This document shows, piece after piece, positions 1 to 64,000 of a stretch of 64,000 nucleotides of DNA. The notes under the pieces were generated by a model. The model saw nothing but the letters and a program-made list of their open reading frames with translations, had not been told where the DNA came from and made no database searches. The position numbers and the translations under genes were made by a program. The number at the start of each line of letters is the position of its first letter. Positions within the stretch are counted from its first letter, which is position 1. The stretch covers positions 64,001-128,000 of IMG/VR virus record IMGVR_UViG_3300032893_000004, one strand, 5' to 3'. The DNA is from a virus.

Positions 1-239
1 GTAGTGCCAGAACTGATGGTGACGTTTCCATCTGAACCGTCACCGAAACTCCTAAACGGCAAAGTTTGAGTCGGGCCAGTCGTACCTTGGTAAGCAAGAG
101 AGTTCCACGGAGTAGAACCAGTTCCGATTTTGAACTGGCCAGTATCCGTCTCGACACCTTTTTCTGCAAGTGCGAGTGTAGGATTTGCTGTTGCCCATTG
201 TGAAGCGGTGCCCGCCCGCCATTCTATCTTGTATGCCAT
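1..239 (-). CDS. Tail fibre/adhesin-like protein, Mtd_N-like N-terminus, partial (runs off the window); paralogue of 239..1444
   Basis: Not in the ORF track. Manual translation from ATG 239 gives MAYKIEWRAGTASQWATANPTLALAEKGVETDTGQFKIGTGSTPWNSLAY...SFGDGSDGNVTISSGT, closely matching the upstream gene. The ATG overlaps that gene's stop (TAATG). Confidence 0.75.
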   Translation of the reverse strand, partial: MAYKIEWRAGTASQWATANPTLALAEKGVETDTGQFKIGTGSTPWNSLAYQGTTGPTQTLPFRSFGDGSDGNVTISSGT

Positions 240-1444
240 TACAGACTCTCTTGTACGTTGTTACCTGCTCCGCCTGCTCCGCCTGCGTTTCCGGTAGGTC
301 CAGATCCTGCAGTTCCGGAAGTACCGAAGACGAACGCGCTTGTGGATGTAGTTACTTGCATAGTGAATATTCGACCGCCAGATCCGCCAGTACCGCCGGT
401 ACCACCGGTACCTGTACCGTTACCGTTTCCACCGTTACCGCCGTTCCCGCCCGAAGCTTGAAGAATATTTGTGCCAGTGGAGCCCGTGAGCGTGTTGTAA
501 AGGAGGAAAATCCATCCTCCGCCAGCTCCGCCTCCGCCTCCGCCTCCGCCAAGATTAGTACCGGTTGTCGGGGAACCGCCGTTGCCGCCGTTGCCGCCGT
601 TTGCTTGAATACAATTCGCTGCAGTGCTTGCACCTCTGTTGATTATGTTAGCATAGATAGCTATCACGCCCGATCCGGACCCGCCTCCGCCGCCTCCGCC
701 GCCAGCGTTTGTACCGTTACCAGACCCGCCTCCGCCGCCTGGACCGCCCACGCCGCCTTGTATCAGGGTAGTTCCTAACAAAAGGTCAGTTTCCCATCTG
801 CGTATAGGGAGAGCTGCGGTTATTGCTCCGCTGTTACCACCGGCTCCAGCCGTTCCGCCCGATCCAGTACCGCCTGTTCCACCACCACCAGCTGTTCCGC
901 CGTTGGCGGCTGACAATGCCGAACTATTACCGGCTGCTGCCGGAGAGGTAGCAGCTCCAGCTCTTCCAGCGACACCTGTACCGCCGTTACCGACTGTGTT
1001 TGAACTAAGCGCAGCACCTGCGGCACCAGCTGCTGTGGTAGCTGATGAACCGCCTGTATTACCGTTCCACTGGATGGCACCAGCTTGAGCATTCGCTATG
1101 TTGAGAGTGCCTGACACGAAAACTCGCCATCCGTTCGTGTTGAGAATTCCCGTTCCGCTGAGAGTCAAATTCGCATAATACATATCGCGGCTGAGCGTCG
1201 TTGTACCTGAACTGATTGTTACGGTACCGTCTGATCCGTCACCGAAACTTTCTAGAACTTGCGTGGCCGCCGGACCCACCGGACCGCCATAGGGCAATGA
1301 AGACCATGTACTTGTACCGTTACCGATCTTCATTTTTAAAGTGTCACTCTCGTACCCTTCTTCTCCAAGTGCGAGTATCGGGTTGGCAGCAGTCCACTGC
1401 GCCGCAGTTCCCGTTCTAAGCTGAATTATAGTATTTGCTGGCAT
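239..1444 (-). CDS. Tail fibre/adhesin-like protein: Mtd_N-like N-terminus plus glycine-rich domain
   Basis: N-terminal IQLRTGTAAQWTAANPILALGEEGYESDTLKMKIGNG..W..LPY motif, followed by repeated polyglycine runs (GGGGGGGGSGSG, GGGGGGGGAGGG). Confidence 0.7.
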   Translation of the reverse strand: MPANTIIQLRTGTAAQWTAANPILALGEEGYESDTLKMKIGNGTSTWSSLPYGGPVGPAATQVLESFGDGSDGTVTISSGTTTLSRDMYYANLTLSGTGILNTNGWRVFVSGTLNIANAQAGAIQWNGNTGGSSATTAAGAAGAALSSNTVGNGGTGVAGRAGAATSPAAAGNSSALSAANGGTAGGGGTGGTGSGGTAGAGGNSGAITAALPIRRWETDLLLGTTLIQGGVGGPGGGGGSGNGTNAGGGGGGGGSGSGVIAIYANIINRGASTAANCIQANGGNGGNGGSPTTGTNLGGGGGGGGAGGGWIFLLYNTLTGSTGTNILQASGGNGGNGGNGNGTGTGGTGGTGGSGGRIFTMQVTTSTSAFVFGTSGTAGSGPTGNAGGAGGAGNNVQESL

Positions 1445-1453
1445 AAAAATCCT

Positions 1454-4400
1454 TTATGGCGTTCCGCCGTTAATAAATTGAGTGGGAGTGTAGACAGAAG
1501 ACGGATTGCCGCCGTCCACGTTGGTGTTTGGATTGCTCCATCCGAGAGTTCCAGCTCCGTCCGTGTCGCACAAGAATGTGCCGGCTGCGCCTTGAGAAGA
1601 GGGCCACGTCAACGTGTACGTGCTGACGGTTGATGGAACAGTCATATTCAAATATCCGGATGTTGAGCCAGCCAACTTCGCGTATCCGGCTATGAGACCG
1701 CTGCCTATCTGTAGATAGTCAGTTCCGTTGTCCGTTGTTGTATCGATCAACACATGGCCGGTCGAATTGATTCTCATCGCTTCGACTGAGGTTACGCTGC
1801 CGGTGGGCGTAGTCTTGAAGGCGATGTACGTCGCGTTGCTGGTATTCGTGAATGTCTCATCGGCAACTATTTGCATAACTCCGGTCGAGGCGGATGCCGG
1901 TGCTGTTGCACCGTAACCGCGACCGCTGATAAAATTCAGAATGTCGCCCGACTGAGCTGCTGCTGGCGAGACGATCGTACCTCGTGCGAAATCTCCGCGT
2001 AATCCAGTCGATGAGCCGACTCCGTAAGAAATCTGCCATATCGGTTTAGCCGCGCCGGTCGTATTCAACGTAGTTATTACAGAAGCTGCTTGCGGAATTT
2101 GTCCGACACCGAGAGCAAAATTCGTATCATCCCAGAAGAACTTTGAGTTGTCCTGAGTTAGAGATGTACCGTTTGAGAAAACTACGGAACCCGCTGTGTA
2201 AGGCGTCGTGTTGTTCGTACCTCCATTCGCAAACGGGAGAGGAGTACCAGAGTACGTGATAGCTAGAGTACCTGAAGACGTAATCGGAGATCCGGATACA
2301 CTCAAGAAAGAAGGTACTGTAGCTGCAACTGATGTAACTGTTCCAACTGCTTCTACTGCAGGCAACGAGAATCCAATTCGAGGCCGATTATCGACGATTT
2401 GTCCGCCGCCTGCAACGATGCTTGTAGAGCCTTGTTTTACAATAATCGATGCGATCAAAACCACGCCGTCTTCGAAATAAGAAGGCGGAGTAGGAATGTT
2501 TCCAGTCTGAGCCAGCACGAGTGACGGATACGTAGTCTGAGCGTAAACCAACATGTACTGTTGATTCGCACCTTGACCGACCAAATACATCGAGTGTCTG
2601 GCGTAATAGCCGGACGGAATTGGTTGAAGCGTTCCTGATCCGTTGTCGTAGCTGTTCGTATCTACCGTGTTCGTAGAGCTGATATTCCATCCGCCAGATC
2701 CGTCCTGGTAGAAAGATTGGAAGGTGATATTTATTCCAGAAGATGGCAGAAAATTATTGTTGCCGAAGAAGTAAGATCCGGAAGTGACATCAAGGTGAAG
2801 AGGCAGTGAATCTTCCGTCACTATGCTACCGTATGAGTAAACGGCTCCCAAAGCTTCACGAATGAAGTTGTCGTTCGTATTTCCGTAATGATGCGATATC
2901 AGAGGAGCAAGATCGATGAACAAGACGCCTGTCGCGTTTGTAACTACACGTCCCAACAAAATGTTACCAGCCGTGTCTGGAAAAGTGGACGACACTGATA
3001 AGACTGCCGAACTGTTGAAAAAGAGGTAGTTGTTCGAATTTGCGGCCAATGTTATGTTGGTGCTCGGCCAATTGAGTCTGTGAATAGAGCCTGGAATGAG
3101 AGCGCTTCCTGTCGTATCCAGATAGCCGAAGCCTGCGGACACGTTTACAGTTAGTCCGCTCACTACGGTAATAGTGCCGGTTTGCAAAACTCCCATTGGG
3201 CTAGCGTCCAATGCGATAGTTGTTGCGTCCGTGAACGTACCATCAAGCTGTTCGATATTTATCATGTTGCTGGTATTGATCGCACCAGTGGCAGTATCTA
3301 AAATTACGAGGGCCAGGGAAGATGCTCCAGCCACAATAGTAGAATTGCTGCGATTGGCCGCAACGTTGATCACGCCCGCTACGCCTGCGTTTGCTATGTT
3401 CAGATCGTGCGTGTTGTTCTCGAAAGTAGCAATGCTTATTGCAACCGTCGGACCTGCCCCAACGTTTTCGATAAACAGGCCGGTTCCAAAACCCTTCAGG
3501 TCGAGTCCGCTTATGCGCAAGATCGCGCCGTTTCTGGCTCGAATGCAGTTTCCGGAAGTTACGCTTCCACTGCGACACTGAACTCCGTTGATGACTATTT
3601 CGCAATTGGCAGCATCCGCAAGAAACACGTCAGCAGGATACGGCGACTGCATTGCAGTAGTGGTAGTATCCCTGATCTCAATTTTGCCAGGATTTGATCC
3701 GGTCGTAGTAGCGTAGAAACCGGTATTGAACGAATACACGCTACCGAATCGGCAAGCATTGATGGATACAGTGGACATGCCGGTATTGTTACCGGAAGAA
3801 ATCACTAGAGTATCGCTTGCTCCGAATCGAACATCCTCTACCCAGAAGGCCGTCTGCGTAGTGCCCGTCAGAGAGTTGTGGTATACGAGTGCTTGACCCG
3901 TCCCAGTGACGCCGGTAAGAACGCAACTTTGAATGGACGAGAAGTCGCTTCCGACAACCAAATGCGCGGAAGGATTGCTCGGCTGGATGACAACGGACTC
4001 AAGCCCCGCGCCGAGCACATAAACGTACGGCTTCATTGCTATCTGAGCTTCTGTGTATACGCCTGGATACACGTAAACTAAGAACGGATTGGATGATGAA
4101 GCAGTTGTGACCGACGCGAGAGCTGAAACTATAGAACTGAACTGTCCAGTACCGGGATTCTTCTGCACCACCACAACATTTGCAGGAGGAATCGCGTAGC
4201 TTATCTGAGCTTGCAATTTTTCGAGAGCCGTCAAGATAGAGTCTGTCGCCACAATAGGAGTGTTGGTGCCAGACGTATATCCTGTAAGAAGCTTTCCTGT
4301 CACAGTAGTCGACGCGATAGAAGCTGTTACTGATCCAGGGCCGGTAGCGGTCACATCGCCTGTAAGAGCCGTGATCGCGTTCGCAAATGTATTATTGAAA

Positions 4401-5383
4401 TTATTCCAGTCTATCGAAGAAAGATATCCTGACTGACTCGCACCTGCTTGCAATACTTGAATGGTCGGAGCACCGATCGTAGCATCAATCCAGCCCGTTA
4501 GAACAAGAACAGAAGATGTTGATTCAGTCAGAGTTCCAAGCGCAGTATCTACCGGTGTCGCTGGCGACCCAGTTGTGTTCGCCTTAACAGTATTGGCTGG
4601 CATTTGCGCGAGGTTGATATTCGCAACCGTACCGTTGGCAATATTTGAGCCGGTGATCGTCGACGCCGCGATCTGTGTTCCGAGAATTCCAGCCGAAGCG
4701 CTGAGATTGGAAGTCGTAAGGTTACCGATAGTTACGTTGGCAGCGGCAGTGATCAAACCTTTATCATTGACAGTAAATTGCGCGACGGTAGTCTGATTAC
4801 CAAAAGAACCAACATCTGCATTCACAGTGGCCAGTGTGAAGAATACCGATCCGGGACCAGTAGCCGTACCGTCTCCGGTCAAAGCAGTAATGGCGACACT
4901 ATCTTCCGCGCTGATCTGGGCTTGCAACTTTTCGAGAGCAATAAGTATTGAATCTGTGGCTGCGATCGGAGTATTGGTACCAGTTGTTAATCCCGTAAGA
5001 AGTTTGCCGGTAACAGCGGTCGATAGAAGAGTCACCGCGCCGGTATTCGTCATTGTGGCGTCGCCGCCAATATTGATGGCTACGTACTTGCCAGAAATGG
5101 CGTTCCACACGAGGAACTGAGTATCAGTAGGTGCGACGTTCGATACCGCAGATCCTTGGATGGCTACGACAGTCGCAGCTGCGTTGCCAGGACCTATGGC
5201 TGACACATCACCCGACAATTGCGAGATGAAATTCGTAGAACCAAACGTGAATACGTTGCCCAGAGAATCTTCTAAATTGAGCGTATTCGACGGGCCGACA
5301 TAAAGCAAATACTGACCAGCATCCGGAACACCAGGTGTCACAGACCATGGGGCTAACTGAAACGCTGAACCCGAAGGCGGCAT
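1454..5383 (-). CDS. Long tail fibre/tailspike with shaft repeats and a probable beta-helix domain
   Basis: 1309 aa, T/S/G/A-rich. Repeated AITALTGDxTATGPGSV and VTGKLLTG..GTNTPI.ATDSIL.ALEKLQAQIS units. GQFSSIVSAL...VYVYPGVYTE resembles a pectin-lyase-like beta-helix cap. Confidence 0.7.
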   Translation of the reverse strand: MPPSGSAFQLAPWSVTPGVPDAGQYLLYVGPSNTLNLEDSLGNVFTFGSTNFISQLSGDVSAIGPGNAAATVVAIQGSAVSNVAPTDTQFLVWNAISGKYVAINIGGDATMTNTGAVTLLSTAVTGKLLTGLTTGTNTPIAATDSILIALEKLQAQISAEDSVAITALTGDGTATGPGSVFFTLATVNADVGSFGNQTTVAQFTVNDKGLITAAANVTIGNLTTSNLSASAGILGTQIAASTITGSNIANGTVANINLAQMPANTVKANTTGSPATPVDTALGTLTESTSSVLVLTGWIDATIGAPTIQVLQAGASQSGYLSSIDWNNFNNTFANAITALTGDVTATGPGSVTASIASTTVTGKLLTGYTSGTNTPIVATDSILTALEKLQAQISYAIPPANVVVVQKNPGTGQFSSIVSALASVTTASSSNPFLVYVYPGVYTEAQIAMKPYVYVLGAGLESVVIQPSNPSAHLVVGSDFSSIQSCVLTGVTGTGQALVYHNSLTGTTQTAFWVEDVRFGASDTLVISSGNNTGMSTVSINACRFGSVYSFNTGFYATTTGSNPGKIEIRDTTTTAMQSPYPADVFLADAANCEIVINGVQCRSGSVTSGNCIRARNGAILRISGLDLKGFGTGLFIENVGAGPTVAISIATFENNTHDLNIANAGVAGVINVAANRSNSTIVAGASSLALVILDTATGAINTSNMINIEQLDGTFTDATTIALDASPMGVLQTGTITVVSGLTVNVSAGFGYLDTTGSALIPGSIHRLNWPSTNITLAANSNNYLFFNSSAVLSVSSTFPDTAGNILLGRVVTNATGVLFIDLAPLISHHYGNTNDNFIREALGAVYSYGSIVTEDSLPLHLDVTSGSYFFGNNNFLPSSGINITFQSFYQDGSGGWNISSTNTVDTNSYDNGSGTLQPIPSGYYARHSMYLVGQGANQQYMLVYAQTTYPSLVLAQTGNIPTPPSYFEDGVVLIASIIVKQGSTSIVAGGGQIVDNRPRIGFSLPAVEAVGTVTSVAATVPSFLSVSGSPITSSGTLAITYSGTPLPFANGGTNNTTPYTAGSVVFSNGTSLTQDNSKFFWDDTNFALGVGQIPQAASVITTLNTTGAAKPIWQISYGVGSSTGLRGDFARGTIVSPAAAQSGDILNFISGRGYGATAPASASTGVMQIVADETFTNTSNATYIAFKTTPTGSVTSVEAMRINSTGHVLIDTTTDNGTDYLQIGSGLIAGYAKLAGSTSGYLNMTVPSTVSTYTLTWPSSQGAAGTFLCDTDGAGTLGWSNPNTNVDGGNPSSVYTPTQFINGGTP

Positions 5384-5392
5384 AGATACTCC

Positions 5393-5722
5393 TTAAACCA
5401 AAACTAATCTGGAACCAGGCAACAATTTAATTAGTGCTCCTGGGTTGAGTGTTAATCCGGGAGCGATACCAACTTCGCCAGCTGCAAGAGATATAGTTCC
5501 GTTGACGACTGACTGAGTCACAAATAACTGTCCATGGATGTCGCCCGCTGGCTGAACTGATGCCAGACTATTCTGGATTGTCGTCCCAGTCGTATCCGCC
5601 CAAGTCGCGATGTTGTTCACGACGGTCGGCGGTATACCGATCACATTCCCGGTAGGATTCAACACTCGCGTAACGAGCTGAAGCGTTCCGGTAAAAGGAT
5701 TGACGACGACCTGATATGACAT
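5393..5722 (-). CDS. Small tail-associated structural protein (hypothetical)
   Basis: 109 aa, translationally coupled to the upstream gene (TAATG), lies in the fibre operon. Confidence 0.55.
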   Translation of the reverse strand: MSYQVVVNPFTGTLQLVTRVLNPTGNVIGIPPTVVNNIATWADTTGTTIQNSLASVQPAGDIHGQLFVTQSVVNGTISLAAGEVGIAPGLTLNPGALIKLLPGSRLVLV

Positions 5723-6426
5723 TATGGCTCCGTATACTGAACATTTGTCAGGTTCGCTCCCACATCATAAGTCAACACCAGCCGCGCTACTTCCGTTCCT
5801 GTTGGACCGCCAACCAGATACTGAATAAGCGTCGGTACCACAAATCCTGCTATCGTACTGTTCGTGAGCTTGATGTCGTCGAATTCGACTTTCACGAGCG
5901 ATGCGATGTCGACCGTGTTGATCGAACCGTTCGAGTTGACGGTCATCGTATTGCCGCCCTGAACGACAGACACGTTCCCGATCTCTACCGTGCCATCGAA
6001 TGCTACTGGAAGAGGATTCTCAGCGTCGTAATATGCTCCGTACTTGTTTACGAGCACGTTGCGAAGGGCTGTGGACGGTTCGTTGTCATAGACTGCTCGT
6101 AGCACGATATCGTAGCCGATCTTATTGCGAACATCCTCGGAAGCGGTGAGGGTACCGCCGTTGAACTGGGTCGGATTCTGGAGCGACTGATCCTGACCGG
6201 CTCCGACGGGCGTCTCGTACCACGGGACGACCTGAATCTGCGTGTTGGACAGCACACGCTGGATCGTATAATTGGTAGTGGTCTGGCCGATAGCAGACAG
6301 AGCGATTTTTTGCTTAGGATGGAGTCCTGCGGTATCTGAGACGGTGATGATATAATTGGCAACGGAGATGCCTGTGAGAATAACACCAGGCCAACGCTGC
6401 TCGAATATCGTCGGTAAATACGCCAT
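5722..6426 (-). CDS. Virion structural protein (hypothetical)
   Basis: Likely start is MAYLPTIF at 6426 with a GAGG RBS. The track's extension to 6669 crosses a promoter and a structured RNA on the other strand. Confidence 0.6.
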   Translation of the reverse strand: MAYLPTIFEQRWPGVILTGISVANYIITVSDTAGLHPKQKIALSAIGQTTTNYTIQRVLSNTQIQVVPWYETPVGAGQDQSLQNPTQFNGGTLTASEDVRNKIGYDIVLRAVYDNEPSTALRNVLVNKYGAYYDAENPLPVAFDGTVEIGNVSVVQGGNTMTVNSNGSINTVDIASLVKVEFDDIKLTNSTIAGFVVPTLIQYLVGGPTGTEVARLVLTYDVGANLTNVQYTEP

Positions 6427-6536
6427 CGTAAACCTCAGTTCTTCCGAACTGTTGCGACCCGTGTCGCCATCGAAACCATTCTCGACATTCTCAAGGTTAG
6501 GATAAAATCCCGTACTGAGACGACTTTTTGAATTAT

Positions 6537-6565
6537 TTGACCGACGAGATGGACTATGGGATACT
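6537..6565 (+). promoter_or_regulatory. Sigma-70-type promoter
   Basis: TTGACC (6537-6542), 17-nt spacer, GATACT (6560-6565) with an extended -10 TG. Predicted start ~6571-6572. Confidence 0.6.
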
Positions 6566-6570
6566 ATCTT

Positions 6571-6668
6571 TGGCGGGTATGCCAGAATCAATGGCGGTTC
6601 CGATGATCCCCCTCCTCGGAACCAGTCCAGCGTAACAGCTGATCGTGGGTTGGACCCACTACCCGCCA
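6571..6668 (+). ncRNA. tRNA-like cloverleaf RNA (non-canonical) with an anti-SD-like loop
   Basis: Stems: TGGCGGGTA/TACCCGCCA closing stem ending in CCA; GCCA/TGGC; GGTTCCGA/TCGGAACC with loop TGATCCCCCTCC; CAGC/GCTG; GTGGG/CCCAC. Confidence 0.6.
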
Positions 6669-6689
6669 CTTTATTTCACCGGAGGCTTT

Positions 6690-7091
6690 GTGAGCGATAA
6701 CCACCTGTTTACAGCCAAGAAGTTCGATCCCCCGCCTGAGAACTACGACGAAGTACTCGATCGGGTGGTCGTCATCGATGCTTTGCCTGGCGGAATAGGT
6801 CAGGAAGATCAGAAGCTTACGACTCCGATCGAATCGATGCACTTCAAGCGAGTCGAAGTGAAGGAACAGGAAAAGGCTGCCGATGTTCCCGTCCGTATGG
6901 TTACGGCCGAAGAGGCCAAGCGCCTGATCTCGTCAGGAGAATTCCACAAGAGCATGATCCCTCGCAAGCTACGCTGCCGCGACTGCGGCGTCGAACTGCC
7001 GCCGGAGCGAGGCTTACTGTGCAAGGAATGTCTACCGTCTCTCCACGACGACCCAGGCCACTATCTGTACTGCGGTGTGTCCGGTGAGTAA
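6690..7091 (+). CDS. Hypothetical protein with C-terminal Zn ribbon
   Basis: GTG at 6690 after GGAGG; CRDC...CKEC motif. Confidence 0.6.
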   Translation: MSDNHLFTAKKFDPPPENYDEVLDRVVVIDALPGGIGQEDQKLTTPIESMHFKRVEVKEQEKAADVPVRMVTAEEAKRLISSGEFHKSMIPRKLRCRDCGVELPPERGLLCKECLPSLHDDPGHYLYCGVSGE

Positions 7092-7314
7092 ATTCGTCAT
7101 CACACATACGGAACTTCGTCAGATCGTCGACGGCGGTCTCCGCACATTCCACGACACGAAGTATCTGCCTGACGAGCCGAAGGAGCTGCAGGCATACCTG
7201 ATCGTTTCTGGCCTGGAACTACTCCTGAAATCGAAGGGTATCGAACCTCAGTTCGAGCTGAGGACCGTGAAGGAGGAGCCTGATGACTCAACACCGCTCG
7301 ATGATCTTAGCTGA
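7084..7314 (+). CDS. Hypothetical protein
   Basis: Overlapping small ORF in the plus-strand operon; start uncertain. Confidence 0.5.
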   Translation: MSKFVITHTELRQIVDGGLRTFHDTKYLPDEPKELQAYLIVSGLELLLKSKGIEPQFELRTVKEEPDDSTPLDDLS

Positions 7315-7540
7315 GATTCGATACAAGCTCACGGTCATGGCACACTGCAAGAAGACGTACAATCACCCGAAAGCGTATCCAGACACGCAGAACATGATGC
7401 TTCGCCAATCGAAGAACATTGACTCGCACGTAATCTGCATGATAGATGGCGATCAGCGTTTGAATAAACAGGCGCAAAAGATAAAGGACGAGCTTGGACT
7501 GGCTGGCTGGCTGTGCATGGTGAGGGCATTCCGTGGATGA
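7283..7540 (+). CDS. Hypothetical protein
   Basis: Small ORF coupled to its neighbours; start uncertain. Confidence 0.45.
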   Translation: MTQHRSMILAEIRYKLTVMAHCKKTYNHPKAYPDTQNMMLRQSKNIDSHVICMIDGDQRLNKQAQKIKDELGLAGWLCMVRAFRG

Positions 7541-8144
7541 TCTGAAAGTCATATTCGTCGGATGCAACCCTTCGCCGAACAACACGACAGACGAACCTTT
7601 CGTCGGATCAAAATCAGGCAAGACGCTCAGCTTGTGGCTCTCTGAGATGGATTTGGTTTCGTCCCAGTGCGGATACGTCAATCTTACCGACAAAGTGACG
7701 AAAAAGGCATCAGATCTCAAGAAGAAAGACGTGAACATCCAGGAGTTCTGGCTAAACCTACTGATGAAAGCTCTCACGATGCGGGTAGGACAGCCGGATG
7801 CGACCAAGTGCATGATCGCGAAGATGCAGCAACGGGGGCAGCTCGCAGAGGCTTTCGGCGATCTGGATGAAAAAGAACTCGATCATTACCTATCGATGCT
7901 TAAAGGGCTAGAAATGCCCGCCATCGTCACTCTAGGAAAGATGGCGGCCTGGGGCGTCGCCCAAACCGGTATACCGTACTTCGAACTACCGCACCCGTCC
8001 GGCCTGAATCGCAAGACGAACGACAAAGAAGCACTCAAGATAGCACTTGCGGACTGTAAAGCTTGGCTGTATAGTACACCGGAAGAGTCGACTAAAGGAG
8101 ACGAAGATGGTGAGGCTGAAAGCGATCAAGATCCGGAAGAGTGA
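7533..8144 (+). CDS. Uracil-DNA glycosylase superfamily protein
   Basis: VIFVGCNPS (motif A), IVTLGKMA and LPHPSGLNR (motif B). Confidence 0.7.
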   Translation: MDDLKVIFVGCNPSPNNTTDEPFVGSKSGKTLSLWLSEMDLVSSQCGYVNLTDKVTKKASDLKKKDVNIQEFWLNLLMKALTMRVGQPDATKCMIAKMQQRGQLAEAFGDLDEKELDHYLSMLKGLEMPAIVTLGKMAAWGVAQTGIPYFELPHPSGLNRKTNDKEALKIALADCKAWLYSTPEESTKGDEDGEAESDQDPEE

Positions 8145-8550
8145 TCTAAACAAAGCGCCGGAGGATTTTCTCCGGAAATTCGGAGCCGTTTCTAAAGAAA
8201 CAGGCCGCGCTTATCCCACTCAAGTCTTCATCTCGTACAGCGACTACGCTGTGATGAAGAAAAACTTCCGCCGGTTCGTGAAGAAGAACGCCCCCGGCAT
8301 CTCCAAGCGCAAGCTGGACGAATCCGTAGGCATGCACTTTCTCCAGTACGGTCCGAACGATTCTCTTGGTTCAGCCGTTCAACCGGGATACCTTCTGATC
8401 GACGTGGAAGGTATCGAGCAGAACATCGCTCTCGATCAGATTGCTGATCTCAACGAAGCCATCGGACAGCCGTATCAGCAAACTCTCGGGAGTAAGGTCA
8501 GAGCTTTCTTCCAGAAGAATTTCGGCGCGCCACCTCTACCGAAGGTATAG
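8107..8550 (+). CDS. Hypothetical basic protein
   Basis: ATG at 8107 preceded by AAGGAG; part of the plus-strand operon. Confidence 0.55.
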   Translation: MVRLKAIKIRKSDLNKAPEDFLRKFGAVSKETGRAYPTQVFISYSDYAVMKKNFRRFVKKNAPGISKRKLDESVGMHFLQYGPNDSLGSAVQPGYLLIDVEGIEQNIALDQIADLNEAIGQPYQQTLGSKVRAFFQKNFGAPPLPKV

Positions 8551-8883
8551 ATGAAGATGCCAGAACGGGTCCGCCTGGCGGTGGACCTAATCAGCCTCCT
8601 GAAGGAAGCTGATGGCGCTGCTCCGCGCCGGGTCGAGGATATGGCTCCGCTGCTCGGCAACAGTCCGAACTTCCTTCATCAGATCGTTTCCACTCTGAAC
8701 AAAGCTGGGATCGTCAAGGTAATTCGCGGACCGAAAGGCGGTGTCTTACCGAACATGGCAAGCTACTCCGTCCTGGACGTCTATCAGGCGTTCGGGTACA
8801 TGAAAGAGCCGGTCGTCGGGAAGACAGCCAGCTCAGACATCGAAAAAGAATTAAGAGAATTGTTGCGCGACTATTGGCTTTAG
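8551..8883 (+). CDS. Rrf2-family winged-helix transcription regulator (no Fe-S cysteines)
   Basis: SPNFLHQIVSTLNKAGIVKVIRGPKGG matches the Rrf2 signature; followed by SVLDVYQA. Confidence 0.75.
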   Translation: MKMPERVRLAVDLISLLKEADGAAPRRVEDMAPLLGNSPNFLHQIVSTLNKAGIVKVIRGPKGGVLPNMASYSVLDVYQAFGYMKEPVVGKTASSDIEKELRELLRDYWL

Positions 8884-9356
8884 GTGCCGTCGGTGATATT
8901 CGCTGCGGAGTTCGTATCGTCGTCGCCGCCCTGTGCGATTCCGTACTCGTCCTCGCCTCTGATACCGATCACGTCGATGCGAACATCCGAGATACCACGA
9001 GCAGCAGCGCCGGATGACCAACCTTGCACTCTACAGCCGGAAGCAAGGAAGATTGTCGAATTCGTCTGACGATCGATCACCGAGACGGTGAAATCATCTT
9101 CGAGGAGTAGATTCTTGAGAAGCGTAGCGTTCGCGACGGCGTACGGACCGGCGCCGATCACTCGGTAGCCGGATAGAGACATCTGAACAGCCTCCTGCGT
9201 GGTCGGAACGATCTCGCCAGGATTGTACCTGCCGAGGATAAACGCTGGATCTTTTCCTTGGCGAATGCTCCACGTACATTGCGAGAAGAGACCTACGAGA
9301 TTACTCCCGATCTGAATCTTGGCTCTCGCACCTGTAAAAATCCTTGAAACTGCCAT
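8880..9356 (-). CDS. Tail tube protein
   Basis: 158 aa directly after the sheath; IFTGARAKI, ILGRYNPGEIVP and FTVSVIDRQ are typical of myovirus tubes. Confidence 0.75.
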   Translation of the reverse strand: MAVSRIFTGARAKIQIGSNLVGLFSQCTWSIRQGKDPAFILGRYNPGEIVPTTQEAVQMSLSGYRVIGAGPYAVANATLLKNLLLEDDFTVSVIDRQTNSTIFLASGCRVQGWSSGAAARGISDVRIDVIGIRGEDEYGIAQGGDDDTNSAANITDGT

Positions 9357-9368
9357 ATCTTTCTCCTA

Positions 9369-12143
9369 TTAGGTCGCTGTCTGCGTGGCCGTCTGCGTCA
9401 CTTGACTTGCCAAGAGACTGATCGGGATGAAGTAGATCAAACCAGCGACTTTGATTTCAGCGCTGATGATCAAGGCAGGCCCTTCGATGTCAGCCGTGGC
9501 ATTCTTGTAGCCCTTCGGAGCATCGTCGGACTTGGCGATCCACTTCAGTCGCAGGAAGTTGAACATCTGCGCATCCAGGATACTCAGAGCGAGAGTGGCC
9601 GTCAGATCCGCTACGGACTTGCCAGCTGCCTGTCGATCGTACGTATCGATAAGAGTGAGCGCGATGAGATCTGTGATGTAGACCGCTTGCAGCGAGTTGT
9701 ACACAAAGTTGTTGTCGACGTTGTATGTCGTCTGATCGGAGTTCCAGCGGATGCCGCCGGTCGTAACCTTCTCCATGAAGAGCAAACCAGCCTGCAAGGC
9801 GGCGATCCGGCTTCCGGGGTTAGTCGAATCGAAGCCAGAAACGGTTCCGAGACCGGACACGTTCGCGAACTTCTTAACGATACCTTTATACCCGGCCGCT
9901 GCTGACATACCTGCCGCTACGATCGCGCTCATCCAAGGTTGGAAGAGCTGATTCGAGTTTTGACTGTACGAAAAGCACTGAACCGGCTGAAAAGCCAGAC
10001 CGAACCGGTACGAGCCGAGCGTGCCGGCTTCTTCCACGCAGTTTTCGAACGTGTCTTGGATGGAACCGATCGCGATGCGGTTAGCTTTCTGCTCCAGACC
10101 GCTCATCAGGATCACGTTCTCGTTGAGATACGTGTTCACTGCGTCGATCGTGTAGGTGGAAGACGGATCCGTCAAACCAGCTGCGATATCGAGCGAAGCG
10201 TCTTGCGAGATCAGCGGGACCGTGAAGTTCGTGGTCAAGCTCTGGGTAGCGTCGATGGCGGCCGTGAATGCTGCCGAAGATGTACCGCCTTTCGCGCCGC
10301 CAGACAAGAACTGGAAGTTCGGAGTAGCTTCCGGGAGACCAGGACGCAAGACAGTCCACGTGATGAGAGTACCAGCGTTGACGGCTGTTGCCCACTCGTA
10401 CGCATCCATCTTGATGCGAGCGTTCTGAACGTCGGGCAGAGTCGAAGAGGCGTTGTACGAGCCTTGATCGAGCTGCGACGGCGCTTGATTGTTGAACCGA
10501 GCCGACGGCACGTCGGCGGACCAACCTGTCTGCGAGTTGATGTAAGAGGCAAGCTGCGAAACGGTCGGAAACTGCGAGAACGCTGCTGTGAACTGCGGCA
10601 CCGAGTTGACGTTGAAGGAAATGCCGGTCGAGCTGATCACGACTTGGCCCAAGTTACCTTCGTAGCCTACTTCTAAGATAATGTCGCCGCCCGCTGTGTA
10701 CGAAGTCGACTTCGTACCTTGTAGGATGGTCAGTTCCATCTCTTCTTCAGCCGCAGACACGAGCCGGCTGTTGGACAGCCCAGCGTCGGTACCTTGAGCG
10801 TTCAAGAAGATCGAACTGACGTTTCCTTCGATGGACAACGTCTTGCCTGCTCCGGACAGAACAGCTGCGAGGAGTTGGAAGGGTTCTGCGCCGGACGAGT
10901 ACGTGAACGTCCCGGTTCCCGAACCGGACGAACCGTTCGAAAGAAGAGTTGCCGTCAGAGTAGTAGACGTTCCAGCCGTGACTTGGTAGAATCCAGGATT
11001 GATGGTGCTGAGCATCGTCGGAACTTTCAAGATGTCGCCTGCTTGCGGAACAATGTTCCAAGCAGACGGAGCTTGAATCGTAATCTGGCTGCCGTTGTTG
11101 AGCGTGACGTTGTAGGTACCGAACACGCCAGTGGCGAGGTTGCGATCGTCTCCGGACACGTTCTGGATCTCGATCTGCGTGAACAGAATCAGATCCGTCA
11201 GGTCGGAGTGCGTAGAGCCAGATGCCGATACGAGTGCGCCGGTCGTAGAAATTCTCTGGAGAGTCATCGTGGCCGTCGAAGTCGTATTCGTAACCGACTG
11301 AACGATGTAGGTACCAACATTAGCCGAACCTGCGCCAGCAAGCGCCGAAGTTTGACCCGCACCGTAATCAGTGTTGGCCGGGATGACTGCTACGTCTCCG
11401 GCTTGCGGTTCGTTCGCCCAGGTGGAACCTACCTGCAGCGTAACCAGGAGCAAGTTCGCCGAGATAGGAGTAGCCGAGATAGTCAGACCAGAAGCAGGAA
11501 CCGGCAACAGTTCGAGACCGCCCGTGGCAAGAATACCGTTCGGGATATTCTGTATCGCCGACACAAGCGAGGAGGGAGATTCCTTCGCGGTGACGGTCAC
11601 GTTCGAGAGCGGGCCACCGTTCACCCGGATGCCGAACAAGACGGTTCCGGTAAGAATCGGGGCATAATCGATCAGACCAGTCGACGGTGCAACTTCTGCT
11701 ACGGCCACGGTGGATTGATACTGAATCAAGTTACCGTTGGCACCAGGTTGATCTGCCTTGGCAGTTGCGTACTGCGGAGCATTCTGATACCGCATAGCAA
11801 GAGAACCAGAGGCAGCGGTTGACATGTTCGTTTTCACGATATTGACAGCCGTTACGTTGCCGACGATGTTCGGATCATTGGCGGCTTCGATCAGTTCGTT
11901 AAACGCATCGACTATTCGGCCGGATCCGTACTTGGCAACGACTTGGCCCAGCTGGGTAGGAGTAAACTGGTTCAAGGAGAGATCTGGCTCGTCCAGAAAA
12001 CCAGGGCCTTGGTCAGCTTCACCGATGATAGTAACAACTCCGGCGGTAGCAGTGCCGGAATTCCCCGCCTGTACAGTCAAAGATACAACTGTGCCAGGAT
12101 CGATGAGCGTTACGCCATCGGTGGTAGTATAAGACTGAGCCAT
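9369..12143 (-). CDS. Contractile tail sheath protein
   Basis: N-terminal PG...IIGEADQGP; C-terminal LSGGAKG, AAGMSAA, LLFMEK...IRWNSDQTTY; position before the tube gene. Confidence 0.85.
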   Translation of the reverse strand: MAQSYTTTDGVTLIDPGTVVSLTVQAGNSGTATAGVVTIIGEADQGPGFLDEPDLSLNQFTPTQLGQVVAKYGSGRIVDAFNELIEAANDPNIVGNVTAVNIVKTNMSTAASGSLAMRYQNAPQYATAKADQPGANGNLIQYQSTVAVAEVAPSTGLIDYAPILTGTVLFGIRVNGGPLSNVTVTAKESPSSLVSAIQNIPNGILATGGLELLPVPASGLTISATPISANLLLVTLQVGSTWANEPQAGDVAVIPANTDYGAGQTSALAGAGSANVGTYIVQSVTNTTSTATMTLQRISTTGALVSASGSTHSDLTDLILFTQIEIQNVSGDDRNLATGVFGTYNVTLNNGSQITIQAPSAWNIVPQAGDILKVPTMLSTINPGFYQVTAGTSTTLTATLLSNGSSGSGTGTFTYSSGAEPFQLLAAVLSGAGKTLSIEGNVSSIFLNAQGTDAGLSNSRLVSAAEEEMELTILQGTKSTSYTAGGDIILEVGYEGNLGQVVISSTGISFNVNSVPQFTAAFSQFPTVSQLASYINSQTGWSADVPSARFNNQAPSQLDQGSYNASSTLPDVQNARIKMDAYEWATAVNAGTLITWTVLRPGLPEATPNFQFLSGGAKGGTSSAAFTAAIDATQSLTTNFTVPLISQDASLDIAAGLTDPSSTYTIDAVNTYLNENVILMSGLEQKANRIAIGSIQDTFENCVEEAGTLGSYRFGLAFQPVQCFSYSQNSNQLFQPWMSAIVAAGMSAAAGYKGIVKKFANVSGLGTVSGFDSTNPGSRIAALQAGLLFMEKVTTGGIRWNSDQTTYNVDNNFVYNSLQAVYITDLIALTLIDTYDRQAAGKSVADLTATLALSILDAQMFNFLRLKWIAKSDDAPKGYKNATADIEGPALIISAEIKVAGLIYFIPISLLASQVTQTATQTAT

Positions 12144-12170
12144 TTAAAGTACCTCCAGCAAACTGACACT

Positions 12171-12179
12171 AAGATTAGG
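12171..12179 (-). promoter_or_regulatory. CCTAATCTT motif (putative late promoter) upstream of the sheath gene
   Basis: One of nine GATTAGG copies seen at gene junctions. Confidence 0.6.
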
Positions 12180-12438
12180 TTCTGAAACCGAAATCACGTA
12201 AGCCAGCGTCGAACTTCGTGTAGTCCATGAACCCCCTGGCTTCGAAGTGCCTTTTTACAGCGTTCTTCAGCGCAGGTTTGAACTTGTACTTGTTCTGAGT
12301 GCGCAACCACCAAGCGTCAAACGTGATAGGAATCTGCGGCGCTTGCGGACGAGTAACCGATGTTTGGCGCGGGCGAGCAGACTCAGCCTTAGGGCCTACG
12401 ATCGTGACTTCCTTCTGCGTTTCTTTTTGTTTGTTCAT
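12175..12438 (-). CDS. Small pre-sheath protein (hypothetical)
   Basis: 87 aa at a position usually occupied by a small gene in SPO1/Twort-like tail modules. Confidence 0.55.
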   Translation of the reverse strand: MNKQKETQKEVTIVGPKAESARPRQTSVTRPQAPQIPITFDAWWLRTQNKYKFKPALKNAVKRHFEARGFMDYTKFDAGLRDFGFRT

Positions 12439-12439
12439 G

Positions 12440-13699
12440 CTAGCAGTCCTTTTTCTTCCAGTGTCTCGGCTTCCAGTCCTGTTTCATGTCTTCCTTGATT
12501 TCATCCTTCGTCATCATAACACCGCATTTCTTGGTGCCCATCTCGCCTTTCTTGGTAGAAGAAGCATTGATCTGGCTTTCAGTCATCGGCTGAGTGGCAG
12601 AATTCGGATCTTTCACGCCGCCTGGCTTCACGCTCGTGCACGGGCTGATCTGCTCCGCCGTCTTTGGCTGGGTAGCAGAGTTCGGATCTTTAGTACCGCC
12701 GGTCTTGATACCCGTGGACGGACTAATTTTGCTTGCGTCCATAGTATTCGGATTCGGCTGAACACCTCGTTCTGCGAGAGCGAGTCCCATCTCGCTAGTC
12801 TTCGCAGTCTTTTTTTCAGAAGTTGCGAGACCTGCGACGGACGACATCTTTCGGAGTTCCTCAAACCTCTTCGGATCTTCCTTGGCGATCTTCAAGAGAT
12901 CTCTTACAGCGGTAAGTGTCTCTGACATAGCAAGAGGGCCTGCGTTGCCCGCACCAGCGATGGAAGTACCGGGCATATCGACTTTGTTCATCGATGCGTT
13001 CGGCTTGTGCGGAGGCACTCCGCCAGCAACTCGATTCTGAGGGGAGCGGAGCTGCGACGGCTCGTGCAGCGTACGGAGGTGCGAGAGCATCGCCTTCTGC
13101 TTATCCGGAGTATCGAGGATCTTCATGGCGTGATGAAGCGATTCGTCACCTTCCGCCACGTTGTGGGCTTCAGCTCGCGGACTGCCGGCCGGGTGAGGCT
13201 GATCGTCCTTCTTGACAGGTTGCGCATGAGGATGCATGGCGTCTTTCTTCATCTGTTCGGAAGGATATCCAGCGCCGGGGCTATCGGGACCGCAGTCGCC
13301 GCCTTGAGCTTCGCCGGCTGGATTCATCGTATCCTTCTTCATCTGGTCGCTCGGATAGCCTGCAGTCGTCGATTCGCTGGAAATTTGACCGCCGACTGGT
13401 TCAGCGTACTCTTCCTTGGTGATCTTACCGTCGCGGAGAGCTGCCTTTCGCTGATTCATCTCTTCTTTGTTCATCTTGTGTCCTGTGGCAGCCGCATGTT
13501 GGAAAGCTTCCTTACCGTACTTTTTGCGACCCACCGCAGCAGCAACTGCTCCCGGATCTCTGGCACCGGATTCTTTAGCCTTATTTTCAACGGCCTTGAA
13601 CCCCAGATATTTCTTGCTAAGTTCTTGAAACTGTTCGGGATTATCCTTTGCAGCTTTCAGGAGTTCTTTCGCTTGTTCAAGTACAGATTTCTTACTCAC
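12440..13699 (-). CDS. Low-complexity putative internal head polyprotein
   Basis: K/D/P-rich with internal repeats and many [LMV]xK motifs; GAGG RBS. Confidence 0.6.
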   Translation of the reverse strand: MSKKSVLEQAKELLKAAKDNPEQFQELSKKYLGFKAVENKAKESGARDPGAVAAAVGRKKYGKEAFQHAAATGHKMNKEEMNQRKAALRDGKITKEEYAEPVGGQISSESTTAGYPSDQMKKDTMNPAGEAQGGDCGPDSPGAGYPSEQMKKDAMHPHAQPVKKDDQPHPAGSPRAEAHNVAEGDESLHHAMKILDTPDKQKAMLSHLRTLHEPSQLRSPQNRVAGGVPPHKPNASMNKVDMPGTSIAGAGNAGPLAMSETLTAVRDLLKIAKEDPKRFEELRKMSSVAGLATSEKKTAKTSEMGLALAERGVQPNPNTMDASKISPSTGIKTGGTKDPNSATQPKTAEQISPCTSVKPGGVKDPNSATQPMTESQINASSTKKGEMGTKKCGVMMTKDEIKEDMKQDWKPRHWKKKDC

Positions 13700-13734
13700 C
13701 GTTCACCTCTCCGAGAGATAACTTAGACTCAGTA

Positions 13735-13745
13735 CAGATTAGGCT
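13735..13745 (-). promoter_or_regulatory. AGCCTAATCTG motif (putative late promoter)
   Basis: Repeated motif; its TAA is the upstream gene's stop codon. Confidence 0.55.
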
Positions 13746-15475
13746 TTGCTCTTCATGAGCTTTCTCAAGCCCTTAGGCTCGCTCTTCTTCACCGTCCCGT
13801 GCTTCAAAGCTTCCATAACTTCTTGTCTGATCCGGTCATTTCCTTTCAGATGCTCTTCCAAGCCAGGGTAGGATTTGTCGTATTGACCGTGTATGTACAG
13901 GCCTACCTTTCGATTGTTTTTGTCAGCTGCGGCTAGATCCGACGCCATCGCATCTGCGTAGCCTGCCTTCTTCATAGTGGCCTCGTCAGGGAATACAACT
14001 GCGTGCGGCTTCGAGGGATCGATAAGGTGATCGTACTTCGAACCGAGGGATTGAACGATGTTGAAGTTGGGCAGCTTTTCAAGTTCATCGAGATGCTTGC
14101 GCAGAGCCGGATGATGGCTTTTCGTATATGCATAGAACATTAGCTCGGGGTTCGCCCGTGCTATCTCCGTCCATTTTTTAATGTAATCTGGCGAGTAGAA
14201 GTCGCCCGAATCGTGCACTCGGATCGCTTTTATCTTACCCTTCTTCTTGACCTCGTCGAACATCTTGTTCATCTTCTCGACGAAGTCTGGCTTCTGCGAT
14301 GCCAGCCAGTTTGCTACCCTAGGAGGCATGGTCGTCTTGTGGAATCGCAGGAAGGAGCCTGTATCAGCGTAGCAGTACTTCGCGCATGAACCAGCACCTG
14401 GGCACGTTTCGATAGGAACGAGATTGAACGACGCGATGCCGTCCTTCGCGAGCTTCGAATTGGTCGTACTGAGCGACACTTTAGTCTTCTCAGGGTTGGC
14501 CATCATGTCCGCTTTAACGTCCTTTACACGTTGGCGCTGATTCGGACGCTGAGCGTGAGGACTATCCGGATGCAGACCCGATACCGGTTTTGGAGCTGCC
14601 GGAGGTTTAGGTGATTTCTCCGCTTTCCCGAATAGTGCCCCGATTTCTTGCCGCACGTTTGCCCACCCTTCCTTGTTGGGAAGGCCGCCGCTGTTGGCTC
14701 TCTGAACTGCGGCCCCTGCGTCGTAAGATGGTAAGCGAGGTGGAGGCAGCGGAGTCGCGGAACCCGCTTCGCCGTCTTTGTTCATAGGAATCTCGTCCTT
14801 GACGGTTGCCTTGCCTGGCTTGACGTTCGAACTATCGGTTGTCCCGAGCAGCTTCATGGACATTCGCTTGCCGTCGTGCTGATTCTTGCGCCACACATCT
14901 GTGACGAACTTAGCAGCCTCAGAACGGAGAGGATGATCGTACGGGATGACGTTCCCCGCAGCCATATGCTCCTTGAGAGAGTGAGGAATTTCTACCCCTG
15001 CCACGTGAGTCTCTGGTTTTCGTACCGGTGAATTAACCGGAGCCTTCGCGTCTTTCGGCGAGATGCCGACTTTGAAACCTTTCGGGAGAGCCTTCTGAAT
15101 GACTCGGCCGAACCCTTTAGGTTTCGGCGGTTCTTTGACCGTGACGGTTCCGAACCCTTTAGGTTTCGGCGGTTCTTTGACCGTGACGGTTCCGAAGTTC
15201 TGCTTCGGGGCGGCGGAAGGCGCCTGATCATTACCGAATTCAGCTTTCGCGTATGCGACGCGCTTAAATCCATTCCTGACCATGGTCTGCCACGGCGCCG
15301 ACAGCAGGCCGCCGGAGTATAGGTGCTGGCCTGTCATCTGATCGTTCGGGTTTCGAGCACCAGCACCGGAAATAGTCGATCCGCCTAAGGTATCCTCGGA
15401 TTGATGCTGCGAAATGTCATTCGCGCCGCCGGAAGTGATGCCTTTGAGATTCGAGTCCGAGTTGTCCTGATCCAT
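13739..15475 (-). CDS. Putative head cargo polyprotein with a C-terminal GP88-like (radical-SAM-like) domain
   Basis: TNSKL...FNL...TCPGAGSCAKYCYA (CxxxxxCxxxC), IRVHDSGDFY, FYAYTKS. Confidence 0.65.
   Translation of the reverse strand: MDQDNSDSNLKGITSGGANDISQHQSEDTLGGSTISGAGARNPNDQMTGQHLYSGGLLSAPWQTMVRNGFKRVAYAKAEFGNDQAPSAAPKQNFGTVTVKEPPKPKGFGTVTVKEPPKPKGFGRVIQKALPKGFKVGISPKDAKAPVNSPVRKPETHVAGVEIPHSLKEHMAAGNVIPYDHPLRSEAAKFVTDVWRKNQHDGKRMSMKLLGTTDSSNVKPGKATVKDEIPMNKDGEAGSATPLPPPRLPSYDAGAAVQRANSGGLPNKEGWANVRQEIGALFGKAEKSPKPPAAPKPVSGLHPDSPHAQRPNQRQRVKDVKADMMANPEKTKVSLSTTNSKLAKDGIASFNLVPIETCPGAGSCAKYCYADTGSFLRFHKTTMPPRVANWLASQKPDFVEKMNKMFDEVKKKGKIKAIRVHDSGDFYSPDYIKKWTEIARANPELMFYAYTKSHHPALRKHLDELEKLPNFNIVQSLGSKYDHLIDPSKPHAVVFPDEATMKKAGYADAMASDLAAADKNNRKVGLYIHGQYDKSYPGLEEHLKGNDRIRQEVMEALKHGTVKKSEPKGLRKLMKSKA
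15108..15196. repeat. Perfect 42-bp tandem repeat (~2.1 copies) encoding FGTVTVKEPPKPKG
   Basis: ccgaaccctttaggtttcggcggttctttgaccgtgacggtt at 15108 and 15150, partial copy at 15192. Confidence 0.95.
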
Positions 15476-15481
15476 GGGCAA

Positions 15482-15492
15482 AAGATTAGGCT
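15482..15492 (-). promoter_or_regulatory. AGCCTAATCTT motif (putative late promoter)
   Basis: Repeated motif; ATG lies 7 nt after TAATCT. Confidence 0.6.
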
Positions 15493-15493
15493 G

Positions 15494-17734
15494 TCAATAC
15501 GTTTTTAAGACCTGCTGGCCTAAGCGAAGCTCAGGAGGATGGAAGCGTATGCCGACATCTTTGGCCGTCAGAGCCGTACCTAGCTTGGACAAACGATTCC
15601 AATCGGCCTCATCTATCGCTACGTAAGGTTTGGCGTTCGTCTTAGGTCCTATCTGACTGAGGGCCACTCTCATGTGGTCGAGCTTCTTAGGCATGCCGTA
15701 GACCATCAAAACGTGCTCTTCTCGCCCGTCGATGCCTCTTAACTTGTGCGGGACATATGTCATCTTATCGTCCACTATCGGCTGATGGAGAGCATACTGT
15801 TCGAGTTGCGACCGAATGCTGTCATGGTTCAACGTCGAGGAATTGCCAAAGTCCTTGACCTTCATGCTGAATCGAGACCCATCTTTACGAGTCGTTTTCC
15901 CGCCAATCGTTACCGGATAGACTAAGTCCAGAGTAGGTGCCGGGGCGATCGTAGCTTCTGCTTTGTTGAACGCTTCGTATCCTTCAACCTCCGCCAATAC
16001 CGAGTTGGCGTCGATCTTGCGATTACGAGATATCAGACCACCTTCGCTGCCGCTCTTGATAAATGACACCATCGCACCGCAATACTTAGAGAATCGAACT
16101 TCCCTTGCGTCGCAGTCTTCGAGAATCTTGGCCAGCCACTTCGGTACGCCGGTTTCCTCTTTCACTTCGACTATGACGTAGTCGTCTTTTCGGATGCTAA
16201 GATGCCGTTTCTTGAAATCTTTCCAGTAGGACGAGTCTTTGATCATCTGCATCGACTCTGGAGATAACTGCTTAGCGTCAGAATAGCGAATGGAATCATC
16301 GATGGTTACTCTAAGCTTTTCGCTTGAGTAAGCTCGTCGCTGGTAGGTGACGACGATCTGCTTTCGGAATCCATATTTTTCTATGATCGTATTGATAGAA
16401 ACGACCCGCTTCCACAAGATATCCTTAGGGATGTCGACGTTCAACTTTTCCAGATCTTCATCGATGCGAACTAGCTCGCCGTTCGATATTGCGTCTATCG
16501 ATTCCGCTCTGATACGGATACGGATCTTCTTCGTTTGATCGTCCTTAGTCTTAAGCTTCAGTTCTAGGTACGCAACATCTTCCCAATGTTCACCGTTCGG
16601 CGAATATTGTCGTATCCGCACCTTGAAGCGAGGCTTTCTTCGCTCCATGTTATCGCGCATCGCGTCCAGGTCCGGATTGTCGAGGTAGATCGTCTTGTTG
16701 ACATTGAAACGAACGGAAGTATCCGGATCTCCGTCAGGCAACGAACTCTTGATACCGCTCAAAAGCTTGTCGAGGTTCTCAGATGGCATGAAGTGCTTCG
16801 TCTCTACGCGATTCATCAAAGCACTCGTATCCTCGTTGTGGATGATCTCGACTTTCTTCAGCGGTTTGACCGGGCCGAGGTAACTGTCCGCGAACGCGGC
16901 GCCGGCGCGAGTCATGTCTGGAGAACGAATCAGCTTCTTGCCTGATATCTTCTGGGCGTGGTCAACTAGCGCCGATCCGTTTCCTTGCCGTTGATGCAGC
17001 TTGTTAACTTCAAAGTTGAACGGCATGATCCCGTTCGGCTTATGAGTCATAGCTACGAATCCGATCTGCTTGCCGCCTTTGTGCATGCGTACGATGAAGT
17101 CGTGCTTGCGCGGATCGAACACCGACTTGTCGACCGCGAACGGCTCGACGGTGATGCGGCTGCGCACCTTTTCGATCGCTTGACAGACGCCGCTGATCGG
17201 CTCTTCCTGGCCGCAAACGATGCAGCGTGGATGCCCGTTTGGAAAGGTCCACTTGGCCGATTTGAAATCGTGAGAGCGGTGAGCTTCCGGTTTCTTTTTA
17301 TTCTCTCGTATCTTTTCGGTCTCAGCCTCGTACGATATCTGAGACTTCTTCAGACTCAGGCCCATCCAGTCTATTAGAATATTTCGCTTACCCGGCACGT
17401 GCATGTTGGAGTGCGTCGTCGGGTCCAGGAACTTGAACGTCACGAACTCGTGATCGGGATCTGACGTCGGATCGATATCGGCGTGGTCATGATGATCTGC
17501 CGCGTGCAGGACGACGTGATTATCTCCGTAGATCTTTTCGTGAATCTTATCTATCTTAACGCCCTTGATACCTGTCTCTTCTTCCAATTCGCGATTGGCT
17601 GCTTCTTGGTCCAATTCGCCAGGCTTGACATGACCGCCTGGGAGAGCCCACTTGTGATTATCTCGACGAAGCCCATGCAGGAACAGGTTTGGCTCGGAAG
17701 GATGTCTGATGGCTATGCAGACTACCTTCTTCAT
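15494..17734 (-). CDS. Multidomain protein: NUDIX + Cys micro-domain + GNAT + VTC (tunnel metalloenzyme) + degenerate 2H-phosphoesterase-like domain
   Basis: NUDIX box GGHVKPGELDQEAANRELEEETG; GNAT motif A HQRQGNGSAL; VTC motifs RVETKH, TIYLD, FKVRIRQY, LELKLK, YQRRAY, LRVTID, VEVK, FSKY. Confidence 0.75.
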   Translation of the reverse strand: MKKVVCIAIRHPSEPNLFLHGLRRDNHKWALPGGHVKPGELDQEAANRELEEETGIKGVKIDKIHEKIYGDNHVVLHAADHHDHADIDPTSDPDHEFVTFKFLDPTTHSNMHVPGKRNILIDWMGLSLKKSQISYEAETEKIRENKKKPEAHRSHDFKSAKWTFPNGHPRCIVCGQEEPISGVCQAIEKVRSRITVEPFAVDKSVFDPRKHDFIVRMHKGGKQIGFVAMTHKPNGIMPFNFEVNKLHQRQGNGSALVDHAQKISGKKLIRSPDMTRAGAAFADSYLGPVKPLKKVEIIHNEDTSALMNRVETKHFMPSENLDKLLSGIKSSLPDGDPDTSVRFNVNKTIYLDNPDLDAMRDNMERRKPRFKVRIRQYSPNGEHWEDVAYLELKLKTKDDQTKKIRIRIRAESIDAISNGELVRIDEDLEKLNVDIPKDILWKRVVSINTIIEKYGFRKQIVVTYQRRAYSSEKLRVTIDDSIRYSDAKQLSPESMQMIKDSSYWKDFKKRHLSIRKDDYVIVEVKEETGVPKWLAKILEDCDAREVRFSKYCGAMVSFIKSGSEGGLISRNRKIDANSVLAEVEGYEAFNKAEATIAPAPTLDLVYPVTIGGKTTRKDGSRFSMKVKDFGNSSTLNHDSIRSQLEQYALHQPIVDDKMTYVPHKLRGIDGREEHVLMVYGMPKKLDHMRVALSQIGPKTNAKPYVAIDEADWNRLSKLGTALTAKDVGIRFHPPELRLGQQVLKTY

Positions 17735-18747
17735 TCTTCATCCTCCGACAGCGGATCCGGTCTCTTAGGTGGCTGCGGTTTCTTGGCTGGCTCGTCTCCC
17801 TGCATCTGCCATCCTTGAGCTTCCGCGTATTTCAAGTACGCTGCAGGTGTCTTTGGGCCGTTCAAAACATACGTGTCGACCTTGAAACCCTGCAGCTTCG
17901 GGGCCGCGTACTTGATGAAGTTTGCTTCCACCTGCCCCGTGAACGTCATCATGCAAGAGTATACCATCTCCGTACCGTTGAAGTGCGGGTTGATGTCGAT
18001 GGAACCGACGTTGAATGTAGACAGGGCCACGCCGCGCCGTTCGATGTAAGCTTCCTTGTAACGCAGAAATATGTACTGGATCAGTTGTCGCATCCAGATA
18101 GCTTGGTTCATGTCCGACTCGGTGTGCATTCCGATCGCGAACGTCTCCTCAAGCCACGTTCTTTCCTTCGACAGATTCCAGAGCGCTGTCGGCGGAGCGA
18201 TGTATGCCTGAGTAAAATCGTCGACCGTTCCTTCCGCGATCGTGAACGTCGACTGGCCGGAAACCGTATTGATGACGTACGCCTTTCCTGACACTTTGGA
18301 TACTAGAAACTGACCGACGAACATCCTGCTGGTCGTAAGGTTCGACGGTAACGTTAAGGTACCGGTCGACGGATCGTACGCAACGGCAGTGAACGGTCCG
18401 TACATCTGCTGAGGCAGAGCTGTTATGTTATGAGGTACGATCTCGGAATCGTCAAGACCATCGCCCAGCTCGTCTCGCTCGGTCATCTCTCTGGAGGATA
18501 GCCTCACGACCGATATGCACGGAAAACGCGGCGTATCCACGCGATTAGTGAGGTACACGTCGATGTTGTTGCCTAGGAACCACTCCTTAGCGCGCATGAC
18601 TTCTTTCCACCCGTAATCCATCTTGGCAAGCGGGTCGAGCGCTAGATCGGCATAGATATCATCCAAGATCCAGTTATTCTTCCGCAGATCAGCGAGAGCG
18701 CCTTCGATCATCGTTTTAAGCAGAATGTCTGTTGCCTGTACGCCCAT
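17731..18747 (-). CDS. Probable tail terminator/completion protein
   Basis: TPRFPCISV motif and position in the neck-to-sheath gene order. Confidence 0.5.
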   Translation of the reverse strand: MGVQATDILLKTMIEGALADLRKNNWILDDIYADLALDPLAKMDYGWKEVMRAKEWFLGNNIDVYLTNRVDTPRFPCISVVRLSSREMTERDELGDGLDDSEIVPHNITALPQQMYGPFTAVAYDPSTGTLTLPSNLTTSRMFVGQFLVSKVSGKAYVINTVSGQSTFTIAEGTVDDFTQAYIAPPTALWNLSKERTWLEETFAIGMHTESDMNQAIWMRQLIQYIFLRYKEAYIERRGVALSTFNVGSIDINPHFNGTEMVYSCMMTFTGQVEANFIKYAAPKLQGFKVDTYVLNGPKTPAAYLKYAEAQGWQMQGDEPAKKPQPPKRPDPLSEDEE

Positions 18748-18748
18748 G

Positions 18749-19690
18749 TTACTCCGTCGACAGCTGGCGCTCTATACCAGGGACGATCACGTCGCGCCAT
18801 TGTCTCTCAGCGTGTTCGTAGGCCGACTGAAAGAAGTTGGCAGCTTCCACTGCAGGGTACATCCAACGGTTCTCTGCCTTGTGCTTCGAAGAAATCGTCC
18901 GGAACACAACTGTTTCTTTCTTAACTTTCTTTCCAACTTTGCGCTGGACCTGTACAGCGCCTTGTAGCTTGAAAATGCCAGCGTGCGGTGGTAGAGGTCT
19001 CATGCCACCGGCTCCGGTCTTAGCCGAATCCTCCGAACTGCGAGGGTTGGAGTAGAGCACGCCGGGCGCGAAGCCTGTAGCTTCTGCGGCGCGGATGTCG
19101 AGTTTCCGTATGATTCCTATCTTGGCTGTACCGTCGGAGTTCTTCTCGATGACAGTAGGTGATATGTTGTTCGCTTTCAGGTGAGCGAGCACGATGTTGG
19201 CTAGAATAGGATTAGCGCCTGGAGCCGGCTTCCTTCCTTCCGTCTCTTTGAAAGGAATAGCCCGATAGAGAGATCCGTCCTTCGCACGCTTGACGCCCTT
19301 GGCGCCCGGCTTTAAGAGCCAGTCACCCATGAACATTTCTTGTCGACCTTCTTCGAGCCAGCGGGCTCTCTCGTCCAATTCTACCATCCAGATACCGTCG
19401 GCGATCTTGATCCAGCGAAGATTCTTGACTGTTTGATCGATGCGCGGATCCTTCGAAGATACCCCGTGCGCACCTTTCCCTTCTTTGCCGATACCTAGAT
19501 AGTGCTCTCGCTTGAAGTTGGAATTAGCCCACTTCGTGTTCGCCTGATTGATGATATACGCGTGCGTCGCTATCGAGAGAGTTTCGACTGCTTGAACCAC
19601 GAGAGGTTCTACCTGGGAACGGGTCTTCTCAAGCTGCTCTGCTACGGCGGAGACATCTACCTTGAATCGGAATGCGGCGACGTTGTTCAT
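18749..19690 (-). CDS. Probable neck/tail completion protein
   Basis: WLEEG, YRAIPF, FRTISSK and WMYP resemble SPO1/Twort-like neck proteins; synteny. Confidence 0.5.
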   Translation of the reverse strand: MNNVAAFRFKVDVSAVAEQLEKTRSQVEPLVVQAVETLSIATHAYIINQANTKWANSNFKREHYLGIGKEGKGAHGVSSKDPRIDQTVKNLRWIKIADGIWMVELDERARWLEEGRQEMFMGDWLLKPGAKGVKRAKDGSLYRAIPFKETEGRKPAPGANPILANIVLAHLKANNISPTVIEKNSDGTAKIGIIRKLDIRAAEATGFAPGVLYSNPRSSEDSAKTGAGGMRPLPPHAGIFKLQGAVQVQRKVGKKVKKETVVFRTISSKHKAENRWMYPAVEAANFFQSAYEHAERQWRDVIVPGIERQLSTE

Positions 19691-20901
19691 CCATTAGCCC
19701 CTTCCGACGCCTTGCCTTCCTTGCCTTCTTCTGCATGAGCATTGTGCGAATCGACGGAGATCGGATTGCCTTTCCCATCCTTCACCTGGCCAGCGATCAT
19801 GCCGCGCCACTTCGCTTTACCATCGACGATGACCTTCTTCTTGCGGTTTCGCACCGTTCCGGGAGGAAGTGTCAAGCGTAGGGCCTTGTTCAGATCCTCG
19901 GTCATATCGGAAATTTCCGTCTTTACAACCGACGATTTCTTGGATTTGGCGACATCGACCAGCTTCTGGACGAGAGCGATGACCTTCTTGAACGCTTCCG
20001 GATTTTTCTCGTGAAGCTTCATAAGTTCAGGCATCTTTTCCTGCACGGACGTGAGGAGCTTGCCCAGCTTCTCGTTCGTTGCGTCGGAATCGCTGTCGTC
20101 TGAATCATCATCCGAATCGGAATCTTTGTCCTTTTTCTTAGACTTAGAATCCTCTTCGGAATCCGAATCTTCTTTCTTCTGCTTCGTTTCGGTCTTGGGT
20201 TTGTCCGTCTTCTTTTCTCCGGACATAGCCTCAAGCAAGCTGCCGGGCGGATTCTGTTCTTTTTGTTCTTGCTCCTGCTGCGCCTGCTGTTGCTGCTGAA
20301 GTTCGTTGGTCGGGCCCATGAGCATCTGCACGGTGGCGTTGACCATCTGAGCTTCCGACTGCATCTGCTGGTCAGCCGTGAGAGCCGGGACCACTTTTCC
20401 AACCGAGAACTTGTACGCGTCCGGGGCGGGCGATCCGGGATGATTCTCTTGGTCCGTACCGTTGATGTTCGGCTGGGGCTGAAACAGATCTGCTTCGAGC
20501 TGAAGAGTCTTGTTGAGCGAGCTGTACGACTCATCTTTCGGATCGTACAGTTCGATCTGGTTCGTAAACGTAGCTTTCTGGGCTGCAACGGACGCTTCTT
20601 TCAGATCCATGCCCATGCCAACCGCCATCAGCGATCCGAATACCTCTCGGTATCCAGCTACGATGAGAGGAAGTTCTTCAGCAATGGTGACCGGAAGCTC
20701 GATGATCTGGCGATCGTAGATCGATAATTTGACCGATCCGCCCTTGTCGCTGATAAGCTTGCTGATTTTTTCGCTTATGGCCTTGAGATGATAGTCTAAG
20801 TCCTTAGCTTCGGCGAAGTAGCCAGAATCGACAAGATCTCTGATCTTGTCGGCAACCGAATCGGTAGCTATCATGACCCACACACTAGTTTGGGTGCTCA
20901 T
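19687..20901 (-). CDS. Protein with an N-terminal degenerate mCpol/GGDEF-like domain and an acidic low-complexity tail
   Basis: Residues ~6-119 follow the mCpol pattern, but ATD replaces DGD and IYD replaces GGD. Confidence 0.5.
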   Translation of the reverse strand: MSTQTSVWVMIATDSVADKIRDLVDSGYFAEAKDLDYHLKAISEKISKLISDKGGSVKLSIYDRQIIELPVTIAEELPLIVAGYREVFGSLMAVGMGMDLKEASVAAQKATFTNQIELYDPKDESYSSLNKTLQLEADLFQPQPNINGTDQENHPGSPAPDAYKFSVGKVVPALTADQQMQSEAQMVNATVQMLMGPTNELQQQQQAQQEQEQKEQNPPGSLLEAMSGEKKTDKPKTETKQKKEDSDSEEDSKSKKKDKDSDSDDDSDDSDSDATNEKLGKLLTSVQEKMPELMKLHEKNPEAFKKVIALVQKLVDVAKSKKSSVVKTEISDMTEDLNKALRLTLPPGTVRNRKKKVIVDGKAKWRGMIAGQVKDGKGNPISVDSHNAHAEEGKEGKASEGANG

Positions 20902-21563
20902 GTCCGATCACCTTTACGCAAATTATCTTGCCACCACAATGACTGCAGATTAGTATAATGACACGCCTGCATCAATTGATCAAAATCCGTCAAATCAAAA
21001 GAATTCAAAGGCTTTTTATGATCGATATGCCACCCTTTCAGGCTATGATTGCTCCAAGACATCCCCTCTTCAAACTGACGTTCTAGATACAATTTCAGCT
21101 CTTCTACGGTGCATCCAAGTAAGGCAACCGCAGATCCTACCTTGGAATTGTTATTTAAAGCGTTGTTCAGTCTTTTTCGAAGCAAGTATCGAAGCCTAAA
21201 TTGAATGTCGGTTCGCCTTCTCTCTCTCTGACGGTCTGTTTCCTTTTGTCTTAACTCTGGGTGCGTTTTTCCGTACTCCCTCTTATATACCCTAAGATCA
21301 TCTTTATTAAGCGCACTGTATTCTTTTTGGTACGCGGTCACCTGAGCTTCATGTTCCGTTGCATATTTTTTATGCGATATTCTTCTGGCAGATTTGTGGT
21401 TTTCATAATCAGCATGATTCGCTGCGGAAATTTTTGTTTTATTGGCTTCCCTATACGCTTTTCTACAAAACTTACAATTAGAATGTTTTCCGTCACGTTT
21501 AGCAAGACACGTGTCGAAATCAGATAACGGTCTTTCTTGCCCGCATTTTGTACACCGTTTCAT
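20898..21563 (-). CDS. Free-standing HNH-type homing endonuclease
   Basis: N-terminal CTKC..CKFC; LGCTVEELK.YLE.QF.EGMSW.N...WHIDH..P...ACHYTNLQ.LW..DN..K; visibly AT-richer than its flanks. Confidence 0.85.
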   Translation of the reverse strand: MKRCTKCGQERPLSDFDTCLAKRDGKHSNCKFCRKAYREANKTKISAANHADYENHKSARRISHKKYATEHEAQVTAYQKEYSALNKDDLRVYKREYGKTHPELRQKETDRQRERRRTDIQFRLRYLLRKRLNNALNNNSKVGSAVALLGCTVEELKLYLERQFEEGMSWSNHSLKGWHIDHKKPLNSFDLTDFDQLMQACHYTNLQSLWWQDNLRKGDRT

Positions 21564-21578
21564 GATAATTCATCCTAG

Positions 21579-23504
21579 TTAAATGCCGTGATTCTTCTTG
21601 ATCAGCAGTCGGCTCTTCAAAGTGAGCAGGAAGAGTTTGACGATTTCAGGGTCGGCACCCTTCGCGAATTCCATCCCGTAGGAGCCGTCCGACTTTCGAA
21701 GCACCTTCACAAACTTGGAAGGATTACCTTCCTCGTCTTTCTTCATTACCAAGAAACAGGCGCACGGCTGGAACTGCGGATTGCCATCCTGTCCCTTCAC
21801 GAATTCCGGTACACCGCACTGAGAACAGGCGGACTTGTACAGCTGTTCTTCGGTAGCAGTCGATCGCATCGGCTCAGATTTGCCGAGCTTACTGCGGAAA
21901 TAGTCAGACTTGTTCATAGACGGCGGTTTCGGTGCGCCTGGAGTATGCGGCGGCTTGATCTTGCCTTTGCCGGACATCTGGGACTGCTTCGCTGCCTGAG
22001 CCGCCGGATTGTTACCGGGAGCGACCGGAGGCTTCGGCATCTGAGGCGGTTTCGGTGCCATCGGCTGACCGGCGCCTTTTGGCATCTCACCTTTGCCCAT
22101 TTCTTCTTTTTTAATTTTCAATTTGATGGAATCAGCATCGGCTATCTTGTCCGCAACTGCTTGACCCACCGCCGGGTCCATTTGATCCTTATGAACATGC
22201 TTCGGTAGATGATGTCCTTCGGTGGCGCGGTCCCATTCCTTTACTGCCGCTTCGCCGCCGAGAGCCCGTTTGCCTGCCGGACTGTGGCCCCAAGCAGCTT
22301 GAGCTTGGGAAGCCCACGGTTTCGAAAGCATTTCCATCTTTTTGCGAAAATATTCGTGCGCCTGGTTCTTTCCTGGCGATGCCGTTCCGACCGTATCTGT
22401 CCGCTGCTCTGTCGGATTCAGCGTTCCTTTTTTGAAAGGCGTCTCGGGTTCTTGGACAGGCTTATGATTACCTGGACCGAAAGGTTTTTCTTGGTGCGGC
22501 TCGTCAACGCGGGCGGCGCCGACAGGATCGATCTTCGGTTTCGTAGCAGGATCTTGAGTCGAACCAGATTCAATTTTCTTGTCCGACATAGGAGGATCTT
22601 GCTTCTTGAACGGTTTCTCTTCCTGCTGGGACGGAGCTTGTTTTCCAGGCTTGAACGGCGTCTGGGAACGAAGATTGACGGTTTCGTCTGTTCGATCTTC
22701 TCCAGCTTTCACCTTCTGGGGTTTTGTTGCCGGCTCTTCTAGATCTGTCGTATCCTTGCTCTTGTTACGGTCGAGCTGAGCGTACGAATCAGATGGGCGA
22801 ATCGTGGAAGTGTCAGCTCGTTTCCTGGTAGTATCGCTCATCTTCTTTTCCTCTTTGGCAGTTTCGTCAAGTTCAGACTCTAACCGTTCCCTTTGCATCT
22901 GCTTAGCGGTCAGCGCGTCGACGAGTTTGCCGATAACAGCGGTCATCTCCCTCACGTTGGCGTGAGACATGGTCCATTTTATGTTTTCTGGATCTTCTTT
23001 CGTCTGAATATTCGCCATCGAGATCATATGGCGGAGGGATTCGTGCTCCGGTGCCTCAGCTTTCGGCTCGGCTAGCTCAGGCTTCGCCTTGACCTCTTCG
23101 GCGACAAGATCGTCTGCAGTCTTCGGTTTGTCGAATTCGTGATACATCTCGCCTACAGACAACAGGTGGCCGGATGCCGCTGGTAGGGACTGCTTCTCGA
23201 ACTGGTGGATGACGCGTCCGCCTTGAACGAACTCCATGCGGTACTGGTCAGGAGCCTGCTTCTCGATGTGAATCATGATGTCGTCGCGGCCAGGAAACTT
23301 GATATCTTTGATCTCGCCCTGTCTCATCGGATTGATGTTTTGAACGAGCCAAGATAGAATCGTTCTCGGAACAACTATCAACGGAAGATAAAATTCGAGT
23401 GGATCAACGACGGCCTGAGTCCGCTGCTTGTATATGGCCTTTTCGAGAGTTTCATACCCTCGATCGCCAAGAATTGACTTGAGCAGCTTCTGACTGTCGT
23501 TCAT
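21579..23504 (-). CDS. Putative internal head polyprotein with C-terminal Cys cluster
   Basis: Folded N-terminus, K/P/E-rich repeats, CSQC...CAC, and many hydrophobic-x-K motifs. Confidence 0.55.
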   Translation of the reverse strand: MNDSQKLLKSILGDRGYETLEKAIYKQRTQAVVDPLEFYLPLIVVPRTILSWLVQNINPMRQGEIKDIKFPGRDDIMIHIEKQAPDQYRMEFVQGGRVIHQFEKQSLPAASGHLLSVGEMYHEFDKPKTADDLVAEEVKAKPELAEPKAEAPEHESLRHMISMANIQTKEDPENIKWTMSHANVREMTAVIGKLVDALTAKQMQRERLESELDETAKEEKKMSDTTRKRADTSTIRPSDSYAQLDRNKSKDTTDLEEPATKPQKVKAGEDRTDETVNLRSQTPFKPGKQAPSQQEEKPFKKQDPPMSDKKIESGSTQDPATKPKIDPVGAARVDEPHQEKPFGPGNHKPVQEPETPFKKGTLNPTEQRTDTVGTASPGKNQAHEYFRKKMEMLSKPWASQAQAAWGHSPAGKRALGGEAAVKEWDRATEGHHLPKHVHKDQMDPAVGQAVADKIADADSIKLKIKKEEMGKGEMPKGAGQPMAPKPPQMPKPPVAPGNNPAAQAAKQSQMSGKGKIKPPHTPGAPKPPSMNKSDYFRSKLGKSEPMRSTATEEQLYKSACSQCGVPEFVKGQDGNPQFQPCACFLVMKKDEEGNPSKFVKVLRKSDGSYGMEFAKGADPEIVKLFLLTLKSRLLIKKNHGI

Positions 23505-23513
23505 GGACCGTCC

Positions 23514-23915
23514 TTAGTTGTTTGAGCCGCTGTTCGGATTTAGCTGAAGATCGTCCTGTAACCAGTATCCAAAAGTCGTCGCACTGTTCGAGATGATCCA
23601 GTTATTCTGACCCATCGGGATTATCAAGTACGAGTTGGGCGGTACTGCGATACCATTCGACGGATTGGTAGGTGCCGAGACCGTATTGCTGGTTCCGAGG
23701 GCAACGAAAGAAGTCGATGTGGAGTTGTTGTAGACAGCCACAAGAGAACCGAGGTCGACTCCGACCGCCGCGTTCAAGGCGCCGAGATACTGCTGGACAA
23801 CGCCGAAGATAGGGCCCATGATCTTGGCCGCACCGGCGTACTGATTGAACGCGTCCTCGGTAGCCATATCGGCGCCATAGCGATCCTGCGATGGTTTTGA
23901 CCTAATTTTGTTCAT
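23514..23915 (-). CDS. Small virion protein (hypothetical)
   Basis: GGAG RBS; preceded by the CCTAATCTT motif. Confidence 0.55.
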   Translation of the reverse strand: MNKIRSKPSQDRYGADMATEDAFNQYAGAAKIMGPIFGVVQQYLGALNAAVGVDLGSLVAVYNNSTSTSFVALGTSNTVSAPTNPSNGIAVPPNSYLIIPMGQNNWIISNSATTFGYWLQDDLQLNPNSGSNN

Positions 23916-23938
23916 AAACGATCTCCTATGTTGCCCAA

Positions 23939-23949
23939 AAGATTAGGCT
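23939..23949 (-). promoter_or_regulatory. AGCCTAATCTT motif (putative late promoter)
   Basis: Repeated motif at a gene junction. Confidence 0.6.
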
Positions 23950-24882
23950 TCAAAGCATCCCGCCGTCTTTACCGCCGTCATTTGGACCAGTTACGCCGCC
24001 GACAGGCGGAGCATTCTGAAATCTCTGATCGGCTCGGGATCGCATCGGATCGTTGTTCTGGTTGCTCATGACGTTTTCGCGGTAGATCAGCGCCTGAAAC
24101 GGCATCCTCTCGACGTTTCGTTCGAAGGTCATCGGATCGGTGATCTGGCTGATGCGAATCTCATGCATCATGCGGGCGACCACGAAATATGGGGTGTACC
24201 GATACCGAACTGCAAAAACCGTTCCTTTCAAGGTCTTATCGTTCCAGCCGGGTCGATTCTGAGAGATCCAGCGAATCATACCTCCGTTCTCCCCGCGCTC
24301 GTTCGGCACGGTAAGCTCAAAATCCACTCCTTGCGTGTACTCCTTTCCGTCTGCGTCAATCAAGTACTCTACGAACGTGGCCGGATACTGGAGCTTGTCT
24401 AAGCCGGTCGAATTTGCTTCCAGGTATTGGAAGGCAACTACGCGAACTTCGACGTCTTTTAAATAAAAACGGTCGTACGAGGAAATCAGAACGTCTTTTT
24501 CAGGATCGTCCTCGTACTTCATCGGGCACGTCACAACTGCCGCGTCGTGCTTCGTAAGTCCTTCGACCTCGATTTCCCAGTCAGACGTGCTGGCCGAGAA
24601 CCAGATATGCATCGTGCCGGCTTCCTTGTATAGAAAACCGTCGGATGACGAGCGGGCGGCCAGGACGGCGTGGACGTCGCCTATAGAAGACATTCCGGTC
24701 GGATCCGGCAACGCCCGATAATGTACGACGTTGACGCCTTGCCCTTTGATCAAGTTGTCGAACGCTTCTTTGTCGAACGACTGCTGGTAGTGCGCCAGGT
24801 TGAAGATCTGCTGCATGCCGTCAACTGGCTTCGGATCTCGGCGGCGCGGGCCGCCACGACGCTTCGGATTACTTTGCGGCAC
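23950..24882 (-). CDS. Probable head-closure/neck protein
   Basis: FD.LIKGQG..V.HY.A..DP, YDRF and YTQGVDF...VRYRY.P resemble SPO1/Twort-like head completion proteins. Confidence 0.55.
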   Translation of the reverse strand: MPQSNPKRRGGPRRRDPKPVDGMQQIFNLAHYQQSFDKEAFDNLIKGQGVNVVHYRALPDPTGMSSIGDVHAVLAARSSSDGFLYKEAGTMHIWFSASTSDWEIEVEGLTKHDAAVVTCPMKYEDDPEKDVLISSYDRFYLKDVEVRVVAFQYLEANSTGLDKLQYPATFVEYLIDADGKEYTQGVDFELTVPNERGENGGMIRWISQNRPGWNDKTLKGTVFAVRYRYTPYFVVARMMHEIRISQITDPMTFERNVERMPFQALIYRENVMSNQNNDPMRSRADQRFQNAPPVGGVTGPNDGGKDGGML

Positions 24883-25336
24883 GGTATTCCTCGATGAGCG
24901 CAGCTGGCTCTGTTAGGGCGCAAGAACGAACGAGAGTACCTTTTGAGTATTCCGACGGAACGAAGTCTTGGGATTTCATAACCTCGATCCTGGCCGTGTC
25001 CAAGGAGTAGACCATGACGATATCCTCCGGGCCGACCGGCTTGTCGAACGACGGCATGAACATCATCTTGCGGAGCTTCTGAAAATGATCGTCCTGAGAC
25101 TTAGCCAACGATTCAGATTTTTGAAAGTTATCTTCCCAGTTGATCTTTTCTTTCTTGCCGGCGAGAAATCTAGCGATTGCCAGATGCGGCGCCGCCCCGA
25201 TAGAAGCGATGCCTTCCGGCGTCTTTACGAAGAAAGCGTGCAGACCGCCTTTGGTCAAAATATAAACCACCGGCCGGCCGTCCTCGGTCTTGCCAGCTAT
25301 CGCTTTGTCTTCGATCTGATCAGCTGAAATCTTCAT
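24869..25336 (-). CDS. Hypothetical protein
   Basis: Coupled ORF containing FQK-S and LAK-S motifs. Confidence 0.55.
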   Translation of the reverse strand: MKISADQIEDKAIAGKTEDGRPVVYILTKGGLHAFFVKTPEGIASIGAAPHLAIARFLAGKKEKINWEDNFQKSESLAKSQDDHFQKLRKMMFMPSFDKPVGPEDIVMVYSLDTARIEVMKSQDFVPSEYSKGTLVRSCALTEPAALIEEYRAAK

Positions 25337-26379
25337 ATCTTATCGTTTACTCTCCTGATATTTTCCATGACGCGACCCATCGGGTCCTTCATAGAGCTTG
25401 GAGTGATATCGTCAAGAGCATCGTCGCGCTTTCGGCCTGGATCGGGCTGATAGTTCGACGAATGCATAGGTTCAGCGGTCAGTTCATCTTCGCGCCTCTT
25501 GAACCAGTTCTTGACACGAGTCCGAAAATCTTCCGAATCGACGTTCGGCATCGTTTTCTTGACCGATGACAGGGCCCGTTTCGGCGCGAAGGGGTTTACC
25601 TTGTCGACTTGCTTGTACTTAGACACGTACTCGCTGTTGATGAGCTTAGAGTCTGGTATCTCGTCTGGGTGCAAGTTGTGACCGTGAAGCCACGAGAACG
25701 CAGCCCTGTGCGGGTCGCCCTTCTGCTTGGCCATCACGTGCTGCGCTAGCTGGCGAGCAAGGTTCAGCTCGACCTGCGGATTCTTCTTGAAATACTCTTC
25801 TGTCATGTCTCGCGACATGGTTTCCAGCTGCCGCATCTCCGGAGTGATCTGACCTTTCGCACGCATGCGCGTGGTCATCTCGTCGATGGTCGGCTTCAGC
25901 ATTCCCCACTTGCCTATAGCCTTGGATCCTTTGAACTTACCAGACACGATCGGCTTGTGCTGCGTGTTCTGGCCGCCCGACGACTCCAGCTGCTCGACGT
26001 TCCACAAGAACCGATCCATCGGATGCTTGCCGAAGTCAGTCGACGTCTCCTGCTTGCCTGCTTGCGTCGGCTTAGACGGTAACACAGTCGGCTTCTGGAT
26101 AGTGTGACCGTCTCCGGCCATCGCCGTCGATAACGAGAGCCCGAGCGCCAGCGCCTTGGCGCGCAGAGACTTTGAAAGATCCGCGTCTTCTACCCACGCA
26201 GACATCGCGTGGCCGGATAGATATTCTGCGATCGAGTCGACGGCTTCTCGCAAGGTATCGCACGACATGGCGATCTCGTTCGTCATCGGGAACATCGCGA
26301 AGACAGGATGCAGATCTTCGAAGTCCGCGATCTTGAACCACTTTCTTTCCGCATCCGGATACTGCAAGTATAAAATCAT
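25333..26379 (-). CDS. Protein with a lysozyme/lytic-transglycosylase-like domain
   Basis: EQLESSGG (catalytic E-S), AIGKWGML..T, AAFSW..G. Confidence 0.55.
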   Translation of the reverse strand: MILYLQYPDAERKWFKIADFEDLHPVFAMFPMTNEIAMSCDTLREAVDSIAEYLSGHAMSAWVEDADLSKSLRAKALALGLSLSTAMAGDGHTIQKPTVLPSKPTQAGKQETSTDFGKHPMDRFLWNVEQLESSGGQNTQHKPIVSGKFKGSKAIGKWGMLKPTIDEMTTRMRAKGQITPEMRQLETMSRDMTEEYFKKNPQVELNLARQLAQHVMAKQKGDPHRAAFSWLHGHNLHPDEIPDSKLINSEYVSKYKQVDKVNPFAPKRALSSVKKTMPNVDSEDFRTRVKNWFKRREDELTAEPMHSSNYQPDPGRKRDDALDDITPSSMKDPMGRVMENIRRVNDKI

Positions 26380-28151
26380 GCAGCCTTCCTTTCGTTCATA
26401 AGTCGCCTGAAGTGTTCGCCCCAGTGCGACAGAATTTCTTTCTTGTCGTCGGGAAGCTGATCGATGGCGTCCGCGATCGACTTCATGTGCTCATACTTGA
26501 AAGTTGGTTCGCCGGCACTCCAGTTTCTTTCAGAAAAGTGCCTAAGCATCTGATTCTTCACATCGATGTCTGGTTCGGAACGGATAACTTTCGTGGACAT
26601 GTGCGGATTCTCGACAACAGAACGGAAGATGTCACCGGCTTCTTCCGGCGTCATGTCCGTCATTATCTTCTTGATAGCACCGTGCAACAGAGATCTCTGG
26701 TTCATTGTGAGACGACCTTTCTTGTTCACTATATCAGAAATCGCGAAAAGTGCGTCTTTTTTATTTTTCGGCAGAGATCTCAGCTGTTTAGCTGTCACAC
26801 AAGGCCTTTCTTGCGGAATAATGCGTCCTGGCGAGAAACGATCGTCCAGTGACGATTCTTGCCACATAGCATCGTCGTTTGGGTCAGCCGACACGTTCGA
26901 GGCCCAGTCGTTCATCTTATGCCAGCGATCGTGGAAGTTGTCGCGGACATGCTTGCGGACCGATTCGTCCTTTATCGATTGAACCTGTGCGTCCATCTCG
27001 TCTCGAATCTTCTGGCCGTGCTGTTTCCACCAATCAACCAGATCCTCGTGAGAATGCCAAGCGTTCCGGTTTGGTCGCAGAGCGTGATCCAAAGAAGACG
27101 AATGCAAGTACGACATAGGTGTCTCTTTCGAGATGTCGTGGGTGTCAGACTGCTTCCAGTGCAGATCTCCAAGCTTCCTGTGATACTGAAAATTACGCTC
27201 GTGATCGATCGCGAGGAGTGGATTGGTACCGCGCGGAGTAGTCCAGTTGCCTATCATCAGATTACCGTTATGACGATCCAGATTATTAGCAAGATAGTCC
27301 ATCACTGCTATCTTGTGTACGTCCAGGGGATCAACGTGAGCTTCGATGTTGCGGCTGCCGCGAGACGATATGAGCTGTCCTATGGATTTGTGGTCCGGCG
27401 CGAACTTGCGAACCGTCAGAGGAACGCCGTCGTGCTCGTGAGTCGATACATCTTCCGAAAGATGCCCGATTCCGCCAGCATCGAATAAAGCTTTTGTCGC
27501 CATGGTAGCCCACCCCAAGATAGGATTCTTGACCCACCGCTTCGTGGCCGACTCGATCTTCTTGTGGTACGGCTTGGCCATGTAAATGTCATTCTCCCCA
27601 GACTGATGCACCATCTTGGCCGAAATGCCATTTTCATCCAGTTTATGCGGCTTATGAACCGTGTCAGACGACAGTATCTTCGTGTAATCAGGTGGCGCTG
27701 GGAATTTTTCGAGATGTTGTTTGTGATCGACCGTAAGATGGGCATCGGCATCATTCTTGTTAGCGACCCGATTCCAGTCTTTCGTTCTAACTTTCTTTTC
27801 GAGATCGTGCATCGTCAGATCAGACAAGATATATCCAACCTGAACAGAGAATTCTCCTACGGATTTTGCCAGGAGCGTGCGGTGGAAATTCGACGGCAGT
27901 TCAGCTAGCTTCTGCTGTCGGAATGAGCTAGATGCGTTATACTCCTCAGCGAATTGAAGCGGAGTCTTCCCGTCCATGACTCGCCAGAATATGGCAGGCG
28001 TCATGCCGTTGATTCGGTTCTGGAACGACTTCGAGAGATCTGGACCTATCTCAGACTGTAGATCGCGCAGGAATTCATCAGCAGAAATCTTCGGCATCTC
28101 TGACTTCTTGATCGTCCTGCTTCGTTGTTCCGCCCATTTCTTTATCTTCAT
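26376..28151 (-). CDS. PI3/4-kinase/HipA-like atypical kinase
   Basis: YMAKPY (ATP-binding Lys), MDYLANNLDRHNGNLMI (catalytic loop), LLAIDHE. Confidence 0.7.
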   Translation of the reverse strand: MKIKKWAEQRSRTIKKSEMPKISADEFLRDLQSEIGPDLSKSFQNRINGMTPAIFWRVMDGKTPLQFAEEYNASSSFRQQKLAELPSNFHRTLLAKSVGEFSVQVGYILSDLTMHDLEKKVRTKDWNRVANKNDADAHLTVDHKQHLEKFPAPPDYTKILSSDTVHKPHKLDENGISAKMVHQSGENDIYMAKPYHKKIESATKRWVKNPILGWATMATKALFDAGGIGHLSEDVSTHEHDGVPLTVRKFAPDHKSIGQLISSRGSRNIEAHVDPLDVHKIAVMDYLANNLDRHNGNLMIGNWTTPRGTNPLLAIDHERNFQYHRKLGDLHWKQSDTHDISKETPMSYLHSSSLDHALRPNRNAWHSHEDLVDWWKQHGQKIRDEMDAQVQSIKDESVRKHVRDNFHDRWHKMNDWASNVSADPNDDAMWQESSLDDRFSPGRIIPQERPCVTAKQLRSLPKNKKDALFAISDIVNKKGRLTMNQRSLLHGAIKKIMTDMTPEEAGDIFRSVVENPHMSTKVIRSEPDIDVKNQMLRHFSERNWSAGEPTFKYEHMKSIADAIDQLPDDKKEILSHWGEHFRRLMNERKAA

Positions 28152-28152
28152 T

Positions 28153-29220
28153 TTACACGTTAGTGCTGAAAAAATTATTCCCGAACATGACCTTCAGATG
28201 CTTGATAATTTCCTTGTACCGCGCTTCCAGAGTGTTCCTCTTATCCTGAAGCAATTCGATCATTCTGTCTTGGATGGACTGACTCAAACTATCGACGGAC
28301 ATCGACTGAGATACTGTCCGAAACAAGGGAAGGAGAAGGTCTATCGCATACATAGCTGCAGCCGAACCGATCGCTTCGTTCACGATCACTGGCAACTGGC
28401 CGTCTTCGGTCATCATACCTGTTTCAACTTCGACCGTCCAGTAGGCCGGTACCCAGCCTTGCTGACCAATGAACTGAAGAATAGTCGCACCAGCCGCGCC
28501 GGTCGCCTGGGCCGTTCCGAGGGCCGTGAAAGCCGGCGTGAGCGGGTTGACGTTCAGGTAGCCTCGAACGGCGTTGCCCATCTCGATCCACTGCTCCGGG
28601 ATACGATAGATCTCACCGCCGGACGGGAATTCCTTTCGACCGTTTCTAGGTGTTCCCAAGAATTCGCCGGGATCGGCGTTACGTTCGCCGCCGACGATGT
28701 CGTACGGATCATCGCCGAAATCGAGGTAACTAGACGAACAGATAGCCATCCGTAGTACGCGGCGGATCGGCTTAAACGGCACCTCAAGGAAGATGTGCTG
28801 GTTGTACAGGTTCGGATCGAACGGCAACCGGTGACGCCGCGCCGTCAAGTTCACCGAAGTCTTCGCATCGATCTCGAAGCGGGCTATGCCGCGCTTGATA
28901 AAATCCTCTAAGTCGCGCTCGGTAAGCTTTTCTTTGGTCAGAGGAGAAGCTAAAGGGATTCCGAACAGGAATCGACGTTGCATCGTCTTGCCGTCCAGAA
29001 CTGGCTCCAAGCTGTCGTATATACCCGAACCAGCATATGCTCTTTCCGGGAAAACAGCGCCGGTCGGCTTCTTCGAATACTTGAAGTCTAAAGGTCCCTG
29101 CGGGGTATTTCGCTTCTGATTCGGCGGAAAATCCGGACCAGGTTCGTTCCTGGCTACTTCGCCCTGCGGATTGATGTGCGTACCGTCGTTCCGAGGCCTG
29201 TTATCGTCGTGATCGTGCAT
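28153..29220 (-). CDS. Head-tail adaptor/neck protein
   Basis: FLFGIPL, PAYWTVEVETG, P.IVNEAIG..AA and SQSMSVDSLSQS resemble SPO1/Twort-like adaptors. Confidence 0.6.
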   Translation of the reverse strand: MHDHDDNRPRNDGTHINPQGEVARNEPGPDFPPNQKRNTPQGPLDFKYSKKPTGAVFPERAYAGSGIYDSLEPVLDGKTMQRRFLFGIPLASPLTKEKLTERDLEDFIKRGIARFEIDAKTSVNLTARRHRLPFDPNLYNQHIFLEVPFKPIRRVLRMAICSSSYLDFGDDPYDIVGGERNADPGEFLGTPRNGRKEFPSGGEIYRIPEQWIEMGNAVRGYLNVNPLTPAFTALGTAQATGAAGATILQFIGQQGWVPAYWTVEVETGMMTEDGQLPVIVNEAIGSAAAMYAIDLLLPLFRTVSQSMSVDSLSQSIQDRMIELLQDKRNTLEARYKEIIKHLKVMFGNNFFSTNV

Positions 29221-29232
29221 TTTGTCTCCGAT

Positions 29233-29634
29233 TTAACCGTAGAAGCGACTTGAACCGGCGCTGCGAGCTATCAAACGTCCGTCCAAGGTCAATGTTTGCA
29301 TCGTACCGCCGTCGTAGAGGAGAGCTTTCATGGCACCCATGACTATATCGTTCTGGGTAAGCTGTACCATCCAGATCGACCGATCATCATTGGGGAAGGC
29401 CATGGTAGCCGGTCGGCGGATGAAGTTGGCGCAATCCAGGCTGTCGAATATGACAGTTACCTGCGCAGTAGTGCTCGGAATGTACCTCTGGAATTTATGA
29501 CAGTTACCGGAAAGCTCCGAAGTCAGCCTGAAGTAGACAGTCTGAGCGTTGCCGTTTACGTGTTCGAACTGCTCAACCTCGTAGAAGTTGTTGACATCGT
29601 TCACGTTTTCCAAGAGTCTGATTACATTCTTCAT
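29233..29634 (-). CDS. Virion-associated hypothetical protein
   Basis: ATG at 29634 with a GGAGGA RBS, downstream of the CCTAATCTT motif. Confidence 0.55.
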   Translation of the reverse strand: MKNVIRLLENVNDVNNFYEVEQFEHVNGNAQTVYFRLTSELSGNCHKFQRYIPSTTAQVTVIFDSLDCANFIRRPATMAFPNDDRSIWMVQLTQNDIVMGAMKALLYDGGTMQTLTLDGRLIARSAGSSRFYG

Positions 29635-29666
29635 TGCACGGAATCCTCCGACGGATTTGTACACTG

Positions 29667-29677
29667 AAGATTAGGCT
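29667..29677 (-). promoter_or_regulatory. AGCCTAATCTT motif (putative late promoter) at the start of the neck operon
   Basis: Sits where the accessory block switches to virion genes. Confidence 0.65.
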
Positions 29678-29685
29678 CTTGAATC

Positions 29686-30369
29686 CTATCTCTTCTTACG
29701 TCTTTTCGCGGACTTAGCCATCTCGTGCATCGTTCGCTGCTGCTCGAACGACGGAGCGTTGCCGATGTACATGACTGGAGGGTGATGCTGCGGTCGCGGG
29801 ATGCCGACGTGATCGATGAGACCCCAACGCTTTGCGGCACCAGCTTTGAGAGTCCAGTCGACGTTCTTTTTCTTGTGAATCTCTCTCTCGAATTCCTCGG
29901 ACGATCGACCGCAGTCGGAAGCCAGGTTCTTGAACATCGTCTTGTTCAGGTCTGCTGTGACCTTGGCGTACTCCACTATGTCGGAAGCCTTGCCGGGGGC
30001 CACTCCAGATACCTGATGAAGCAAGATCTGCGTGTCAGGTGCCGCGAATCGGTATCCTTTGGTTCCGGCTGCCAGCAGAGACGCTCCGCACGACATCGCC
30101 ATACCTACCGCGATGGTCGCAACCGGCTTCGGAGAAGACTTTATCAGATCTCGCAAGGCGAGAAGAGCATGAACGTCGCCTCCGTAGCTGTTGATAAAAA
30201 CCGGAATTATCTGGACCTCTTCGTCTCGCTCCAGCTGGATAAACTTATCGTAGAAGCGAATGACCGCTTCCGAGTCAAAGTCTGTAACCCACACCGCCTT
30301 GGTGTCATTCATCCCAGCGAGCAGACCTAGCATCCCGAGGTCGGGGCCAGACGATTCCGTTTTATTCAT
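29686..30369 (-). CDS. clpP: ClpP-like protease proteolytic subunit
   Basis: FINSYGGDV, AMSCGASLLAAGTKGYRF (Ser), LLHQ (His), DW (Asp), GLIDHV. Confidence 0.9.
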   Translation of the reverse strand: MNKTESSGPDLGMLGLLAGMNDTKAVWVTDFDSEAVIRFYDKFIQLERDEEVQIIPVFINSYGGDVHALLALRDLIKSSPKPVATIAVGMAMSCGASLLAAGTKGYRFAAPDTQILLHQVSGVAPGKASDIVEYAKVTADLNKTMFKNLASDCGRSSEEFEREIHKKKNVDWTLKAGAAKRWGLIDHVGIPRPQHHPPVMYIGNAPSFEQQRTMHEMAKSAKRRKKR

Positions 30370-30706
30370 CGCGACCTTCTTCCACGTTGATGCGTTTGGA
30401 TTCTTCGTTCAACGACTTGGTGGACACTATCAGTTTTTCTACTCCGTTCCGATCGAAGCGAGTCGGCCCCTCTACCATGAATGGAGTGATGTAAGGCGGA
30501 GTCTCAGATCCGAGGAAGAGAGATTCCACGTAACCCACGCCGGATAGGAAACACTTCCATGCCGGACCTTCGACCAAGACGAACGATCCTACCAGCTGAC
30601 CGTCTTCCGTTTCGATCGGAAACACTTCGTTAGCCGGCGACCATCTCCCCTCGAAAGCGACGGTGAACCGATAGATACGTGCGTGTTCATTTTTGACCGT
30701 TTTCAT
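30362..30706 (-). CDS. Hypothetical protein
   Basis: Likely start MKTVKNE after a GAGG RBS. Confidence 0.45.
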   Translation of the reverse strand: MKTVKNEHARIYRFTVAFEGRWSPANEVFPIETEDGQLVGSFVLVEGPAWKCFLSGVGYVESLFLGSETPPYITPFMVEGPTRFDRNGVEKLIVSTKSLNEESKRINVEEGRDE

Positions 30707-30944
30707 TGTCTTTCCTCTTTGGATTTCCATTCTTGTCGATTCCGTACTTTTCGCATACCTGCTCGATGCCTTCGGCGCAGGCGAACCACGCAAGGCTCAT
30801 CAGTCCGGTAGCGGCCAGAATGCCTACCGGAATTTCGACTTGTGCATTCACCGATGCGATGATCAGAAGTAAGTTGATTCCAACGAATCCGCCGATAGCG
30901 TATTCGCCGATCTTAAAGACCTTCAACCACGTCTTTGGTGCCAA
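30687..30944 (-). CDS. Small two-TM membrane protein
   Basis: Two hydrophobic segments and a charged C-terminus. Confidence 0.5.
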   Translation of the reverse strand: MAPKTWLKVFKIGEYAIGGFVGINLLLIIASVNAQVEIPVGILAATGLMSLAWFACAEGIEQVCEKYGIDKNGNPKRKDNENGQK

Positions 30945-31461
30945 ACTTTCTCCTATACTTGGCTCGAAGCTCTCTCTGCTTTGCTCGAAGCGCGCCGACG
31001 CCGGGATAGTTTCCCTTCTTATAGTAATGCCTGTAGCACCAGATGTCCAGAGCTTTGTCGGCTGCCACCTTGTACTTCGGCAGCTTGATTCCCACCTCGT
31101 GCATGATCTTCGGTCTATACTTCGTATCGTTCTTCTCCGAGAGGTAGATCAGCTTGCGCTGAGCCTTAGGAGGCGGTTCTTCGGCTGAAGACTCGTTGTC
31201 CGCTATGATTGCCGCGTCGACCGCCTCATCTTTCTTTCTCTGGGCATAAATCCACGCCATGTGGTGGGCTAGTTCGTGAACAATGTTGAGGATTATCGTA
31301 GTCTTAGACTGTGACGGCCAGGTAAATACTTCGATCACCGATCCGTCCATGTCCCACGTCGCTCCGGGATCACCGCGACGGTGCCGCTTCCACTCCACGC
31401 GGAGCCCGAGGCCTTCGGCATACTTCACGAGCCGTTCGATTTCTCTGTCTCGGATGTGCAT
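30913..31461 (-). CDS. ImmA/IrrE-like zinc metallopeptidase
   Basis: IVHELAHH (HExxH) in a small protein. Confidence 0.55.
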   Translation of the reverse strand: MHIRDREIERLVKYAEGLGLRVEWKRHRRGDPGATWDMDGSVIEVFTWPSQSKTTIILNIVHELAHHMAWIYAQRKKDEAVDAAIIADNESSAEEPPPKAQRKLIYLSEKNDTKYRPKIMHEVGIKLPKYKVAADKALDIWCYRHYYKKGNYPGVGALRAKQRELRAKYRRKFGTKDVVEGL

Positions 31462-31516
31462 ATGGTCCCATCTTAGCGGAAAACGGGCCGGAAATCCAGC
31501 CCGCCGAACTATCTGA

Positions 31517-31816
31517 TTACACTAACTTTGCAGCCTTAGGCGCTTCGAGTTGCTGCTTCGTAGGAACGGTCCAGCCAGGAGCCGCCGAGTGAATCTTCTG
31601 CAGCCACACTTTCCCGGCGATGCATTCCGTCGCCAGATTCATCGCGCCTACCAATCCTTGGGCGTTACCGGGAAACGGGGCGTGTTCTACGACGCCGCCC
31701 TTCTCCATGACGATGAAGACTCGGTATGACAGGTTAGGGTCCTGGATCACCTGCACCAGCTCGTGGTTGACGATCAACTTTCCTTCGACGAACTGGGCGT
31801 AAGTTTGGCGCTTCAT
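31517..31816 (-). CDS. Hypothetical protein
   Basis: Coupled to the DUF932 gene (ATGA overlap). Confidence 0.5.
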   Translation of the reverse strand: MKRQTYAQFVEGKLIVNHELVQVIQDPNLSYRVFIVMEKGGVVEHAPFPGNAQGLVGAMNLATECIAGKVWLQKIHSAAPGWTVPTKQQLEAPKAAKLV

Positions 31817-32778
31817 ACTGAACCGCCCGCTGCCATCTTCACGGCAACCGACATCGCTCGTGCGTTCGTCTGCTTGTTGGTACCGAACCAGAGACTATCC
31901 AGACGCGAGTCGGCGTTATCCTTCGCCTCGTGAGTCAGATACTGCGTGACCCCGTTATAGAGAGCCCACATCGTTCCGTTGACTCCAGGCATGCTGTTGC
32001 CGTAGCCCGTTTCGAACAAGCGAGTGATGTCGCTCGTGATCGAATCCAGACGAGTCTGCTGGCGCTCTGTGATAGCGTCTTCAGACACTTGTGGGTAGAA
32101 CACGAGATGAACGTACTTCTTGAGATCGCGCATGGATACGCCAGCGCGAGCCATCGCCTTGAAAGCTTCGCCTGTGGCTTCGAACTGCTGGTTGGCAGTG
32201 TTGACCATCTCCTGAACCTTTTCTAGAGCGATCTCAACCTTAGAGGTATGGCGAACCCGCAGAAGCGAAGAATCAGTCGCCGATATCGCAGCTGCCAGGG
32301 TATTGGCGCACACGACTCGGATCGGGCTGAAGCCGACCTGGACCGAAGCTGCTCCGTCGTGACGATTCGTCAGGAGGAGATACTTGCGAACTTCGTCGCC
32401 TTTGACGACTTCGATCGGGTTGCGGTTCATCTGCGCGAGGACCCAGATCTTACGACCGCCGTCGAGGGAACCGGCCGTTTCGAGGGTGATCTCGCCCGAC
32501 TTGATGAACGGTTCGAAGAACTCGAACGCCTTGTCGTTCTGAAGAGCGTGGTACTTGGAACCTACTTCTCCGAGGATCGCGTTGTCCGATTCGCGGATCA
32601 CGGCTCGGGCTCCGACTTTACGGCCGTCGGCCAAGAACAGTGGTTTCAGTCCGACTTTCCAGTCGAGACCGGCCAGCTTGATACCCTCTTCGATCGAAGG
32701 TGCATTCTGGATGATCTTGCCCAGCTGATGCCAAGGGATTTCTTTGACCGAGAACATATTTTCGACTTGGTGGCTCAA
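31813..32778 (-). CDS. DUF932 family phage protein
   Basis: PWHQLG, AGLDW.V, YHALQN..AF.FF, ETAGSLDGGRKIW, IRVVCANTL, GTMWALYNGVTQY; TTG start. Confidence 0.85.
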   Translation of the reverse strand: MSHQVENMFSVKEIPWHQLGKIIQNAPSIEEGIKLAGLDWKVGLKPLFLADGRKVGARAVIRESDNAILGEVGSKYHALQNDKAFEFFEPFIKSGEITLETAGSLDGGRKIWVLAQMNRNPIEVVKGDEVRKYLLLTNRHDGAASVQVGFSPIRVVCANTLAAAISATDSSLLRVRHTSKVEIALEKVQEMVNTANQQFEATGEAFKAMARAGVSMRDLKKYVHLVFYPQVSEDAITERQQTRLDSITSDITRLFETGYGNSMPGVNGTMWALYNGVTQYLTHEAKDNADSRLDSLWFGTNKQTNARAMSVAVKMAAGGSV

Positions 32779-32890
32779 TTGATACTCCTTTGAAAGTATT
32801 TGTGCGAAGACAATACCAGGATATCAAGGTCCGGTGCGGAAGGCAATACGCTAAAATGAGATTCTCACGAAATGTAGAATCTGCCTTATT

Positions 32891-33469
32891 TCATAAGGTT
32901 AGAAACCTCTCGTAGACTCGGAACATCGTGTTGACGTCTCCTTTTGCAGTATGCCAGTCTGAATCTGGGACAGAAATGTTCAGCGCCTTCGCCAGATTTT
33001 TCAAACTGATACTGGCGTTACGCGGCAGAAGCCCCTTATCTTTTAAGAACCCAGCCACAACGGCCGTATCGCGAGTGTGGTAATCCGTGAACAGTCGCAG
33101 GATCTTCTCTTTCAGCAAGTGGTTGATCACGAAGTCTTTGTCGAACGGTTCGTTCTGGCCAATACGGATGAGTTTGTTGCGACCATCCTCGGACTCTTCC
33201 TTCAGAAAATAATACACCTTTTCCGCCGCTGCGTCGATCGTGATCGCTTCTTTGTCGTGCTTGACGAGATCTATCTTGTTAATCGCCAGCGCACCAGCGG
33301 TGACATTGTAGCATTCATCTTCGTTAGGCTTAATCTTAAGATCCAAGTCTCGAAGGATTCGGAATTTGCCAAATTCAAGCACGGCCGTGGCCATGTAGAG
33401 CGTCAGCAGACTATGCTGGCGAGCGTACAGTCCACCGGTCTCCGCATCGTATCCGAGGTACTTGTCCAT
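32891..33469 (-). CDS. DEDDh 3'-5' exonuclease (DnaQ-like)
   Basis: YDAETGG, GQNEPFD, WHTAKGD. Confidence 0.85.
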   Translation of the reverse strand: MDKYLGYDAETGGLYARQHSLLTLYMATAVLEFGKFRILRDLDLKIKPNEDECYNVTAGALAINKIDLVKHDKEAITIDAAAEKVYYFLKEESEDGRNKLIRIGQNEPFDKDFVINHLLKEKILRLFTDYHTRDTAVVAGFLKDKGLLPRNASISLKNLAKALNISVPDSDWHTAKGDVNTMFRVYERFLTL

Positions 33470-34698
33470 TATTCTTCCGCTCTGATGCGAAGGCCTACCG
33501 GGAATCTCGGGACTCCAGCTGCCCCAGTGAATCCCTGATACTGCACAGTAAGTTTCTTTCCGGCCCAGAGAGTTGGGTTATCGAAATATTCTTTGAGTCC
33601 GCTAAGCGAGCCAGACATCTTTGCAAGGAACTCTTTCCCATCGCTCGTCCGGCACACAAAAGCGCCGACGTGTCCTTGAAGGCGGCCGCGACCTTCCTCA
33701 ACTCCGACGATGTCAAACTCCGCGTCTTCGAATTCTTTGACCTTTTGGAGCCCGTAGGATCGCTTGTTTTGCTCATATAGACCGTCTCCGTTGCGCAGCA
33801 TGGCGCCCTCGAAACCCTGGTTGCGGACACCCACGAAGAACTCAGAAACTTGTTCCTCGTTTTCGACCATTCCGGTCTGCACGGGTTGCAGGTAAGAAGA
33901 CATGCATGTCGCCAGAGCTGCGGTAAGATCGTCATTGCGATCCGCGAAGATTTTGTCAGATACCATATCGTAGATATGATATTCGACGTTCTCGTATCCT
34001 TCAGCCGGCTCTTCCTGGCGAACCAAGGAAACGATCTCTTCGAAATTCGTGCGAAACTTATGGTTATACAATTCGCCGTCGAGAATGATGTCGGTGAACG
34101 ATTCTTCCAGAGCAGCGACGATGTGCGGCAGCGATGTGATTGGCTTGCGAGTCCGAGACCACAGCGTGGCCTTACCGTTGGAAACGATCGCGATGCAGCG
34201 GATACCGTCGAACTTAGGCTGGATGTACGCCGGCCATTTTATCTTCTTGCCGTGCTTAGCGAATGATTGGGCGAGCATCGGGAATAGCCCGCCCGTCACA
34301 AGCTCCGCGTCAACTTCTTGATCGCGAGCAGCCTGTTCGCTCTCGACGTATCCTTTTTTCTTCTGCTTCTTCCACTTCGCTTCGGCTTCTTTTTCAGCCT
34401 GCTGGTAAGCAGTCGTGGCATTCTTCTTGCCGGGATTCTTGCCTTCACGTATCACATCGACCGTTCGCTGCGGAGACGCCGTGCCGAGTTGGCCGTACAT
34501 CGTGACAACTTCGCCGGTGACCAGAAACGTTCCGACTTCGGTCTCGGACGGTACGTCTTTCTGCTGAGCAAAGACGTCCCAGTACTGGATCGCTCCGGTG
34601 TTGGTCTTCTTGTAAAGTCTCGGGAAGGTTTTGACGATCAGCTTCGTAGGGGTCGATGCGTAGCTTAGCGGATCGAGGCCTGCGGTGGACAGATTCAT
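33469..34698 (-). CDS. ATP-dependent DNA ligase
   Basis: PMLA, QPKFDGIRC (KxDG), LDGELY, EGAMLR, KVK, OB-fold ending in RFPV; WGR-like N-terminus. Confidence 0.92.
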   Translation of the reverse strand: MNLSTAGLDPLSYASTPTKLIVKTFPRLYKKTNTGAIQYWDVFAQQKDVPSETEVGTFLVTGEVVTMYGQLGTASPQRTVDVIREGKNPGKKNATTAYQQAEKEAEAKWKKQKKKGYVESEQAARDQEVDAELVTGGLFPMLAQSFAKHGKKIKWPAYIQPKFDGIRCIAIVSNGKATLWSRTRKPITSLPHIVAALEESFTDIILDGELYNHKFRTNFEEIVSLVRQEEPAEGYENVEYHIYDMVSDKIFADRNDDLTAALATCMSSYLQPVQTGMVENEEQVSEFFVGVRNQGFEGAMLRNGDGLYEQNKRSYGLQKVKEFEDAEFDIVGVEEGRGRLQGHVGAFVCRTSDGKEFLAKMSGSLSGLKEYFDNPTLWAGKKLTVQYQGFTGAAGVPRFPVGLRIRAEE

Positions 34699-34721
34699 AC
34701 ATTTCCTCTCGTGTTATGGAA

Positions 34722-35207
34722 CTACTGCTCTTGTTTACTCTTCAGCCAAAAATCGTAGTCGGCAGATATCTGATTTTGCAAAGACTTTGCATCTTCGTCG
34801 GTCTTTGGCATCGTTTTCGTGTAGATCAGAACTGGTACGTATCCTGACGCGAACATACACTCGATGTCCTTAGCCTTGCACACGCTTAAGCCCAGGTAAG
34901 TCTTGATCACGAGCGTTTGCTCGCTCTGAACACAGAATGCTCCTCTAGAGTTCAACTGGATCGGGGCTAAACGATCGTCTCGGAGAGCGGCGGCGGAACA
35001 GCCAGCTATGATCGCTTCTGATTCCACGTGTCTGACACTAGCATCGAGCAGCACGTCTTCGAGCTTATACCGCGTCGCTGCGCCAGGCGCGGCGGGCGTC
35101 TGGCGAAAAGTCATGTCCATATAGATGCTCGCTATCACAGCTCCCAAGACGACTGCAATGGAACCCAGGATCACCGTACCTTCAGTTATTTTAGATATTT
35201 TAGACAT
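34722..35207 (-). CDS. Membrane-anchored hypothetical protein
   Basis: N-terminal TM segment and four Cys in the soluble part. Confidence 0.5.
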   Translation of the reverse strand: MSKISKITEGTVILGSIAVVLGAVIASIYMDMTFRQTPAAPGAATRYKLEDVLLDASVRHVESEAIIAGCSAAALRDDRLAPIQLNSRGAFCVQSEQTLVIKTYLGLSVCKAKDIECMFASGYVPVLIYTKTMPKTDEDAKSLQNQISADYDFWLKSKQEQ

Positions 35208-35236
35208 TCTGCCTCCGTAGAGGAGAAGATACCAGC

Positions 35237-35563
35237 TTAGTTGTCTGAACGCAAGGGCAAAACGTTGGCCGGTGATGATGTCTTGATATCATCGGTCAAG
35301 ACGCCTAGCTTGCGTAGTTCTTGCCGCTCGAACTGTACGTGCCGGCCGATGTAGTTGATCTTTCGCACCATAGCTTCGCGTTCCGTCTGGGCAACGAATC
35401 GGTCCGAATCGAGTCCTAGAAGATGACGCAGACCGGTCCGGATTCTCGGGATCAGCGTTGCTCGATTGCGATAGATGTACACGGCAGTTGCCACTTCGAT
35501 GACCATCCAGCAGGCGATAACGATAACGGCGATTTGAAAAAGGGTGTTCATAGATTCCTCCAT
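35237..35563 (-). CDS. Membrane-anchored hypothetical protein
   Basis: N-terminal TM segment; start at 35563 or 35551. Confidence 0.5.
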   Translation of the reverse strand: MEESMNTLFQIAVIVIACWMVIEVATAVYIYRNRATLIPRIRTGLRHLLGLDSDRFVAQTEREAMVRKINYIGRHVQFERQELRKLGVLTDDIKTSSPANVLPLRSDN

Positions 35564-35570
35564 TTGAATC

Positions 35571-35599
35571 AGTATATCGAACTCTTAGACAGGTGTCAA
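35571..35599 (-). promoter_or_regulatory. Near-consensus sigma-70 promoter
   Basis: TTGACA (35599-35594), 17-nt spacer, TATACT (35576-35571). Confidence 0.7.
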
Positions 35600-36105
35600 A
35601 TATTGTCGGAAAGCGACTTGAGATGAGACGTGATGACTCGGTTTCTGAACCGTTTCAAGGTCTCTTCGTCGTGCGAGAACGGAACGCAGCCTTCGAACCG
35701 ACGATACGAGATCGCTAGATCGAACGTGTGTTCCAGCGCGAGACGACGGGCGTTGATGTCAGCGTACATCCGACCGCTGAATGTGTCCCGAACGCCGTAC
35801 TCCAACTTCGGAAGGCGAGTTGAGGCAGCTTCGATTCTCATGATCATTTCGAACGTGTTGGTGACCGTCGAGCACGAGTGCTGTTCGATCAAGTCTTCCA
35901 AGATATGGTTCATGTAGAACAGATAGGCGTTCGCCGTCCGGTCGTTCATGCGCTTGGACGCGAAGATCGCGTATGGCGATAAGCGATCAAGGACGTGAGA
36001 CGTCAATCCTCGATATCCGCTATCGATTCTCGGCTGCAGAACAACTTCTTGATCAAGCACTTTTGCCCCTGACGATAGAGTTTTCGGCCGCTTTTTGGAA
36101 CACAT
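35596..36105 (-). CDS. Hypothetical protein
   Basis: ORF in the minus-strand accessory operon; start uncertain. Confidence 0.45.
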   Translation of the reverse strand: MCSKKRPKTLSSGAKVLDQEVVLQPRIDSGYRGLTSHVLDRLSPYAIFASKRMNDRTANAYLFYMNHILEDLIEQHSCSTVTNTFEMIMRIEAASTRLPKLEYGVRDTFSGRMYADINARRLALEHTFDLAISYRRFEGCVPFSHDEETLKRFRNRVITSHLKSLSDNI

Positions 36106-36286
36106 CGAAGAATATCTCGTAGTCAGCGATCACGAATGCCAGTATAGCACCCAACTCTTCCTTCGTCAACTTGTCGGCCGCTGCCGCAAAAAGCTGCCCG
36201 AATTCGCTGTCTTCGCGTAGCTTGTTGTCGATCAGCTTGCACATCTCGTCGGTCAATCGCTGAACTGCGTCTTCTTGGGAAATCAT
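36053..36286 (-). CDS. Hypothetical helical protein
   Basis: Coupled to the CYTH gene (ATGA overlap). Confidence 0.5.
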   Translation of the reverse strand: MISQEDAVQRLTDEMCKLIDNKLREDSEFGQLFAAAADKLTKEELGAILAFVIADYEIFFDVFQKAAENSIVRGKSA

Positions 36287-36873
36287 GATTTACTGACCCT
36301 ATAGCGTTTGCCGGAGTAGATCTCGTAGAGAGAATCGTTGATGATGTCGGAGTCGGTCAGCCCGAACGATTCGTTCAGAAATTTCTTCCACTTGTTGAGC
36401 ATATCTATCGACACCTTGATGGGTGCCTCGTGGATCTCCACTTCGATCAGATCCATGCGCCGGTCGCCGTCGCACGAAGCTCTGTACCACACGATGTCGA
36501 CCACGAAGTCCCCGTCCTGGACGAAGTAGATGTCGCAGTCCTTGTAGATCGGCAGGATCTTGTTGAAACCTAACTCCGACATCATCTCCCGGATCAGCAT
36601 AGGAGAAACCGACGGTGGAAGGGTTACGTTGACCTCTTTTCGGACCGTAGTGGAACGCTTCGAGGTGCGCGCCTTGACGGTCAGCTCGTTGGTCTTCGAA
36701 CCGTGACGGTGGCGGAGAACGAACGGACCGTTGATGTGGTAGTAGTCGAAGCCGGCTATCGTGACCAGCTTCCACTTCTTTCCGCGCAGGTGGCGACGCA
36801 GCGCGAGGTTGAAGTCAGATCGCTTCACCCTCTGCGCGTTCCACTTGATCTCGATTTCTTTCCACTTGGCCAT
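36283..36873 (-). CDS. CYTH-domain (triphosphate tunnel metalloenzyme) protein
   Basis: EIEIK (ExExK), LRHR, ELTVK, RKEVNV, IYK, IEVE. Confidence 0.75.
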   Translation of the reverse strand: MAKWKEIEIKWNAQRVKRSDFNLALRRHLRGKKWKLVTIAGFDYYHINGPFVLRHRHGSKTNELTVKARTSKRSTTVRKEVNVTLPPSVSPMLIREMMSELGFNKILPIYKDCDIYFVQDGDFVVDIVWYRASCDGDRRMDLIEVEIHEAPIKVSIDMLNKWKKFLNESFGLTDSDIINDSLYEIYSGKRYRVSKS

Positions 36874-36874
36874 T

Positions 36875-37186
36875 CTACTCCTGAGGATTCGTCTGCATTC
36901 CCAAGAACGCGTTGATGACGTCGACCGGTTGGTTCCGGAGTTCCCGGACCGTGCGGCGAAGTACGTTCATGGCGATCGGCATCTCCACGTCGAACAGCTT
37001 CGGGACCGCCTTGCCGGTCTTCGGATCCTTCTCGGTGATCAAGTTGCCCTTGTCGTCTTTCCGATAAAATTGGCGAGTCACGCCTGATCCGACCATGGTA
37101 ATCTCGTCCTTGACGCCCATCGCCTTCAGCTTCTGGGTGATCAGTTTCGATACGCGTTTCTTTTCTTTCTTTGAAATATAGCTCAT
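36875..37186 (-). CDS. Hypothetical basic protein
   Basis: AGGAGG RBS; TATAAT upstream (37204-37209). Confidence 0.6.
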   Translation of the reverse strand: MSYISKKEKKRVSKLITQKLKAMGVKDEITMVGSGVTRQFYRKDDKGNLITEKDPKTGKAVPKLFDVEMPIAMNVLRRTVRELRNQPVDVINAFLGMQTNPQE

Positions 37187-37242
37187 CTGGGCCTCCTGTT
37201 CTCATTATACAACAGAACGCCTGTTTGACTAGCCCTTTATAC

Positions 37243-37271
37243 TTGACTGCTTTGGTGGACTATCGGATAAT
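37243..37271 (+). promoter_or_regulatory. Sigma-70-type promoter, divergent
   Basis: TTGACT, 17-nt spacer, GATAAT, then GGAGG and ATG 37289. Confidence 0.6.
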
Positions 37272-37288
37272 GTGAGTGGAGGGTCTAC

Positions 37289-38071
37289 ATGGCCAACATC
37301 CACAAGTACGTCCAAGCCGCATGGGCTCGCTGTCAGTTCCCAGGTAAAGAACGGTATCGCCTCGCTGTCGACCTGCATGCCTACGGACACGGCGAACATC
37401 GGCTCACTCTCGCGTGGGATGTGCCTAACGCGGATCCTGAGCGTACTCAGCATAAGTGGAAAGACAGATTCGGCAACATATACAGTCGATGGCAGGAACC
37501 TGGCGAACTTATATCAGTGTACCACCAGGCAGCGTTCCCGTACCAAGATTCGTACCCGTCAGGATACTTCGAAAGATTGATCTGCCAGATTCACACCGAA
37601 CTAGCCGTACACGAAGCTCTAGAAACGTTTCTCGTCGACGGCGCACGGCAATGGTACCCGCACCAGAAGGCAGACATCGTGTGCCCGCGCACAGGAAAAT
37701 TTTTACGCAACGACTCATGGCGCAACGTACTCGCATGGGCCGGCGTCAAAGCTGCCATGGATCCACACCCTCCAGGGCTTCCCTCTTGGGCCAAAACGAT
37801 CGTGAAACGGCGTAAGATGATCCTAAAATTGCGCAGCATCCGCGCGACGTGGAAATTCTTTAGAAGTGGCATATTCGAAAAAGACTCCTTTTTGAAGAAA
37901 TGCAGGTTTGTGATCATCTGCCTTAGTCATCTCCATAATAGCCTATTCGGCACATATAACAACTGCTTATGGCACCTGGAAGACTGGCTTCGAGAGAAAG
38001 AAATGGAACGGTTAGTGCGCCGCCTGAAGAAGAGGCAGCTCGAACAAGAAACTAAAAAGGAGGCCGCGTGA
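37289..38071 (+). CDS. Hypothetical protein
   Basis: Promoter, RBS and a 260-aa ORF. Confidence 0.6.
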   Translation: MANIHKYVQAAWARCQFPGKERYRLAVDLHAYGHGEHRLTLAWDVPNADPERTQHKWKDRFGNIYSRWQEPGELISVYHQAAFPYQDSYPSGYFERLICQIHTELAVHEALETFLVDGARQWYPHQKADIVCPRTGKFLRNDSWRNVLAWAGVKAAMDPHPPGLPSWAKTIVKRRKMILKLRSIRATWKFFRSGIFEKDSFLKKCRFVIICLSHLHNSLFGTYNNCLWHLEDWLREKEMERLVRRLKKRQLEQETKKEAA

Positions 38072-38361
38072 TCCTCAACGACGCTTTCGATACTGCCTAC
38101 GAGATCATCGAAGAGATGATGCTTCACGGCATCACGTCCTACAGGTTGCAAGTTACCCGCGAGAACGAGAACCTCATCCGGCAGATTATCAAGGCGACTC
38201 GCGTGTTCCGGTCTTTCCGATATTCTTACATTGGGGTGATCGGCGGGAAGCGGTGGTTCGTGCTCCGAGATCACTCGGTGGACATCACTGGTCCAGCGCC
38301 GGCAGGCGAGCTGATCTTCGTCGATTTCAAAGCCAAGAAGCGGATGGCGAAGGCGGTCTAG
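38068..38361 (+). CDS. Hypothetical protein
   Basis: AAGGAGG RBS; GTGA overlap with the upstream gene. Confidence 0.6.
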   Translation: MILNDAFDTAYEIIEEMMLHGITSYRLQVTRENENLIRQIIKATRVFRSFRYSYIGVIGGKRWFVLRDHSVDITGPAPAGELIFVDFKAKKRMAKAV

Positions 38362-38408
38362 AACTTATTCGCACATTTACGTTCTTCCATGACTATATTT
38401 TGACATAG

Positions 38409-38431
38409 AAAAAGCGGTCTTGCAACCGCTT
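38409..38431 (-). terminator. Rho-independent terminator after the major capsid gene
   Basis: AAGCGGT/ACCGCTT hairpin with a T-run on the minus strand, between convergent genes. Confidence 0.6.
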
Positions 38432-38460
38432 CTTCAAAATCCGTTAACTATACGGAATTA

Positions 38461-39852
38461 TTAGAATAAATTGTCCACTATGACATTTTTTCTTGGCTGA
38501 TAACCGGCAAGCGTCAGGAAGCGGAAGTGAGCTTCCGGGACGGACAAGTCCGCGATTGCGAGCTTCATGCGGCTGTACGGTGCCAGCTCGTGAAAGCCCC
38601 AAGTGTCCTTCTGGACAAGGTAACCGGTCACGAAGCCCGGCGATTTGTTGCCGAGGTCAGTGAAGGTCACGTTTGCGGATCCGTTTGCTGCGATACGACC
38701 GATGTAGTATGCAGTGGAGGCCGACGTCCCGCGATACACGTTGTAGAGCGAAGCTCCAGCAACGCCTGCGATAACTAGAGCAACTTGTTGGCCAGCTGCG
38801 ACCGTAACGGGTGCCGAGAACATCTCGACGCCTTCACCGCGTTCATTCTCAGCCGTCACGCCGTACACATAAGTGCCAGCGGGGATGAGCGCGCCAGAAC
38901 CGGACGGCGTACCGACCGCAGTTGCGGGCGGGAGCGGCGAGCCGATCATTGCGCGAAGAGGCGAAGTTTTGCCGGACAAGAAGCGCGAGTCTTCGAGACC
39001 GACCGTTCCGTTGGAAACCCACTGTCTGCGGAGATCCGCGCCGGAAGCGTCTTGTGCGGAGCCAGCGAGCACGATCCGTTGGATCGAGTTCACGCCCGTA
39101 CCGAGAGCGACCGAGGTGTTGTAACCGGACAAGATGACCGGGTCAACGAACATGGTTTCTGCTTTACCCATGTTCATGCGGCTGCGGAGAGCCGAACTTT
39201 CGATGATAGGCTGGTCGAGCGAACCGTTCTGCGAGAGAACGACCGACTTGTTCGATCCGTAAGATGCGAACATCAGATCCTGCGTCGAAACGAGGATGTC
39301 CGACATGCGAACTTGCGAATCGAGGCCGAGCATGCTCGGGAGTTCCGGCATCAGAGCCGGGTTACCGTCGAAGACGCCGTTGTTTGAGAAATCGGCCTTT
39401 CCTTTGAAAGAGTCGAATTCGATGTCCGCCGACAATTTGATTGCGGCGTTGTCCGCCTCACGGTCTTCGGCTTTCTTGCCGTCGATGGTCTCAACCATGT
39501 TAGCGGCGATTGTCACACGCTCAACACAGGAGTAGAAACACATCGGAACCGTAGCCCGGATATAGTCGCCGACGTTCAAGTCGCCGACCGCGCCTTCGCG
39601 CTGCGCCGTACCACCGAACCGTCCGTAAGACAGCTGACGGTTAAACTGCACAAGCAATGACTTGGCTTTCTTCACCGAGAAGAGCTTCTGGAGCTTGATG
39701 TGACTGTCGTCAAACGTCACGTTGTGCATCACAGGCTCAAGGTTTTCGATCTGGAGAGCAGATCCTTGGACCAACTGCGACGGTGCTACGTTGTAGTTAC
39801 CGGCCTCCAAGGTTTTCACGAGACTCTCAAGAGTCTTGACTAGATCGTCCAT
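38461..39852 (-). CDS. Major capsid protein (SPO1/Twort-like HK97 fold)
   Basis: 463 aa; K-TLEAG...GSALQIENLE N-terminus; REG, AAIKL..DIEF..F.G, GLD.Q; C-terminal LAP..RMKLA and P.KNVIVDN. Confidence 0.9.
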   Translation of the reverse strand: MDDLVKTLESLVKTLEAGNYNVAPSQLVQGSALQIENLEPVMHNVTFDDSHIKLQKLFSVKKAKSLLVQFNRQLSYGRFGGTAQREGAVGDLNVGDYIRATVPMCFYSCVERVTIAANMVETIDGKKAEDREADNAAIKLSADIEFDSFKGKADFSNNGVFDGNPALMPELPSMLGLDSQVRMSDILVSTQDLMFASYGSNKSVVLSQNGSLDQPIIESSALRSRMNMGKAETMFVDPVILSGYNTSVALGTGVNSIQRIVLAGSAQDASGADLRRQWVSNGTVGLEDSRFLSGKTSPLRAMIGSPLPPATAVGTPSGSGALIPAGTYVYGVTAENERGEGVEMFSAPVTVAAGQQVALVIAGVAGASLYNVYRGTSASTAYYIGRIAANGSANVTFTDLGNKSPGFVTGYLVQKDTWGFHELAPYSRMKLAIADLSVPEAHFRFLTLAGYQPRKNVIVDNLF

Positions 39853-39854
39853 TA

Positions 39855-40694
39855 TTATTTCCCTCCCTTAGAGTGGATAATTTTTTCGACTTCTTCTGCC
39901 CCTTCACCGGAGATGTAGAGGCGGTTTACCATTTCACGTTCGCTCTTGGTCAGAGCGGCAGGCGAAAGCTTGCGAGCTTCTGCCTTAACTTGATCGATCG
40001 TCATCGGACGGCCGTTACCAGCTGCCGGATTGTCATTCTCGGTCTTGTTCATGACCTGAATTTCTGTGATCGACTTGCGAGCAGGCTTAGCGAGAGCTTC
40101 GAAGGCCTTCACGACCATCTGATTGGCTTCCTCAGCTTGCTGAACACGTTTTTCAAGAGCGGCGATCATCGCCTCCGACTTGCCCATATCTTGCGGCGGT
40201 GCTTGCGGCGCCGGAGCAGGAGGAGCGGCAGACTCGGGGGCGGCCGGTGCAGCCTGACCTTGGTCTTGGCTGTAGGCAGCTTGGAGCTGTTGGCGGATGA
40301 TCGAATAGTGTCGCTCAAGTTCGTCCGGCGGCATGGATCCGTAGATCTGGGCCAGCTCTTCATCGGACAACGGCTGGTCTTCGCCAGGTTGCCCTTCGGC
40401 CGCAAGTTGTTGCTCGTCGCCCGCCGGAGGCTGTTGGCCATCCATAGGGGGTTGGTCACCTGCAGGCGGTTGATCGCCAGCCGGAGGAGCATCATCTGCG
40501 GGAGGAGCGTCGTCGGTAGGCGGCGCGTCAGAAGAAGCCGGTGCAGCGGATTTGTCCGGAGGAGCGTTTTTGTCGTCCTTCGGATCTGAATCTGCCGGAT
40601 CTGCCTTAGCTAACAGCTCAGCCTTCGCCAGCGTTTCGTCAACGCTATCTAGGATGCTCTGTACGTCTTGGTCAGTCCATTTTGGCTTAGTCAT
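39855..40694 (-). CDS. Probable capsid scaffold protein
   Basis: Acidic, P/A-rich, coiled-coil protein immediately upstream of the capsid gene. Confidence 0.65.
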   Translation of the reverse strand: MTKPKWTDQDVQSILDSVDETLAKAELLAKADPADSDPKDDKNAPPDKSAAPASSDAPPTDDAPPADDAPPAGDQPPAGDQPPMDGQQPPAGDEQQLAAEGQPGEDQPLSDEELAQIYGSMPPDELERHYSIIRQQLQAAYSQDQGQAAPAAPESAAPPAPAPQAPPQDMGKSEAMIAALEKRVQQAEEANQMVVKAFEALAKPARKSITEIQVMNKTENDNPAAGNGRPMTIDQVKAEARKLSPAALTKSEREMVNRLYISGEGAEEVEKIIHSKGGK

Positions 40695-40725
40695 TTTCCA
40701 ATTCCCTTTCTTAGTTAGAGTCCTA

Positions 40726-41217
40726 TTATGAACTCTGGATAAGAGGATTGATCTCGTCAGACGGGATCGTGATCAGGGGCGTTGCAGCTGCGAAAGTCGT
40801 GTCGAACGCGGTGATCGATGCAGCCAAGATCGTAGCCTGCGTGGCTTGGCTGATGAACATCTTGAGTCCCATCTTGCCGAGAGCTTGATGAATGCGAGCT
40901 TGCAAAGCGCGCGAATCCGTAGTCGTCTGATCGCTGTCTTGCAGCAATTCGATGACATGCGGGCTATAAGCAGTTTGAGCGAGACCAAGGCCGTTTACGC
41001 GATATGCCGGACCGGGAACACCACCGATTAAAGGATCGGTTGCCGACTGAGCAGGATCCTGCAGAACTTTCGTCTGAACTGCGGCTGTGTTGTAAGACAC
41101 GTTGATCGCCGGATAGCCGTTGGCATCGAGTGCCTGCGTGATCGTAGCAGTAGGCATCAGCAACTGTAGTCGCTGCGTCAGTTCTCTGACTTTTGCCTGG
41201 GCGGTGAAAGCTGACAT
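40726..41217 (-). CDS. Head-associated structural protein (possible decoration protein)
   Basis: AGGAGG RBS; first gene after a late motif in the capsid operon. Confidence 0.5.
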   Translation of the reverse strand: MSAFTAQAKVRELTQRLQLLMPTATITQALDANGYPAINVSYNTAAVQTKVLQDPAQSATDPLIGGVPGPAYRVNGLGLAQTAYSPHVIELLQDSDQTTTDSRALQARIHQALGKMGLKMFISQATQATILAASITAFDTTFAAATPLITIPSDEINPLIQSS

Positions 41218-41262
41218 ATTTTATCCTCCTATTAAGGATTGAACGTTCGTTCTACAGACCAT

Positions 41263-41271
41263 ACGATTAGG
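41263..41271 (-). promoter_or_regulatory. CCTAATCGT motif (putative late promoter) upstream of the capsid operon
   Basis: Variant of the repeated motif. Confidence 0.55.
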
Positions 41272-41325
41272 TACGAATAGTCGACCAAAATGGTTAACTT
41301 ACTGAAATGGTTAACTAAAAAAATT

Positions 41326-41766
41326 TTAGACGTGGTATTTTACGTACTTGACGCAGACGCCGGAAGGCGGCTCAGATAGTCCGCAGATGACGTACGACGG
41401 CGCGCCGTCGTTCTTTTCGAGGGATGCCTCGATGGTTTTGAGGCCTTTCTTCTTAGCCCACTGCATCGCAGCCTTCTTGATCTTCGGATCGATCTCTTCG
41501 CCAAAATCCATCCGGATGGCGCCGTTTTGGAAGGCGGAAACCATACACTCGTTCTTCTTCAGTTCCTTGATGGCCTTCATGTGTTCGAAGGCAGCATTGA
41601 TCGTTTTGTTGACCATATTGTTCTGCTTTGGAGCCGGAAGGTGACGATACTGCTTCAGCCACTTGTAAAAACGATATCTTAGCTTCGGCGGAAGAGCTTT
41701 TTCCAACGGAGACATAGCCAATTCTTGCGTGATCTCAGCCGAGAGGGAGTCGATGTCTATATTCAT
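41326..41766 (-). CDS. Hypothetical head-region protein
   Basis: Likely start MNIDIDS at 41766, directly after the CCTAATCTT motif. Confidence 0.55.
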   Translation of the reverse strand: MNIDIDSLSAEITQELAMSPLEKALPPKLRYRFYKWLKQYRHLPAPKQNNMVNKTINAAFEHMKAIKELKKNECMVSAFQNGAIRMDFGEEIDPKIKKAAMQWAKKKGLKTIEASLEKNDGAPSYVICGLSEPPSGVCVKYVKYHV

Positions 41767-41773
41767 AGTGCCG

Positions 41774-41784
41774 AAGATTAGGCT
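41774..41784 (-). promoter_or_regulatory. AGCCTAATCTT motif (putative late promoter)
   Basis: Contains the stop codon of the 2191-aa gene; ATG lies 8 nt after TAATCT. Confidence 0.6.
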
Positions 41785-44700
41785 CTGCGCTTCTTCGGCG
41801 CCTTCGGCTGCAGTTCCAGTACCCAGCACTTCGTGGAAAGCTTGTTCTTCTTGAGATTGTTCAGCATCTCTTTGTTATGCTTGGGATAATCTGTATAATC
41901 GCACTGCTGGAATCCAAATTTTCTAGGATTCTCGTCGTAGATCTTCCTGAACCCAACCGTAAAAGGCTTGGTATTCGGATTGTCCCAGTACTCGCGGTCA
42001 TATTTCCCACCGTTCGACATGTATCCGCGCAGTTCGGCGCCGTGCATGTAGAGGTGGGTGATGCCTTGAGCACGTGCGTTTTCGATAACCGCAGACATGG
42101 ATGCTTCCGTCCAGTCCGACAGGTGAGTGTCGATCTTCTTGGCGTATTGCTTCATGTCCTCGGCGGTGATGTTCTGCCCATTGATCTTAGTCCCGGCCGG
42201 GAATTGGCTCATAAGAGCCTTCAGGTTTCGCCGGAACTTCTGGGCGAAATCCGATTGATATTCCTCGATCGCCCACGCGTTCTTGCCTTTGACAGATTGA
42301 TCGGTGTCAACCCGCGACCAGGAAACCATATGGGGCGTAGTGGGATGCATACCGATGGACCCGTTCGAGATGCCGTTTGTCTTCTGAAGTAGATGCTGGT
42401 ATAGAGACCAAAGTTTCGGATCCTGGGACAGCTCCTTCTCGGAAGCCTCTGAATTGTTGACCTGGACAACCAAGTTAGCTCTGCCAGGTGGATTGTGTCG
42501 CTGCAGCTTAGAAGACCATTCCGAATATGTCAGGTGATACTTCTTGGAATTATCGTCTAGAGCGCGCATAGCTTGCGCGAATTGTTCCGGCATCACCGGC
42601 TTATTCTGAGCTGAAGTGAACACGGCCTTCACTGATGGCGGGAGAGACTTCTCTTCGGCCGGAAACTTCCTCTTGAATTCGGCCCACGCCATACCTTCAG
42701 CAGGTATGAGAGCCATGGTCGCTTTCATGCGCTCGTAGTCCTTGTGCTGGAGGCTGATATCGCGTAGAACCTTCGACTCGTCCACACTTCCGCTGGCGCC
42801 GGCCTTCTGAGATTCCGGCAGCGCCACAGGGATGGCTCGAAACAGCTTGCCGCCGTACGTCGGATTGGTCAAAGCCGGGTTGAACTTTCCGCCTGGGGCA
42901 AAGAACTTCGGAAACTGCTCGTTGGAAAGAGCAAACAACTCGCCGAGATCTTGTTCCGACACGTTCGGATGTTGCATGAGTTGAGTAGCCATTTCCGACG
43001 CCGTCCTCTTATCGATGTCCTTGTAATTTTGAGCATCGTTCCGGAGAATCGCGTCGGTGTACATCTTGACAGCTTTTGGCGGAGTAGACTTGTTCGAAAG
43101 TATATCGATCGAAGCCTGAGCCATCGCTTCTTTGTTGCGATCGAACATATCGTAGACTTGAGCTGCAAGATCTTCGTCGATGTGAGGAGATGACGTCACA
43201 GGCTTAAGCTTCATAGCCAAATTATGACCTTCCGAGGGGTGGATGTCGGTGTGCCCGGAGAACATGTAATCGTGATTTTCCTTGGCATACGCTCGTAAGC
43301 TCTCGACGCCGCCGACGCCGTTTTCGACGGCCGTCTGGAACAAAGAGTTCCTAAGATCGTGGGCACCGGATTGCGCCAGAAGATCGGTTAGGTCCTTGTG
43401 AGACATGTCTGGACCCATATACTTGAGACCTTCTTCCATCGCGTACGTATAGTCGTTGTGGAATATCTCGTTGTTGTTCTTGAGCTTGACGTACATGTGC
43501 AGAAGATTCTTACCGTGGTGAGCGATATCCTCCTTGGACATCTTCGCAAACCAATCTTTAGACGATTTAACGAACGCGGTCTTCGCTCGGTTCTCATCTT
43601 TATTCGTCGATTTCTCGCCGAACTGCTGGTAGTTCGAACCGTTGAGCGCTTCCGTCGGAATATTCGTCCGATCACGTAGAGCAAAGATCGCATGCGGAGC
43701 GGACTTAAACATCTCGCGCCAATCCTGCTCTTCGAAATTTTCTGCGGCTCCTACGATACCTTTGATGGCTTCATGGGTCTTTTCGGGAGCCAATTCTTTT
43801 CCGGAAGCCTCCTCGATGGAGTGGTACTCTTTCACCATGTCCATGACCTTGAGAGCATCCTCGCGGTCCAGTTGTATGCCAGTCTTGGCGATCTTAGTCA
43901 GAATCGACAGCATCGTGGCATGGTCGCGGGACGCTTCTAACTTACCAGTATTGTTCAGGTCCGGTGCTTGGAGTCGCATATGAGACGCAACCGTTTTTAT
44001 GTGACCGTGGATCTGTCCGATCATTTCGGAAATTTTGCCTAGCTTGTCTTTCAGATTCGGCGTTTCTTCCTTGACGCTGGCATTGTGTATGGCTGTGGCG
44101 TACTGATCTAGATTGCTCAGGATCTTGTTACGGTGTTCCGCGCCCATAAATGGGGCATTCGGCGCAGCCAGATTCGGATCTTTGACCAACGCGTCCATAT
44201 CACGCATCTTAGCGTGAACCGCGTAGATCAAGTTCCCGTCCATAGCCTGTCCTATCTGACGGATCAGCGGATTGAATTTTTCGTCCGGCATCGAACGAGC
44301 GAGCTTGACGGAATCGTCCGGCTGCACGTACTGGTTATGCTCCATCTTGCTGAACATTCTAGACTGATCGATCGAGTACGGGTTCTCTGCGTTCACAGCC
44401 AGAGACCGATTCACCAGAATCGAAGAGTTCGCGCCGGTCAAGCGATCTGCGTTCTCTGCGAGAGCTTGAAGCTTCCACTCCGACGCAGATGCTTCGACGA
44501 ATCTAGGATCATTGAGCAAGTTATCCGGTATTCGGTCTTCAGATAGTTCCGCGCCGGCGGCTAATTGATTGGGATCGTTTGGCAACTGTTCCCAAAGACT
44601 GACCGCCTGATCGACGTTGCCGGCTTCGGCAGACTGCATAGCCATGTTCCTGAGTTGAGCATGCGCGAACGGAGCGATCTTAGGATCCAGAGTCTGCTTC

Positions 44701-47700
44701 TTGATGTAGTTCAAGACGAATTCGTTCTTTTGCTGTTCTTCCGGTCCAGATTCTGAAGGCGTAAACGTCGATGCGAGATTGTTCATGAACTTTTCTCGCA
44801 CCAATCCGCGAGGATCGTTTATCCCTTCCTGGGAGATCTTGTTTTCGAACGTCTTCGCAATTTCCAGCACCGCAGCCGGTTCGGTATTGGAATTCAGCTG
44901 GGACGACACGCCGGCTATCTGACGAGCGTTGAGAGTATTCGGCTGAGCCGCAGCTCTGGCCAAAGCACTGATGCCTTCGCTCGACAAGATCCCGTGATCA
45001 GAAAGCTGGATCATAGTATCGTAGTCTTTTTGATCAATGGCGTTGCGTTCGATCTGCTTGCCCATGTTAGCCGGCGCCATATTGCGCGATTTTAGAGCTA
45101 CGTACGCCGACAACATCGTTCCGTTCTTATCTTCCGGGATGGCGTAGGATGCGGATGCCAAATGTTCAAGGACACTTTTTGCGATGCGCTTTCTGTCGTC
45201 CTGCGTCAGATCATCGCCTTGCGCTGGAGCCGAGAGCGCTTGCGCCAACATAGTCGACAACTCGCCCGGACTCTTCGTACGATACAAGTCGATCAGGTTG
45301 TTCAATCGAGAATTATAGATACCCAGCGTTTCGTCTCTCATCGATGAGCGACGTCCGTGCTCGTGCGCCTCCGGGTTCAGCATAGACGAGTTGATCTTTG
45401 CGGCCAGATGCTCCAGATCTTCCGGTGTGTGATTTCCGCCGGAGACCCACGAATCGAGAGTTCTTTGACGCAGCTTAGGATTGCCTATCGCCAAGATGTC
45501 TCTGACGGAGTTAGCTTGAGTCATCTGCTGCAGTTTTTCTGGCGAGAGCAGATTATCGGCCAGAGCTTGGTGCTTTACAAGTTCGCCGTCTTTACCTGGC
45601 ATATCAGCTAGAAAATCTAGGTTTGCACCAGCCGCCTTCAAAGATGATAGGAACCGATCGTCGTGATACCCCTGCTTCTGACGAGTCATCAACGAATACC
45701 ACTTCTCAGCGATCGGATTGTCTGTCTCTGAATCGCTGAAAGACGGCATCGACGCGACCCGTCCGTGTAAATAATTGACGAGGTCTTCCGCCTTCTGGCG
45801 GCCGATGGCCTTTTTGTCCTCCGACTCGTAGCTGGAGACATGCACCCCACGACTCAGTTGATTCATCTTCCGCGCGAGCAGATTGTAGGCAAGCGGTGCC
45901 TTGCCTGAAGCGGCCGCGTGATCGATCAGCGCATCGTCTCCTGGCTTGGTGTACATCTCATCGGGGATATTATTTAGCAACCCTTCGTCGGACATGTGCC
46001 CAGGTTGGCCTTCCGGTACTGAAATAAGCTGATCCAATACAGATCTGTCATTCGGCGATTCAGGATCCAAGTGGCTTACAGCCTTCGCCTGATAATTCTG
46101 GAAACTGCCGCCGATCCTATCGTTATCTCCCGGATCGTTGTACATGCCAAGCACGGCGTTGTGGAATATGTCCGGTCTGTGGTTCTTAACATGTTCGACT
46201 TCATCTTTGATTAGTCGCTGCTTGTTATCAGTCGACAACATGTTGAAAGCGCGGTCCCACGACGCCTGAGGAGCGTTAGCGCGAACAACTGATATGGCCG
46301 CCTTCTGCGAACCGCTGTTCAAGATCGGTTCGTATTTTTTGTTCTGCTCATCCTCCGGAAGGGAATCGTAGCGCTTAAAATAATCTCCCGCTCCGATCTT
46401 ATCCATAAGTTCGCCGTTCCGGGCAATCTCATGGAACAGATATTCCGGCATATTGTTAGATTCAAACAGCTTTCGTGCCATGTGAGCGGAATCATCGAAC
46501 AGCTCTGGGCGACCGCCATGGTCGTATACTTGCGTGTTGTTTGCGATATATTCCTGACGTTTTCGGAACATGTCGGCCAAGAAATCTGGATCGGCATCGT
46601 TCAGATTTATGTTGGACTGAACCTCGGAAAGATATCCTGGATTTTTGAGAATAGCAGCTTGGGCGTTTTTGTCGCCGTTCACCGCCAGATGCGAGATGGC
46701 CGTTACGATCCTGGAGTTGTTGTCCCGCTGGTTCCTGCCCATCACGTCGTTAGAATGCGATACGACCATCTGGTTCTTCGGAACTTTGTCGTCGAAGATG
46801 TTAGCGAGATCTTTAGAATTAGCCTCGCGGATGGCAGACGGTACGCGCTGATCGAGCGCCAAGTTGAACTTACTGCTTATGACGTTCTCCGGACGCTCCT
46901 TGGTCTTCTTGGAGATCTCATCTATGTTATCGCCCTGATACTTCTCGTGAGCCTTCGCGAAGATGGCTTCCTGATCCATCTTGGGCAACTTATCGAACTG
47001 CTGCTGAAACTTCGGATCATGGTACACGTTCGAGAGACTGGTCGCACCGGACTTTAGTCCTTCCTTCACCTGCTGTTCAGCCACCAACGGATGCAGCCGT
47101 GCGGCGTCTTGAACAGTCTTTGCCCGACGTTTCAAACCTTCGTCAACCACATCCATGTCTGCGTTCGGATGATTCAGAGCCTTGACGGCGACTTCCTGGT
47201 TCTTGTGGTTTACGATCTCTTTCAGCACGTCGGGCGGTACGGACTGGGCTTGAAGAATATCGCGTGCAGAATCTAGGTCCTTCGAGCCTTTTTGCCAGTA
47301 ATCGCGGACGTCCGCTTCGTCTGCCATAGGATGCTTGATCGCTTTGTTGAAACCTTTTTGGATCAGAGCCTTAACCTGCGGCTTCGTCAGCGATGGGTTC
47401 TGAAGAAGACTGTCGACCTTGTTACGGGTCTCCCAGTCGCCTGAATCTTTGAACCGCTTTATCATACCGTTGATGGACTCTTGCGGCAGACGCGGATTCT
47501 CGATGGCACTATCGCGGGAATTCTTGCCTACCGCGTACTTTGCCAGCAGCGCCGGGTCGACGTTCTTGTGGCTTAGCAGGGCATCTAAACGCTGGTTGGC
47601 GTAATAGTCATGTCTATCGCCGGACTTGTTAGCTTCGTACCACTGGTGAATCTTGTTTAACTGATCCTTCGATAGATCTTCGCGTCCTTCCACCAGATCG

Positions 47701-48353
47701 TTGAGAGCTTCGTGCGGATCATGCTTCGAAGCCGCAAACGCGTCGATAGTCCGATCGAGAGTTTCCGGAGTGTGCCGCGAACTGTTGATCAGACCTTTCT
47801 TGGCAAAATCTAACTCTCGGGAATGCTGCTTCTGGCCATTCTCATCCAGTTCGTTCGGATCTTGCTGAGACCGACCTTTGAAGAATTTCATATAGTAGTT
47901 CGGGCCAAGATGCTTGTAGGCATGAGGTACATCGCCGGAAGCTAGAACTTTCTCCGCCATTCCTTTCAGCTGATTCTCGTCCAAGATACCAGAATCGGCC
48001 ATTTCTGCGTGCAAATCCGACGAAGGATTCTCCGGATTGAAAGTCTTCAAGACAAAGTCTTGCTTCAACTCTTTAGGAGTATTCGGATGCTTGAGGATAT
48101 TCTCCATCAAGTCGTTGCGCGGTTCGGCGTCGCCGGTAGCAGCCGAGGTCGAGTCAGGAGTTACCGGCGCCATCGTGTGATGATAAAGCTTATCGATCGA
48201 ATGAGCTGACAGATTGGGATGAGAAGTCACTTCCTTCATCAGGTCGATGTTGTCAGCCTGCTCGTGTTCGGGCAGCTGGATATGATGTTCCACGTGGGCG
48301 TGCAAGGTATCTGCCGGCGTGTCGGGCGCTAAGTGTTTGATCTCGTCGCTCAT
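41778..48353 (-). CDS. Giant (2191 aa) helical-repeat protein with a possible C-terminal GNAT-like domain
   Basis: Many [HN]P[NS] LRV/HEAT-like repeats; C-terminal WAIEEYQSD...AVIENARAQGITHLYM...FRKIY...KFGF. Confidence 0.6.
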   Translation of the reverse strand: MSDEIKHLAPDTPADTLHAHVEHHIQLPEHEQADNIDLMKEVTSHPNLSAHSIDKLYHHTMAPVTPDSTSAATGDAEPRNDLMENILKHPNTPKELKQDFVLKTFNPENPSSDLHAEMADSGILDENQLKGMAEKVLASGDVPHAYKHLGPNYYMKFFKGRSQQDPNELDENGQKQHSRELDFAKKGLINSSRHTPETLDRTIDAFAASKHDPHEALNDLVEGREDLSKDQLNKIHQWYEANKSGDRHDYYANQRLDALLSHKNVDPALLAKYAVGKNSRDSAIENPRLPQESINGMIKRFKDSGDWETRNKVDSLLQNPSLTKPQVKALIQKGFNKAIKHPMADEADVRDYWQKGSKDLDSARDILQAQSVPPDVLKEIVNHKNQEVAVKALNHPNADMDVVDEGLKRRAKTVQDAARLHPLVAEQQVKEGLKSGATSLSNVYHDPKFQQQFDKLPKMDQEAIFAKAHEKYQGDNIDEISKKTKERPENVISSKFNLALDQRVPSAIREANSKDLANIFDDKVPKNQMVVSHSNDVMGRNQRDNNSRIVTAISHLAVNGDKNAQAAILKNPGYLSEVQSNINLNDADPDFLADMFRKRQEYIANNTQVYDHGGRPELFDDSAHMARKLFESNNMPEYLFHEIARNGELMDKIGAGDYFKRYDSLPEDEQNKKYEPILNSGSQKAAISVVRANAPQASWDRAFNMLSTDNKQRLIKDEVEHVKNHRPDIFHNAVLGMYNDPGDNDRIGGSFQNYQAKAVSHLDPESPNDRSVLDQLISVPEGQPGHMSDEGLLNNIPDEMYTKPGDDALIDHAAASGKAPLAYNLLARKMNQLSRGVHVSSYESEDKKAIGRQKAEDLVNYLHGRVASMPSFSDSETDNPIAEKWYSLMTRQKQGYHDDRFLSSLKAAGANLDFLADMPGKDGELVKHQALADNLLSPEKLQQMTQANSVRDILAIGNPKLRQRTLDSWVSGGNHTPEDLEHLAAKINSSMLNPEAHEHGRRSSMRDETLGIYNSRLNNLIDLYRTKSPGELSTMLAQALSAPAQGDDLTQDDRKRIAKSVLEHLASASYAIPEDKNGTMLSAYVALKSRNMAPANMGKQIERNAIDQKDYDTMIQLSDHGILSSEGISALARAAAQPNTLNARQIAGVSSQLNSNTEPAAVLEIAKTFENKISQEGINDPRGLVREKFMNNLASTFTPSESGPEEQQKNEFVLNYIKKQTLDPKIAPFAHAQLRNMAMQSAEAGNVDQAVSLWEQLPNDPNQLAAGAELSEDRIPDNLLNDPRFVEASASEWKLQALAENADRLTGANSSILVNRSLAVNAENPYSIDQSRMFSKMEHNQYVQPDDSVKLARSMPDEKFNPLIRQIGQAMDGNLIYAVHAKMRDMDALVKDPNLAAPNAPFMGAEHRNKILSNLDQYATAIHNASVKEETPNLKDKLGKISEMIGQIHGHIKTVASHMRLQAPDLNNTGKLEASRDHATMLSILTKIAKTGIQLDREDALKVMDMVKEYHSIEEASGKELAPEKTHEAIKGIVGAAENFEEQDWREMFKSAPHAIFALRDRTNIPTEALNGSNYQQFGEKSTNKDENRAKTAFVKSSKDWFAKMSKEDIAHHGKNLLHMYVKLKNNNEIFHNDYTYAMEEGLKYMGPDMSHKDLTDLLAQSGAHDLRNSLFQTAVENGVGGVESLRAYAKENHDYMFSGHTDIHPSEGHNLAMKLKPVTSSPHIDEDLAAQVYDMFDRNKEAMAQASIDILSNKSTPPKAVKMYTDAILRNDAQNYKDIDKRTASEMATQLMQHPNVSEQDLGELFALSNEQFPKFFAPGGKFNPALTNPTYGGKLFRAIPVALPESQKAGASGSVDESKVLRDISLQHKDYERMKATMALIPAEGMAWAEFKRKFPAEEKSLPPSVKAVFTSAQNKPVMPEQFAQAMRALDDNSKKYHLTYSEWSSKLQRHNPPGRANLVVQVNNSEASEKELSQDPKLWSLYQHLLQKTNGISNGSIGMHPTTPHMVSWSRVDTDQSVKGKNAWAIEEYQSDFAQKFRRNLKALMSQFPAGTKINGQNITAEDMKQYAKKIDTHLSDWTEASMSAVIENARAQGITHLYMHGAELRGYMSNGGKYDREYWDNPNTKPFTVGFRKIYDENPRKFGFQQCDYTDYPKHNKEMLNNLKKNKLSTKCWVLELQPKAPKKRRA

Positions 48354-48949
48354 TTTTCACCGTACTTTAGCCAACGCATCAGCTCTTTTGTCCAGTCTTG
48401 ATCTTCCGCACCGGAGAGGTTAGCTTCGTCGATGGCCGGATCATATTCTCTGGAAGCCATTTCCCGATCGTCGTCGTGCTTCTGCTGATCTTTTTCAACC
48501 ATACCGAGAACTGTATCGTTGATCTTAGCCTTGGGCGAATGGAAGTCCGGCGGCGGATTGGCCGGCACAACCGGTAGGGCCTGCTGAACGTCTGTTTTGC
48601 GAGCTACTTTGATCTCGCCGCGAGTGAAAGCATTGAACAGCGCGTCCTTCTCTTCCTGCGGCAACAGGTGACCGTTGAGGATGACCGTGTGGCCGTCCGA
48701 GGTGATCTCTACCACGTCGCCGTTGTCCATGACGTACCGTAAAAGATTGACGGTGGCCTTGGTCGGCTCCGACATAGTCAGGTGCGACGAATTTCCGACA
48801 ACCTGCTGCATCTTCGGATAACTGTTCTGGAACAACTTAGGCAATTGGCCGTTTGTATTGTCTACGACAAAGTCGAGCGCATCTCCGTCCGTGCGGATCT
48901 CCGCGAGCGGTATTTCGGAATAATCTGATTTGATGACTACGACTTTCAT
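48350..48949 (-). CDS. Hypothetical protein
   Basis: Coupled between the protease and the giant gene. Confidence 0.55.
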   Translation of the reverse strand: MKVVVIKSDYSEIPLAEIRTDGDALDFVVDNTNGQLPKLFQNSYPKMQQVVGNSSHLTMSEPTKATVNLLRYVMDNGDVVEITSDGHTVILNGHLLPQEEKDALFNAFTRGEIKVARKTDVQQALPVVPANPPPDFHSPKAKINDTVLGMVEKDQQKHDDDREMASREYDPAIDEANLSGAEDQDWTKELMRWLKYGEK

Positions 48950-50646
48950 GCTACTCTCTTCGCTCTTTCTTCGGCGTTAACCTTGGTCATATGATTCGCT
49001 GCGTGATCAAACATCTGTCCTATGCTCATGTCAGAACGATCGGCGAGTTTTTGATAATATTTCAATCCAGAAACCGCCGTTTTTATTGTAGCAGGATCGT
49101 GACCTTGATCCAACATCTTTCCGGCAAGAGTTTTAGCGTCTATGCCCTTGAGCCACTTCGCAGCTTCCGGATGAAGCTTATCGTTCCCTTTTTCGGCAGA
49201 AATAAGGTCAGGTTCCGTAAAACCACCGTTCCAACCGAGAAAAGCATCGTCGTGATCTATGCTCATCAGATGACCTTTAGGATGAACCAACAAATTGCCG
49301 TTATGCCGGTCACCTACACCAAGAATATGATTCGCGATAATCAACTTGTGAATGTGGCCATCCTTCTCGTGTTTCCGAAAAGCGTTGGCTAGAACATCTC
49401 CGCTTTGCAAAGGAGTCTTTGCTTCTTTTATGTATTCCATGGCTGATATGGCATTGCCGCCGTGGACGTTCGGATGTGCTACTTTTGTGACAATCGGCAC
49501 ATACTTTCCGAGTCCAAAAACGTCTTTCATGATCTGAAAGTGATTGTGCGCATTCGTGTATTCTTTGTCCGCCATACGATTTCCGACTGGACCTTCCGGC
49601 CTATGCTTAACCAAGACGTCCCGTCCTTGATCGTTACGAAGATGCAGGATTTTCTTTTTCCGACTGGAATGCACAGACTCGGAAGCTGGATCGTAGTAAA
49701 GTCCCTCTACCAGCGACTTCTGGTCATCGTCGGACGACGGATGGGCGTGCTTAGCTCCGATGCGCACCAGCTTTGGAGACGGCATGTTCTTCTTGAGCGC
49801 CAGCTCTTCCGCCAGCTTCTCGAAGTGGCCGATGTAGTCGTCTGACACCTCTGGTAGAGCGCCTTTCAGCACTTCCTTGAGAGGACGCTTGCGGTCCCAG
49901 TCGCGAACAGCGGCCTTCACGCGATTTCTCTGGAATCCGCTGATATGCTCGCGGGTAAGTGCGGCTTGACCGGTCAGCTGGGACGGAGCTACGTTGCCCA
50001 TACCAGCCTCTATGCTCTTCGTGAGACTCTCGACGGCCTTGTGCAGATCCAGTATCGGATCCTTGGGGATGAACATATCATCGAGGATAATTGAATCGAT
50101 TTCGATTAAATGATCGACTCGATCCGACACATCTGAAATATATTTAGCTATTGAGATCGATTTTGGATCTTCAAGTAATCCGGCTATGGCTGCCTTATTG
50201 CACGCGCGTAAGGTGCATGCCACGCGCCTTCCGACAGTTTCTTTTAAGATGTAGTCATCCCGCTCAAGCGTCGCACCCTCAATACTGAAGTTTGTAAGTA
50301 GCCGTTCGCCCTGTTTTGCATAATAACGTATCATTGCGGCGACTGCGACTGCGCCAGGATGATTTACATCATCGTCATCGAACAATTCTGAAATAATATA
50401 AACAAACGGCTTTTTTACTATGTTCCAATAATATCTTTGACGATCATTTTCACAATCTTCTTTTTTAAGAATTTTTCTTGCATAGATAATTGCCCCGATG
50501 ATATCGTCGGATTTATTCGAATGCTCCCAATTTAATACCCCTCGGCCTTCGACGAGATCTGATATGTCGTGGTTGGCAACAACGAGTAACTCACCTGAGC
50601 TGTCGATTGTTTCAACTGTTGCACATCCGTCCAGTTTGAGGCCCAT
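48946..50646 (-). CDS. Prohead (maturation) protease fused to a C-terminal PI3K/HipA-like kinase
   Basis: N-terminal DG.AT.E..DSSGE, LNWEH (His), FSIEG (Ser), VA.T...N; C-terminal LVKH, ILGVGDRHNGNLL, SIDHD. Start ATG 50646 with GGAGG. Confidence 0.75.
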   Translation of the reverse strand: MGLKLDGCATVETIDSSGELLVVANHDISDLVEGRGVLNWEHSNKSDDIIGAIIYARKILKKEDCENDRQRYYWNIVKKPFVYIISELFDDDDVNHPGAVAVAAMIRYYAKQGERLLTNFSIEGATLERDDYILKETVGRRVACTLRACNKAAIAGLLEDPKSISIAKYISDVSDRVDHLIEIDSIILDDMFIPKDPILDLHKAVESLTKSIEAGMGNVAPSQLTGQAALTREHISGFQRNRVKAAVRDWDRKRPLKEVLKGALPEVSDDYIGHFEKLAEELALKKNMPSPKLVRIGAKHAHPSSDDDQKSLVEGLYYDPASESVHSSRKKKILHLRNDQGRDVLVKHRPEGPVGNRMADKEYTNAHNHFQIMKDVFGLGKYVPIVTKVAHPNVHGGNAISAMEYIKEAKTPLQSGDVLANAFRKHEKDGHIHKLIIANHILGVGDRHNGNLLVHPKGHLMSIDHDDAFLGWNGGFTEPDLISAEKGNDKLHPEAAKWLKGIDAKTLAGKMLDQGHDPATIKTAVSGLKYYQKLADRSDMSIGQMFDHAANHMTKVNAEERAKRVA

Positions 50647-51395
50647 TATGCGTACCTCCAAATGTATCCTCTATGCGTTTTTGTGACTCCGCAACAAACA
50701 CCGCGTACCTTCGATGCGCAACATCCAATAGATTCAGTATCTTTAGGGCAGTCCCATACCTTTACTGTCAATCCCGTCAGCGGATCGATCTGCAAAACTT
50801 TTTTGGCTCTTTTTAATTGAAGTTCTCGCTTGAAAATTGGGTCCAGACGCAATTTATTTAGTCTCGCTTCATTCGCTGCGCTAAGAGCTTCGCTGCGATC
50901 ATGGGTCGACCAGTATTTTTCGGCTCCGGCCATGCGATTTTGTTTGCCGGAATCAGACATTTTCCGCAATTGTTCTTTTCCAGCATCTGTGGCTGCCCAC
51001 AGTTTACGTTCTTCTGACTTTTTCGTACGTCGGTCTTTGTCCCAGCTCGCGATTGCGCTGGCAGAAAGTGTCTTTTTCAATTCTGATGTGTATATGCATC
51101 CTTCTTTCCCGCCATGTTTAATGTTGTATCCCGAGGGACGAAGTGAGCCAAAACATACTATAAAATGTCTCTCCATGCGATCCAAGGAAGTCTGATCTAT
51201 ATATGTAATCAACTCTTCCTTTTCAAAAGATTCGCGCCCATATTTTTTTATGGCATTCTTGATTGGCCTAGAAGTATTTTTGGTCGCACAACAATGGTCT
51301 GCCCAACGCTCGGCCATTGAGCGAGTAGTCTGGCCGATATAGATCTTACCGTTCACATTGTTCGTGATTTTGTAAATGATTCCGTATCGTTGCAT
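50646..51395 (-). CDS. GIY-YIG homing endonuclease with NUMOD1-like C-terminus
   Basis: GIIYKITNNVNGKIYIGQT, RW..H, GYN...GG; C-terminal KTHRGYIWRY. Likely start MQRYG at 51395. Confidence 0.9.
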   Translation of the reverse strand: MQRYGIIYKITNNVNGKIYIGQTTRSMAERWADHCCATKNTSRPIKNAIKKYGRESFEKEELITYIDQTSLDRMERHFIVCFGSLRPSGYNIKHGGKEGCIYTSELKKTLSASAIASWDKDRRTKKSEERKLWAATDAGKEQLRKMSDSGKQNRMAGAEKYWSTHDRSEALSAANEARLNKLRLDPIFKRELQLKRAKKVLQIDPLTGLTVKVWDCPKDTESIGCCASKVRGVCCGVTKTHRGYIWRYA

Positions 51396-51401
51396 TCTCG
51401 T

Positions 51402-51412
51402 AAGATTAGGCT
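51402..51412 (-). promoter_or_regulatory. AGCCTAATCTT motif (putative late promoter)
   Basis: Upstream of the GIY-YIG and protease genes; ATG lies 7 nt after TAATCT. Confidence 0.6.
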
Positions 51413-52296
51413 CATCCGTGATTACATCCTGGTCCGTGTTCATGCTCTCTCTCGTGTTCAATATTCATAGCTAAATACTCATCGTAACTCACGAATTCGC
51501 TCTTAACAAGAGGAACTGCATCTGGCACTTCTTCGGCTTTCTTCAGCTTCCAGTAGTCCTTGTGGTAGTCATACCCAAATTCGACGAACTCGATCACGCC
51601 AGCATCGTTGAAGCCGAAGTTCGGCGGGACAAAGCTCATCACGTGTCGGCAGCGCGGGTGAAGCGGCGACTGATGCGGAGTCTTTCCGTCCCATTCTTTG
51701 GGCTTGAAGTATCCCTCCTGGATCTGTGACAACTTGTACGGCTTCGGCTTCCGTATCGCAGCGGAGTCGTGGTACATCGCCTTGCAGTATTTACAAATCT
51801 TGTGGTCGCAGACTCCTAGAAAAACGACGGTCGGATCTTTGACACCGATGTCAGACGCAAGCTTGCCGATACCCTCGCGCGAGGCATATGTCTGCACGAT
51901 GCGCGCTTCGTTCGAGACGAGCAGATCGACGTACTGACCTGCCTTCTCGAAGTGCCCGCGAATAGATCGAATCGCTTCAGATGGGGTCTTCGCTTTAGCC
52001 ACGTCTGCCAGAATGTGGTTCTTGATCTTGAGCTGCTGTGAATCCATGTAATTACTCGTAATATCAGCCAAATTTTCGATATTCTTCTGATCAGGCTTAG
52101 AATGGGCTCCGTACATGGTCTTCAGAGTGAAGTTGTACAGGCCTTCGATCGTATGGAGCGGATCAGCTCGGCGAACGACTTCGAAGTACAGCTTCGGCCC
52201 TTTGAACATCTTGCCTAGCAGCTTAGCCTTCGTTCCTTCGAACAGAGACTCGATCCGCTGGATTATGATGTTCCTCTGGGCGTCGGTGAGCTTCAT
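51412..52296 (-). CDS. MuF/SPP1 gp7-like head morphogenesis protein
   Basis: Follows the portal gene; D.KICKYC...PLHPRCRH. Confidence 0.7.
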   Translation of the reverse strand: MKLTDAQRNIIIQRIESLFEGTKAKLLGKMFKGPKLYFEVVRRADPLHTIEGLYNFTLKTMYGAHSKPDQKNIENLADITSNYMDSQQLKIKNHILADVAKAKTPSEAIRSIRGHFEKAGQYVDLLVSNEARIVQTYASREGIGKLASDIGVKDPTVVFLGVCDHKICKYCKAMYHDSAAIRKPKPYKLSQIQEGYFKPKEWDGKTPHQSPLHPRCRHVMSFVPPNFGFNDAGVIEFVEFGYDYHKDYWKLKKAEEVPDAVPLVKSEFVSYDEYLAMNIEHEREHEHGPGCNHG

Positions 52297-54497
52297 CAGC
52301 TCCCCTTCTTTTTACCGTCTTTGAGGATCCTCGCCATGGCGGCGACCTCTTTCGCAGATTCGCGCTTGAAGTGGGCCATCGTGGAGTCTACCAGCTGCTT
52401 GTGCTGGCGCATCAGGCGACGCGAGATTCTATCGTGGTTATTCTGGATGGTCTTTTCGAGCAGCATGTAGCTATTCGTCGACCACGCCATATTCTTGGCC
52501 GAGATATCCTTCACGATGTCGATCGCTTTTTCGGCTTTAGAAGTCTGCTCAGGCGGCATGCTGCCGCCTCCGGAGTCGCTGCTGTCATCGTCCGACCCGG
52601 AATCCTTGTTGTCCGAGCCAGAATCTTTGTTATCACCTTCGTCGTCCTGGATAGGGTTTCCCTGCGCGTCAGCCGTGATACCTTGCTCGGCCAGTGCCTG
52701 CTGCTGCATCATCTGCTGAGCTTGCATCTGCTGCTGCATCGCTATCTGAGCTTGCTGGAGGATCATCTGCTTGTTCTGGAACCAGAACGGATCGCGGATG
52801 TACTGGTAGCGAGGATCAGACGCAGCGCCTTTCACTTTGAAGAAGTTTTCGAGGATCTGACCAACAGTCAGGTACTTGTCCATGACTGCCTGGAACTGCG
52901 GGTTAAGCGGAAAGTCGCCGCCCATCTCGACCGGAACCGGGTTCTTCTCGACCTGTTCCATGATCTCGTTGTAGTTCATGTGAACGGCCATGTCCTGCTG
53001 CAGACGGGTGTTCTCTTTTTCCGGAGAATCCTTATCCAAACCAGTCAGAACGATCTGATGCGTCTTAGCCAGTTCCGGATCCACGAATGGGAGGATATGG
53101 GTATTCAAAAAGTCTTGGATATCGGATAAGAGCGGACGGAGGCCCACATCGCGGGCAGCCGTAAGCTTCCACTCGTTGTCCGATTCTGAAAGTGCCTGAG
53201 TATTCGTGCCCCGAGCAAGGTGAGCGTAGCCAGGCAATTCTTCCGGCGACATCTGGAAGGCCGAGAGGATCACCCGAGCGTTGTTGTCCATCAGGTACTG
53301 GAATTCTGCGTCGCGGCCGGAGTTATCGATCGCTTCCCAGTTCAGCTTATCCTCGGATCCGATCGCGAAGACGGGCATGCGCCACGAGTTTTGAACGGAG
53401 TTGATCGACTGATGGAATTGGAGGCGAATACGCTGTGCTGCTGCTTCGTCCATGGAGTCGGACTGGAACACGAGCATGCCCTTCGAAGCGCGGCCGTGCT
53501 GGAAGTACAGCTTGTTATGGACAGTGATGTTGATGTGGGTCGTGATCGCGTTGAGCGCCTGATCGATCGGAGTAAGAGGGTAGCCGTTATACTCGATGCC
53601 TGTCGTCGGATAAAGATTGTAGACGACCATCTCTTCTTCGGTGAATGTCTGAACCGGCTTTCCTTCGATGACCTGAACGTAGCGGTACTCGTCCTTCTTG
53701 TACTTCTCGATGTCGATCTTCTTGTTCTTGATCTGCTGCAACTGACGAATAGCTTCTTGGCGAAGCGACTGGTCGTGTTCTTTCTGCGGCAAGATTTTCA
53801 ACATCGTGCCGGCGTCGGAAGCGCGCCATGCGTATAGTTCTCGTTTGCCTGTTTCCGGATTCGTCCACCAGCTACGTTCGCAGGCGAGACGACCGAAGGC
53901 AAGTCCATCGCGGGTCACCAGCTTCAGGAATTGAGACAAGTTGACTTGATCAAGCTCGCCGTCAAGAGTGCCGCGACCGCACTGCCAGAACTTCTTCTTG
54001 GCTGCGTCGATTCTCTCTTGAATCTTGCGCTGATCTTCTTCAGAACGCTTGGCGTTCTTGTCCATGTCTTGAAATTCGAAGCCTACACTGAAGCGGTCCG
54101 TCCTAGGACGACCGAAGGATGATATATGGTTCGAACGAGCTTGAAGAATCTCGTTGACCAACTCGTCGCCGCCCGGCCCGCAGATACGCTTGATGATATG
54201 ATCAGGCGTTAGATTCTGTTTTAGCCGGTAAAATCCGAGAGCACCGGAATAGTTAGCATGCGGGTCAACCTGGAACGACATTCGTTCGAGTTGAGCTGCC
54301 TGCATAGCGTTCTGAGCTTTGATAGACTTAACAATCTCACCGAGAACACCGGTATCAGCTGTAGTCACTTCCTCTTTTTCGTTGGAAAGTTCCCGCGCCG
54401 CCGCGTCAGCTTTAAGAAGCTTCAGAGCGTTCGGATCCAGAGCGACTATCTCTTGCCGTGGGCGATAACGCTTCTTTTTTTCTTCTTCGTTTGCCAT
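52296..54497 (-). CDS. Portal protein
   Basis: FLKLVTRD, GYPLTPID, NKLYF.HG...KG.L, NSWRMPV, RDAEFQ, SAFQMSPEEL, GLRPLL; position after TerL. Confidence 0.88.
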   Translation of the reverse strand: MANEEEKKKRYRPRQEIVALDPNALKLLKADAAARELSNEKEEVTTADTGVLGEIVKSIKAQNAMQAAQLERMSFQVDPHANYSGALGFYRLKQNLTPDHIIKRICGPGGDELVNEILQARSNHISSFGRPRTDRFSVGFEFQDMDKNAKRSEEDQRKIQERIDAAKKKFWQCGRGTLDGELDQVNLSQFLKLVTRDGLAFGRLACERSWWTNPETGKRELYAWRASDAGTMLKILPQKEHDQSLRQEAIRQLQQIKNKKIDIEKYKKDEYRYVQVIEGKPVQTFTEEEMVVYNLYPTTGIEYNGYPLTPIDQALNAITTHINITVHNKLYFQHGRASKGMLVFQSDSMDEAAAQRIRLQFHQSINSVQNSWRMPVFAIGSEDKLNWEAIDNSGRDAEFQYLMDNNARVILSAFQMSPEELPGYAHLARGTNTQALSESDNEWKLTAARDVGLRPLLSDIQDFLNTHILPFVDPELAKTHQIVLTGLDKDSPEKENTRLQQDMAVHMNYNEIMEQVEKNPVPVEMGGDFPLNPQFQAVMDKYLTVGQILENFFKVKGAASDPRYQYIRDPFWFQNKQMILQQAQIAMQQQMQAQQMMQQQALAEQGITADAQGNPIQDDEGDNKDSGSDNKDSGSDDDSSDSGGGSMPPEQTSKAEKAIDIVKDISAKNMAWSTNSYMLLEKTIQNNHDRISRRLMRQHKQLVDSTMAHFKRESAKEVAAMARILKDGKKKGS

Positions 54498-54500
54498 TCA

Positions 54501-56129
54501 TCACTCAACCGTGAAAAATTTTACGTGTGCCTGATTTACCGAATCGTTGACGACCGTGCAACTGTACGTTTCCCCAATCTTATTGAGAAATCCTCTAAGA
54601 TTGCGGGACCCCGGCTTGATCGGGGTGATCATGTTCAACATATCGACCTGGCCGTTGAACTGGACCGCACAAGGCTGATCGACTTCGACGTAGACCATTC
54701 GCTTGACGCCGGTGTAGAACGTGATAGTTCCTGGCGTGAACGTCTTGCCGTCTTCTTGCGGAATCGGTTGCGTCGAGCAGAACGAGATGAAGTTCGGCGT
54801 CGACTCCACCACTGTATACGTCCTCTGGGTCACTTCGCTGAACGTTCCGGTCACCTGGAACTGCATGCCTGGCATCACCATATCGTTCGCGAAGAACATC
54901 ACGTCGTTGGCGGTTGGACCCGGCGGATTCTCTTGCGTGGCCGTGAACGGTGTGCCAGCTGGTCGGATGCATTGAACTGTATTTCCGGAAATCCCGATAA
55001 CGATCCAAGTACCTGAATTTATTGCATTAAACGCATACGGAGGCGTGTCATAACCATTTTGACCGTTGATCCGCATGATATCGCCTATCTGAACGGCGGT
55101 GATATTCGGCAGTGAAACGTTGGCTGGCGAAACTGTAAAGGTGTACGTAGAGCCGGAAGCAGACACCGCCGAGAAGATGATCAGCGGATCGCCGACTCCG
55201 GACACTTGCGTTAGCACTCCAGCTGGAGTGTAATTCGTGAACGTGATAGTTGCATCGCCGGTACCGGACACTAAGGTGAGTTGACCGGTGAACGTGAATG
55301 CTGAATATGTGATCGTTGCGTCGCCGCTGCCGGACACGAGAGTGAGCATCCCGGAGGCAGTAGGCTGAGTCGTACCGGTGGCGGTCAACGTTGTGCCGCC
55401 TGCGATAGTGGTAGTTGCCACGAACTGAGCCAATCCTTGAGCGTATACTGCTCCGGCAGTAGCGTTGGCCGGACTGCAAGTGATACTGTAGGTGACTTCA
55501 GGCGCTGTGCCGGGCTGCGTCGTGATCAGAATTGTTCCGGCGACGATCGTTTCAACAACAGGATAGTCGACCGAATTGTTCGAGTAGACCGCTCCAGCGG
55601 TTGCGTTGGCGGAAGAAACTGCCCAAGAATACGCATTCAAAGCGGGCGCGCCGGTACCGACGGCAACCAAAATTGTACCGCCAGTGAGGGGAGCCGTTGC
55701 CTCAAAATTTTCGTTATTATTCGAATAGTTAGCTCCGCCAAATGCGAACGAAGCAACCGCGTTGTTGTTGATCGTGACGGTGCATCCCGCAAGATCGGAT
55801 ACAGTCCGACCGGTTCGAAAATTGTTTGTCGTGCCGGATTCAACATTCAGATGATAGTTCGAGTTCGGCGGGCTCTGCGGGTCCATCCCGATAATAGAGC
55901 TTCCGGTAAGACCAGACGCTACGACCGTCGAAAAGAGAGAGAACGATTGACCAGGTCCGATCATGATCTCGTTGCCGTACGGATTCTTACACCCGATCGC
56001 TTCCAATCGCAGTCGATAATCGAAGTTTCTTTGGTGAGGGTTGTCGGTCTGTACGCCGTCTGAATAGCACAGTAACGATGTGATAATACTCAGAATATTT
56101 TCAGAACAATCATCCGAATTCTGGTGCAT
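54501..56129 (-). CDS. Virion structural protein with a nested repeat insertion
   Basis: Beta-rich protein between TerL and the portal; internal SANATAGAVY and LTLVSG.GDATIT repeats. Confidence 0.55.
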   Translation of the reverse strand: MHQNSDDCSENILSIITSLLCYSDGVQTDNPHQRNFDYRLRLEAIGCKNPYGNEIMIGPGQSFSLFSTVVASGLTGSSIIGMDPQSPPNSNYHLNVESGTTNNFRTGRTVSDLAGCTVTINNNAVASFAFGGANYSNNNENFEATAPLTGGTILVAVGTGAPALNAYSWAVSSANATAGAVYSNNSVDYPVVETIVAGTILITTQPGTAPEVTYSITCSPANATAGAVYAQGLAQFVATTTIAGGTTLTATGTTQPTASGMLTLVSGSGDATITYSAFTFTGQLTLVSGTGDATITFTNYTPAGVLTQVSGVGDPLIIFSAVSASGSTYTFTVSPANVSLPNITAVQIGDIMRINGQNGYDTPPYAFNAINSGTWIVIGISGNTVQCIRPAGTPFTATQENPPGPTANDVMFFANDMVMPGMQFQVTGTFSEVTQRTYTVVESTPNFISFCSTQPIPQEDGKTFTPGTITFYTGVKRMVYVEVDQPCAVQFNGQVDMLNMITPIKPGSRNLRGFLNKIGETYSCTVVNDSVNQAHVKFFTVE

Positions 56130-56151
56130 ATTTACTCCATCTCGTGGCTTG

Positions 56152-56162
56152 AAGATTAGGCT
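56152..56162 (-). promoter_or_regulatory. AGCCTAATCTT motif (putative late promoter)
   Basis: Immediately after the terL stop codon, before the portal operon. Confidence 0.6.
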
Positions 56163-58069
56163 TAGTCATCGCTACCCTCTTCGGTTCCAAAATCCCATAT
56201 AACGTTCCCGTCAGCCGACCTACCTTTCAGACCAGCGCTGGTGTCGCCGCCTTCTAGTGCCTGCCTCTTCTGGGTCTGCCAGTCCTGAAAATGTTTCTCT
56301 GGAGTCGGAGTCTGAACGAAGAACTGCTCGAACGGGTTAGGCGGCCCCTTCGGAGGAGGAGTGTTGACTTTCGACACTTTGTACAGGTTCTGAGCTTGGT
56401 ATCTGACCGAATCCGCTATATCAGCGAATTCACCGTCGTCCGGATCCTTCGTCAAGTTACCGAGTGTATCGAGTTTGAAGCAGTGCTCCGCGAACATCTT
56501 AATGAACAGTTCGGTCCTGTCGTGCTTGATGACCTTCAAGAATCGGCGGTTACGGGCATTGATGATTCGCCCGCGAACGGCCGAGATGCCGCCGAATACG
56601 TCCTTAGTGAACTTCTTGCACGGCATCCGCGAGTTCTTGAATTCTTTGATGAACATCGGCTCCGACGTGTCCGCGAACCACTGCACGATTCGGTACATAT
56701 CGCGGACTTCTATCGCGAGCGCCATCATCTGAGCAAATTCCAGCCCAGGCACGGAATAAGCGTCGACGAGCCACCATTCACCGTTTGGCATCTTGGCAGA
56801 AACAGAGATCGCGAAAGCGTGCGTAGTTCCCCAATCCACGCCCGCGTAGAACCGAATACCTTTACTTAGCATGAACTGGATCAGATCCGGGAAAGTAAGA
56901 CCTTTCGGGGCCGCGTCGCCGGTGTACACTTCCCACGCTTGTTTCACGCTGTACGTATTACCGGAGCCGTCAGCGGCGTCCACGAAGCGCGGGTACACCA
57001 TGCCGGCCGAAGACGGCTTCCAGCACATCAGCTGGGCTTCGGCTAGATCTGGGTCCTTATCGAACTGCGAGATCGTAAAGTCTATAGGCTTCCATAGGCC
57101 GCCCTTGTCTTTTTCGGAGCGGTGCGCCAGGCGAGTGCGGCAGACTGGAAGAAGCGGACACTTGAGGCATCCTTCGTACGCCTCTGTACGATCGTACCCT
57201 TCCTTCTCCTTCTCGATCAGGTTGGCATATTCCACTTCCGTGATCGTACGAAGCGGCAAGTTCTTGGCAACGTACACGAAGGTTTTTGGTTTTTCAGGCA
57301 TGTGTCGCTTCGGCTCGCACTTCTCGGTGATGTCGATGATATTCCATCGAAAGACTCGGTACCCGTTCTTCTGCGCCTTCTCCATCTCGCGCGTAAACAA
57401 GCCGCCGGGGAACTTGAGGGTCGACGTCTTGATCGTAACGGGATGCTGACCGTTGAATACTCCTGGGATGTATTCCGCTTCTTTGTACGCTCGAAGCTGC
57501 TCCTTAGAGCGTATCGTATCGATCTCGTCGATTGTGAAGATGTTGGTGTGAGCTGAGTTCGCGCCGGTGACGGTGCAAACGATGATCTTCATATAAGCAT
57601 CTTTTTCTTCAGGCGTGCCAGGGTTGATCTTGAGACTGATCTCTTTGGAGTTCGAAGAGTCCAGTTCGATCTTGTGATACTCAAGATATGGTCTGATCTT
57701 GTCGATGAACATGGAAATATAATTCTGGGCCGCCGTAGCTTGCGGAACGATCGCTGCCATGTGGGCTATGGAAGCCCCGAATTGAACCATCATGATGATC
57801 GCGAATGCCGCCTCCGAAAGTGTCTTGTACGACTCCCGAGACGAGATCACGATCGTGCTGGGCGACTTGTGACCTTCGTTTGCCTCGTACATCTTGTACG
57901 TGTCGTAGAGCCAGTGAACTGGGCTGGAGTTTGAATCGGGATCGACCCAAGAATCCGGGAAATCCAGATCGAGGAAATTATGAATCCACGTCTTGGCATG
58001 TTTTGGGCTCGTGAACCGCTTTAAGAAAGTCTGAGCTAAGTGTGGATCTACCTGAGACTTAGAGTTCAT
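56162..58069 (-). CDS. terL: Terminase large subunit
   Basis: Walker A-like SSRESYKT, Walker B FTIDEID, coupling motif TST, nuclease GVDWG and C-terminal DIADSVRY. Confidence 0.88.
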   Translation of the reverse strand: MNSKSQVDPHLAQTFLKRFTSPKHAKTWIHNFLDLDFPDSWVDPDSNSSPVHWLYDTYKMYEANEGHKSPSTIVISSRESYKTLSEAAFAIIMMVQFGASIAHMAAIVPQATAAQNYISMFIDKIRPYLEYHKIELDSSNSKEISLKINPGTPEEKDAYMKIIVCTVTGANSAHTNIFTIDEIDTIRSKEQLRAYKEAEYIPGVFNGQHPVTIKTSTLKFPGGLFTREMEKAQKNGYRVFRWNIIDITEKCEPKRHMPEKPKTFVYVAKNLPLRTITEVEYANLIEKEKEGYDRTEAYEGCLKCPLLPVCRTRLAHRSEKDKGGLWKPIDFTISQFDKDPDLAEAQLMCWKPSSAGMVYPRFVDAADGSGNTYSVKQAWEVYTGDAAPKGLTFPDLIQFMLSKGIRFYAGVDWGTTHAFAISVSAKMPNGEWWLVDAYSVPGLEFAQMMALAIEVRDMYRIVQWFADTSEPMFIKEFKNSRMPCKKFTKDVFGGISAVRGRIINARNRRFLKVIKHDRTELFIKMFAEHCFKLDTLGNLTKDPDDGEFADIADSVRYQAQNLYKVSKVNTPPPKGPPNPFEQFFVQTPTPEKHFQDWQTQKRQALEGGDTSAGLKGRSADGNVIWDFGTEEGSDD

Positions 58070-58517
58070 CTGACGGCAGACTGACGCCCGCTGCGGCGCG
58101 TTCTTTGCGCGTCATTCTTCGCAGCCGAGCGTTCAGAAGGTCTTCCTCTGTGAGAGTCTTGAGAGTGACGTTCGGGCCGGTCAGTAGTATGATCGACTGC
58201 CCTTTGCCGTGGCTGGCATAATAATCGCGGATCTGCGTAAAAACAGCCTGCCGGAGCATTCGCTCGTCAGCCACAGTTATCCAGATTATCTCGCCGAGCG
58301 AGTCGAGATCGATAGCCGACAGCTGAGACCGAACATCGAGCGCCGTACCGCGATCGTGCTTTGATACCTGGGCCTCCAGTTTGGCCTTGTCGGTTCTTAG
58401 AAACGTGATCTCGCGCTGAGCGCGCGTCATCGCATCCACGAACTCGCTGCGCATTCCGAACAGCCAGACGAGAAGATTGTACAAGCGATAGAACAGCTTA
58501 TTTTTTAGCTTCCGCAT
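58059..58517 (-). CDS. Hypothetical protein
   Basis: Likely start MRKLKNK at 58517. Confidence 0.5.
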   Translation of the reverse strand: MRKLKNKLFYRLYNLLVWLFGMRSEFVDAMTRAQREITFLRTDKAKLEAQVSKHDRGTALDVRSQLSAIDLDSLGEIIWITVADERMLRQAVFTQIRDYYASHGKGQSIILLTGPNVTLKTLTEEDLLNARLRRMTRKERAAAGVSLPSDEL

Positions 58518-59151
58518 TCTTCTTCCTTTTGGCATCGGACAGGATTTCCAAGATCTTGCCAGCGTCTTCGTCTGAGAGATCGTTCGAAGGTCCGACTCCG
58601 GTGAGACTGACATTGAGATTTTGCGTGTTTTCAGTTTTCACTTTCGAAACACGATCCTGGCCGGTGATCTTCAGAAGACCTTCGGCCACCTTCATGAGAC
58701 TCTGAAGAGACTCGATGTTCAATGCGCCGTCCAAATCTTTTTCGTTGCCCGTCTGAATGAATTTCTTCAGTTTATCTGAATGCTGTTTATTGGCAGCTAC
58801 GAGCATGTCAGACATCAGCTCCGTCGTCGCTACCTGGGCTCGCATGACCGTATCTCGCAGCTTGCTCTGCCTCTCCAACGCGTCCGCATCGCGAGCTGCC
58901 GTCCACTTATATCGAATTTGGGCATCTAGGATGCCGCCTAGAGGAAACGCACTGTTTAAACGATGGATCTCGTGGGCGTCGGACCCGTTCAGAAACAGCT
59001 CGAACATGTTCGTGGAAGTTACCGGCGACAGCGGGCGACCGCCGCCAGCGATGTAAGCTCTGAGGATCTCTTGATCGTCTAGCGATAGATCCGCCTTCGC
59101 AAGCTGGACATAATCGTCCGGGCGATATAGTTGTAGGCCTTTTTCTTCCAC
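58498..59151 (-). CDS. Possible terminase small subunit
   Basis: HTH-like N-terminus, helical oligomerisation-like region and a K.E...N.N tail, upstream of TerL; likely GTG start at 59151. Confidence 0.4.
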   Translation of the reverse strand: MEEKGLQLYRPDDYVQLAKADLSLDDQEILRAYIAGGGRPLSPVTSTNMFELFLNGSDAHEIHRLNSAFPLGGILDAQIRYKWTAARDADALERQSKLRDTVMRAQVATTELMSDMLVAANKQHSDKLKKFIQTGNEKDLDGALNIESLQSLMKVAEGLLKITGQDRVSKVKTENTQNLNVSLTGVGPSNDLSDEDAGKILEILSDAKRKKNAEAKK

Positions 59152-59173
59152 ACCTACATTATACCGGAATTCG

Positions 59174-59515
59174 TCAATTGGCCGTGTCAAAGACCTTTTT
59201 GCCGTTGATTTCGACGATAACACGAGTATCGTTCCAGAGAATGTTTCGAACCCATTCGGCTATATTCCGGTACAGAAGCTTAGTGCGCTTCGCGTTGCTG
59301 ACTTTCCGAGCTTCGCAGACGAACGTTACCATCTGCAGATCCGTGTCGACCCTAGCCTCCGCTTTGGTAACATTTGGTATCAGCATCGGCCATGATTTAA
59401 GCTGGAGAGCCTGCGCCTCGTGGATCACGCCGGTGCGGATCGTCATACCTTTCAGCAGTTGCAACTGTTCCGATATCGTAGCTGTCACTGTGTCCCACTC
59501 CTTAGCGACGGACAT
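59174..59515 (-). CDS. Hypothetical protein
   Basis: ORF within the operon. Confidence 0.5.
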   Translation of the reverse strand: MSVAKEWDTVTATISEQLQLLKGMTIRTGVIHEAQALQLKSWPMLIPNVTKAEARVDTDLQMVTFVCEARKVSNAKRTKLLYRNIAEWVRNILWNDTRVIVEINGKKVFDTAN

Positions 59516-60540
59516 CTCGCTAGAACACGGTCCAGTATCGCTTTTCTAACGTGATCTGGTGTACCGGCCTTCTCGAAGTAATTGGCCGAGAACTTCGCAA
59601 AAGTCTTCGGAATTCCTTCAGATTCCTTAACGGTTACAGTCCGATCGATGTCAGTGTACGTCGAGTGGCGGCGGCAAAGCGACGGTAGCAGACGATCTAT
59701 CCTCTTGGCAAAATTGCGGCTACCCTTGATCTCAACATAAACCTTCGTGGAATCCGGTATAGTCTCGATGATCTTCTCGTCGAACGACGCGGACTCTTCG
59801 AGAAGTATCGACTGGAACGGTTCGAATACGTCAACAGGTGTCGGAGTAAATTTGGTCTCACCAGAAACGAGGTTGATCGAATAAACACCTTTCGTTTCGC
59901 CGATGTCTGACTTTGTTAGATGTCGAGGAGTGCCGATGCACCATACGTTTCCGAACTGCTGCTCCTTGTGAATGTGACCGGTTATGAACGACAAGTCTTT
60001 CGGATACCTATCCAACTTGAAGCCGTTCGGGGCATAGGTCCCGGATTCGTACTGCGACCCCTCAAACTCAGCGTGGCAAAATATCGTCCGCGCCCCCTCG
60101 CCGTACGCCTTCATCGCGGCTGCACGGAACGCTTCCTCATCACGTATGAAACCGATCGCGGCGGCGTTCTCGGACAAGAACACCGGATCCCGTCCAGCTA
60201 AGACGGTTCTCTCGTCGTAAACCGACATGGTGGAAGCCGATTCTTCCTGATTCAGATCATGGTTTCCTATCAGAGAAAGCGTGAGGATATTACTGCGATG
60301 TTTGCGAAGTTCGTCGTAGGCCCATTTCCAAAATTCCAGAACCTCTGCGCGAGCGATGCCGAAATCGTTGAGCTGATCTCCCATGAACACGATCAAGACC
60401 GGTCCGATCTCGATAAAGCGATATGCAGTCTGAATAAGAAATTCTATAAATTTTCGCGCTTCGGGGATATCCTGCTTGCGGATATGCATGTCTCCGACAG
60501 GTATAACAACAGCTGCCGCTTGTTCAATCTTAGCCGGCAT
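59485..60540 (-). CDS. Mre11/SbcD-like metallophosphoesterase nuclease
   Basis: GDMH, GD, GNHD, CH and GHIH motifs. Confidence 0.85.
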   Translation of the reverse strand: MPAKIEQAAAVVIPVGDMHIRKQDIPEARKFIEFLIQTAYRFIEIGPVLIVFMGDQLNDFGIARAEVLEFWKWAYDELRKHRSNILTLSLIGNHDLNQEESASTMSVYDERTVLAGRDPVFLSENAAAIGFIRDEEAFRAAAMKAYGEGARTIFCHAEFEGSQYESGTYAPNGFKLDRYPKDLSFITGHIHKEQQFGNVWCIGTPRHLTKSDIGETKGVYSINLVSGETKFTPTPVDVFEPFQSILLEESASFDEKIIETIPDSTKVYVEIKGSRNFAKRIDRLLPSLCRRHSTYTDIDRTVTVKESEGIPKTFAKFSANYFEKAGTPDHVRKAILDRVLARCPSLRSGTQ

Positions 60541-60841
60541 TTCCGCTCTCCAAGGTACGGTACCCTATAACAGCATCCTCCGGGCAGAGCACGAAGGCAG
60601 TCCCGTCTGATAGCCGCAATTCGTTTGCAGCCCATTTGGCAAGGCCGGCGTCGCCGCGTAACAGAACTGAGTCGCCGGCTCGCAGCTCGACTCCTTGCAA
60701 GTTGTAGTTCATGACCAGAACGGACTCCGTCACCGCAATCCGCTGAGTAATGCGAGCCATGCCGCCGATAACTTCGGCTTCGATCTTCTTGAACTCCGGC
60801 TTAACGATAGCCAGTTCACCCTTCTTTGTTCCGAGTGCCAT
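60530..60841 (-). CDS. Divergent GroES/Cpn10-like co-chaperonin
   Basis: 103 aa with the Cpn10 pattern G..(A)IVK....E....GG...; LRAGDSVL; G..FVL.PEDAVIG. Confidence 0.55.
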   Translation of the reverse strand: MALGTKKGELAIVKPEFKKIEAEVIGGMARITQRIAVTESVLVMNYNLQGVELRAGDSVLLRGDAGLAKWAANELRLSDGTAFVLCPEDAVIGYRTLESGNAG

Positions 60842-60849
60842 ACAGCCTC

Positions 60850-61941
60850 CTACTCGAATATACCGTATATCTCGCCGGTCTTCATCAACAAAACTTTCTT
60901 TTCGATAACCCTCAGCTTGTTCAGCTGAATCAGCAGCTGACTTCCAACTTCTTTGCGCTCTACGTGATCTTCCATAGAAGCTGGATCAGCGATCGTCTCC
61001 GACATAGGCCGGGAATACTCATCCTTGGCGTCGATAGAAACGACCTGATTAGCAGCAGCCTCGATCATCTCGATCTCCGAAGAAGTCGTACCCCCGAAGC
61101 TTTCAGCAACGAACGACTGCAAGTCCTCGTTCGAGATGTCGACGTTCTTCTGCTTAGCCTTCCGGGCGCGGTACAGGATGCGCTTATCCTTGGGCGGCAG
61201 CTTAACCAAAGTCGACGAAGCATCGTCATACATGTTCAAGCCGATCCTGCCGATCGCGACCGATCTGAAGACGGTCTTATACGGCGGCACGAAGTTATCG
61301 ATCGCTTCCAGCAATCCTTTACTGGCATCTTGAACCAGATCCATGTACTGAGCGTGCGATGGCGGTATCTTGGAGAAGAAGAGGGCCGTCCGATTCAAGG
61401 CGAGCGGTAGGTTGTTCTCGCACAGAAGGTGGCGTATCTCGACCATCTTGTCGTGCAAGAGGGACAGCTTACGCTTGTTCGGACCGCGATATCGCGAGAC
61501 TTCCTCGTGATCCTTCGACAGCACCCATTGGACGAACAGATAGTTGATGCGAAATCGATGGAGACGTTTGGATTCTTTCTCGCCGGTCTTCTTTTTCTCC
61601 TGGGCCTCCGCGAAATCATCCAAGATAGGAAATACTTTGTTGGAAAACGTGTCCTGCCGCTCACGAAAATACGGACGTATCGAAAGCTTGTTTCCTTTGC
61701 CACCTTCAGATTTGTCCCCCAGGATGAATTCTATGAACCGCCTGTACGTCTGGAATCCGTGCTCATTCAGAAGCAAGAGAGTTTTGAACTGCCGTTCTAG
61801 TTTGAACAGTTCGTTGAGAAGTGATCTCTGCGACTGTCCGTTCGATTCGTCGTTTTCTCGCAGAACCAAGTTCATCTCGTGGCGGAACTGATTGTACAGA
61901 TCTCTTTTAACGGTTGGCTCGGGCGGCTTGGCATCGCTCAT
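60850..61941 (-). CDS. Phage sigma-70-family RNA polymerase sigma factor, truncated in region 4
   Basis: Region 2 ENNLPLAL...YMDLVQDASKGLLEAIDNF...FRSVA; VVSID; ends shortly after LNKLRVIEKKVLLMKTG (region 4.1). Confidence 0.75.
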   Translation of the reverse strand: MSDAKPPEPTVKRDLYNQFRHEMNLVLRENDESNGQSQRSLLNELFKLERQFKTLLLLNEHGFQTYRRFIEFILGDKSEGGKGNKLSIRPYFRERQDTFSNKVFPILDDFAEAQEKKKTGEKESKRLHRFRINYLFVQWVLSKDHEEVSRYRGPNKRKLSLLHDKMVEIRHLLCENNLPLALNRTALFFSKIPPSHAQYMDLVQDASKGLLEAIDNFVPPYKTVFRSVAIGRIGLNMYDDASSTLVKLPPKDKRILYRARKAKQKNVDISNEDLQSFVAESFGGTTSSEIEMIEAAANQVVSIDAKDEYSRPMSETIADPASMEDHVERKEVGSQLLIQLNKLRVIEKKVLLMKTGEIYGIFE

Positions 61942-63434
61942 GCGTTGATCTCCTGAACATCGCCCATAGTTCGGTATATTTCGCAGCGAGTATCTGCGTG
62001 GCGCTCCATAGCCGACGAGCCGACGACTCTGAAGTCAACTACGATCAGATCTTTCTTCTTGTCGGTTACGCGAGTCCCACGGCCGATTGCTTGCTTAGTG
62101 GCAACTTCCGACAAACCGCCTTGCAAATTCACGAGACAACCGGTCGGCTTGGTATCCACACCGGTCGAGATGGCCTTCGTTCCGACTAGCAGCTGCGTGT
62201 CACCGCGATTGAAGCGATCGACGGCTCCTTCGACATCAGATTCCCAGAACTCTTTCGGAAGGATATCTCGAACTTTCGTGCCCTTCTTATCCTCGCCGTT
62301 CGCGCCGCCGTGACAAAATTCGAACGGAATCGAACCGAGATACGGCCTTATCGCTGCGAATTGAACGAACTCGTCCAGGAGAATTATCGTTGGCCGCGAG
62401 GCTAGGCGGATTGCTTTTTCTGCGAACTCGGCCGCCAATCGGTTGACGTTTGGATTCAGGTACAACTGCTCTCGCTGCTCGCGGGCGATGTCGCGGTTGT
62501 TAGCGAGACCGTGCGACGGGACGTTGAACACCTTGAAGTACGGTCTAGCCAAGAAACCTTCCTCGACCAGCTCTTTGAACTCTTTGCGGTAGACGATCGG
62601 CCCGATAATTCCTCGCAGCTTCATGTCCTGGCCGTCGTGGCGCATCTGGGTAGCCGAAACGTGGAATCGGTACGGAACATTCCTCAACAGACCAAGTTCC
62701 ACCGCGTCGAATGTGTTAGCCGGAGTAGTGTGCGATTCGTCCCACACGAACTGCTGGCAAGCCGAAAAGAATTCCCACTCCTCCGAACCTTCCTCTACGC
62801 GCATCAGCGCCTGGGCGGTACACACCGTAAACAGTTTGCCGATGTCGTGCCGGCCGTCGCCGTACTTGCCAACGAGCTTGGTGCCAAAAAGCCACGCCAT
62901 CTCGCGGTACAGCTGATTGGTCACATTCTTCGAAGGGGTGATCACGGTTGTCTGGACCGGATTACGCTTGCACACCTCCTCGATGATGCGGGATTTACCG
63001 GAACCGGTAGGAAGCTCGATGGCCACCGGTCCTTGATGAGCATTGTTCAAGAGAGCTTCGGTAGCATCGTTCTGATAGTACCGTATCTCGTGTTCCGGCG
63101 GGTGCGCCCAAGGAATCATGTGGCGCGGCGGTTCGCAGTGGAACTCTTTCGGTTGTAGCTGCCACCCAAATTCTTCTCTAAGCTCAGACCATAGCCCAGA
63201 ATACGTGTACGGACCAGAAGCATCGTACTTCAAGAGGGTCTTGTGGACGGAAGCCTTCAATTCGTCCATCCTGGCTTGGAACGCTTCCGGATCATTTCTC
63301 TTCCAGTGATATTTTTTAGACAACTCCTTGATCTGATATTGAATCGCAGAATCTGTGTAAGTAAGGAATTTCCTGACCTTATCCGAGTCTTCGGGGAGCC
63401 GAACTGTCGATGGTGTGGTCAAAATCATATCCAT
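61938..63434 (-). CDS. Superfamily 2 helicase (UvsW/RadD-like)
   Basis: RYYQ, LPTGSGKS, DESH, SAT, STGVD, QAIGRGTR. Confidence 0.9.
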   Translation of the reverse strand: MDMILTTPSTVRLPEDSDKVRKFLTYTDSAIQYQIKELSKKYHWKRNDPEAFQARMDELKASVHKTLLKYDASGPYTYSGLWSELREEFGWQLQPKEFHCEPPRHMIPWAHPPEHEIRYYQNDATEALLNNAHQGPVAIELPTGSGKSRIIEEVCKRNPVQTTVITPSKNVTNQLYREMAWLFGTKLVGKYGDGRHDIGKLFTVCTAQALMRVEEGSEEWEFFSACQQFVWDESHTTPANTFDAVELGLLRNVPYRFHVSATQMRHDGQDMKLRGIIGPIVYRKEFKELVEEGFLARPYFKVFNVPSHGLANNRDIAREQREQLYLNPNVNRLAAEFAEKAIRLASRPTIILLDEFVQFAAIRPYLGSIPFEFCHGGANGEDKKGTKVRDILPKEFWESDVEGAVDRFNRGDTQLLVGTKAISTGVDTKPTGCLVNLQGGLSEVATKQAIGRGTRVTDKKKDLIVVDFRVVGSSAMERHADTRCEIYRTMGDVQEINA

Positions 63435-63450
63435 AACGCATTATACCCAA

Positions 63451-64000
63451 TTACCAGTTCGTTAGACGAAGCTGGCCGTGAACAAACTCGAAGGTAGCTA
63501 TCTTCCCAACATTATCTCCGTGTCTAGAAAGGTGACAGTGAACTTCTGTAATCGGAGCAGCGTCTGTCGGACCGCCGTGACCGCGCCTTATCTCCAGTCC
63601 AACATGAACGTGATTTGCGAGCCACATATCGCCTTGTATCCGCTGAGAAAACGGCATATCGCTGTCCGGCGGCTGAGGCTTCAGCTGAGCGAACACTATC
63701 AGCGGTATCGATAGATCGATGGCGTAGCTCTTTAACCACAGTCCGAACTCTTTGGCGACGCCGACCGGCGCGAGCGCCTTGTTGCGCCGAGAATTTGACA
63801 CGATCTGGTAGTAGTCGAGCATGATCGCCGAGTACAACCCGCTTTCCTTCGCTTCGAGAAGAAGATCCTGGACGGTTTCCATGTTGGTCACGTCGTAGTC
63901 AGGCACGGACGCGACCGTTACCCGAGTAGCGACCCAGGCCATGGTCTGCTCTACCTCGGCCAGCTTAACCGGATCGATCTTCTGCGGGAACATGAGGTAG
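63451..64000 (-). CDS. DnaB-like replicative helicase, C-terminal part (5' end probably outside the window)
   Basis: IMLDYYQ (Walker B), LK.YA..L.IPLIVFAQL, SRHG; the frame stays open to the window edge. Confidence 0.65.
   Translation of the reverse strand, partial: YLMFPQKIDPVKLAEVEQTMAWVATRVTVASVPDYDVTNMETVQDLLLEAKESGLYSAIMLDYYQIVSNSRRNKALAPVGVAKEFGLWLKSYAIDLSIPLIVFAQLKPQPPDSDMPFSQRIQGDMWLANHVHVGLEIRRGHGGPTDAAPITEVHCHLSRHGDNVGKIATFEFVHGQLRLTNW

What the first reader, a model, noticed from the sequence alone, without database searches (positions are those of the whole stretch)
6537..6692. Promoter-driven tRNA-shaped RNA displaying a 16S anti-Shine-Dalgarno mimic
Seen: a sigma-70 promoter (TTGACC-17-GATACT) would start transcription at ~6571, the first base of a 98-nt five-stem cloverleaf. 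It has a 9-bp closing stem ending in CCA, a D-like arm, an 8-bp central arm, a variable arm and a T-like arm. It is not a canonical tRNA: the T loop is TTGGA and the central loop is 12 nt. That loop reads TGATCCCCCTCC(T), close to the 16S rRNA 3' tail GATCACCTCCT. The first gene's RBS (GGAGG, 6681-6685) lies 12 nt past the structure. Inference, three options: a cis switch whose loop occludes that RBS; a trans-acting decoy that pairs with SD sequences on mRNAs; or a tRNA mimic that titrates anticodon nucleases or tRNA-sensing defences.
Basis: partly seen in the sequence, partly recalled or inferred. Interest (0 to 1): 0.8.

Follow-up and report, generated by a model that had tools for sequence, protein, structure and literature searches.

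The report
Non-decoding tRNA-shaped RNA in phage leader
A 98-base RNA shaped like a transfer RNA, kept by selection but unable to read codons, sits directly behind a phage promoter and in front of a small operon in an uncultured Myxococcus-phage-Mx1-like virus; its claimed mimicry of the ribosome's anti-Shine-Dalgarno tail does not hold up in the one full-length relative.

Summary
The structure is real. Window 6571-6669 (+) folds into a five-stem cloverleaf (-51.4 kcal/mol, z -5.9). The only full-length relative differs at 15 of 99 bases, and none of the nine changes in paired positions breaks a pair: three are double compensatory changes and two G.U pairs mark the + strand. About 3 in 10,000 random substitution sets do as well. 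The promoter is also credible, as one of three copies of a phage promoter type.

It is not a tRNA. ARAGORN and Rfam (tRNA, tRNA-Sec, all families) miss it. The central arm is 10-11 bp with a UCCCCC hexaloop, the T loop has 5 nt, and the D loop lacks GG. The terminal CCA is base-paired and absent from the relative.

The anti-Shine-Dalgarno reading is not supported. The relative has CCUCA instead of CCUCC, and that change lengthens the hairpin while the RBS stays GGAGG.

The family is tiny: this phage, one relative seen in two samples, and one truncated copy. Mx1 carries a large tRNA array in the matching genome slot.

My best reading (about 0.35) is a tRNA-derived, non-decoding module in the 5' leader or intercistronic region. 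It would be processed or would stabilise the transcript, like plant-mitochondrial t-elements. A trans-acting decoy remains possible.

Earlier unchecked scan notes describe analogous tRNA-shaped modules in other phages' early leaders.

The parts
6537..6565 (+). Promoter TTGACC-17-GATACT with the spacer motif TGGACTAT. It belongs to a three-copy phage promoter type, TTGACy-N7-TGGACTAT-NN-GAWAMT.
   Evidence: One search finds the site. One search finds paralogues at genome 33510 and 101257 (window 37243), both followed within about 20 nt by an SD and ATG. The relative L003 has the same motif.
6571..6669 (+). The whole tRNA-shaped RNA, about 98 nt. The predicted transcription start coincides with its first base.
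   Evidence: Searches give the fold. Searches give the covariation. In L046 a differently built promoter (TTGACT-17-CAGAAT) also ends 5-7 nt before the element.
6572..6579 (+). 5' strand of the 8-bp closing (acceptor-like) stem. It pairs with 6660-6667. U6571-A6668 adds a 9th pair in this phage only.
   Evidence: The pair A9-U90 becomes G-C in L003.
6581..6595 (+). D-like arm: a 4-bp stem with the 7-nt loop GAAUCAA. It has no G18G19. C19 is kept in all three copies.
   Evidence: L046 loop GAUGCAA.
6596..6623 (+). Central arm: 8 bp, then a U.C mismatch, then 2 bp, capped by the hexaloop UCCCCC (6607-6612).
   Evidence: There are two double compensatory changes, two changes to G.U, and C45->A that creates U34-A45 in L003. 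CCCCC is one of only 11 such runs in the 155-kb genome.
6628..6641 (+). Variable-arm-like hairpin: 4 bp with the loop GUAACA.
   Evidence: The stem is invariant and one loop base changes.
6645..6659 (+). T-like arm: a 5-bp stem GUGGG/CCCAC with the 5-nt loop UUGGA (AUGAA in the relative). It abuts the closing stem, giving an 8/5 stack of 13 bp.
   Evidence: U55, R57 and A58 equivalents are kept, position 56 is G, and positions 59-60 are missing.
6660..6667 (+). 3' strand of the closing stem.
6670..6676 (+). U-rich tract (UUUAUUU here, UUUCUUUU in L003) directly after the closing stem.
   Evidence: The terminator scan does not call it, because the 'hairpin' is multibranched.
6681..6685 (+). Shine-Dalgarno GGAGG of the first gene of the operon.
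   Evidence: It is unchanged in L003.
6690..7091 (+). geneY, 133 aa, with a C-terminal CxxC...CxxC motif and unknown function. It is always the gene directly 3' of the element.
   Evidence: 63% identical homologue in L003. No Pfam match. 13 relatives. The AF2 model is unusable.

Best explanation
The element is a tRNA-derived RNA module that no longer decodes. It is transcribed as the first 98 nt of an operon mRNA; in the relative it is an intercistronic spacer.

Shown: the fold is maintained by selection on the + strand. It lies 5-7 nt behind a genuine phage promoter and 8-13 nt ahead of geneY's RBS, so it is co-transcribed with geneY.

Inferred: its tRNA-like upper half acts as a built-in processing and stability module. 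This half is the 8-bp acceptor-like stem stacked on a 5-bp T-like stem, with U at -1.
- When it is internal, as in the relative, host tRNA-end enzymes (RNase P on the 5' side, RNase Z or E in the U-rich 3' flank) would cut it out. That would separate the cistrons.
- When it is at +1, as in this phage, the fully paired 5' end would protect the transcript.
- Either way a stable RNA of about 98 nt could accumulate.

The job of the C-rich hexaloop is unknown.
For: - Structure: MFE cloverleaf, z -5.9. RNAalifold independently gives the same fold.
- Selection: 15 differences from L003. Nine lie in paired columns and none breaks a pair, with three double compensatory changes. In simulation, 3.5e-4 of random sets of 15 substitutions lose no pair.
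- Strand: G26.U53 and U29.G50 in L003 would be mismatches on the other strand.
- Promoter: three copies of the same promoter type occur in the genome, and the other two lead straight to an SD and ATG.
- The start of the element tracks the -10 element in two different promoter layouts.
- In L003 a 107-aa gene lies between the same promoter and the element, yet the element still abuts geneY.
- There is no room for a separate geneY promoter.
- Mx1, the nearest cultured relative (tail sheath 39% identical), fills the matching slot between the sheath/tube genes and the tailspike with more than 20 tRNA genes. This phage has no canonical tRNA.
- The T stem GUGGG/CCCAC is identical to that of one Mx1 tRNA-Leu.
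- Precedent for tRNA-like cutting signals beside mRNAs: plant mitochondrial t-elements (PMC1920247).
Against: - No transcript ends or cleavage have been measured.
- Only two full-length sequences exist, so three of the five stems show no variation.
- The T loop has 5 nt and the D loop lacks GG, so recognition of the elbow by RNase P is uncertain.
- A simple 5' hairpin would be enough for stabilisation. That leaves the four-hairpin design and the conserved C5 loop unexplained in a genome that otherwise purges C5 runs.
- The stem followed by a U tract could instead be a terminator or attenuator.
- Sequence identity of the element (85%) is no higher than that of the neighbouring non-coding DNA (83%).
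Confidence: 0.35

Rival explanations
1. A stand-alone small RNA that acts in trans. It would start at the promoter's +1 and end at the U tract after the closing stem. It could be a tRNA-shaped decoy for a host tRNA-binding or tRNA-cutting factor, or a C-rich-loop RNA that pairs with G-rich targets or binds a poly(C)- or 16S-tail-binding protein.
For: - The transcription start coincides with the first base of the closing stem in two promoter layouts.
- A U-rich tract directly follows the GC-rich closing stem in both full-length copies.
- The UGAUCCCCCUC stretch is invariant, and CCCCC is the second most depleted 5-mer of the genome.
- A second tRNA-shaped RNA with the same kind of 5-nt T loop lies beside the phage tmRNA, which suggests a repertoire of tRNA mimics.
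- Non-translating irregular tRNAs are described in soil bacteria (PMC5389517).
Against: - geneY has no other promoter, so termination cannot be complete.
- In L003 the element is internal to an operon.
- No complementary site lies at any phage RBS.
- CCUCC is not conserved.
- The phage's own genes depend on an SD.
- The phage has no TROVE/Ro60 protein and no CCA-adding enzyme as a partner.
Confidence: 0.28
2. A cis-acting riboregulator of the operon. It would be either an attenuator whose closing stem plus U tract terminates transcription unless a ligand or protein remodels the junction, or a processive antitermination RNA like HK022 put or EAR.
For: - It lies directly after an early-type promoter and before the first gene.
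- A GC-rich closing stem is followed by UUUCUUUU or UUUAUUU.
- The junction nucleotides U10, AGUC and AUC are unchanged.
Against: - No alternative (anti-terminator) pairing is evident in folds of the full leader.
- The multibranched 'hairpin' is atypical for an intrinsic terminator, and the scan does not call it.
- Two sequences cannot show junction conservation beyond background.
- There is no Rfam riboswitch or leader match.
Confidence: 0.17
3. One reading: the central loop CCUCC pairs with GGAGG of geneY, or with SD sequences in general, to control translation.
For: In the window the loop region reads GAUCCCCCUCC(U). That resembles the 16S tail GAUCACCUCCU, and 5 bp with GGAGG are possible.
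Against: - L003 has CCUCA with an unchanged GGAGG. The change is compensatory within the hairpin instead.
- U43 and C44 are paired in the MFE and consensus folds.
- Leader folds leave the SD free of the element.
- The phage's genes are themselves SD-led.
Confidence: 0.08
4. A working but highly unusual tRNA (aminoacylated and used in translation), or alternatively a decaying tRNA pseudogene.
For: - The 8/5 acceptor/T stack of 13 bp and the long variable arm recall bacterial tRNA-Sec.
- Mx1 carries a tRNA array at the syntenic position.
Against: - No 7-nt anticodon loop is possible, because the loop can only be 12, 10, 8 or 6 nt.
- The discriminator differs between copies (A versus U), and there is no CCA in the relative.
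- RF00005 and RF01852 give nothing here.
- A pseudogene is contradicted by the compensatory changes.
Confidence: 0.05

Closest known systems
Plant mitochondrial t-elements (tRNA-like processing signals next to mRNAs; PMC1920247)
   Same: Both are non-decoding tRNA-shaped structures embedded in mRNA precursors directly beside coding regions. Both have an acceptor/T-like upper half that could be read by RNase P or RNase Z.
   Different: This one is in a bacteriophage rather than an organelle. It keeps all four hairpins, including a very long central arm. Cleavage is untested here. In this phage it sits at the primary 5' end, so 5' cleavage would not be needed.
Bacterial tRNA-Sec and allo-tRNAs, including non-translating 'irregular tRNAs' of soil bacteria (Mukai et al., PMC5389517)
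   Same: All share a long acceptor stem (8 bp), a long variable arm, a lengthened anticodon-side stem and five-stem junctions. Some allo-tRNAs are thought to be regulatory rather than translational.
   Different: Allo-tRNAs keep a 12-bp acceptor/T branch (8/4 or 9/3), a 7-nt anticodon loop and a normal T loop. This RNA has 8/5, a 6-nt (at most 12-nt) loop and a 5-nt T loop, and RF01852 does not detect it.
Canonical phage tRNA genes, such as the array of more than 20 tRNAs in Myxococcus phage Mx1 (OR576727.2)
   Same: Same genomic slot, between the tail sheath/tube genes and the tail-fibre/tailspike genes. The T stem is identical to that of one Mx1 tRNA-Leu.
   Different: Opposite strand relative to the sheath gene. 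No overall sequence similarity. No GGUUCGA T loop and no anticodon loop.
C-rich-loop base-pairing sRNAs of Firmicutes (RsaE/RoxS, RNAIII UCCC loops; from my own knowledge)
   Same: A C-run displayed in a hairpin loop.
   Different: Those RNAs target SD regions by extended pairing and are not tRNA-shaped. No candidate target site at an RBS exists in this phage.
5'-terminal stabiliser stem-loops (ompA leader) and T7 early-mRNA RNase III sites (from my own knowledge)
   Same: A structured element placed between an early promoter and the first gene, with the 5' end fully base-paired.
   Different: Those are single hairpins, not a five-way junction.

Membership tests
Canonical tRNA (Rfam RF00005) | Detected by tRNA covariance or heuristic models | tested here: not met
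   ARAGORN gives nothing on the window or the whole genome, including intron and low-score modes. RF00005 gives no match at the locus at E<=10.
Canonical tRNA (Rfam RF00005) | 5-bp anticodon stem with a 7-nt loop | tested here: not met
   The stem is 8-11 bp and the loop is 12 or 6 nt. An odd loop length is impossible without asymmetry.
Canonical tRNA (Rfam RF00005) | 7-nt T loop (UUCRANN) and D-loop G18G19 | tested here: not met
   The T loop is UUGGA or AUGAA (5 nt). The D loop is GAAUCAA, GAAUCUA or GAUGCAA, without GG.
Canonical tRNA (Rfam RF00005) | Unpaired discriminator plus CCA, or a conserved discriminator | tested here: not met
   CCA is paired in the window and absent in L003 (CCUU). 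The discriminator position is A versus U.
tRNA-Sec / allo-tRNA | Extended acceptor stem with a 13-bp (8/5) or 12-bp (8/4, 9/3) acceptor/T branch and a long variable arm | tested here: met
   The conserved closing stem is 8 bp and the T-like stem is 5 bp. The variable hairpin has 4 bp and a 6-nt loop.
tRNA-Sec / allo-tRNA | 7-nt anticodon loop and a match to RF01852 | tested here: not met
   RF01852 gives no match at the locus. Loop length is as described above.
tmRNA / Y RNA-like YrlA | Rfam model match; for YrlA, a Ro60/TROVE partner | tested here: not met
   No Rfam match to the element. TROVE PF05731 is absent from the phage. The genuine tmRNA lies elsewhere.
t-element-like processing signal | Non-decoding tRNA-like fold directly beside a coding region on the same transcript | tested here: met
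   It is 8-13 nt upstream of geneY's SD in both copies. In L003 it lies between two genes.
t-element-like processing signal | Cleavage by RNase P and/or RNase Z at its borders | not testable with these tools
   This needs in vitro cleavage or transcript-end mapping.
Intrinsic terminator / attenuator | GC-rich hairpin immediately followed by a U tract | tested here: inconclusive
   The closing stem plus UUUAUUU or UUUCUUUU is present. But the stem closes a four-hairpin junction and the scan does not call it.
Anti-SD / SD-sequestering element | Conserved CCUCC available for pairing, or covarying with the RBS | tested here: not met
   L003 has CCUCA with an unchanged GGAGG. U43 and C44 are paired.

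The most novel reading that the evidence does not exclude
The RNA is released as a stable, non-decoding tRNA mimic that works in trans. One option is a decoy that soaks up a host tRNA-directed or 16S-3'-tail-directed factor, such as a defence nuclease or a toxin that cleaves the anti-SD. The other is a C-loop RNA that reprogrammes host translation. It would then be part of a small repertoire of tRNA mimics with 5-nt T loops. In this phage lineage that repertoire would have replaced the ordinary tRNA array seen in Mx1.
Probability: 0.15. Interest if true: 0.8.

Novelty: new variant of a known kind. Interest (0 to 1): 0.45.

Why it matters
Phages are known to carry tRNAs and tmRNAs. Selected, non-decoding tRNA-shaped modules wired into early-gene leaders are barely described in print and are absent from Rfam. 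If this module is a processing or stability device, it would show that phages reuse the host's tRNA-maturation machinery to shape their mRNAs, as plant mitochondria do. If it acts in trans, it would add an RNA decoy to the phage counter-defence toolkit. The practical value here is modest, because the family has only two to three members in uncultured phages.

Tried and rejected
- Known families: a canonical, intron-containing or low-score tRNA and any Rfam family are rejected.
- Paralogues: model R1 finds no second copy in the genome.
- More homologues:
  - Model R1 found nothing in 39 loci around distant homologues of the neighbouring gene, in ten whole related virus records or in Mx1.
  - Three DNA-pattern scans of IMG/VR returned only the known relative. 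The first used a mis-spaced pattern, which was my error.
  - The two new CM hits among pattern-seeded loci (L051, L054) lie inside coding sequence.
  - The GTDB pattern scan gave only weak seeded hits.
  - Protein-guided scans with the neighbouring gene and with geneY found no further carriers.
The Logan/ENA contigs of P0003, P0004 and P0017-P0029 therefore could not be read.
- Partner proteins: no TROVE and no CCA-adding enzyme.
- geneY function: no Pfam or PHROG assignment, atlas scores below 0.8, and an AF2 model at pLDDT 42.
- Similarity to Mx1 tRNAs: none beyond the T stem.
- Resemblance of GGUUCCGA in the central stem to the Y-RNA Ro-binding GGUCCGA (the Y-RNA motif is recalled from memory, not tested here): rejected, because the stem covaries in L003.
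- The second GATCCCCCNCC at 6724-6734 inside geneY: it encodes Pro codons and is not conserved in L003, so it is a coincidence.

Full report
**Setting**

The window is bases 64001-128000 of a 155-kb IMG/VR virus record judged 96% complete.

The finding lies in a divergent intergenic region.
- The minus-strand tail-fibre operon starts at ATG 6426. Its N-terminus, MAYLPT, is conserved in homologues.
- A plus-strand operon starts at GTG 6690 behind GGAGG 6681-6685.
- The long minus-strand ORF and the plus-strand ORF that overlap the element (5722..6669 and 6645..7091) are artefacts of upstream alternative starts.

Yes, mostly.
- The promoter-like site TTGACC-17-GATACT is there.
- Bases 6571-6669 fold, as both MFE and centroid, into a closing stem plus four hairpins at -51.4 kcal/mol. 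Shuffles average -30.7 (z -5.9).
- ARAGORN finds no tRNA here under any setting and none in the whole phage.
- Rfam gives no match to the element at gathering scores or at E<=10. RF00005 and RF01852, searched over the whole genome, hit only the tRNA-like end of the phage's tmRNA.

**Relatives and selection**

A homologue of the neighbouring gene led to one related phage, seen in two samples (L002/L003; 67% amino-acid identity). It carries the element on the same relative strand.

The two copies differ at 15 of 99 positions.
- Nine differences lie in paired columns and none breaks a pair.
- A9-U90 becomes G-C, U28-A51 becomes C-G, and C30-G49 becomes G-C.
- G26-C53 becomes G.U and U29-A50 becomes U.G.
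- The U34.C45 mismatch becomes U-A.

In 200,000 simulated sets of 15 random substitutions, 3.5e-4 lost no pair. Only 2.5e-5 reached the fully paired state seen in L003. The tool's own two-row shuffle test has little power here (59/500). Sliding the partners by 1-3 columns drops pairing from 98% to 28-58%.

The two G.U pairs would be C.A mismatches on the other strand, so the + strand is the functional one.

A third relative (L046) is cut by the contig end after 25 nt. It shows the D-like arm with a changed loop and a changed 5' stem strand.

Nothing else was found in IMG/VR, JGI metagenomes, GTDB genomes, ten related whole virus records or Mx1. The family is therefore real but tiny, and the D, V and T stems rest on thermodynamics alone.

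**Anatomy, corrected**

- The conserved closing stem has 8 bp (6572-6579 with 6660-6667). The ninth pair and the 'CCA' exist only in this phage and are base-paired. The relative reads CCUU there.
- The T-like stem (5 bp) abuts the closing stem. This gives an 8/5 stack of 13 bp, as in bacterial tRNA-Sec, together with a long variable-arm hairpin.
- The T loop has only 5 nt (UUGGA or AUGAA). U55, R57 and A58 equivalents are present, position 56 is G, and positions 59-60 are missing.
- The D loop has no GG. Its C19 is kept in all three copies and could pair with G56. That is a swapped version of the tRNA elbow pair, and it is inference only.
- The central arm is not 8 bp with a 12-nt loop. G35-C44 and A36-U43 are in the MFE and the consensus folds. 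The relative's C45->A adds U34-A45, giving 11 bp and a UCCCCC hexaloop.
- No 7-nt anticodon loop can be drawn.

**The anti-SD idea**

The one difference in the loop region falls on the CCUCC core (CCUCA in L003), while the RBS stays GGAGG. Possible loop-RBS pairing drops from 5 to 4 bp, and the change is compensatory inside the hairpin.

Other points against it:
- Folds of the whole leader leave the SD outside the element.
- The phage's own genes are SD-led: 43 GGAGG sites precede ORFs of 60 aa or more.
- No site complementary to the hexaloop lies at a phage RBS.

What remains notable is the invariant UGAUCCCCCUC. CCCCC and GGGGG are the two most depleted 5-mers in this genome, with 11 and 10 copies against about 200 expected. 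The C-run therefore looks deliberately kept.

**Transcription context**

The promoter is one of three copies of the type TTGACy-N7-TGGACTAT-NN-GAWAMT (genome 33510, 70551, 101257). The relative has the same motif. The other two copies run straight into an SD and ATG within about 20 nt.

- In this phage the -10 element ends 5 nt before the closing stem.
- In L046 a differently built promoter (TTGACT-17-CAGAAT) again ends 5-7 nt before the element.
- In L003 a 107-aa gene sits between promoter and element, but the element still lies 8 nt before geneY's SD.

The RNA is therefore always on geneY's transcript, either at its very 5' end or as an intercistronic spacer. A U-rich tract follows the closing stem in both full-length copies.

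**Evolutionary context**

In Mx1 the slot between the sheath/tube genes and the tailspike holds more than 20 canonical tRNA genes, an RNA ligase, a peptidyl-tRNA hydrolase and a TROVE/Ro60 protein.

This phage has no canonical tRNA, no TROVE protein and no CCA-adding enzyme. It does have:
- a bona fide tmRNA (128.5 bits);
- next to the tmRNA, another tRNA-shaped RNA that also has a 5-bp T stem with a 5-nt loop.

The element's T stem equals that of one Mx1 tRNA-Leu, but there is no wider similarity. A tRNA origin is plausible but unproven.

**Mechanism**

My best reading (about 0.35) is a tRNA-derived, non-decoding module serving the operon transcript.
- Its acceptor/T-like half, with U at -1, would let RNase P and RNase Z/E excise it when it is internal.
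- Its fully paired 5' end would stabilise the transcript when it is at +1.
- This is the logic of plant-mitochondrial t-elements (PMC1920247).

Rivals:
- a released trans-acting mimic or decoy, or a C-loop RNA (0.28);
- an attenuator or antitermination riboregulator (0.17);
- the SD switch or SD decoy (0.08);
- a working odd tRNA or a tRNA pseudogene (0.05).

Non-translating irregular tRNAs with five-stem junctions are on record for soil bacteria (PMC5389517). Earlier unchecked notes of this scan describe tRNA-shaped, non-decoding modules in early leaders of other phages. I could not test homology to them.

**Verdict**

This is a genuine, selected, uncatalogued tRNA-shaped RNA. The headline claim of an anti-SD mimic is not supported. 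The function is open, and interest is moderate because the family is very small and every mechanistic step is inferred.

Noticed in passing
whole genome (G000); C5 runs inside the window at 6608-6612, 6729, 8291, 12232, 60093, 61091 and 61716: G/C homopolymer runs are strongly purged. There are 11 CCCCC and 10 GGGGG against about 200 expected from base composition, making them the two rarest 5-mers. CCCC/GGGG stand at about 0.16 of expectation and CCC/GGG at about 0.38. The cause is unknown.
   Followed up: partly
G000:C1:18619-19048, minus strand (outside the window; L048:820-1249): The phage encodes a bona fide tmRNA (Rfam RF00023, 128.5 bits; ARAGORN tag DNEYEFQAAA) with a canonical T arm. 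A distant relative (L035:1656-2064) also has a tmRNA near the homologous tail gene.
   Followed up: partly
G000:C1 about 18260-18395, minus strand (L048:465-595): A second tRNA-shaped RNA lies beside the tmRNA. It has a 7-bp acceptor stem and U8A9, but a large insert in the D region and, like the element studied here, a 5-bp T stem with a 5-nt loop. The shared collapsed T loop may be a lineage trait.
   Followed up: partly
window 6537-6565 and 37243-37271; genome 33495-33525: Three copies of the promoter type TTGACy-N7-TGGACTAT-NN-GAWAMT, all on the + strand. The conserved spacer motif suggests recognition by more than sigma-70 alone.
   Followed up: partly
window 6454-6467 and about 6503-6512: In the leader and promoter region of the minus-strand tail-fibre operon there is a small hairpin (GCGAC-CCGT-GTCGC). 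Its stem covaries in distant relatives (GCCUC/GAGGC in L010, GUCUC/GAGAC in L011). There is also a conserved AGATTAGG motif, which is a candidate late-promoter or leader element.
   Followed up: no
L003:2541-2860, minus strand of the locus: The relative has an extra gene of about 107 aa inserted exactly between the conserved promoter and the tRNA-shaped element. The window and L046 lack it.
   Followed up: partly
Mx1 OR576727.2:42200-64600 (L176, L177): In Mx1 the syntenic accessory slot holds more than 20 tRNA genes. It also holds an RNA ligase, a peptidyl-tRNA hydrolase, a VWA protein and a TROVE/Ro60-like protein. This hints at a Y-RNA/Ro system in a myxophage.
   Followed up: no
window 7533-8144 and 8551-8883: The operon behind the element encodes a UDG-superfamily protein (PF03167, 5.7e-10) and a short Rrf2-type winged-helix regulator (PF02082, 3.4e-12).
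   Followed up: no

Follow-up and report, generated by a model that had tools for sequence, protein, structure and literature searches.

Herpesvirus assemblins cleave according to the rule (V/L/I)-x-A|S, and in phage HK97 gp4 cuts the capsid protein after a lysine (K103|S104); the delta domain of that capsid protein is the scaffold itself, and HK97 is not known to have cargo proteins. In T4, gp21 processes the head-core proteins, the internal proteins IPI-III and Alt, and enzymes of the Alt type are packaged, cut and injected (PMC9026906, PMC9958956).

The 64,000-nucleotide stretch analyzed here (the window; positions 64,001 to 128,000 of IMG/VR record IMGVR_UViG_3300032893_000004) comes from a 155-kb Mx1-like myovirus, an uncultured phage related to Myxococcus phage Mx1, and contains the head-to-neck gene block of that virus, in which all genes named below lie on the minus strand. 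A preliminary description had proposed that the phage loads enzymes into the prohead as polyproteins, cuts them at a lysine motif and injects the products. The shared motif, its place at module borders and the fusions of modules to the protease support that interpretation in part, while the motif was drawn too broadly and some labels did not hold. Capsid-loaded polyvalent enzyme proteins processed by the prohead protease are the best reading of the locus and, in our judgment, probably the right one.

Results

The 571-aa protein (48946..50661) is laid out as a polyprotein in which a protease domain (about residues 6-165, nt about 50167-50646) is followed by a disordered linker, a module resembling the capsid N-arm (residues 205-240, nt 49942-50049) with sites K208|A and K215|S, and a PI3/PI4-kinase-like domain (about residues 300-571; Pfam PI3_PI4_kinase at 437-474, E 8e-11). 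Its AF2 model has a pLDDT above 90 over residues 1-160. The best VIA-align match of the protease model is T4 gp21 (5jbl_A; Z 9.5, rmsd 2.8 over 117 residues), with the VZV protease second (Z 9.4), and Foldseek matches it to herpes assemblins with probability 1.0; His42 and Ser121 are invariant among 17 homologues. As modeled, the N-terminal domain is a prohead protease of the T4 gp21/herpes assemblin fold; no match to Pfam S78 was obtained. The N-arm-like module shares 56% identity with capsid residues 3-38 and is found in 22 related loci. A homologous module with a phi-x-K|[ATSG]-phi-x-A-G start occurs at both the capsid N-terminus and the protease linker in the window and in almost every one of 30 related loci.

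All strings quoted in the preliminary description were found in the genes it named, as were the sites it listed in the scaffold, portal, 294-aa, 571-aa, 746-, 580-, 641-, 419- and 155-aa proteins. The pattern drawn from them, [LIVMF]-x-K|[SATDE], exceeds shuffled controls (z about 4) but is too loose and over-inclusive. Across the span (12440-54497), 124-127 matches were observed, where whole-protein shuffles predict about 88 (z 4.0-4.3); therefore, about 70% of the loose matches are attributable to chance, as a caveat on lysine-rich proteins had anticipated. There is a genuine, directional enrichment, though a weak one. It survives local shuffling in 10-30-aa windows (z 3.7-4.0), and reading the motif in reverse gives only the chance level (ratio 1.0). 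With R, E, D, N, S, T, A or G in place of Lys at P1 no excess is seen, Q reaches z 2.4, and the ratio in the rest of the genome is 1.17. Matches arising by chance in lysine-rich proteins would explain that large expected share, the loose sites inside folded VTC and GNAT domains, and the 591-, 348- and 404-aa proteins, for which the sites listed earlier are not supported as they were written, the loose motif being individually at expectation and the strict sites numbering 1, 0 and 1. However, the excess is directional, specific for Lys and resistant to local shuffling, and the strict motif described below reaches z 5-14 in six genomes with the remainder at chance, making chance a negligible explanation overall. 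For the strict motif it is refuted by the block-restricted enrichment and the position dependence.

The actual signal is phi-x-K|S-E, with a wider form phi-x-K|[SAT]-[ED]. The motif was refined after the scaffold had been seen. Validation relied on the relatives, which as homologous genomes are not fully independent. In six genomes, this one and five relatives including Mx1, phi-x-K-S-E is enriched 6- to 18-fold between the terminase and the tail sheath (TerL-to-sheath observed/expected 7/1.2 in this genome, then 14/1.9, 19/2.1, 14/0.9, 12/1.2 and, in Mx1, 12/0.7; z 5-14), whereas outside the block it is at chance in the five whole genomes (0/1.9 in this one, then 1/2.5, 4/3.2, 3/3.3 and 2/3.4). 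The strict signal of this window is the weakest of the six. Its TerL-to-sheath genes hold 22 sites of the wider motif, and all seven K-S-E tripeptides of its block have L, I, V, M or F at P3. By gene class, phi-x-K-[SAT]-[ED] was observed nine times in five head proteins (1.1 expected), nine times in eight cargo candidates (2.6 expected) and three times in the 22 remaining genes of the span (3.4 expected), so that within the window the excess is confined to the head and cargo proteins that the preliminary description had named.

The claim of one Lys motif common to head proteins and interleaved multi-enzyme proteins also holds in the five relatives. P3 is hydrophobic in 78 of 95 K-S-E tripeptides of the block versus 9 of 29 elsewhere, and only in the block is K enriched at P1 (6-fold) and E at P2' (3.6-fold). 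The 66 sites represent 21 distinct 9-mers with background-like codon usage, indicating that the motif is under selection at the protein level. Sites in the scaffold, 641-aa and 155-aa proteins are retained within variable linkers in homologues of 23-57% identity, and a variant, L-A-A-S-E, is found 24 times in the relatives with 0.1 expected. Most likely, phi-x-Lys followed by Ser/Ala-Glu is the cut address of the capsid protease, whose predicted specificity is Lys at P1 in phi-x-K|[S/A/T] with Glu favored at P2'. Alternatively, the scissile bond may follow the Glu of K-S-E, as proteases of the T4 gp21/phiKZ type cut after Glu.

The motif could also be read by another protease, either a host enzyme or the ClpP-like 227-aa protein (29686..30369; Pfam CLP_protease E 4e-33), which is encoded in the same block and whose kind PHROGs classes as head maturation proteases. 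Homologues of the ClpP-like protein were found in G001 and G002 only; G003 and G005 are without them, yet the motif is equally strong there (enriched 10- to 16-fold), and every genome compared encodes the assemblin-fold protease, with the motif in its own linker. The ClpP-like protein was accordingly set aside, and a different motif-reading enzyme seems very unlikely.

Among the head proteins, the 463-aa major capsid protein (38461..39852; phrog_752 E 2e-33; 52.6% identical to that of Mx1) opens with a doubled L-V-K|T-L-E, in agreement with the start at |TLEAG given earlier. The putative propeptide comprises 13 residues (nt 39814-39852) and terminates at K13|T-L-E-A-G; a duplicate site is present at K6, and phi-x-K|[AT]-L-E-A-G is kept at the capsid N-terminus in 29 related loci. 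The 279-aa scaffold-like protein (39855..40694) has six sites (K24, K30, K172, K196, K217, K250) versus 1.26 expected (z 4.5), of which K172, K217 and K250 are kept in 7/7 homologues amid variable linkers; the scaffolds of Mx1, G003 and G005 carry 4-7 strict sites each. In the 733-aa portal protein (52296..54497; Pfam Phage_portal, phrog_15361) the sites lie in the N-terminal (K29, K57) and C-terminal (K663, K682, K726) tails, and the same tails carry strict sites in relatives (G001 K6, K28, K619; Mx1 K47, K639). The 294-aa protein (51412..52296), which follows the portal gene in the MuF position, has K253|A-E and K265|S-E where a C-terminal tail specific to the clade begins, and its G001 orthologue has K252|S-E and K263|A-E. 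The labels MuF, mCpol-like and muramidase were not confirmed by Pfam or PHROGs. Between the protease and the scaffold, a giant 2191-aa protein (41778..48353) has no strict site, 16 loose matches versus 14 expected, and no match in Pfam, PHROGs or Atlas. Some conserved matches in relatives lie inside folds (e.g. capsid K230, portal K335-346), and therefore the motif alone is no proof of a cut.

The 746-aa protein (15494..17734; Pfam NUDIX E 3e-16, VTC E 5e-33, weak GNAT) has five modules: NUDIX (1-145), a small Cys-rich module (about 158-178), GNAT (190-289), VTC (304-569) and a 2H-like module (597-746), with border sites K130, K188, K294 and K591. Its AF2 model (mean pLDDT 85.6) falls below 50 at 148-157, 179-188, 290-303 and 570-596. 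The earlier placement of sites at domain edges is borne out for K188, K294 and K591, which lie in linkers with pLDDT below 55, but not for K203, K347, K437, K499 and K516, which are inside folded domains. Among 1718 homologues the modules turn up independently of one another, with breaks near 130, 190, 295 and 590, and proteins of 283-2353 aa carry them in numerous different orders; the shuffled modules remain motif-bracketed, a behavior proposed earlier as a check. In relatives, sites flank the Pfam domains; of about 17 internal VTC modules, 14 are preceded by a site within 45 aa upstream (background 10%). A junction test of low power (17 sites, including the 294-aa tail) gave 5 observed versus 1.5 expected (p about 0.01), and the disorder-proxy effect was modest (mean percentile 0.62). 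In two relatives, modules of the 746-aa type are fused to the prohead protease: P0010 and P0026 have it at their N-terminus (E 3e-36 and 1e-29, respectively) and also contain Pfam VTC domains. P0026 has the capsid-arm module (HMM E 1e-8), for which P0010 shows only an M-R-K|A-L-T-A-G string, identified by eye.

Because it occurs where modules meet and within repeated units, and because the cut site itself is a prediction, the motif might be no protease site but a conserved linker, a docking motif or a recombination junction serving swappable modules or scaffold and portal binding. We regard this as improbable, as the same core stands at the capsid propeptide border, in the scaffold, in the portal tails and in the protease's own linker, and the L-A-A-S-E variant fits the herpes assemblin rule. 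The motif-bearing set is also the prohead protease substrate set of T4 and SPN3US (PMC10052503, PMC9026906).

Of the other cargo candidates, the 580-aa protein (13739..15481; Pfam GP88 E 1e-36, domain 339-520) has K130, K235 and K286|A-E in its low-complexity N-terminal half and K566|S-E near its C-terminus, and its 1012-aa G002 orthologue has five strict sites around DUF6321 and GP88. The 641-aa protein (21579..23504; sites K532, K542, K604) consists of a conserved N-terminal domain, a low-complexity middle and a Cys-rich C-terminal domain, directly ahead of which K542 (L-G-K|S-E) has a counterpart of the form phi-x-K|[SG]-E in eight aligned homologues. K73|S-E separates the two halves of the 155-aa protein (24869..25336), and its counterparts in Mx1, G002, G003 and G005 have a strict site at residues 72-80. 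The remaining candidates have one strict site or none. A second PI3/PI4-kinase-like protein, of 591 aa (26376..28151; Pfam PI3_PI4_kinase E 1e-7), has K16|S-E ahead of an N-terminal region of about 115 aa, and its 860-aa G002 orthologue is arranged as site 275, GNAT, site 392, kinase. The 404-aa protein (19687..20901), with a conserved N-terminal part and then an acidic low-complexity middle, has K327|T-E, and its G002 orthologue K128|A-E and K316|S-E. The 348-aa protein (25333..26379), also listed earlier, has no strict site and no family match; a region homologous to it is joined to other modules in a 416-aa protein of G003 and a 584-aa protein of G005. The lysine-rich 419-aa protein (12440..13699) has eight loose sites versus 3.3 expected, mostly phi-x-K|D/E and including a repeated M-K-K|D unit, and its 576-aa G001 orthologue contains repeated units with four copies of L-P-K|S-E.

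The cleaved proteins could instead act within the head while it forms, helping assembly in the manner of core or scaffold proteins or working as enzymes on packaged DNA, and be degraded or retained there rather than reach the host as injected effectors. The most site-rich proteins are indeed the scaffold and the lysine-rich, low-complexity ones (the 419-aa protein and its 576-aa orthologue), and the 2H module noted earlier, although present in 2H-like form, appears by inspection to be without both catalytic His residues. Against such a role, the NUDIX box of the 746-aa protein and the D-R-H-x-x-N / I-D-H kinase motifs are intact, and the set of modules varies greatly and is reshuffled from one relative to another, resembling conflict effectors rather than assembly parts (PMC5512222). 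We consider an in-head role unlikely, if the most plausible of the alternatives.

Discussion

As a putative cut signal of the capsid protease, the motif would mark the enzymes that bear it as capsid-loaded cargo. Under the preferred reading of injected, protease-processed enzymes, the prohead protease would take off the 13-residue capsid propeptide, then dice the scaffold and trim the portal tails. It would next cut its own linker, releasing the PI3/PI4-kinase-like domain with the capsid-like N-arm retained, and split the multi-enzyme proteins encoded among the neck genes into modules (NUDIX, GNAT, VTC, GP88, the second kinase and others). Since the prohead protease would separate the cargo modules, the cargo proteins would have to sit inside the prohead. 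The freed modules may then enter the host with the DNA, a step modeled on T4 Alt and the internal proteins, the phiKZ/SPN3US ejection proteins and polyvalent proteins. The scissile bond, cleavage, packaging and injection are the parts of this scheme that we infer.

The locus shares the protease superfamily fold with HK97 gp4 (S78), which acts in gp5 maturation. Like herpesvirus UL26, the 571-aa protein combines an assemblin-fold protease, a linker that would be cleavable and a C-terminal part that would contact the capsid protein, but that part is a copy of the capsid N-arm plus an enzyme here and scaffold in UL26. P1 is mostly Lys here; the L-A-A|S-E variant of the relatives is consistent with the herpes (V/L/I)-x-A|S rule.

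T4 gp21 has the same protease fold and is the best structural match (PMC9026906, PMC9958956). In T4, as here, the capsid propeptide, scaffold and internal proteins share a short motif with a hydrophobic P3 and a charged P1, but P1 is Glu in T4 and Lys here. Single T4 proteins lose an N-terminal targeting peptide, whereas here long multi-module chains have predicted cuts between modules and the protease carries putative cargo itself. With phiKZ gp175 and SPN3US gp245 (PMC10052503, PMC5694885) the locus has in common one consensus motif in many head proteins including the portal, the possibility of several copies per substrate, and a protease that trims itself, here by prediction, on the C-terminal side. 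Their motif is A/S/G-x-E| and removes N-terminal propeptides, in contrast to sites between enzyme modules in a 155-kb non-jumbo Mx1-like phage.

In the polyvalent proteins of phages and conjugative elements (Iyer et al. 2017, PMC5512222), 2-15 unrelated effector domains are likewise joined per polypeptide in many architectures. Their genes lie among the late virion genes, and packaging, injection and processing have been put forward for them as well. NUDIX and GNAT modules are mentioned there too; Pfam detected none of the marker domains of that study (MuF, MPTase, ART) in the window. In those proteins, zincin-like peptidase domains within the chain were proposed for the processing, whereas here a linker code common to capsid, scaffold and portal would be read by the prohead protease.

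Results

The virus carrying this window (bases 64001-128000 of a 155-kb IMG/VR record) probably uses its prohead protease to process capsid-loaded polyvalent enzyme proteins at sites of the type phi-x-K↓S-E, where phi is a hydrophobic residue and the arrow marks the proposed cut. All of the genes concerned lie on the minus strand. The nearest named relative is Myxococcus phage Mx1, with a 52.6% identical capsid protein; a 24.5-kb Megablast query found no match among phage records, and relatives were found at the protein level only. Based on Pfam, PHROGs and synteny with Mx1, the genes, listed as they are transcribed, begin with the large terminase (56162-58069), followed by a 542-aa lysine-poor protein (54501-56129), the portal (52296-54497), a 294-aa protein and a GIY-YIG homing endonuclease (50646-51461), which immediately precedes the protease gene and overlaps the start listed for it. 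Next are the 571-aa protease protein (48946-50661), a 199-aa protein, a 2191-aa ORF (41778-48353), two small proteins, a scaffold-like protein (39855-40694) and the capsid protein (38461-39852). An island of a ligase, DUF932 and a ClpP-like gene (29686-30369) then precedes the neck genes, with the odd proteins of 591, 348, 155, 641, 404, 746, 580 and 419 aa and an endonuclease VII-like gene (20898-21563) encoded in between, followed by the tail sheath (9369-12143) and tube.

Several members of this region have features of their own. Mx1 encodes neither the GIY-YIG endonuclease nor the endonuclease VII-like gene at the corresponding places. The 542-aa protein has only 1.1% Lys and repeats rich in Ala, Thr and Gly; it is weakly similar to a 1309-aa fibre-like protein and to an insertion in the sheath, and its Mx1 counterpart is 331 aa long. 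The 2191-aa protein found no match in Pfam, PHROGs or the ESM Atlas and is conserved in the closest relatives only (26-74% identity), with no strict phi-x-K-S-E site in the window and three in the related genome G002. Residues 309-406 of the capsid protein match phrog_19622 (esterase/lipase, E 2e-9) and may be an inserted surface domain. In two further related genomes, G003 (L056-L064) and G005 (L065-L073), the gene order is unlike that of the window and the motif signal is unchanged; G005 has its protease gene on the opposite strand from its capsid gene; G003 has protease, portal and neck genes on one strand, capsid and scaffold genes on the other, and a run of sheath, tube, terminase and portal in that order.

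The preliminary description had proposed that the head protease cuts effector polyproteins packaged in the head at a lysine motif, [LIVMF]-x-K-[SATDE], and that the effectors are then injected. Every motif string it quoted was found in the window. In this loose form the motif is in real excess over shuffled sequences, with 124-127 matches against about 88 expected (z 4.0-4.3), yet about 70% of the matches are due to chance, as its own caveat about Lys-rich proteins had warned. The excess persisted after shuffling within windows of 10-30 residues (z 3.7-4.0), and these controls reject an artefact of overall or local composition as its cause. Neither the reversed motif nor versions with K replaced by R, E, D, N, S, T, A or G were in excess in the span, with a replacement by Q reaching z 2.4; outside the span, the ratio for the remainder of the genome was 1.17. 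For the wider motif phi-x-K-[SAT]-[ED], the excess in the window was confined to the two gene sets originally named, the head proteins (9 observed and 1.1 expected in five proteins) and the cargo candidates, the odd multi-enzyme proteins among the neck genes (9 and 2.6 in eight proteins), with 3 observed and 3.4 expected in the other 22 genes.

The signal is sharper in the strict form. Among scaffold homologues of 23-53% identity, three phi-x-K sites with S-E (or T/G-E) after them are retained in linkers that otherwise vary. In the window's genome, phi-x-K-S-E occurs 7 times in the block from terminase to sheath (1.2 expected) and not at all elsewhere (1.9 expected). As a validation set with no part in the earlier analysis, we used four related whole genomes and the structural block of Mx1. 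Observed and expected counts in the block and in the rest of the genome were 14/1.9 and 1/2.5 in G001, 19/2.1 and 4/3.2 in G002, 14/0.9 and 3/3.3 in G003, and 12/1.2 and 2/3.4 in G005; Mx1, of which the structural block alone was read (1-50 kb), gave 12/0.7. The block z scores of the five relatives are 8.5-14. Within the block, K is enriched 6-fold at P1 and E 3.6-fold at P2', and L, I, M, V or F is found at P3 in 78 of the 95 K-S-E tripeptides, compared with 9 of 29 elsewhere; interdependence of the motif positions was seen in the block only. As the 66 sites draw on 21 different 9-mers and their codon usage is ordinary, selection is at the protein level, and a DNA-level motif such as a promoter or repeat was rejected. 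The cargo candidates carry the same motif as the capsid and scaffold proteins, a trait of processed internal head and ejection proteins. A disorder proxy (TOP-IDP) shifted modestly at the sites, a partly circular measure as K, S and E are themselves scored as disorder-promoting, and a homology-junction test, covering only 17 sites, pointed in the expected direction.

In every relative, conservation covers about 165 residues at the N-terminus of the 571-aa protein; the AF2 model of this protein has a pLDDT above 90 for residues 1-160. In a structural search against 48,161 chains, T4 gp21 (5jbl_A) was the top match (Z 9.5, rmsd 2.8, 117 residues aligned), with the VZV protease next (Z 9.4); Foldseek likewise retrieved herpes proteases, the assemblins (probability 1.0, E 3e-4). 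His42 and Ser121, the candidate catalytic residues, are invariant in 17 homologues. No protease match to the protein was found in Pfam (S77/S78/S80) or PHROGs, and a profile search of the domain against PDB sequences found nothing. Since no sequence profile recognizes the domain, family membership rests on the fold, by which it is predicted to belong with the assemblin, T4 gp21 and HK97 gp4 prohead proteases. The gene is located between the portal and scaffold/capsid genes, as expected of a prohead protease, and Mx1 has the same portal-protease-scaffold-capsid order with the gene annotated as a putative prohead protease. The ClpP-like (S14) protein was considered as an alternative reader of the motif. 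Its gene adjoins the neck genes and was found only in the window's subclade (G000, the window's own genome, with G001 and G002); it is absent from G003 and G005, where the motif signal is equally strong (14/0.9 and 12/1.2), so this candidate was rejected. G002 has a second, partial ClpP-like copy.

The 571-aa prohead protease candidate also carries a copy of the capsid protein's N-terminal arm: capsid residues 3-38 and residues 205-240 of the protease protein are 56% identical. A profile of the capsid N-terminus detected such internal copies in 22 related loci; each was located in the protease homologue, C-terminal to the catalytic domain. The copy starts with phi-x-K↓[A/T/S/G]-phi-x-A-G, and in the AF2 model a disordered linker precedes it. 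Downstream is a PI3/PI4-kinase-like domain (Pfam E 8e-11) that keeps D-R-H-x-x-N and I-D-H. A cut at the arm copy would give this domain a new N-terminus matching that of the mature capsid protein, and we infer that the copy serves co-assembly with the capsid or scaffold. An all-against-all search of the window's proteins for further shared targeting peptides returned only this capsid/protease module and two kinase cores.

The 746-aa cargo candidate illustrates how modules are shuffled between sites. Searched against 1.84 billion representatives, it gave 1718 matches, which delimit a NUDIX module (residues 1-132), a GNAT module (187-292) with a small Cys-rich unit between the two, a VTC module (296-570) and a C-terminal unit (587-746). 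In homologues of 283-2353 aa these modules are found separately and in many orders. In the best 150 of the 1718 homologues, phi-x-K-S-E was found 73 times (8.8 expected) and a second tag, K-L-A-A-S-E, 24 times (0.1 expected). The second tag is absent from the window; its carriers include P0004, P0005, P0009 and P0013 among the homologues, and also an 819-aa protein of G001 and a 584-aa protein of G005. A site is found at most 45 residues upstream of 14 of about 17 internal VTC modules (background, 10%). Pfam domains in relatives are flanked by sites; an 860-aa protein of G002 has a site at 275, GNAT at 308-367, a site at 392 and a kinase from 395. Two homologues with Pfam VTC domains, P0010 and P0026, begin with a protease of the 571-aa type (E 3e-36 and 1e-29), so that in relatives the window's cargo modules are part of a protein inherently inside the prohead. 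P0026 is in addition recognized by the capsid-arm profile (E 1e-8), and in P0010 the string M-R-K↓A-L-T-A-G was seen by eye only.

The AF2 model of the 746-aa protein (mean pLDDT 85.6) has folded blocks at 1-145, 190-289, 304-569 and 597-746, with linkers (pLDDT below 50) at 148-157, 179-188, 290-303 and 570-596. The expectation that sites lie in linkers holds for K188, K294 and K591 but not for K203, K347, K437, K499 and K516; being inside modelled folded domains, these loose-only matches are best read as chance. K130 is in the helix behind the NUDIX domain, at a place that in homologues reads phi-x-K↓[S/A]-E; this domain retains an intact NUDIX box. The C-terminal 2H-like module (residues 597-746; 15494-15940) has a high-confidence fold, and by our reading the window's copy has Ser and Tyr at the two His of its homologues' H-x-T/S motifs; lacking these, the module may be inactive.

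Lys alone is invariant in both the linker motif and the anchor shared by capsid and protease. Herpes assemblins follow the site rule (V/L/I)-x-A↓S, and the L-A-A-S-E variant fits this rule. Together these point to Lys-Ser (or Ala-Ser) as the predicted scissile bond. Proteases of the T4 type have Glu at P1, and by analogy the cut may instead be after the Glu of K-S-E.

Discussion

The preliminary observation is confirmed in a sharpened form, and its interpretation receives partial support. Inference gives good support to the cleavage code and to a capsid location of the cargo, and injection of the modules into the host is suggested by analogy only. It is possible, though we hold it with less confidence than the processing itself, that such beads-on-a-string capsid loading is general in Mx1-like phages and a wider metagenomic group. 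Under this scenario, the protease would bring cargo into the shell via its copy of the capsid protein's own N-arm and cleave several polyproteins as well as its own tail at phi-x-K↓S-E, and the enzymes thus freed, a dozen or more of them (kinases, NUDIX, GNAT, VTC and others), would be injected with the DNA. If so, the linker code and N-arm tag would amount to transferable rules by which selected proteins can be brought into capsids. The motif offers a sequence-readable rule predicting capsid-internal proteins and their cut positions in a poorly known phage clade, and gives a first functional context for the orphan modules GP88, DUF3293, DUF6321 and DUF5661, phage VTC and PI3/4-kinase-like domains. 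As Mx1 and its host Myxococcus xanthus are cultivable, the prediction is directly testable. No proteome data for Mx1-like phages, including virion proteomics of Mx1, were found in the literature, nor any usable measurement of Lys-specific cleavage in capsids of Twort-like or SPO1-like phages.

In T4, phiKZ and SPN3US, many head and ejection proteins are processed at one motif (PMC9026906, PMC10052503). Polyvalent multi-domain proteins are predicted to be packaged and injected (Iyer et al. 2017, PMC5512222). Like these, the window's candidate cargo genes are among late virion genes, after the capsid/neck genes and ahead of the tail sheath, and the 746-aa protein joins unrelated effector-type domains (NUDIX, GNAT and VTC) in one chain with varied architectures; the polyvalent hallmark domains MuF, zincin-like MPTase, ART and ParB-like were found in none of the window's proteins by Pfam or PHROGs. 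The proposed system joins three concepts hitherto separate, namely prohead-protease processing as in T4 and phiKZ, polyvalent effector proteins and protease-cargo fusion. What is new is the combination: a Lys-type linker code common to structural proteins and shuffled enzyme chains, together with a cargo-carrying protease, a capsid-arm copy within that protease and, in Mx1, a cultivable relative for testing.

Follow-up and report, generated by a model that had tools for sequence, protein, structure and literature searches.

Organization of the locus

The window, a 64,000-nucleotide stretch of viral DNA (positions 64,001 to 128,000 of IMG/VR record IMGVR_UViG_3300032893_000004), carries on its minus strand a gene that encodes a protease and a kinase-like domain in a single chain. 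The ORF covers 48946-50661(-), but translation begins with the ATG at 50646, which is preceded by GGAGG 8 nt upstream; the public gene call likewise gives a product of 566 aa. Residues of this protein are numbered from the upstream TTG at 50661, which makes the initiating Met residue 6. The gene is part of the head module, near the genes for the portal (52296-54497), the scaffold and the capsid, and the same head-module order is found in Myxococcus phage Mx1, SPO1 and phi812. The features are as follows.

48946..50646, minus strand: whole gene, polyprotein of protease, capsid-arm copy, linker and kinase, 566 aa from the ATG
50152..50646, minus strand: assemblin-fold prohead serine protease domain, residues 6-170 (AF2, Foldseek, BFVD, conservation)
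49942..50049, minus strand: copy of the capsid propeptide/N-arm junction, residues 205-240 (BLASTP, HMM, co-variation)
49789..49941, minus strand: conserved helical linker, residues 241-291 (conservation, AF2)
48949..49764, minus strand: PI3K/PI4K-fold kinase domain, residues 300-571 (Pfam, Foldseek, motif survey)
38461..39852, minus strand: major capsid protein of the SPO1/Twort type, 463 aa (phrog_752; PDB matches 9vel, 5lii and 9row)
39739-39846, in the N-terminal part of the capsid protein: original of the copied segment, capsid residues 3-38 (BLASTP)
39855..40694, minus strand: probable scaffolding protein, 279 aa
26376..28151, minus strand: second, free-standing PI3/PI4-type kinase (Pfam, 32.4 bits)

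The probable scaffolding protein is named from its position directly upstream of the capsid gene and its acidic, Pro-rich composition; it had no family match in Pfam or PHROG.

The N-terminal protease domain

The N-terminal domain is a serine protease with the assemblin fold that herpesvirus protease, T4 gp21 and HK97 gp4 have in common, and its three catalytic triad residues are invariant or nearly so across an alignment of 155 sequences.

50521-50523, minus strand: His47 (155/155 sequences)
50359-50361, minus strand: His101 (148/155)
50284-50286, minus strand: Ser126 (154/155)

The AF2 model of the full-length protein has a pLDDT of about 90 in this domain. Foldseek searches with that model are swamped by matches to the kinase, and the fold was assigned with a separate N-terminal model of lower pLDDT (64). 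Of the 40 matches listed, herpesvirus proteases account for 34 and T4 gp21 for one (5jbl; TM 0.49, rmsd 4.5 Å over 166 columns); the E values for these are weak (1.5e-3 to 0.15) but consistent. Many matches in BFVD are named 'prohead protease', with E values of 1e-9 to 1e-7. Residues 1-300 are uncovered by any Pfam, PHROG or NCBIfam match, curated models of the S78, S80 and U35 types included, and in the search of loci SPO1 gp3.2 gave no BLASTP match to the protease domain of the window. The family has diverged too far for such models to detect it. The enzyme would cleave the capsid or the scaffold protein.

A copy of the capsid N-arm in the protease

Residues 205-240 of the protease-kinase protein align with capsid residues 3-38 without a gap, at 20/36 identities (BLASTP, E 3e-7 for the pair). 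The 29-residue similarity noticed in the initial annotation, at 49948-50034 and 39745-39831, is exactly placed within this segment, and a recount gave the same 17/29 identities. When a motif HMM was run over the whole 155-kb genome, two copies were found (E 1e-19 and 4e-15) and the next match had an E value of 1.3. The idea that the segment is a general cargo tag was rejected, as regex and HMM scans place copies in the capsid and protease only.

The arm copy is not peculiar to this phage. The suggestion that proteases of SPO1/Twort-like phages might contain a similar segment proved correct: it is present in SPO1 gp3.2, phi812 Gp94, Mx1 and 19 non-redundant phage pairs, and in every related uncultured phage for which a protease and a capsid could be paired. 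The N-terminal module is matched by 807 clusters at 50% identity, and the copy is conserved in most of the best 150 of the 807 cluster representatives as well as across the Herelleviridae.

The expected co-variation between protease and capsid was tested with the 19 non-redundant pairs, from loci that were chosen by catalytic-domain patterns (from a 12-sequence alignment) and not by the arm segment. Own pairs scored 86.8 compared with 65.5 for cross pairs (permutation p 5e-5), and within the main clade the values were 87.4 and 74.9 (p 2e-5). Consistent with this, in a 5x5 matrix across deep clades the best match of each protease copy was its own capsid. The two paralogues also carry fixed differences (P3' Glu/Thr, P16' Gln/Gly, P22' Ile/Arg), so they need not bind one identical site.

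The copy holds two tandem L-x-K|[AS] sites, K208|A209 and K215|S216 (K215 codon at 50017-50019), and its capsid counterpart has L-x-K|T sites at K6 and K13. Of the 155 sequences, 148 retain K215, together with Ala or Thr at P1' and Ala-Gly at P4'-P5'. The mature phi812 capsid chain (9row, 439 residues) begins at residue 25 of the 463-residue precursor, after Lys24, and this site (K24|S25) is aligned with K13 of the capsid in the window and K215 of the protease. The conserved Lys corresponds to the P1 position at which the capsid protein is cut during maturation, and by homology the same Lys is probably where cleavage occurs in this phage. Because a near-invariant Lys is aligned with the start of the mature phi812 chain, self-cleavage just upstream of the arm copy, as originally proposed, is plausible. 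The SPO1 scaffold contains eight [LIMVF]-x-K-[AST]-[LIMVF] sites where 0.31 are expected (p 0.0005). Enrichment of the strict Lys motif is strong in that scaffold only: the probable scaffold of the present phage has one site (0.12 expected, p 0.11, not significant), and enrichment in its other head proteins is not significant either.

The C-terminal kinase domain

The C-terminal domain had been described as a PI3K/HipA-like kinase with DRHNGN and IDHD motifs (residues 451-456 and 468-471). The PI3K half of that description is borne out by Pfam PI3_PI4_kinase (PF00454), which matches at 42.8 bits against a cut-off of 27.1, with profile positions 134-172 alone aligned. The HipA half is not: no HipA family model in Pfam or NCBIfam matches the protein, and HipA_2 was matched by 1/48 representatives in one scanned set and by 0/68 in another. 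The catalytic positions are the following.

Within 49597-49617, minus strand: beta-3 Lys352, ATP-binding Lys
49294-49320, minus strand: catalytic loop D-R-H-x-x-N, with D451, H453 and N456
Within 49246-49263, minus strand: metal-binding Asp469

The AF2 model (pLDDT mostly above 85) has the two-lobed PI3K/PI4K fold, and Foldseek matches it to PI3K-gamma and PI4KII alpha/beta (E 1.7e-7 to 5e-6), in the case of PI4KII-beta with an rmsd of 4.5-5.2 Å over some 220-230 columns. The D-R-H-x-x-N loop, metal-binding Asp and beta-3 Lys are those of PF00454 kinases, whereas the domain here is a minimal one of about 270 aa that lacks their helical and C2 accessory domains. Sequence similarity is limited to the catalytic loop, which was also the sole match (E about 0.1) when the whole protein was searched against the PDB. 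As the catalytic residues are intact, the fused kinase is probably active. The second kinase (26376..28151), which sits among the neck and tail genes, matches the catalytic loop of the fused one with an E value of 3e-5 (BLASTP).

A survey of what is fused at the C-terminus, as the initial annotation advised, found a kinase in 108 of the 150 best representatives out of 807. The fusion had been thought the unusual part of the protein, and it turns out to be the norm within the lineage. Other cargo behind the constant N-terminal module comprises GGDEF, GNAT, histidine phosphatase, DUF5661 and SLT-like domains. The kinase fusion is real and common, and it is found in a large uncultured group of phages of about 155-175 kb, typically some 160 kb.

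Proposed role of the polyprotein

Four observations underlie our interpretation, namely the domain identities, the family-wide conservation, the co-variation and the position of the Lys, aligned with the established N-terminus of a mature capsid chain. Taken together, they suggest that 48946-50646(-) encodes a head-maturation polyprotein of the SPO1/Twort/Mx1 lineage, in which the arm copy is a self-cleavage site and probable prohead-incorporation signal and the kinase is cargo. We give this explanation as a whole a probability of about 0.6. From it we infer the cleavage itself, a docking partner, packaging, ejection and a kinase substrate. The N-terminal 165 residues are the protease, and directly behind them lies the copied capsid propeptide/N-arm junction, made up of the conserved P1 Lys and some 23 arm residues of the kind that the mature capsid protein retains. 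By imitating the N-arm of a capsid subunit, the copy may draw the polyprotein into the assembling prohead, where the recruiting partner would be that of the capsid arm itself, be it the scaffold or an adjacent capsid subunit. The protease would cut itself off at K215|S216 within the copy, and the kinase, carried in as cargo and freed inside, might be ejected with the DNA like T4 Alt. One point against docking is that the arm copy is disordered in the AF2 model (pLDDT below 50), with no modelled contact.

The kinase-like domain could instead serve mainly in the architecture of the prohead core, much as the scaffold portion of herpesvirus UL26 does, with catalysis dispensable and nothing delivered to the host. 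In 40/108 of the kinase domains, that of the cultured phage Mx1 among them, the catalytic Asp, His or Asn, and often the beta-3 Lys, have been lost while the fold-level profile match is kept, and the domain is nearly always C-terminal. Enzymatic delivery cannot therefore be the universal role. On the other hand, all four catalytic positions are kept in 68/108, those of the present phage included, which implies selection for kinase activity; moreover, a second kinase of the same type exists among the neck and tail genes and there is a separate scaffold-like gene. We regard a purely structural domain as possible but doubtful. The degenerate domains weaken the delivery of a kinase, put forward in the initial annotation, as a conserved purpose.

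It could also be argued that the arm copy is an extended substrate or pseudosubstrate site and nothing more, that it docks to neither shell nor scaffold, and that the protease gets into the prohead in some other way, such as via the helical linker. Co-variation would be equally expected in that case, since one protease groove or exosite has to accommodate both segments, which have the near-invariant Lys and the P3/P1'/P2' pattern in common. The position of the copy relative to the cargo also varies: at two loci, L003 and L004, it lies after the cargo, near the C-terminus, which means that the initially proposed cargo fragment starting with an arm mimic is not general. However, about 23 residues are conserved on the P' side, and to our knowledge the known prohead proteases read far fewer. 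Additionally, the stretch is a retained structural arm in the capsid, and in SPO1 the protease-capsid similarity extends some 12 residues further, into the capsid body. A role as substrate alone is unlikely in our view.

We consider it very improbable that the similarity has no function and is left over from an ancient duplication or a fusion of protease and capsid, or that recent gene conversion produced it. The DNA identity of about 75% between the two stretches would fit such an origin, but the segment is kept in most of the best 150/807 representatives and across the Herelleviridae, and each paralogue has its own fixed signature. Identical codons are used at 11 of the 20 identical residues against a rough expectation of about 7.5 from typical codon degeneracy, which gives no clear sign of conversion and does not make a recent event convincing. 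Finally, an assembly or frameshift artefact, against which the initial annotation had cautioned, is refuted by the continuous protease-kinase ORF in an 82%-identical contig, the Mx1 isolate genome and over 100 independent clusters drawn from several sources.

Comparison with known systems

The preferred reading, a self-cleaving polyprotein with an arm copy and a kinase cargo, has partial counterparts. SPO1 gp3.2 and phi812 Gp94 (Herelleviridae) belong to the same protease family, are encoded between the portal and the scaffold and capsid genes, and have the arm copy with its Lys site directly behind the catalytic domain. Unlike the present protein they are about 256 aa long, with a tail of about 60 aa after the copy and neither a linker of the Mx1 type nor an enzyme cargo. 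The sole relative in the searched phage collection is the 'putative prohead protease' of Mx1 (WNM70322, 1239 aa), which shares with the present protein 41% identity across the N-terminal module as well as the arm copy, linker and C-terminal kinase-like domain; it differs in an insert of about 650 aa before the kinase-like domain and in the absence of the catalytic His and beta-3 Lys from the alignment. The Mx1 genome announcement does not mention this architecture, and neither the arm copy nor a protease-kinase fusion is described in the literature that we searched, that announcement and the Felix O1 paper included.

Herpesvirus UL26 has the same protease fold, and there too the chain begins with a protease, which is taken into the procapsid by the remainder of the chain and then released through self-cleavage. 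The C-terminal part of UL26, however, is a scaffold with a capsid-binding tail, whereas here it is a capsid-arm copy and an enzyme domain; UL26 cleaves after Ala, and the cut here would be after Lys. In T4, enzymes and effectors (the internal proteins and Alt) are loaded into the prohead, trimmed by the assemblin-fold gp21 and injected with the DNA. Their targeting tag is short, N-terminal and carried by separate proteins, and gp21 cuts after Glu. In contrast, the cargo here is fused to the protease, the predicted cut follows Lys and the signal occurs on no other non-capsid protein of the genome. It is also internal or C-terminal, about 35 aa long and has Lys at P1, and so is not an N-terminal tag of the T4 type, removed at L/I-x-E.

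These comparisons raise a broader and more tentative possibility, which we think less likely to be right than wrong: the capsid N-arm decoy could be a general ticket into the prohead for SPO1-type proteases. The large uncultured Mx1-like clade of about 155-175 kb would have used it to pack enzymes into the head, for the most part PI3/PI4-type kinases but also GGDEF cyclases, acetyltransferases and a phosphatase, which self-cleavage would set free and which would enter the host with the DNA. The recruitment of prohead proteases into procapsids is known for few model phages only. A co-evolving arm copy points to a simple recruitment rule that is testable in SPO1, phi812/K and Mx1; all three are in culture, and capsid structures exist for two of them. 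Being short and portable, the copy might also serve to direct foreign proteins into such capsids. The architecture additionally marks a large, unstudied phage group whose virions appear to carry signalling enzymes in, and this is relevant to how a host is taken over or disarmed in the first minutes of infection.

The helical linker and the second LKK motif pointed out in the initial annotation are both present. Residues 241-291 are helices in the AF2 model, and in most of the best 150 of 807 cluster representatives the conservation of the linker extends to query position ~287. It ends in Leu-Lys-Lys (residues 289-291), of which K290 and K291 are kept in 108-112/155 sequences, and this end is a possible second cleavage site.

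Organization of the fusion gene and its product

The open reading frame at 48946-50661 on the minus strand spans 571 residues if read from a TTG. Translation in fact begins with the ATG at 50646, 8 nt downstream of a GGAGG and overlapping the stop codon of the gene before it; a 566-aa protein is also what the public gene call gives. Residues are numbered here from the TTG (Met is residue 6) unless stated otherwise. The AlphaFold model of the 566-aa chain, built with 37 homologues, contains two confident domains (residues 1-165 and 290-566 in the 566-aa numbering), joined by a low-confidence region that includes the capsid-like segment (pLDDT <50) and a helical linker.

The C-terminal domain matches the structures of PI3K-gamma and type II PI4-kinases (E 1e-7 to 1e-6), and Pfam PI3_PI4_kinase is found above cut-off at residues 437-474. 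K352 (the beta-3 Lys), D451, H453 and N456 of the D-R-H-x-x-N loop, and Asp469 for metal binding are all retained. When the N-terminal domain was modelled separately, nearly all PDB matches listed were herpesvirus proteases, with T4 gp21 also among them, at weak E values, and many of the matches in a viral structure library were named prohead protease (E 1e-9 to 1e-7). Catalytic residues His47, Ser126 and His101 are conserved in 155, 154 and 148, respectively, of 155 aligned family members, and the gene lies between the portal and capsid genes. Curated family models gave no match to the protease part, so its assignment rests on the fold, the catalytic residues, the context and homology to annotated proteases.

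The kinase fusion is ancestral in the clade

An exhaustive, profile-free search with residues 6-300 (E up to 1e-3) found 807 cluster representatives, 733 of them at 1e-10 or better. Their lengths range from 272 to 1764 aa and most align as far as query position ~287; the N-terminal module of protease, arm copy and linker is thus constant, and the C-terminal parts that follow are variable. An HMM derived from the kinase-domain alignment was run on the best 150 representatives and detected the domain in 108, nearly always at the C-terminus; the catalytic positions were intact in 68 and degenerate in 40. Pfam analysis of 116 representatives found PI3_PI4_kinase (49), GGDEF (6), DUF5661 (4), histidine phosphatase (1) and, in a few representatives, acetyltransferase families. 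Close relatives are found on contigs of ~138-175 kb and have no functional names except a kinase label.

The sole relative within the phage collection searched was Myxococcus phage Mx1, whose 'putative prohead protease' (1239 aa; L001:13002-16721) combines the same N-terminal module with a long insert and ends in a kinase-like domain; the protein is not discussed in the Mx1 genome announcement. In our alignment neither the catalytic His nor the beta-3 Lys is present in this domain. With a catalytic loop that reads D-R-N-D-G-N and no beta-3 Lys, the domain is probably a pseudokinase. Before it lies the conserved insert of ~650 aa, an arrangement shared by many long family members. Taken together, the family survey and Mx1 show that the protease-kinase fusion is genuine and ancestral in the clade. 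The initial annotation regarded this fusion as the unusual feature of the gene, but it is no oddity of the window.

A copy of the capsid arm that co-varies with the capsid

The capsid protein is encoded at:

38461-39852, minus strand: capsid protein, 463 aa

BLASTP against this protein aligned protease residues 205-240 with capsid residues 3-38 without gaps (20/36 identical, E 3e-7). The two 29-residue stretches originally picked out lie where they were reported and are indeed identical at 17 of 29 positions. A profile of the segment found only these two copies, in protease and capsid, in the whole 155,057-bp virus record.

The capsid protein is of the SPO1/Twort type, matching SPO1 Gp6.1 (9vel, E 2e-17) and the phi812 capsid protein (5lii, 9row) in the PDB. 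In SPO1, the capsid N-arm recurs as a copy directly behind the catalytic domain of protease gp3.2 (256 aa), and phi812 Gp94 has the same arrangement with a copy of the Gp96 arm. We gathered 28 IMG/VR loci by catalytic-domain patterns only, taking a distant capsid gene from the same record where needed. Wherever both genes of a phage could be obtained, the segment pair was present.

Co-variation of segment and capsid had been put forward as a check, and it was found. Among 19 non-redundant phages the mean alignment score was 86.8 with the own capsid against 65.5 with foreign capsids, and none of 20,000 permutations was as high. Within the main clade of 16 phages the values were 87.4 and 74.9 (p ~2e-5), a difference that holds after removal of row and column means. 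Each protease copy is closest to its own capsid arm in five lineages (the window, Mx1, L003, SPO1 and phi812). With K215 as P1, there are more identities than expected at the variable positions P1', P6', P7', P9' and P13' and at several upstream positions; fixed differences between the paralogues occur at P3', P15', P16' and P22'.

Independent evolution since an ancient duplication would give equal own and foreign scores, so the co-variation speaks either for a lineage-specific partner common to both segments or for repeated conversion. Codons are identical at 11 of the 20 identical residues by our count, against ~7.5 expected by our rough estimate, which gives no clear sign of recent conversion. 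In the main rival explanation, the segment serves as an extended substrate or pseudosubstrate site and nothing more, the co-variation being imposed by the protease itself.

The putative cleavage site

K215 is conserved in 148 of 155 sequences, with Leu, Ile or Met at P3, Ala or Thr at P1' followed by an aliphatic residue, and Ala-Gly at P4'-P5'. It aligns with K13 of the window capsid and with Lys24 of the 463-residue phi812 capsid precursor. The 439-residue phi812-type capsid chain in 9row starts at residue 25 of that precursor, which we read as the mature N-terminus. In the SPO1 scaffold, eight [LIMVF]-x-K-[AST]-[LIMVF] sites occur where 0.31 are expected (p 0.0005), and on inspection Lys-Ser sites abound in that of phi812; for the scaffold encoded in the window, enrichment of the strict Lys motif was not significant. 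Both window proteins, protease and capsid, have two such Lys sites seven residues apart, and the linker ends with another conserved Lys-Lys (residues 290-291). Lys is thus the most likely residue after which the protease of this lineage cuts, and the capsid-like stretch that follows such a cut would be the arm retained by the mature capsid protein.

Proposed mechanism

In the reading that we favour, the arm copy would imitate the N-arm of a capsid subunit and engage the same partner, so that the polyprotein enters the prohead. On activation, the protease would trim the capsid propeptide and cut itself between K215 and S216, possibly also at K291. The self-cut would free a fragment of ~40 kDa comprising arm copy, linker and kinase; the kinase would be the cargo and may exit with the DNA.

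The proposal that the released fragment starts with the arm mimic fits the domain order in the window but is not a general rule. Two relatives from a more distant clade have the arm copy close to a small Cys-rich C-terminal end and not behind the protease:

L003:9986-11680: protease, linker, SLT-like domain, arm copy, C-terminal CxxC...CxxC module
L004:757-2412: protease, linker, SLT-like domain, arm copy, C-terminal CxxC...CxxC module

The SLT-like domain was called from an E-S-S-G-G motif only. Since the arm copy follows this domain, the arm is not necessarily the new N-terminus of the cargo. Delivery of a kinase is likewise consistent with the intact catalytic residues in the window, but over a third of the family's kinase domains are catalytically dead, and the role for which the domain is conserved may be partly structural.

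Similar strategies are known: in herpesvirus UL26 the protease is fused to a part that carries it into the procapsid, T4 uses capsid-targeting tags and injects Alt and internal proteins, and phiKZ-like phages process ejection proteins. In contrast with these systems, the putative signal in the window is a copy of the capsid's own arm, is carried by the protease only and belongs to a lineage in which the cut would fall after Lys. In the limited collection of papers searched, neither the arm copy nor a protease-kinase fusion was described, which by itself does not prove novelty.

Other genes and features

50646-51461, minus strand: GIY-YIG homing endonuclease gene (Pfam GIY-YIG, phrog_314)
41778-48353, minus strand: 2191-aa protein with no Pfam match, between the protease and capsid genes
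26376-28151, minus strand: second, free-standing PI3/PI4-type kinase, 591 aa (Pfam, 32.4 bits)
15494-17734, minus strand: protein with Nudix and VTC (polyphosphate-related) domains, 746 aa, late-gene block
13739-15481, minus strand: GP88-domain protein, 580 aa, late-gene block

The GIY-YIG gene lies between a 294-aa head gene and the protease gene, its own stop overlapping the protease ATG, and local GC falls to 0.46 there. It is missing from the 82%-identical relative L002, where the protease gene comes immediately after the 293-aa gene. In the L002/G001 phage (L033) the capsid protein is 99% identical to that of the window, the protease module only 82% and the full fusion protein about 60%. 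The head module is thus mosaic, next to the homing endonuclease.

The 2191-aa gene separates the capsid and protease genes by about 9 kb, and L002 has a 2200-aa ORF at the same position. The second kinase sits among neck and tail genes, and its first 100 residues include two L-x-K-S sites; a separately annotated 'kinase' is also present in Mx1, downstream of the capsid. At the position of the Nudix/VTC and GP88 genes Mx1 encodes a 1479-aa 'NUDIX hydrolase'. Finally, capsid residues ~294-406 form an inserted region with matches to phrog_19622 (E 2e-9; labelled esterase/lipase) and, weakly, to the 'virion associated protein' chain 8h89 (E 0.06); the region is probably a surface insertion domain.
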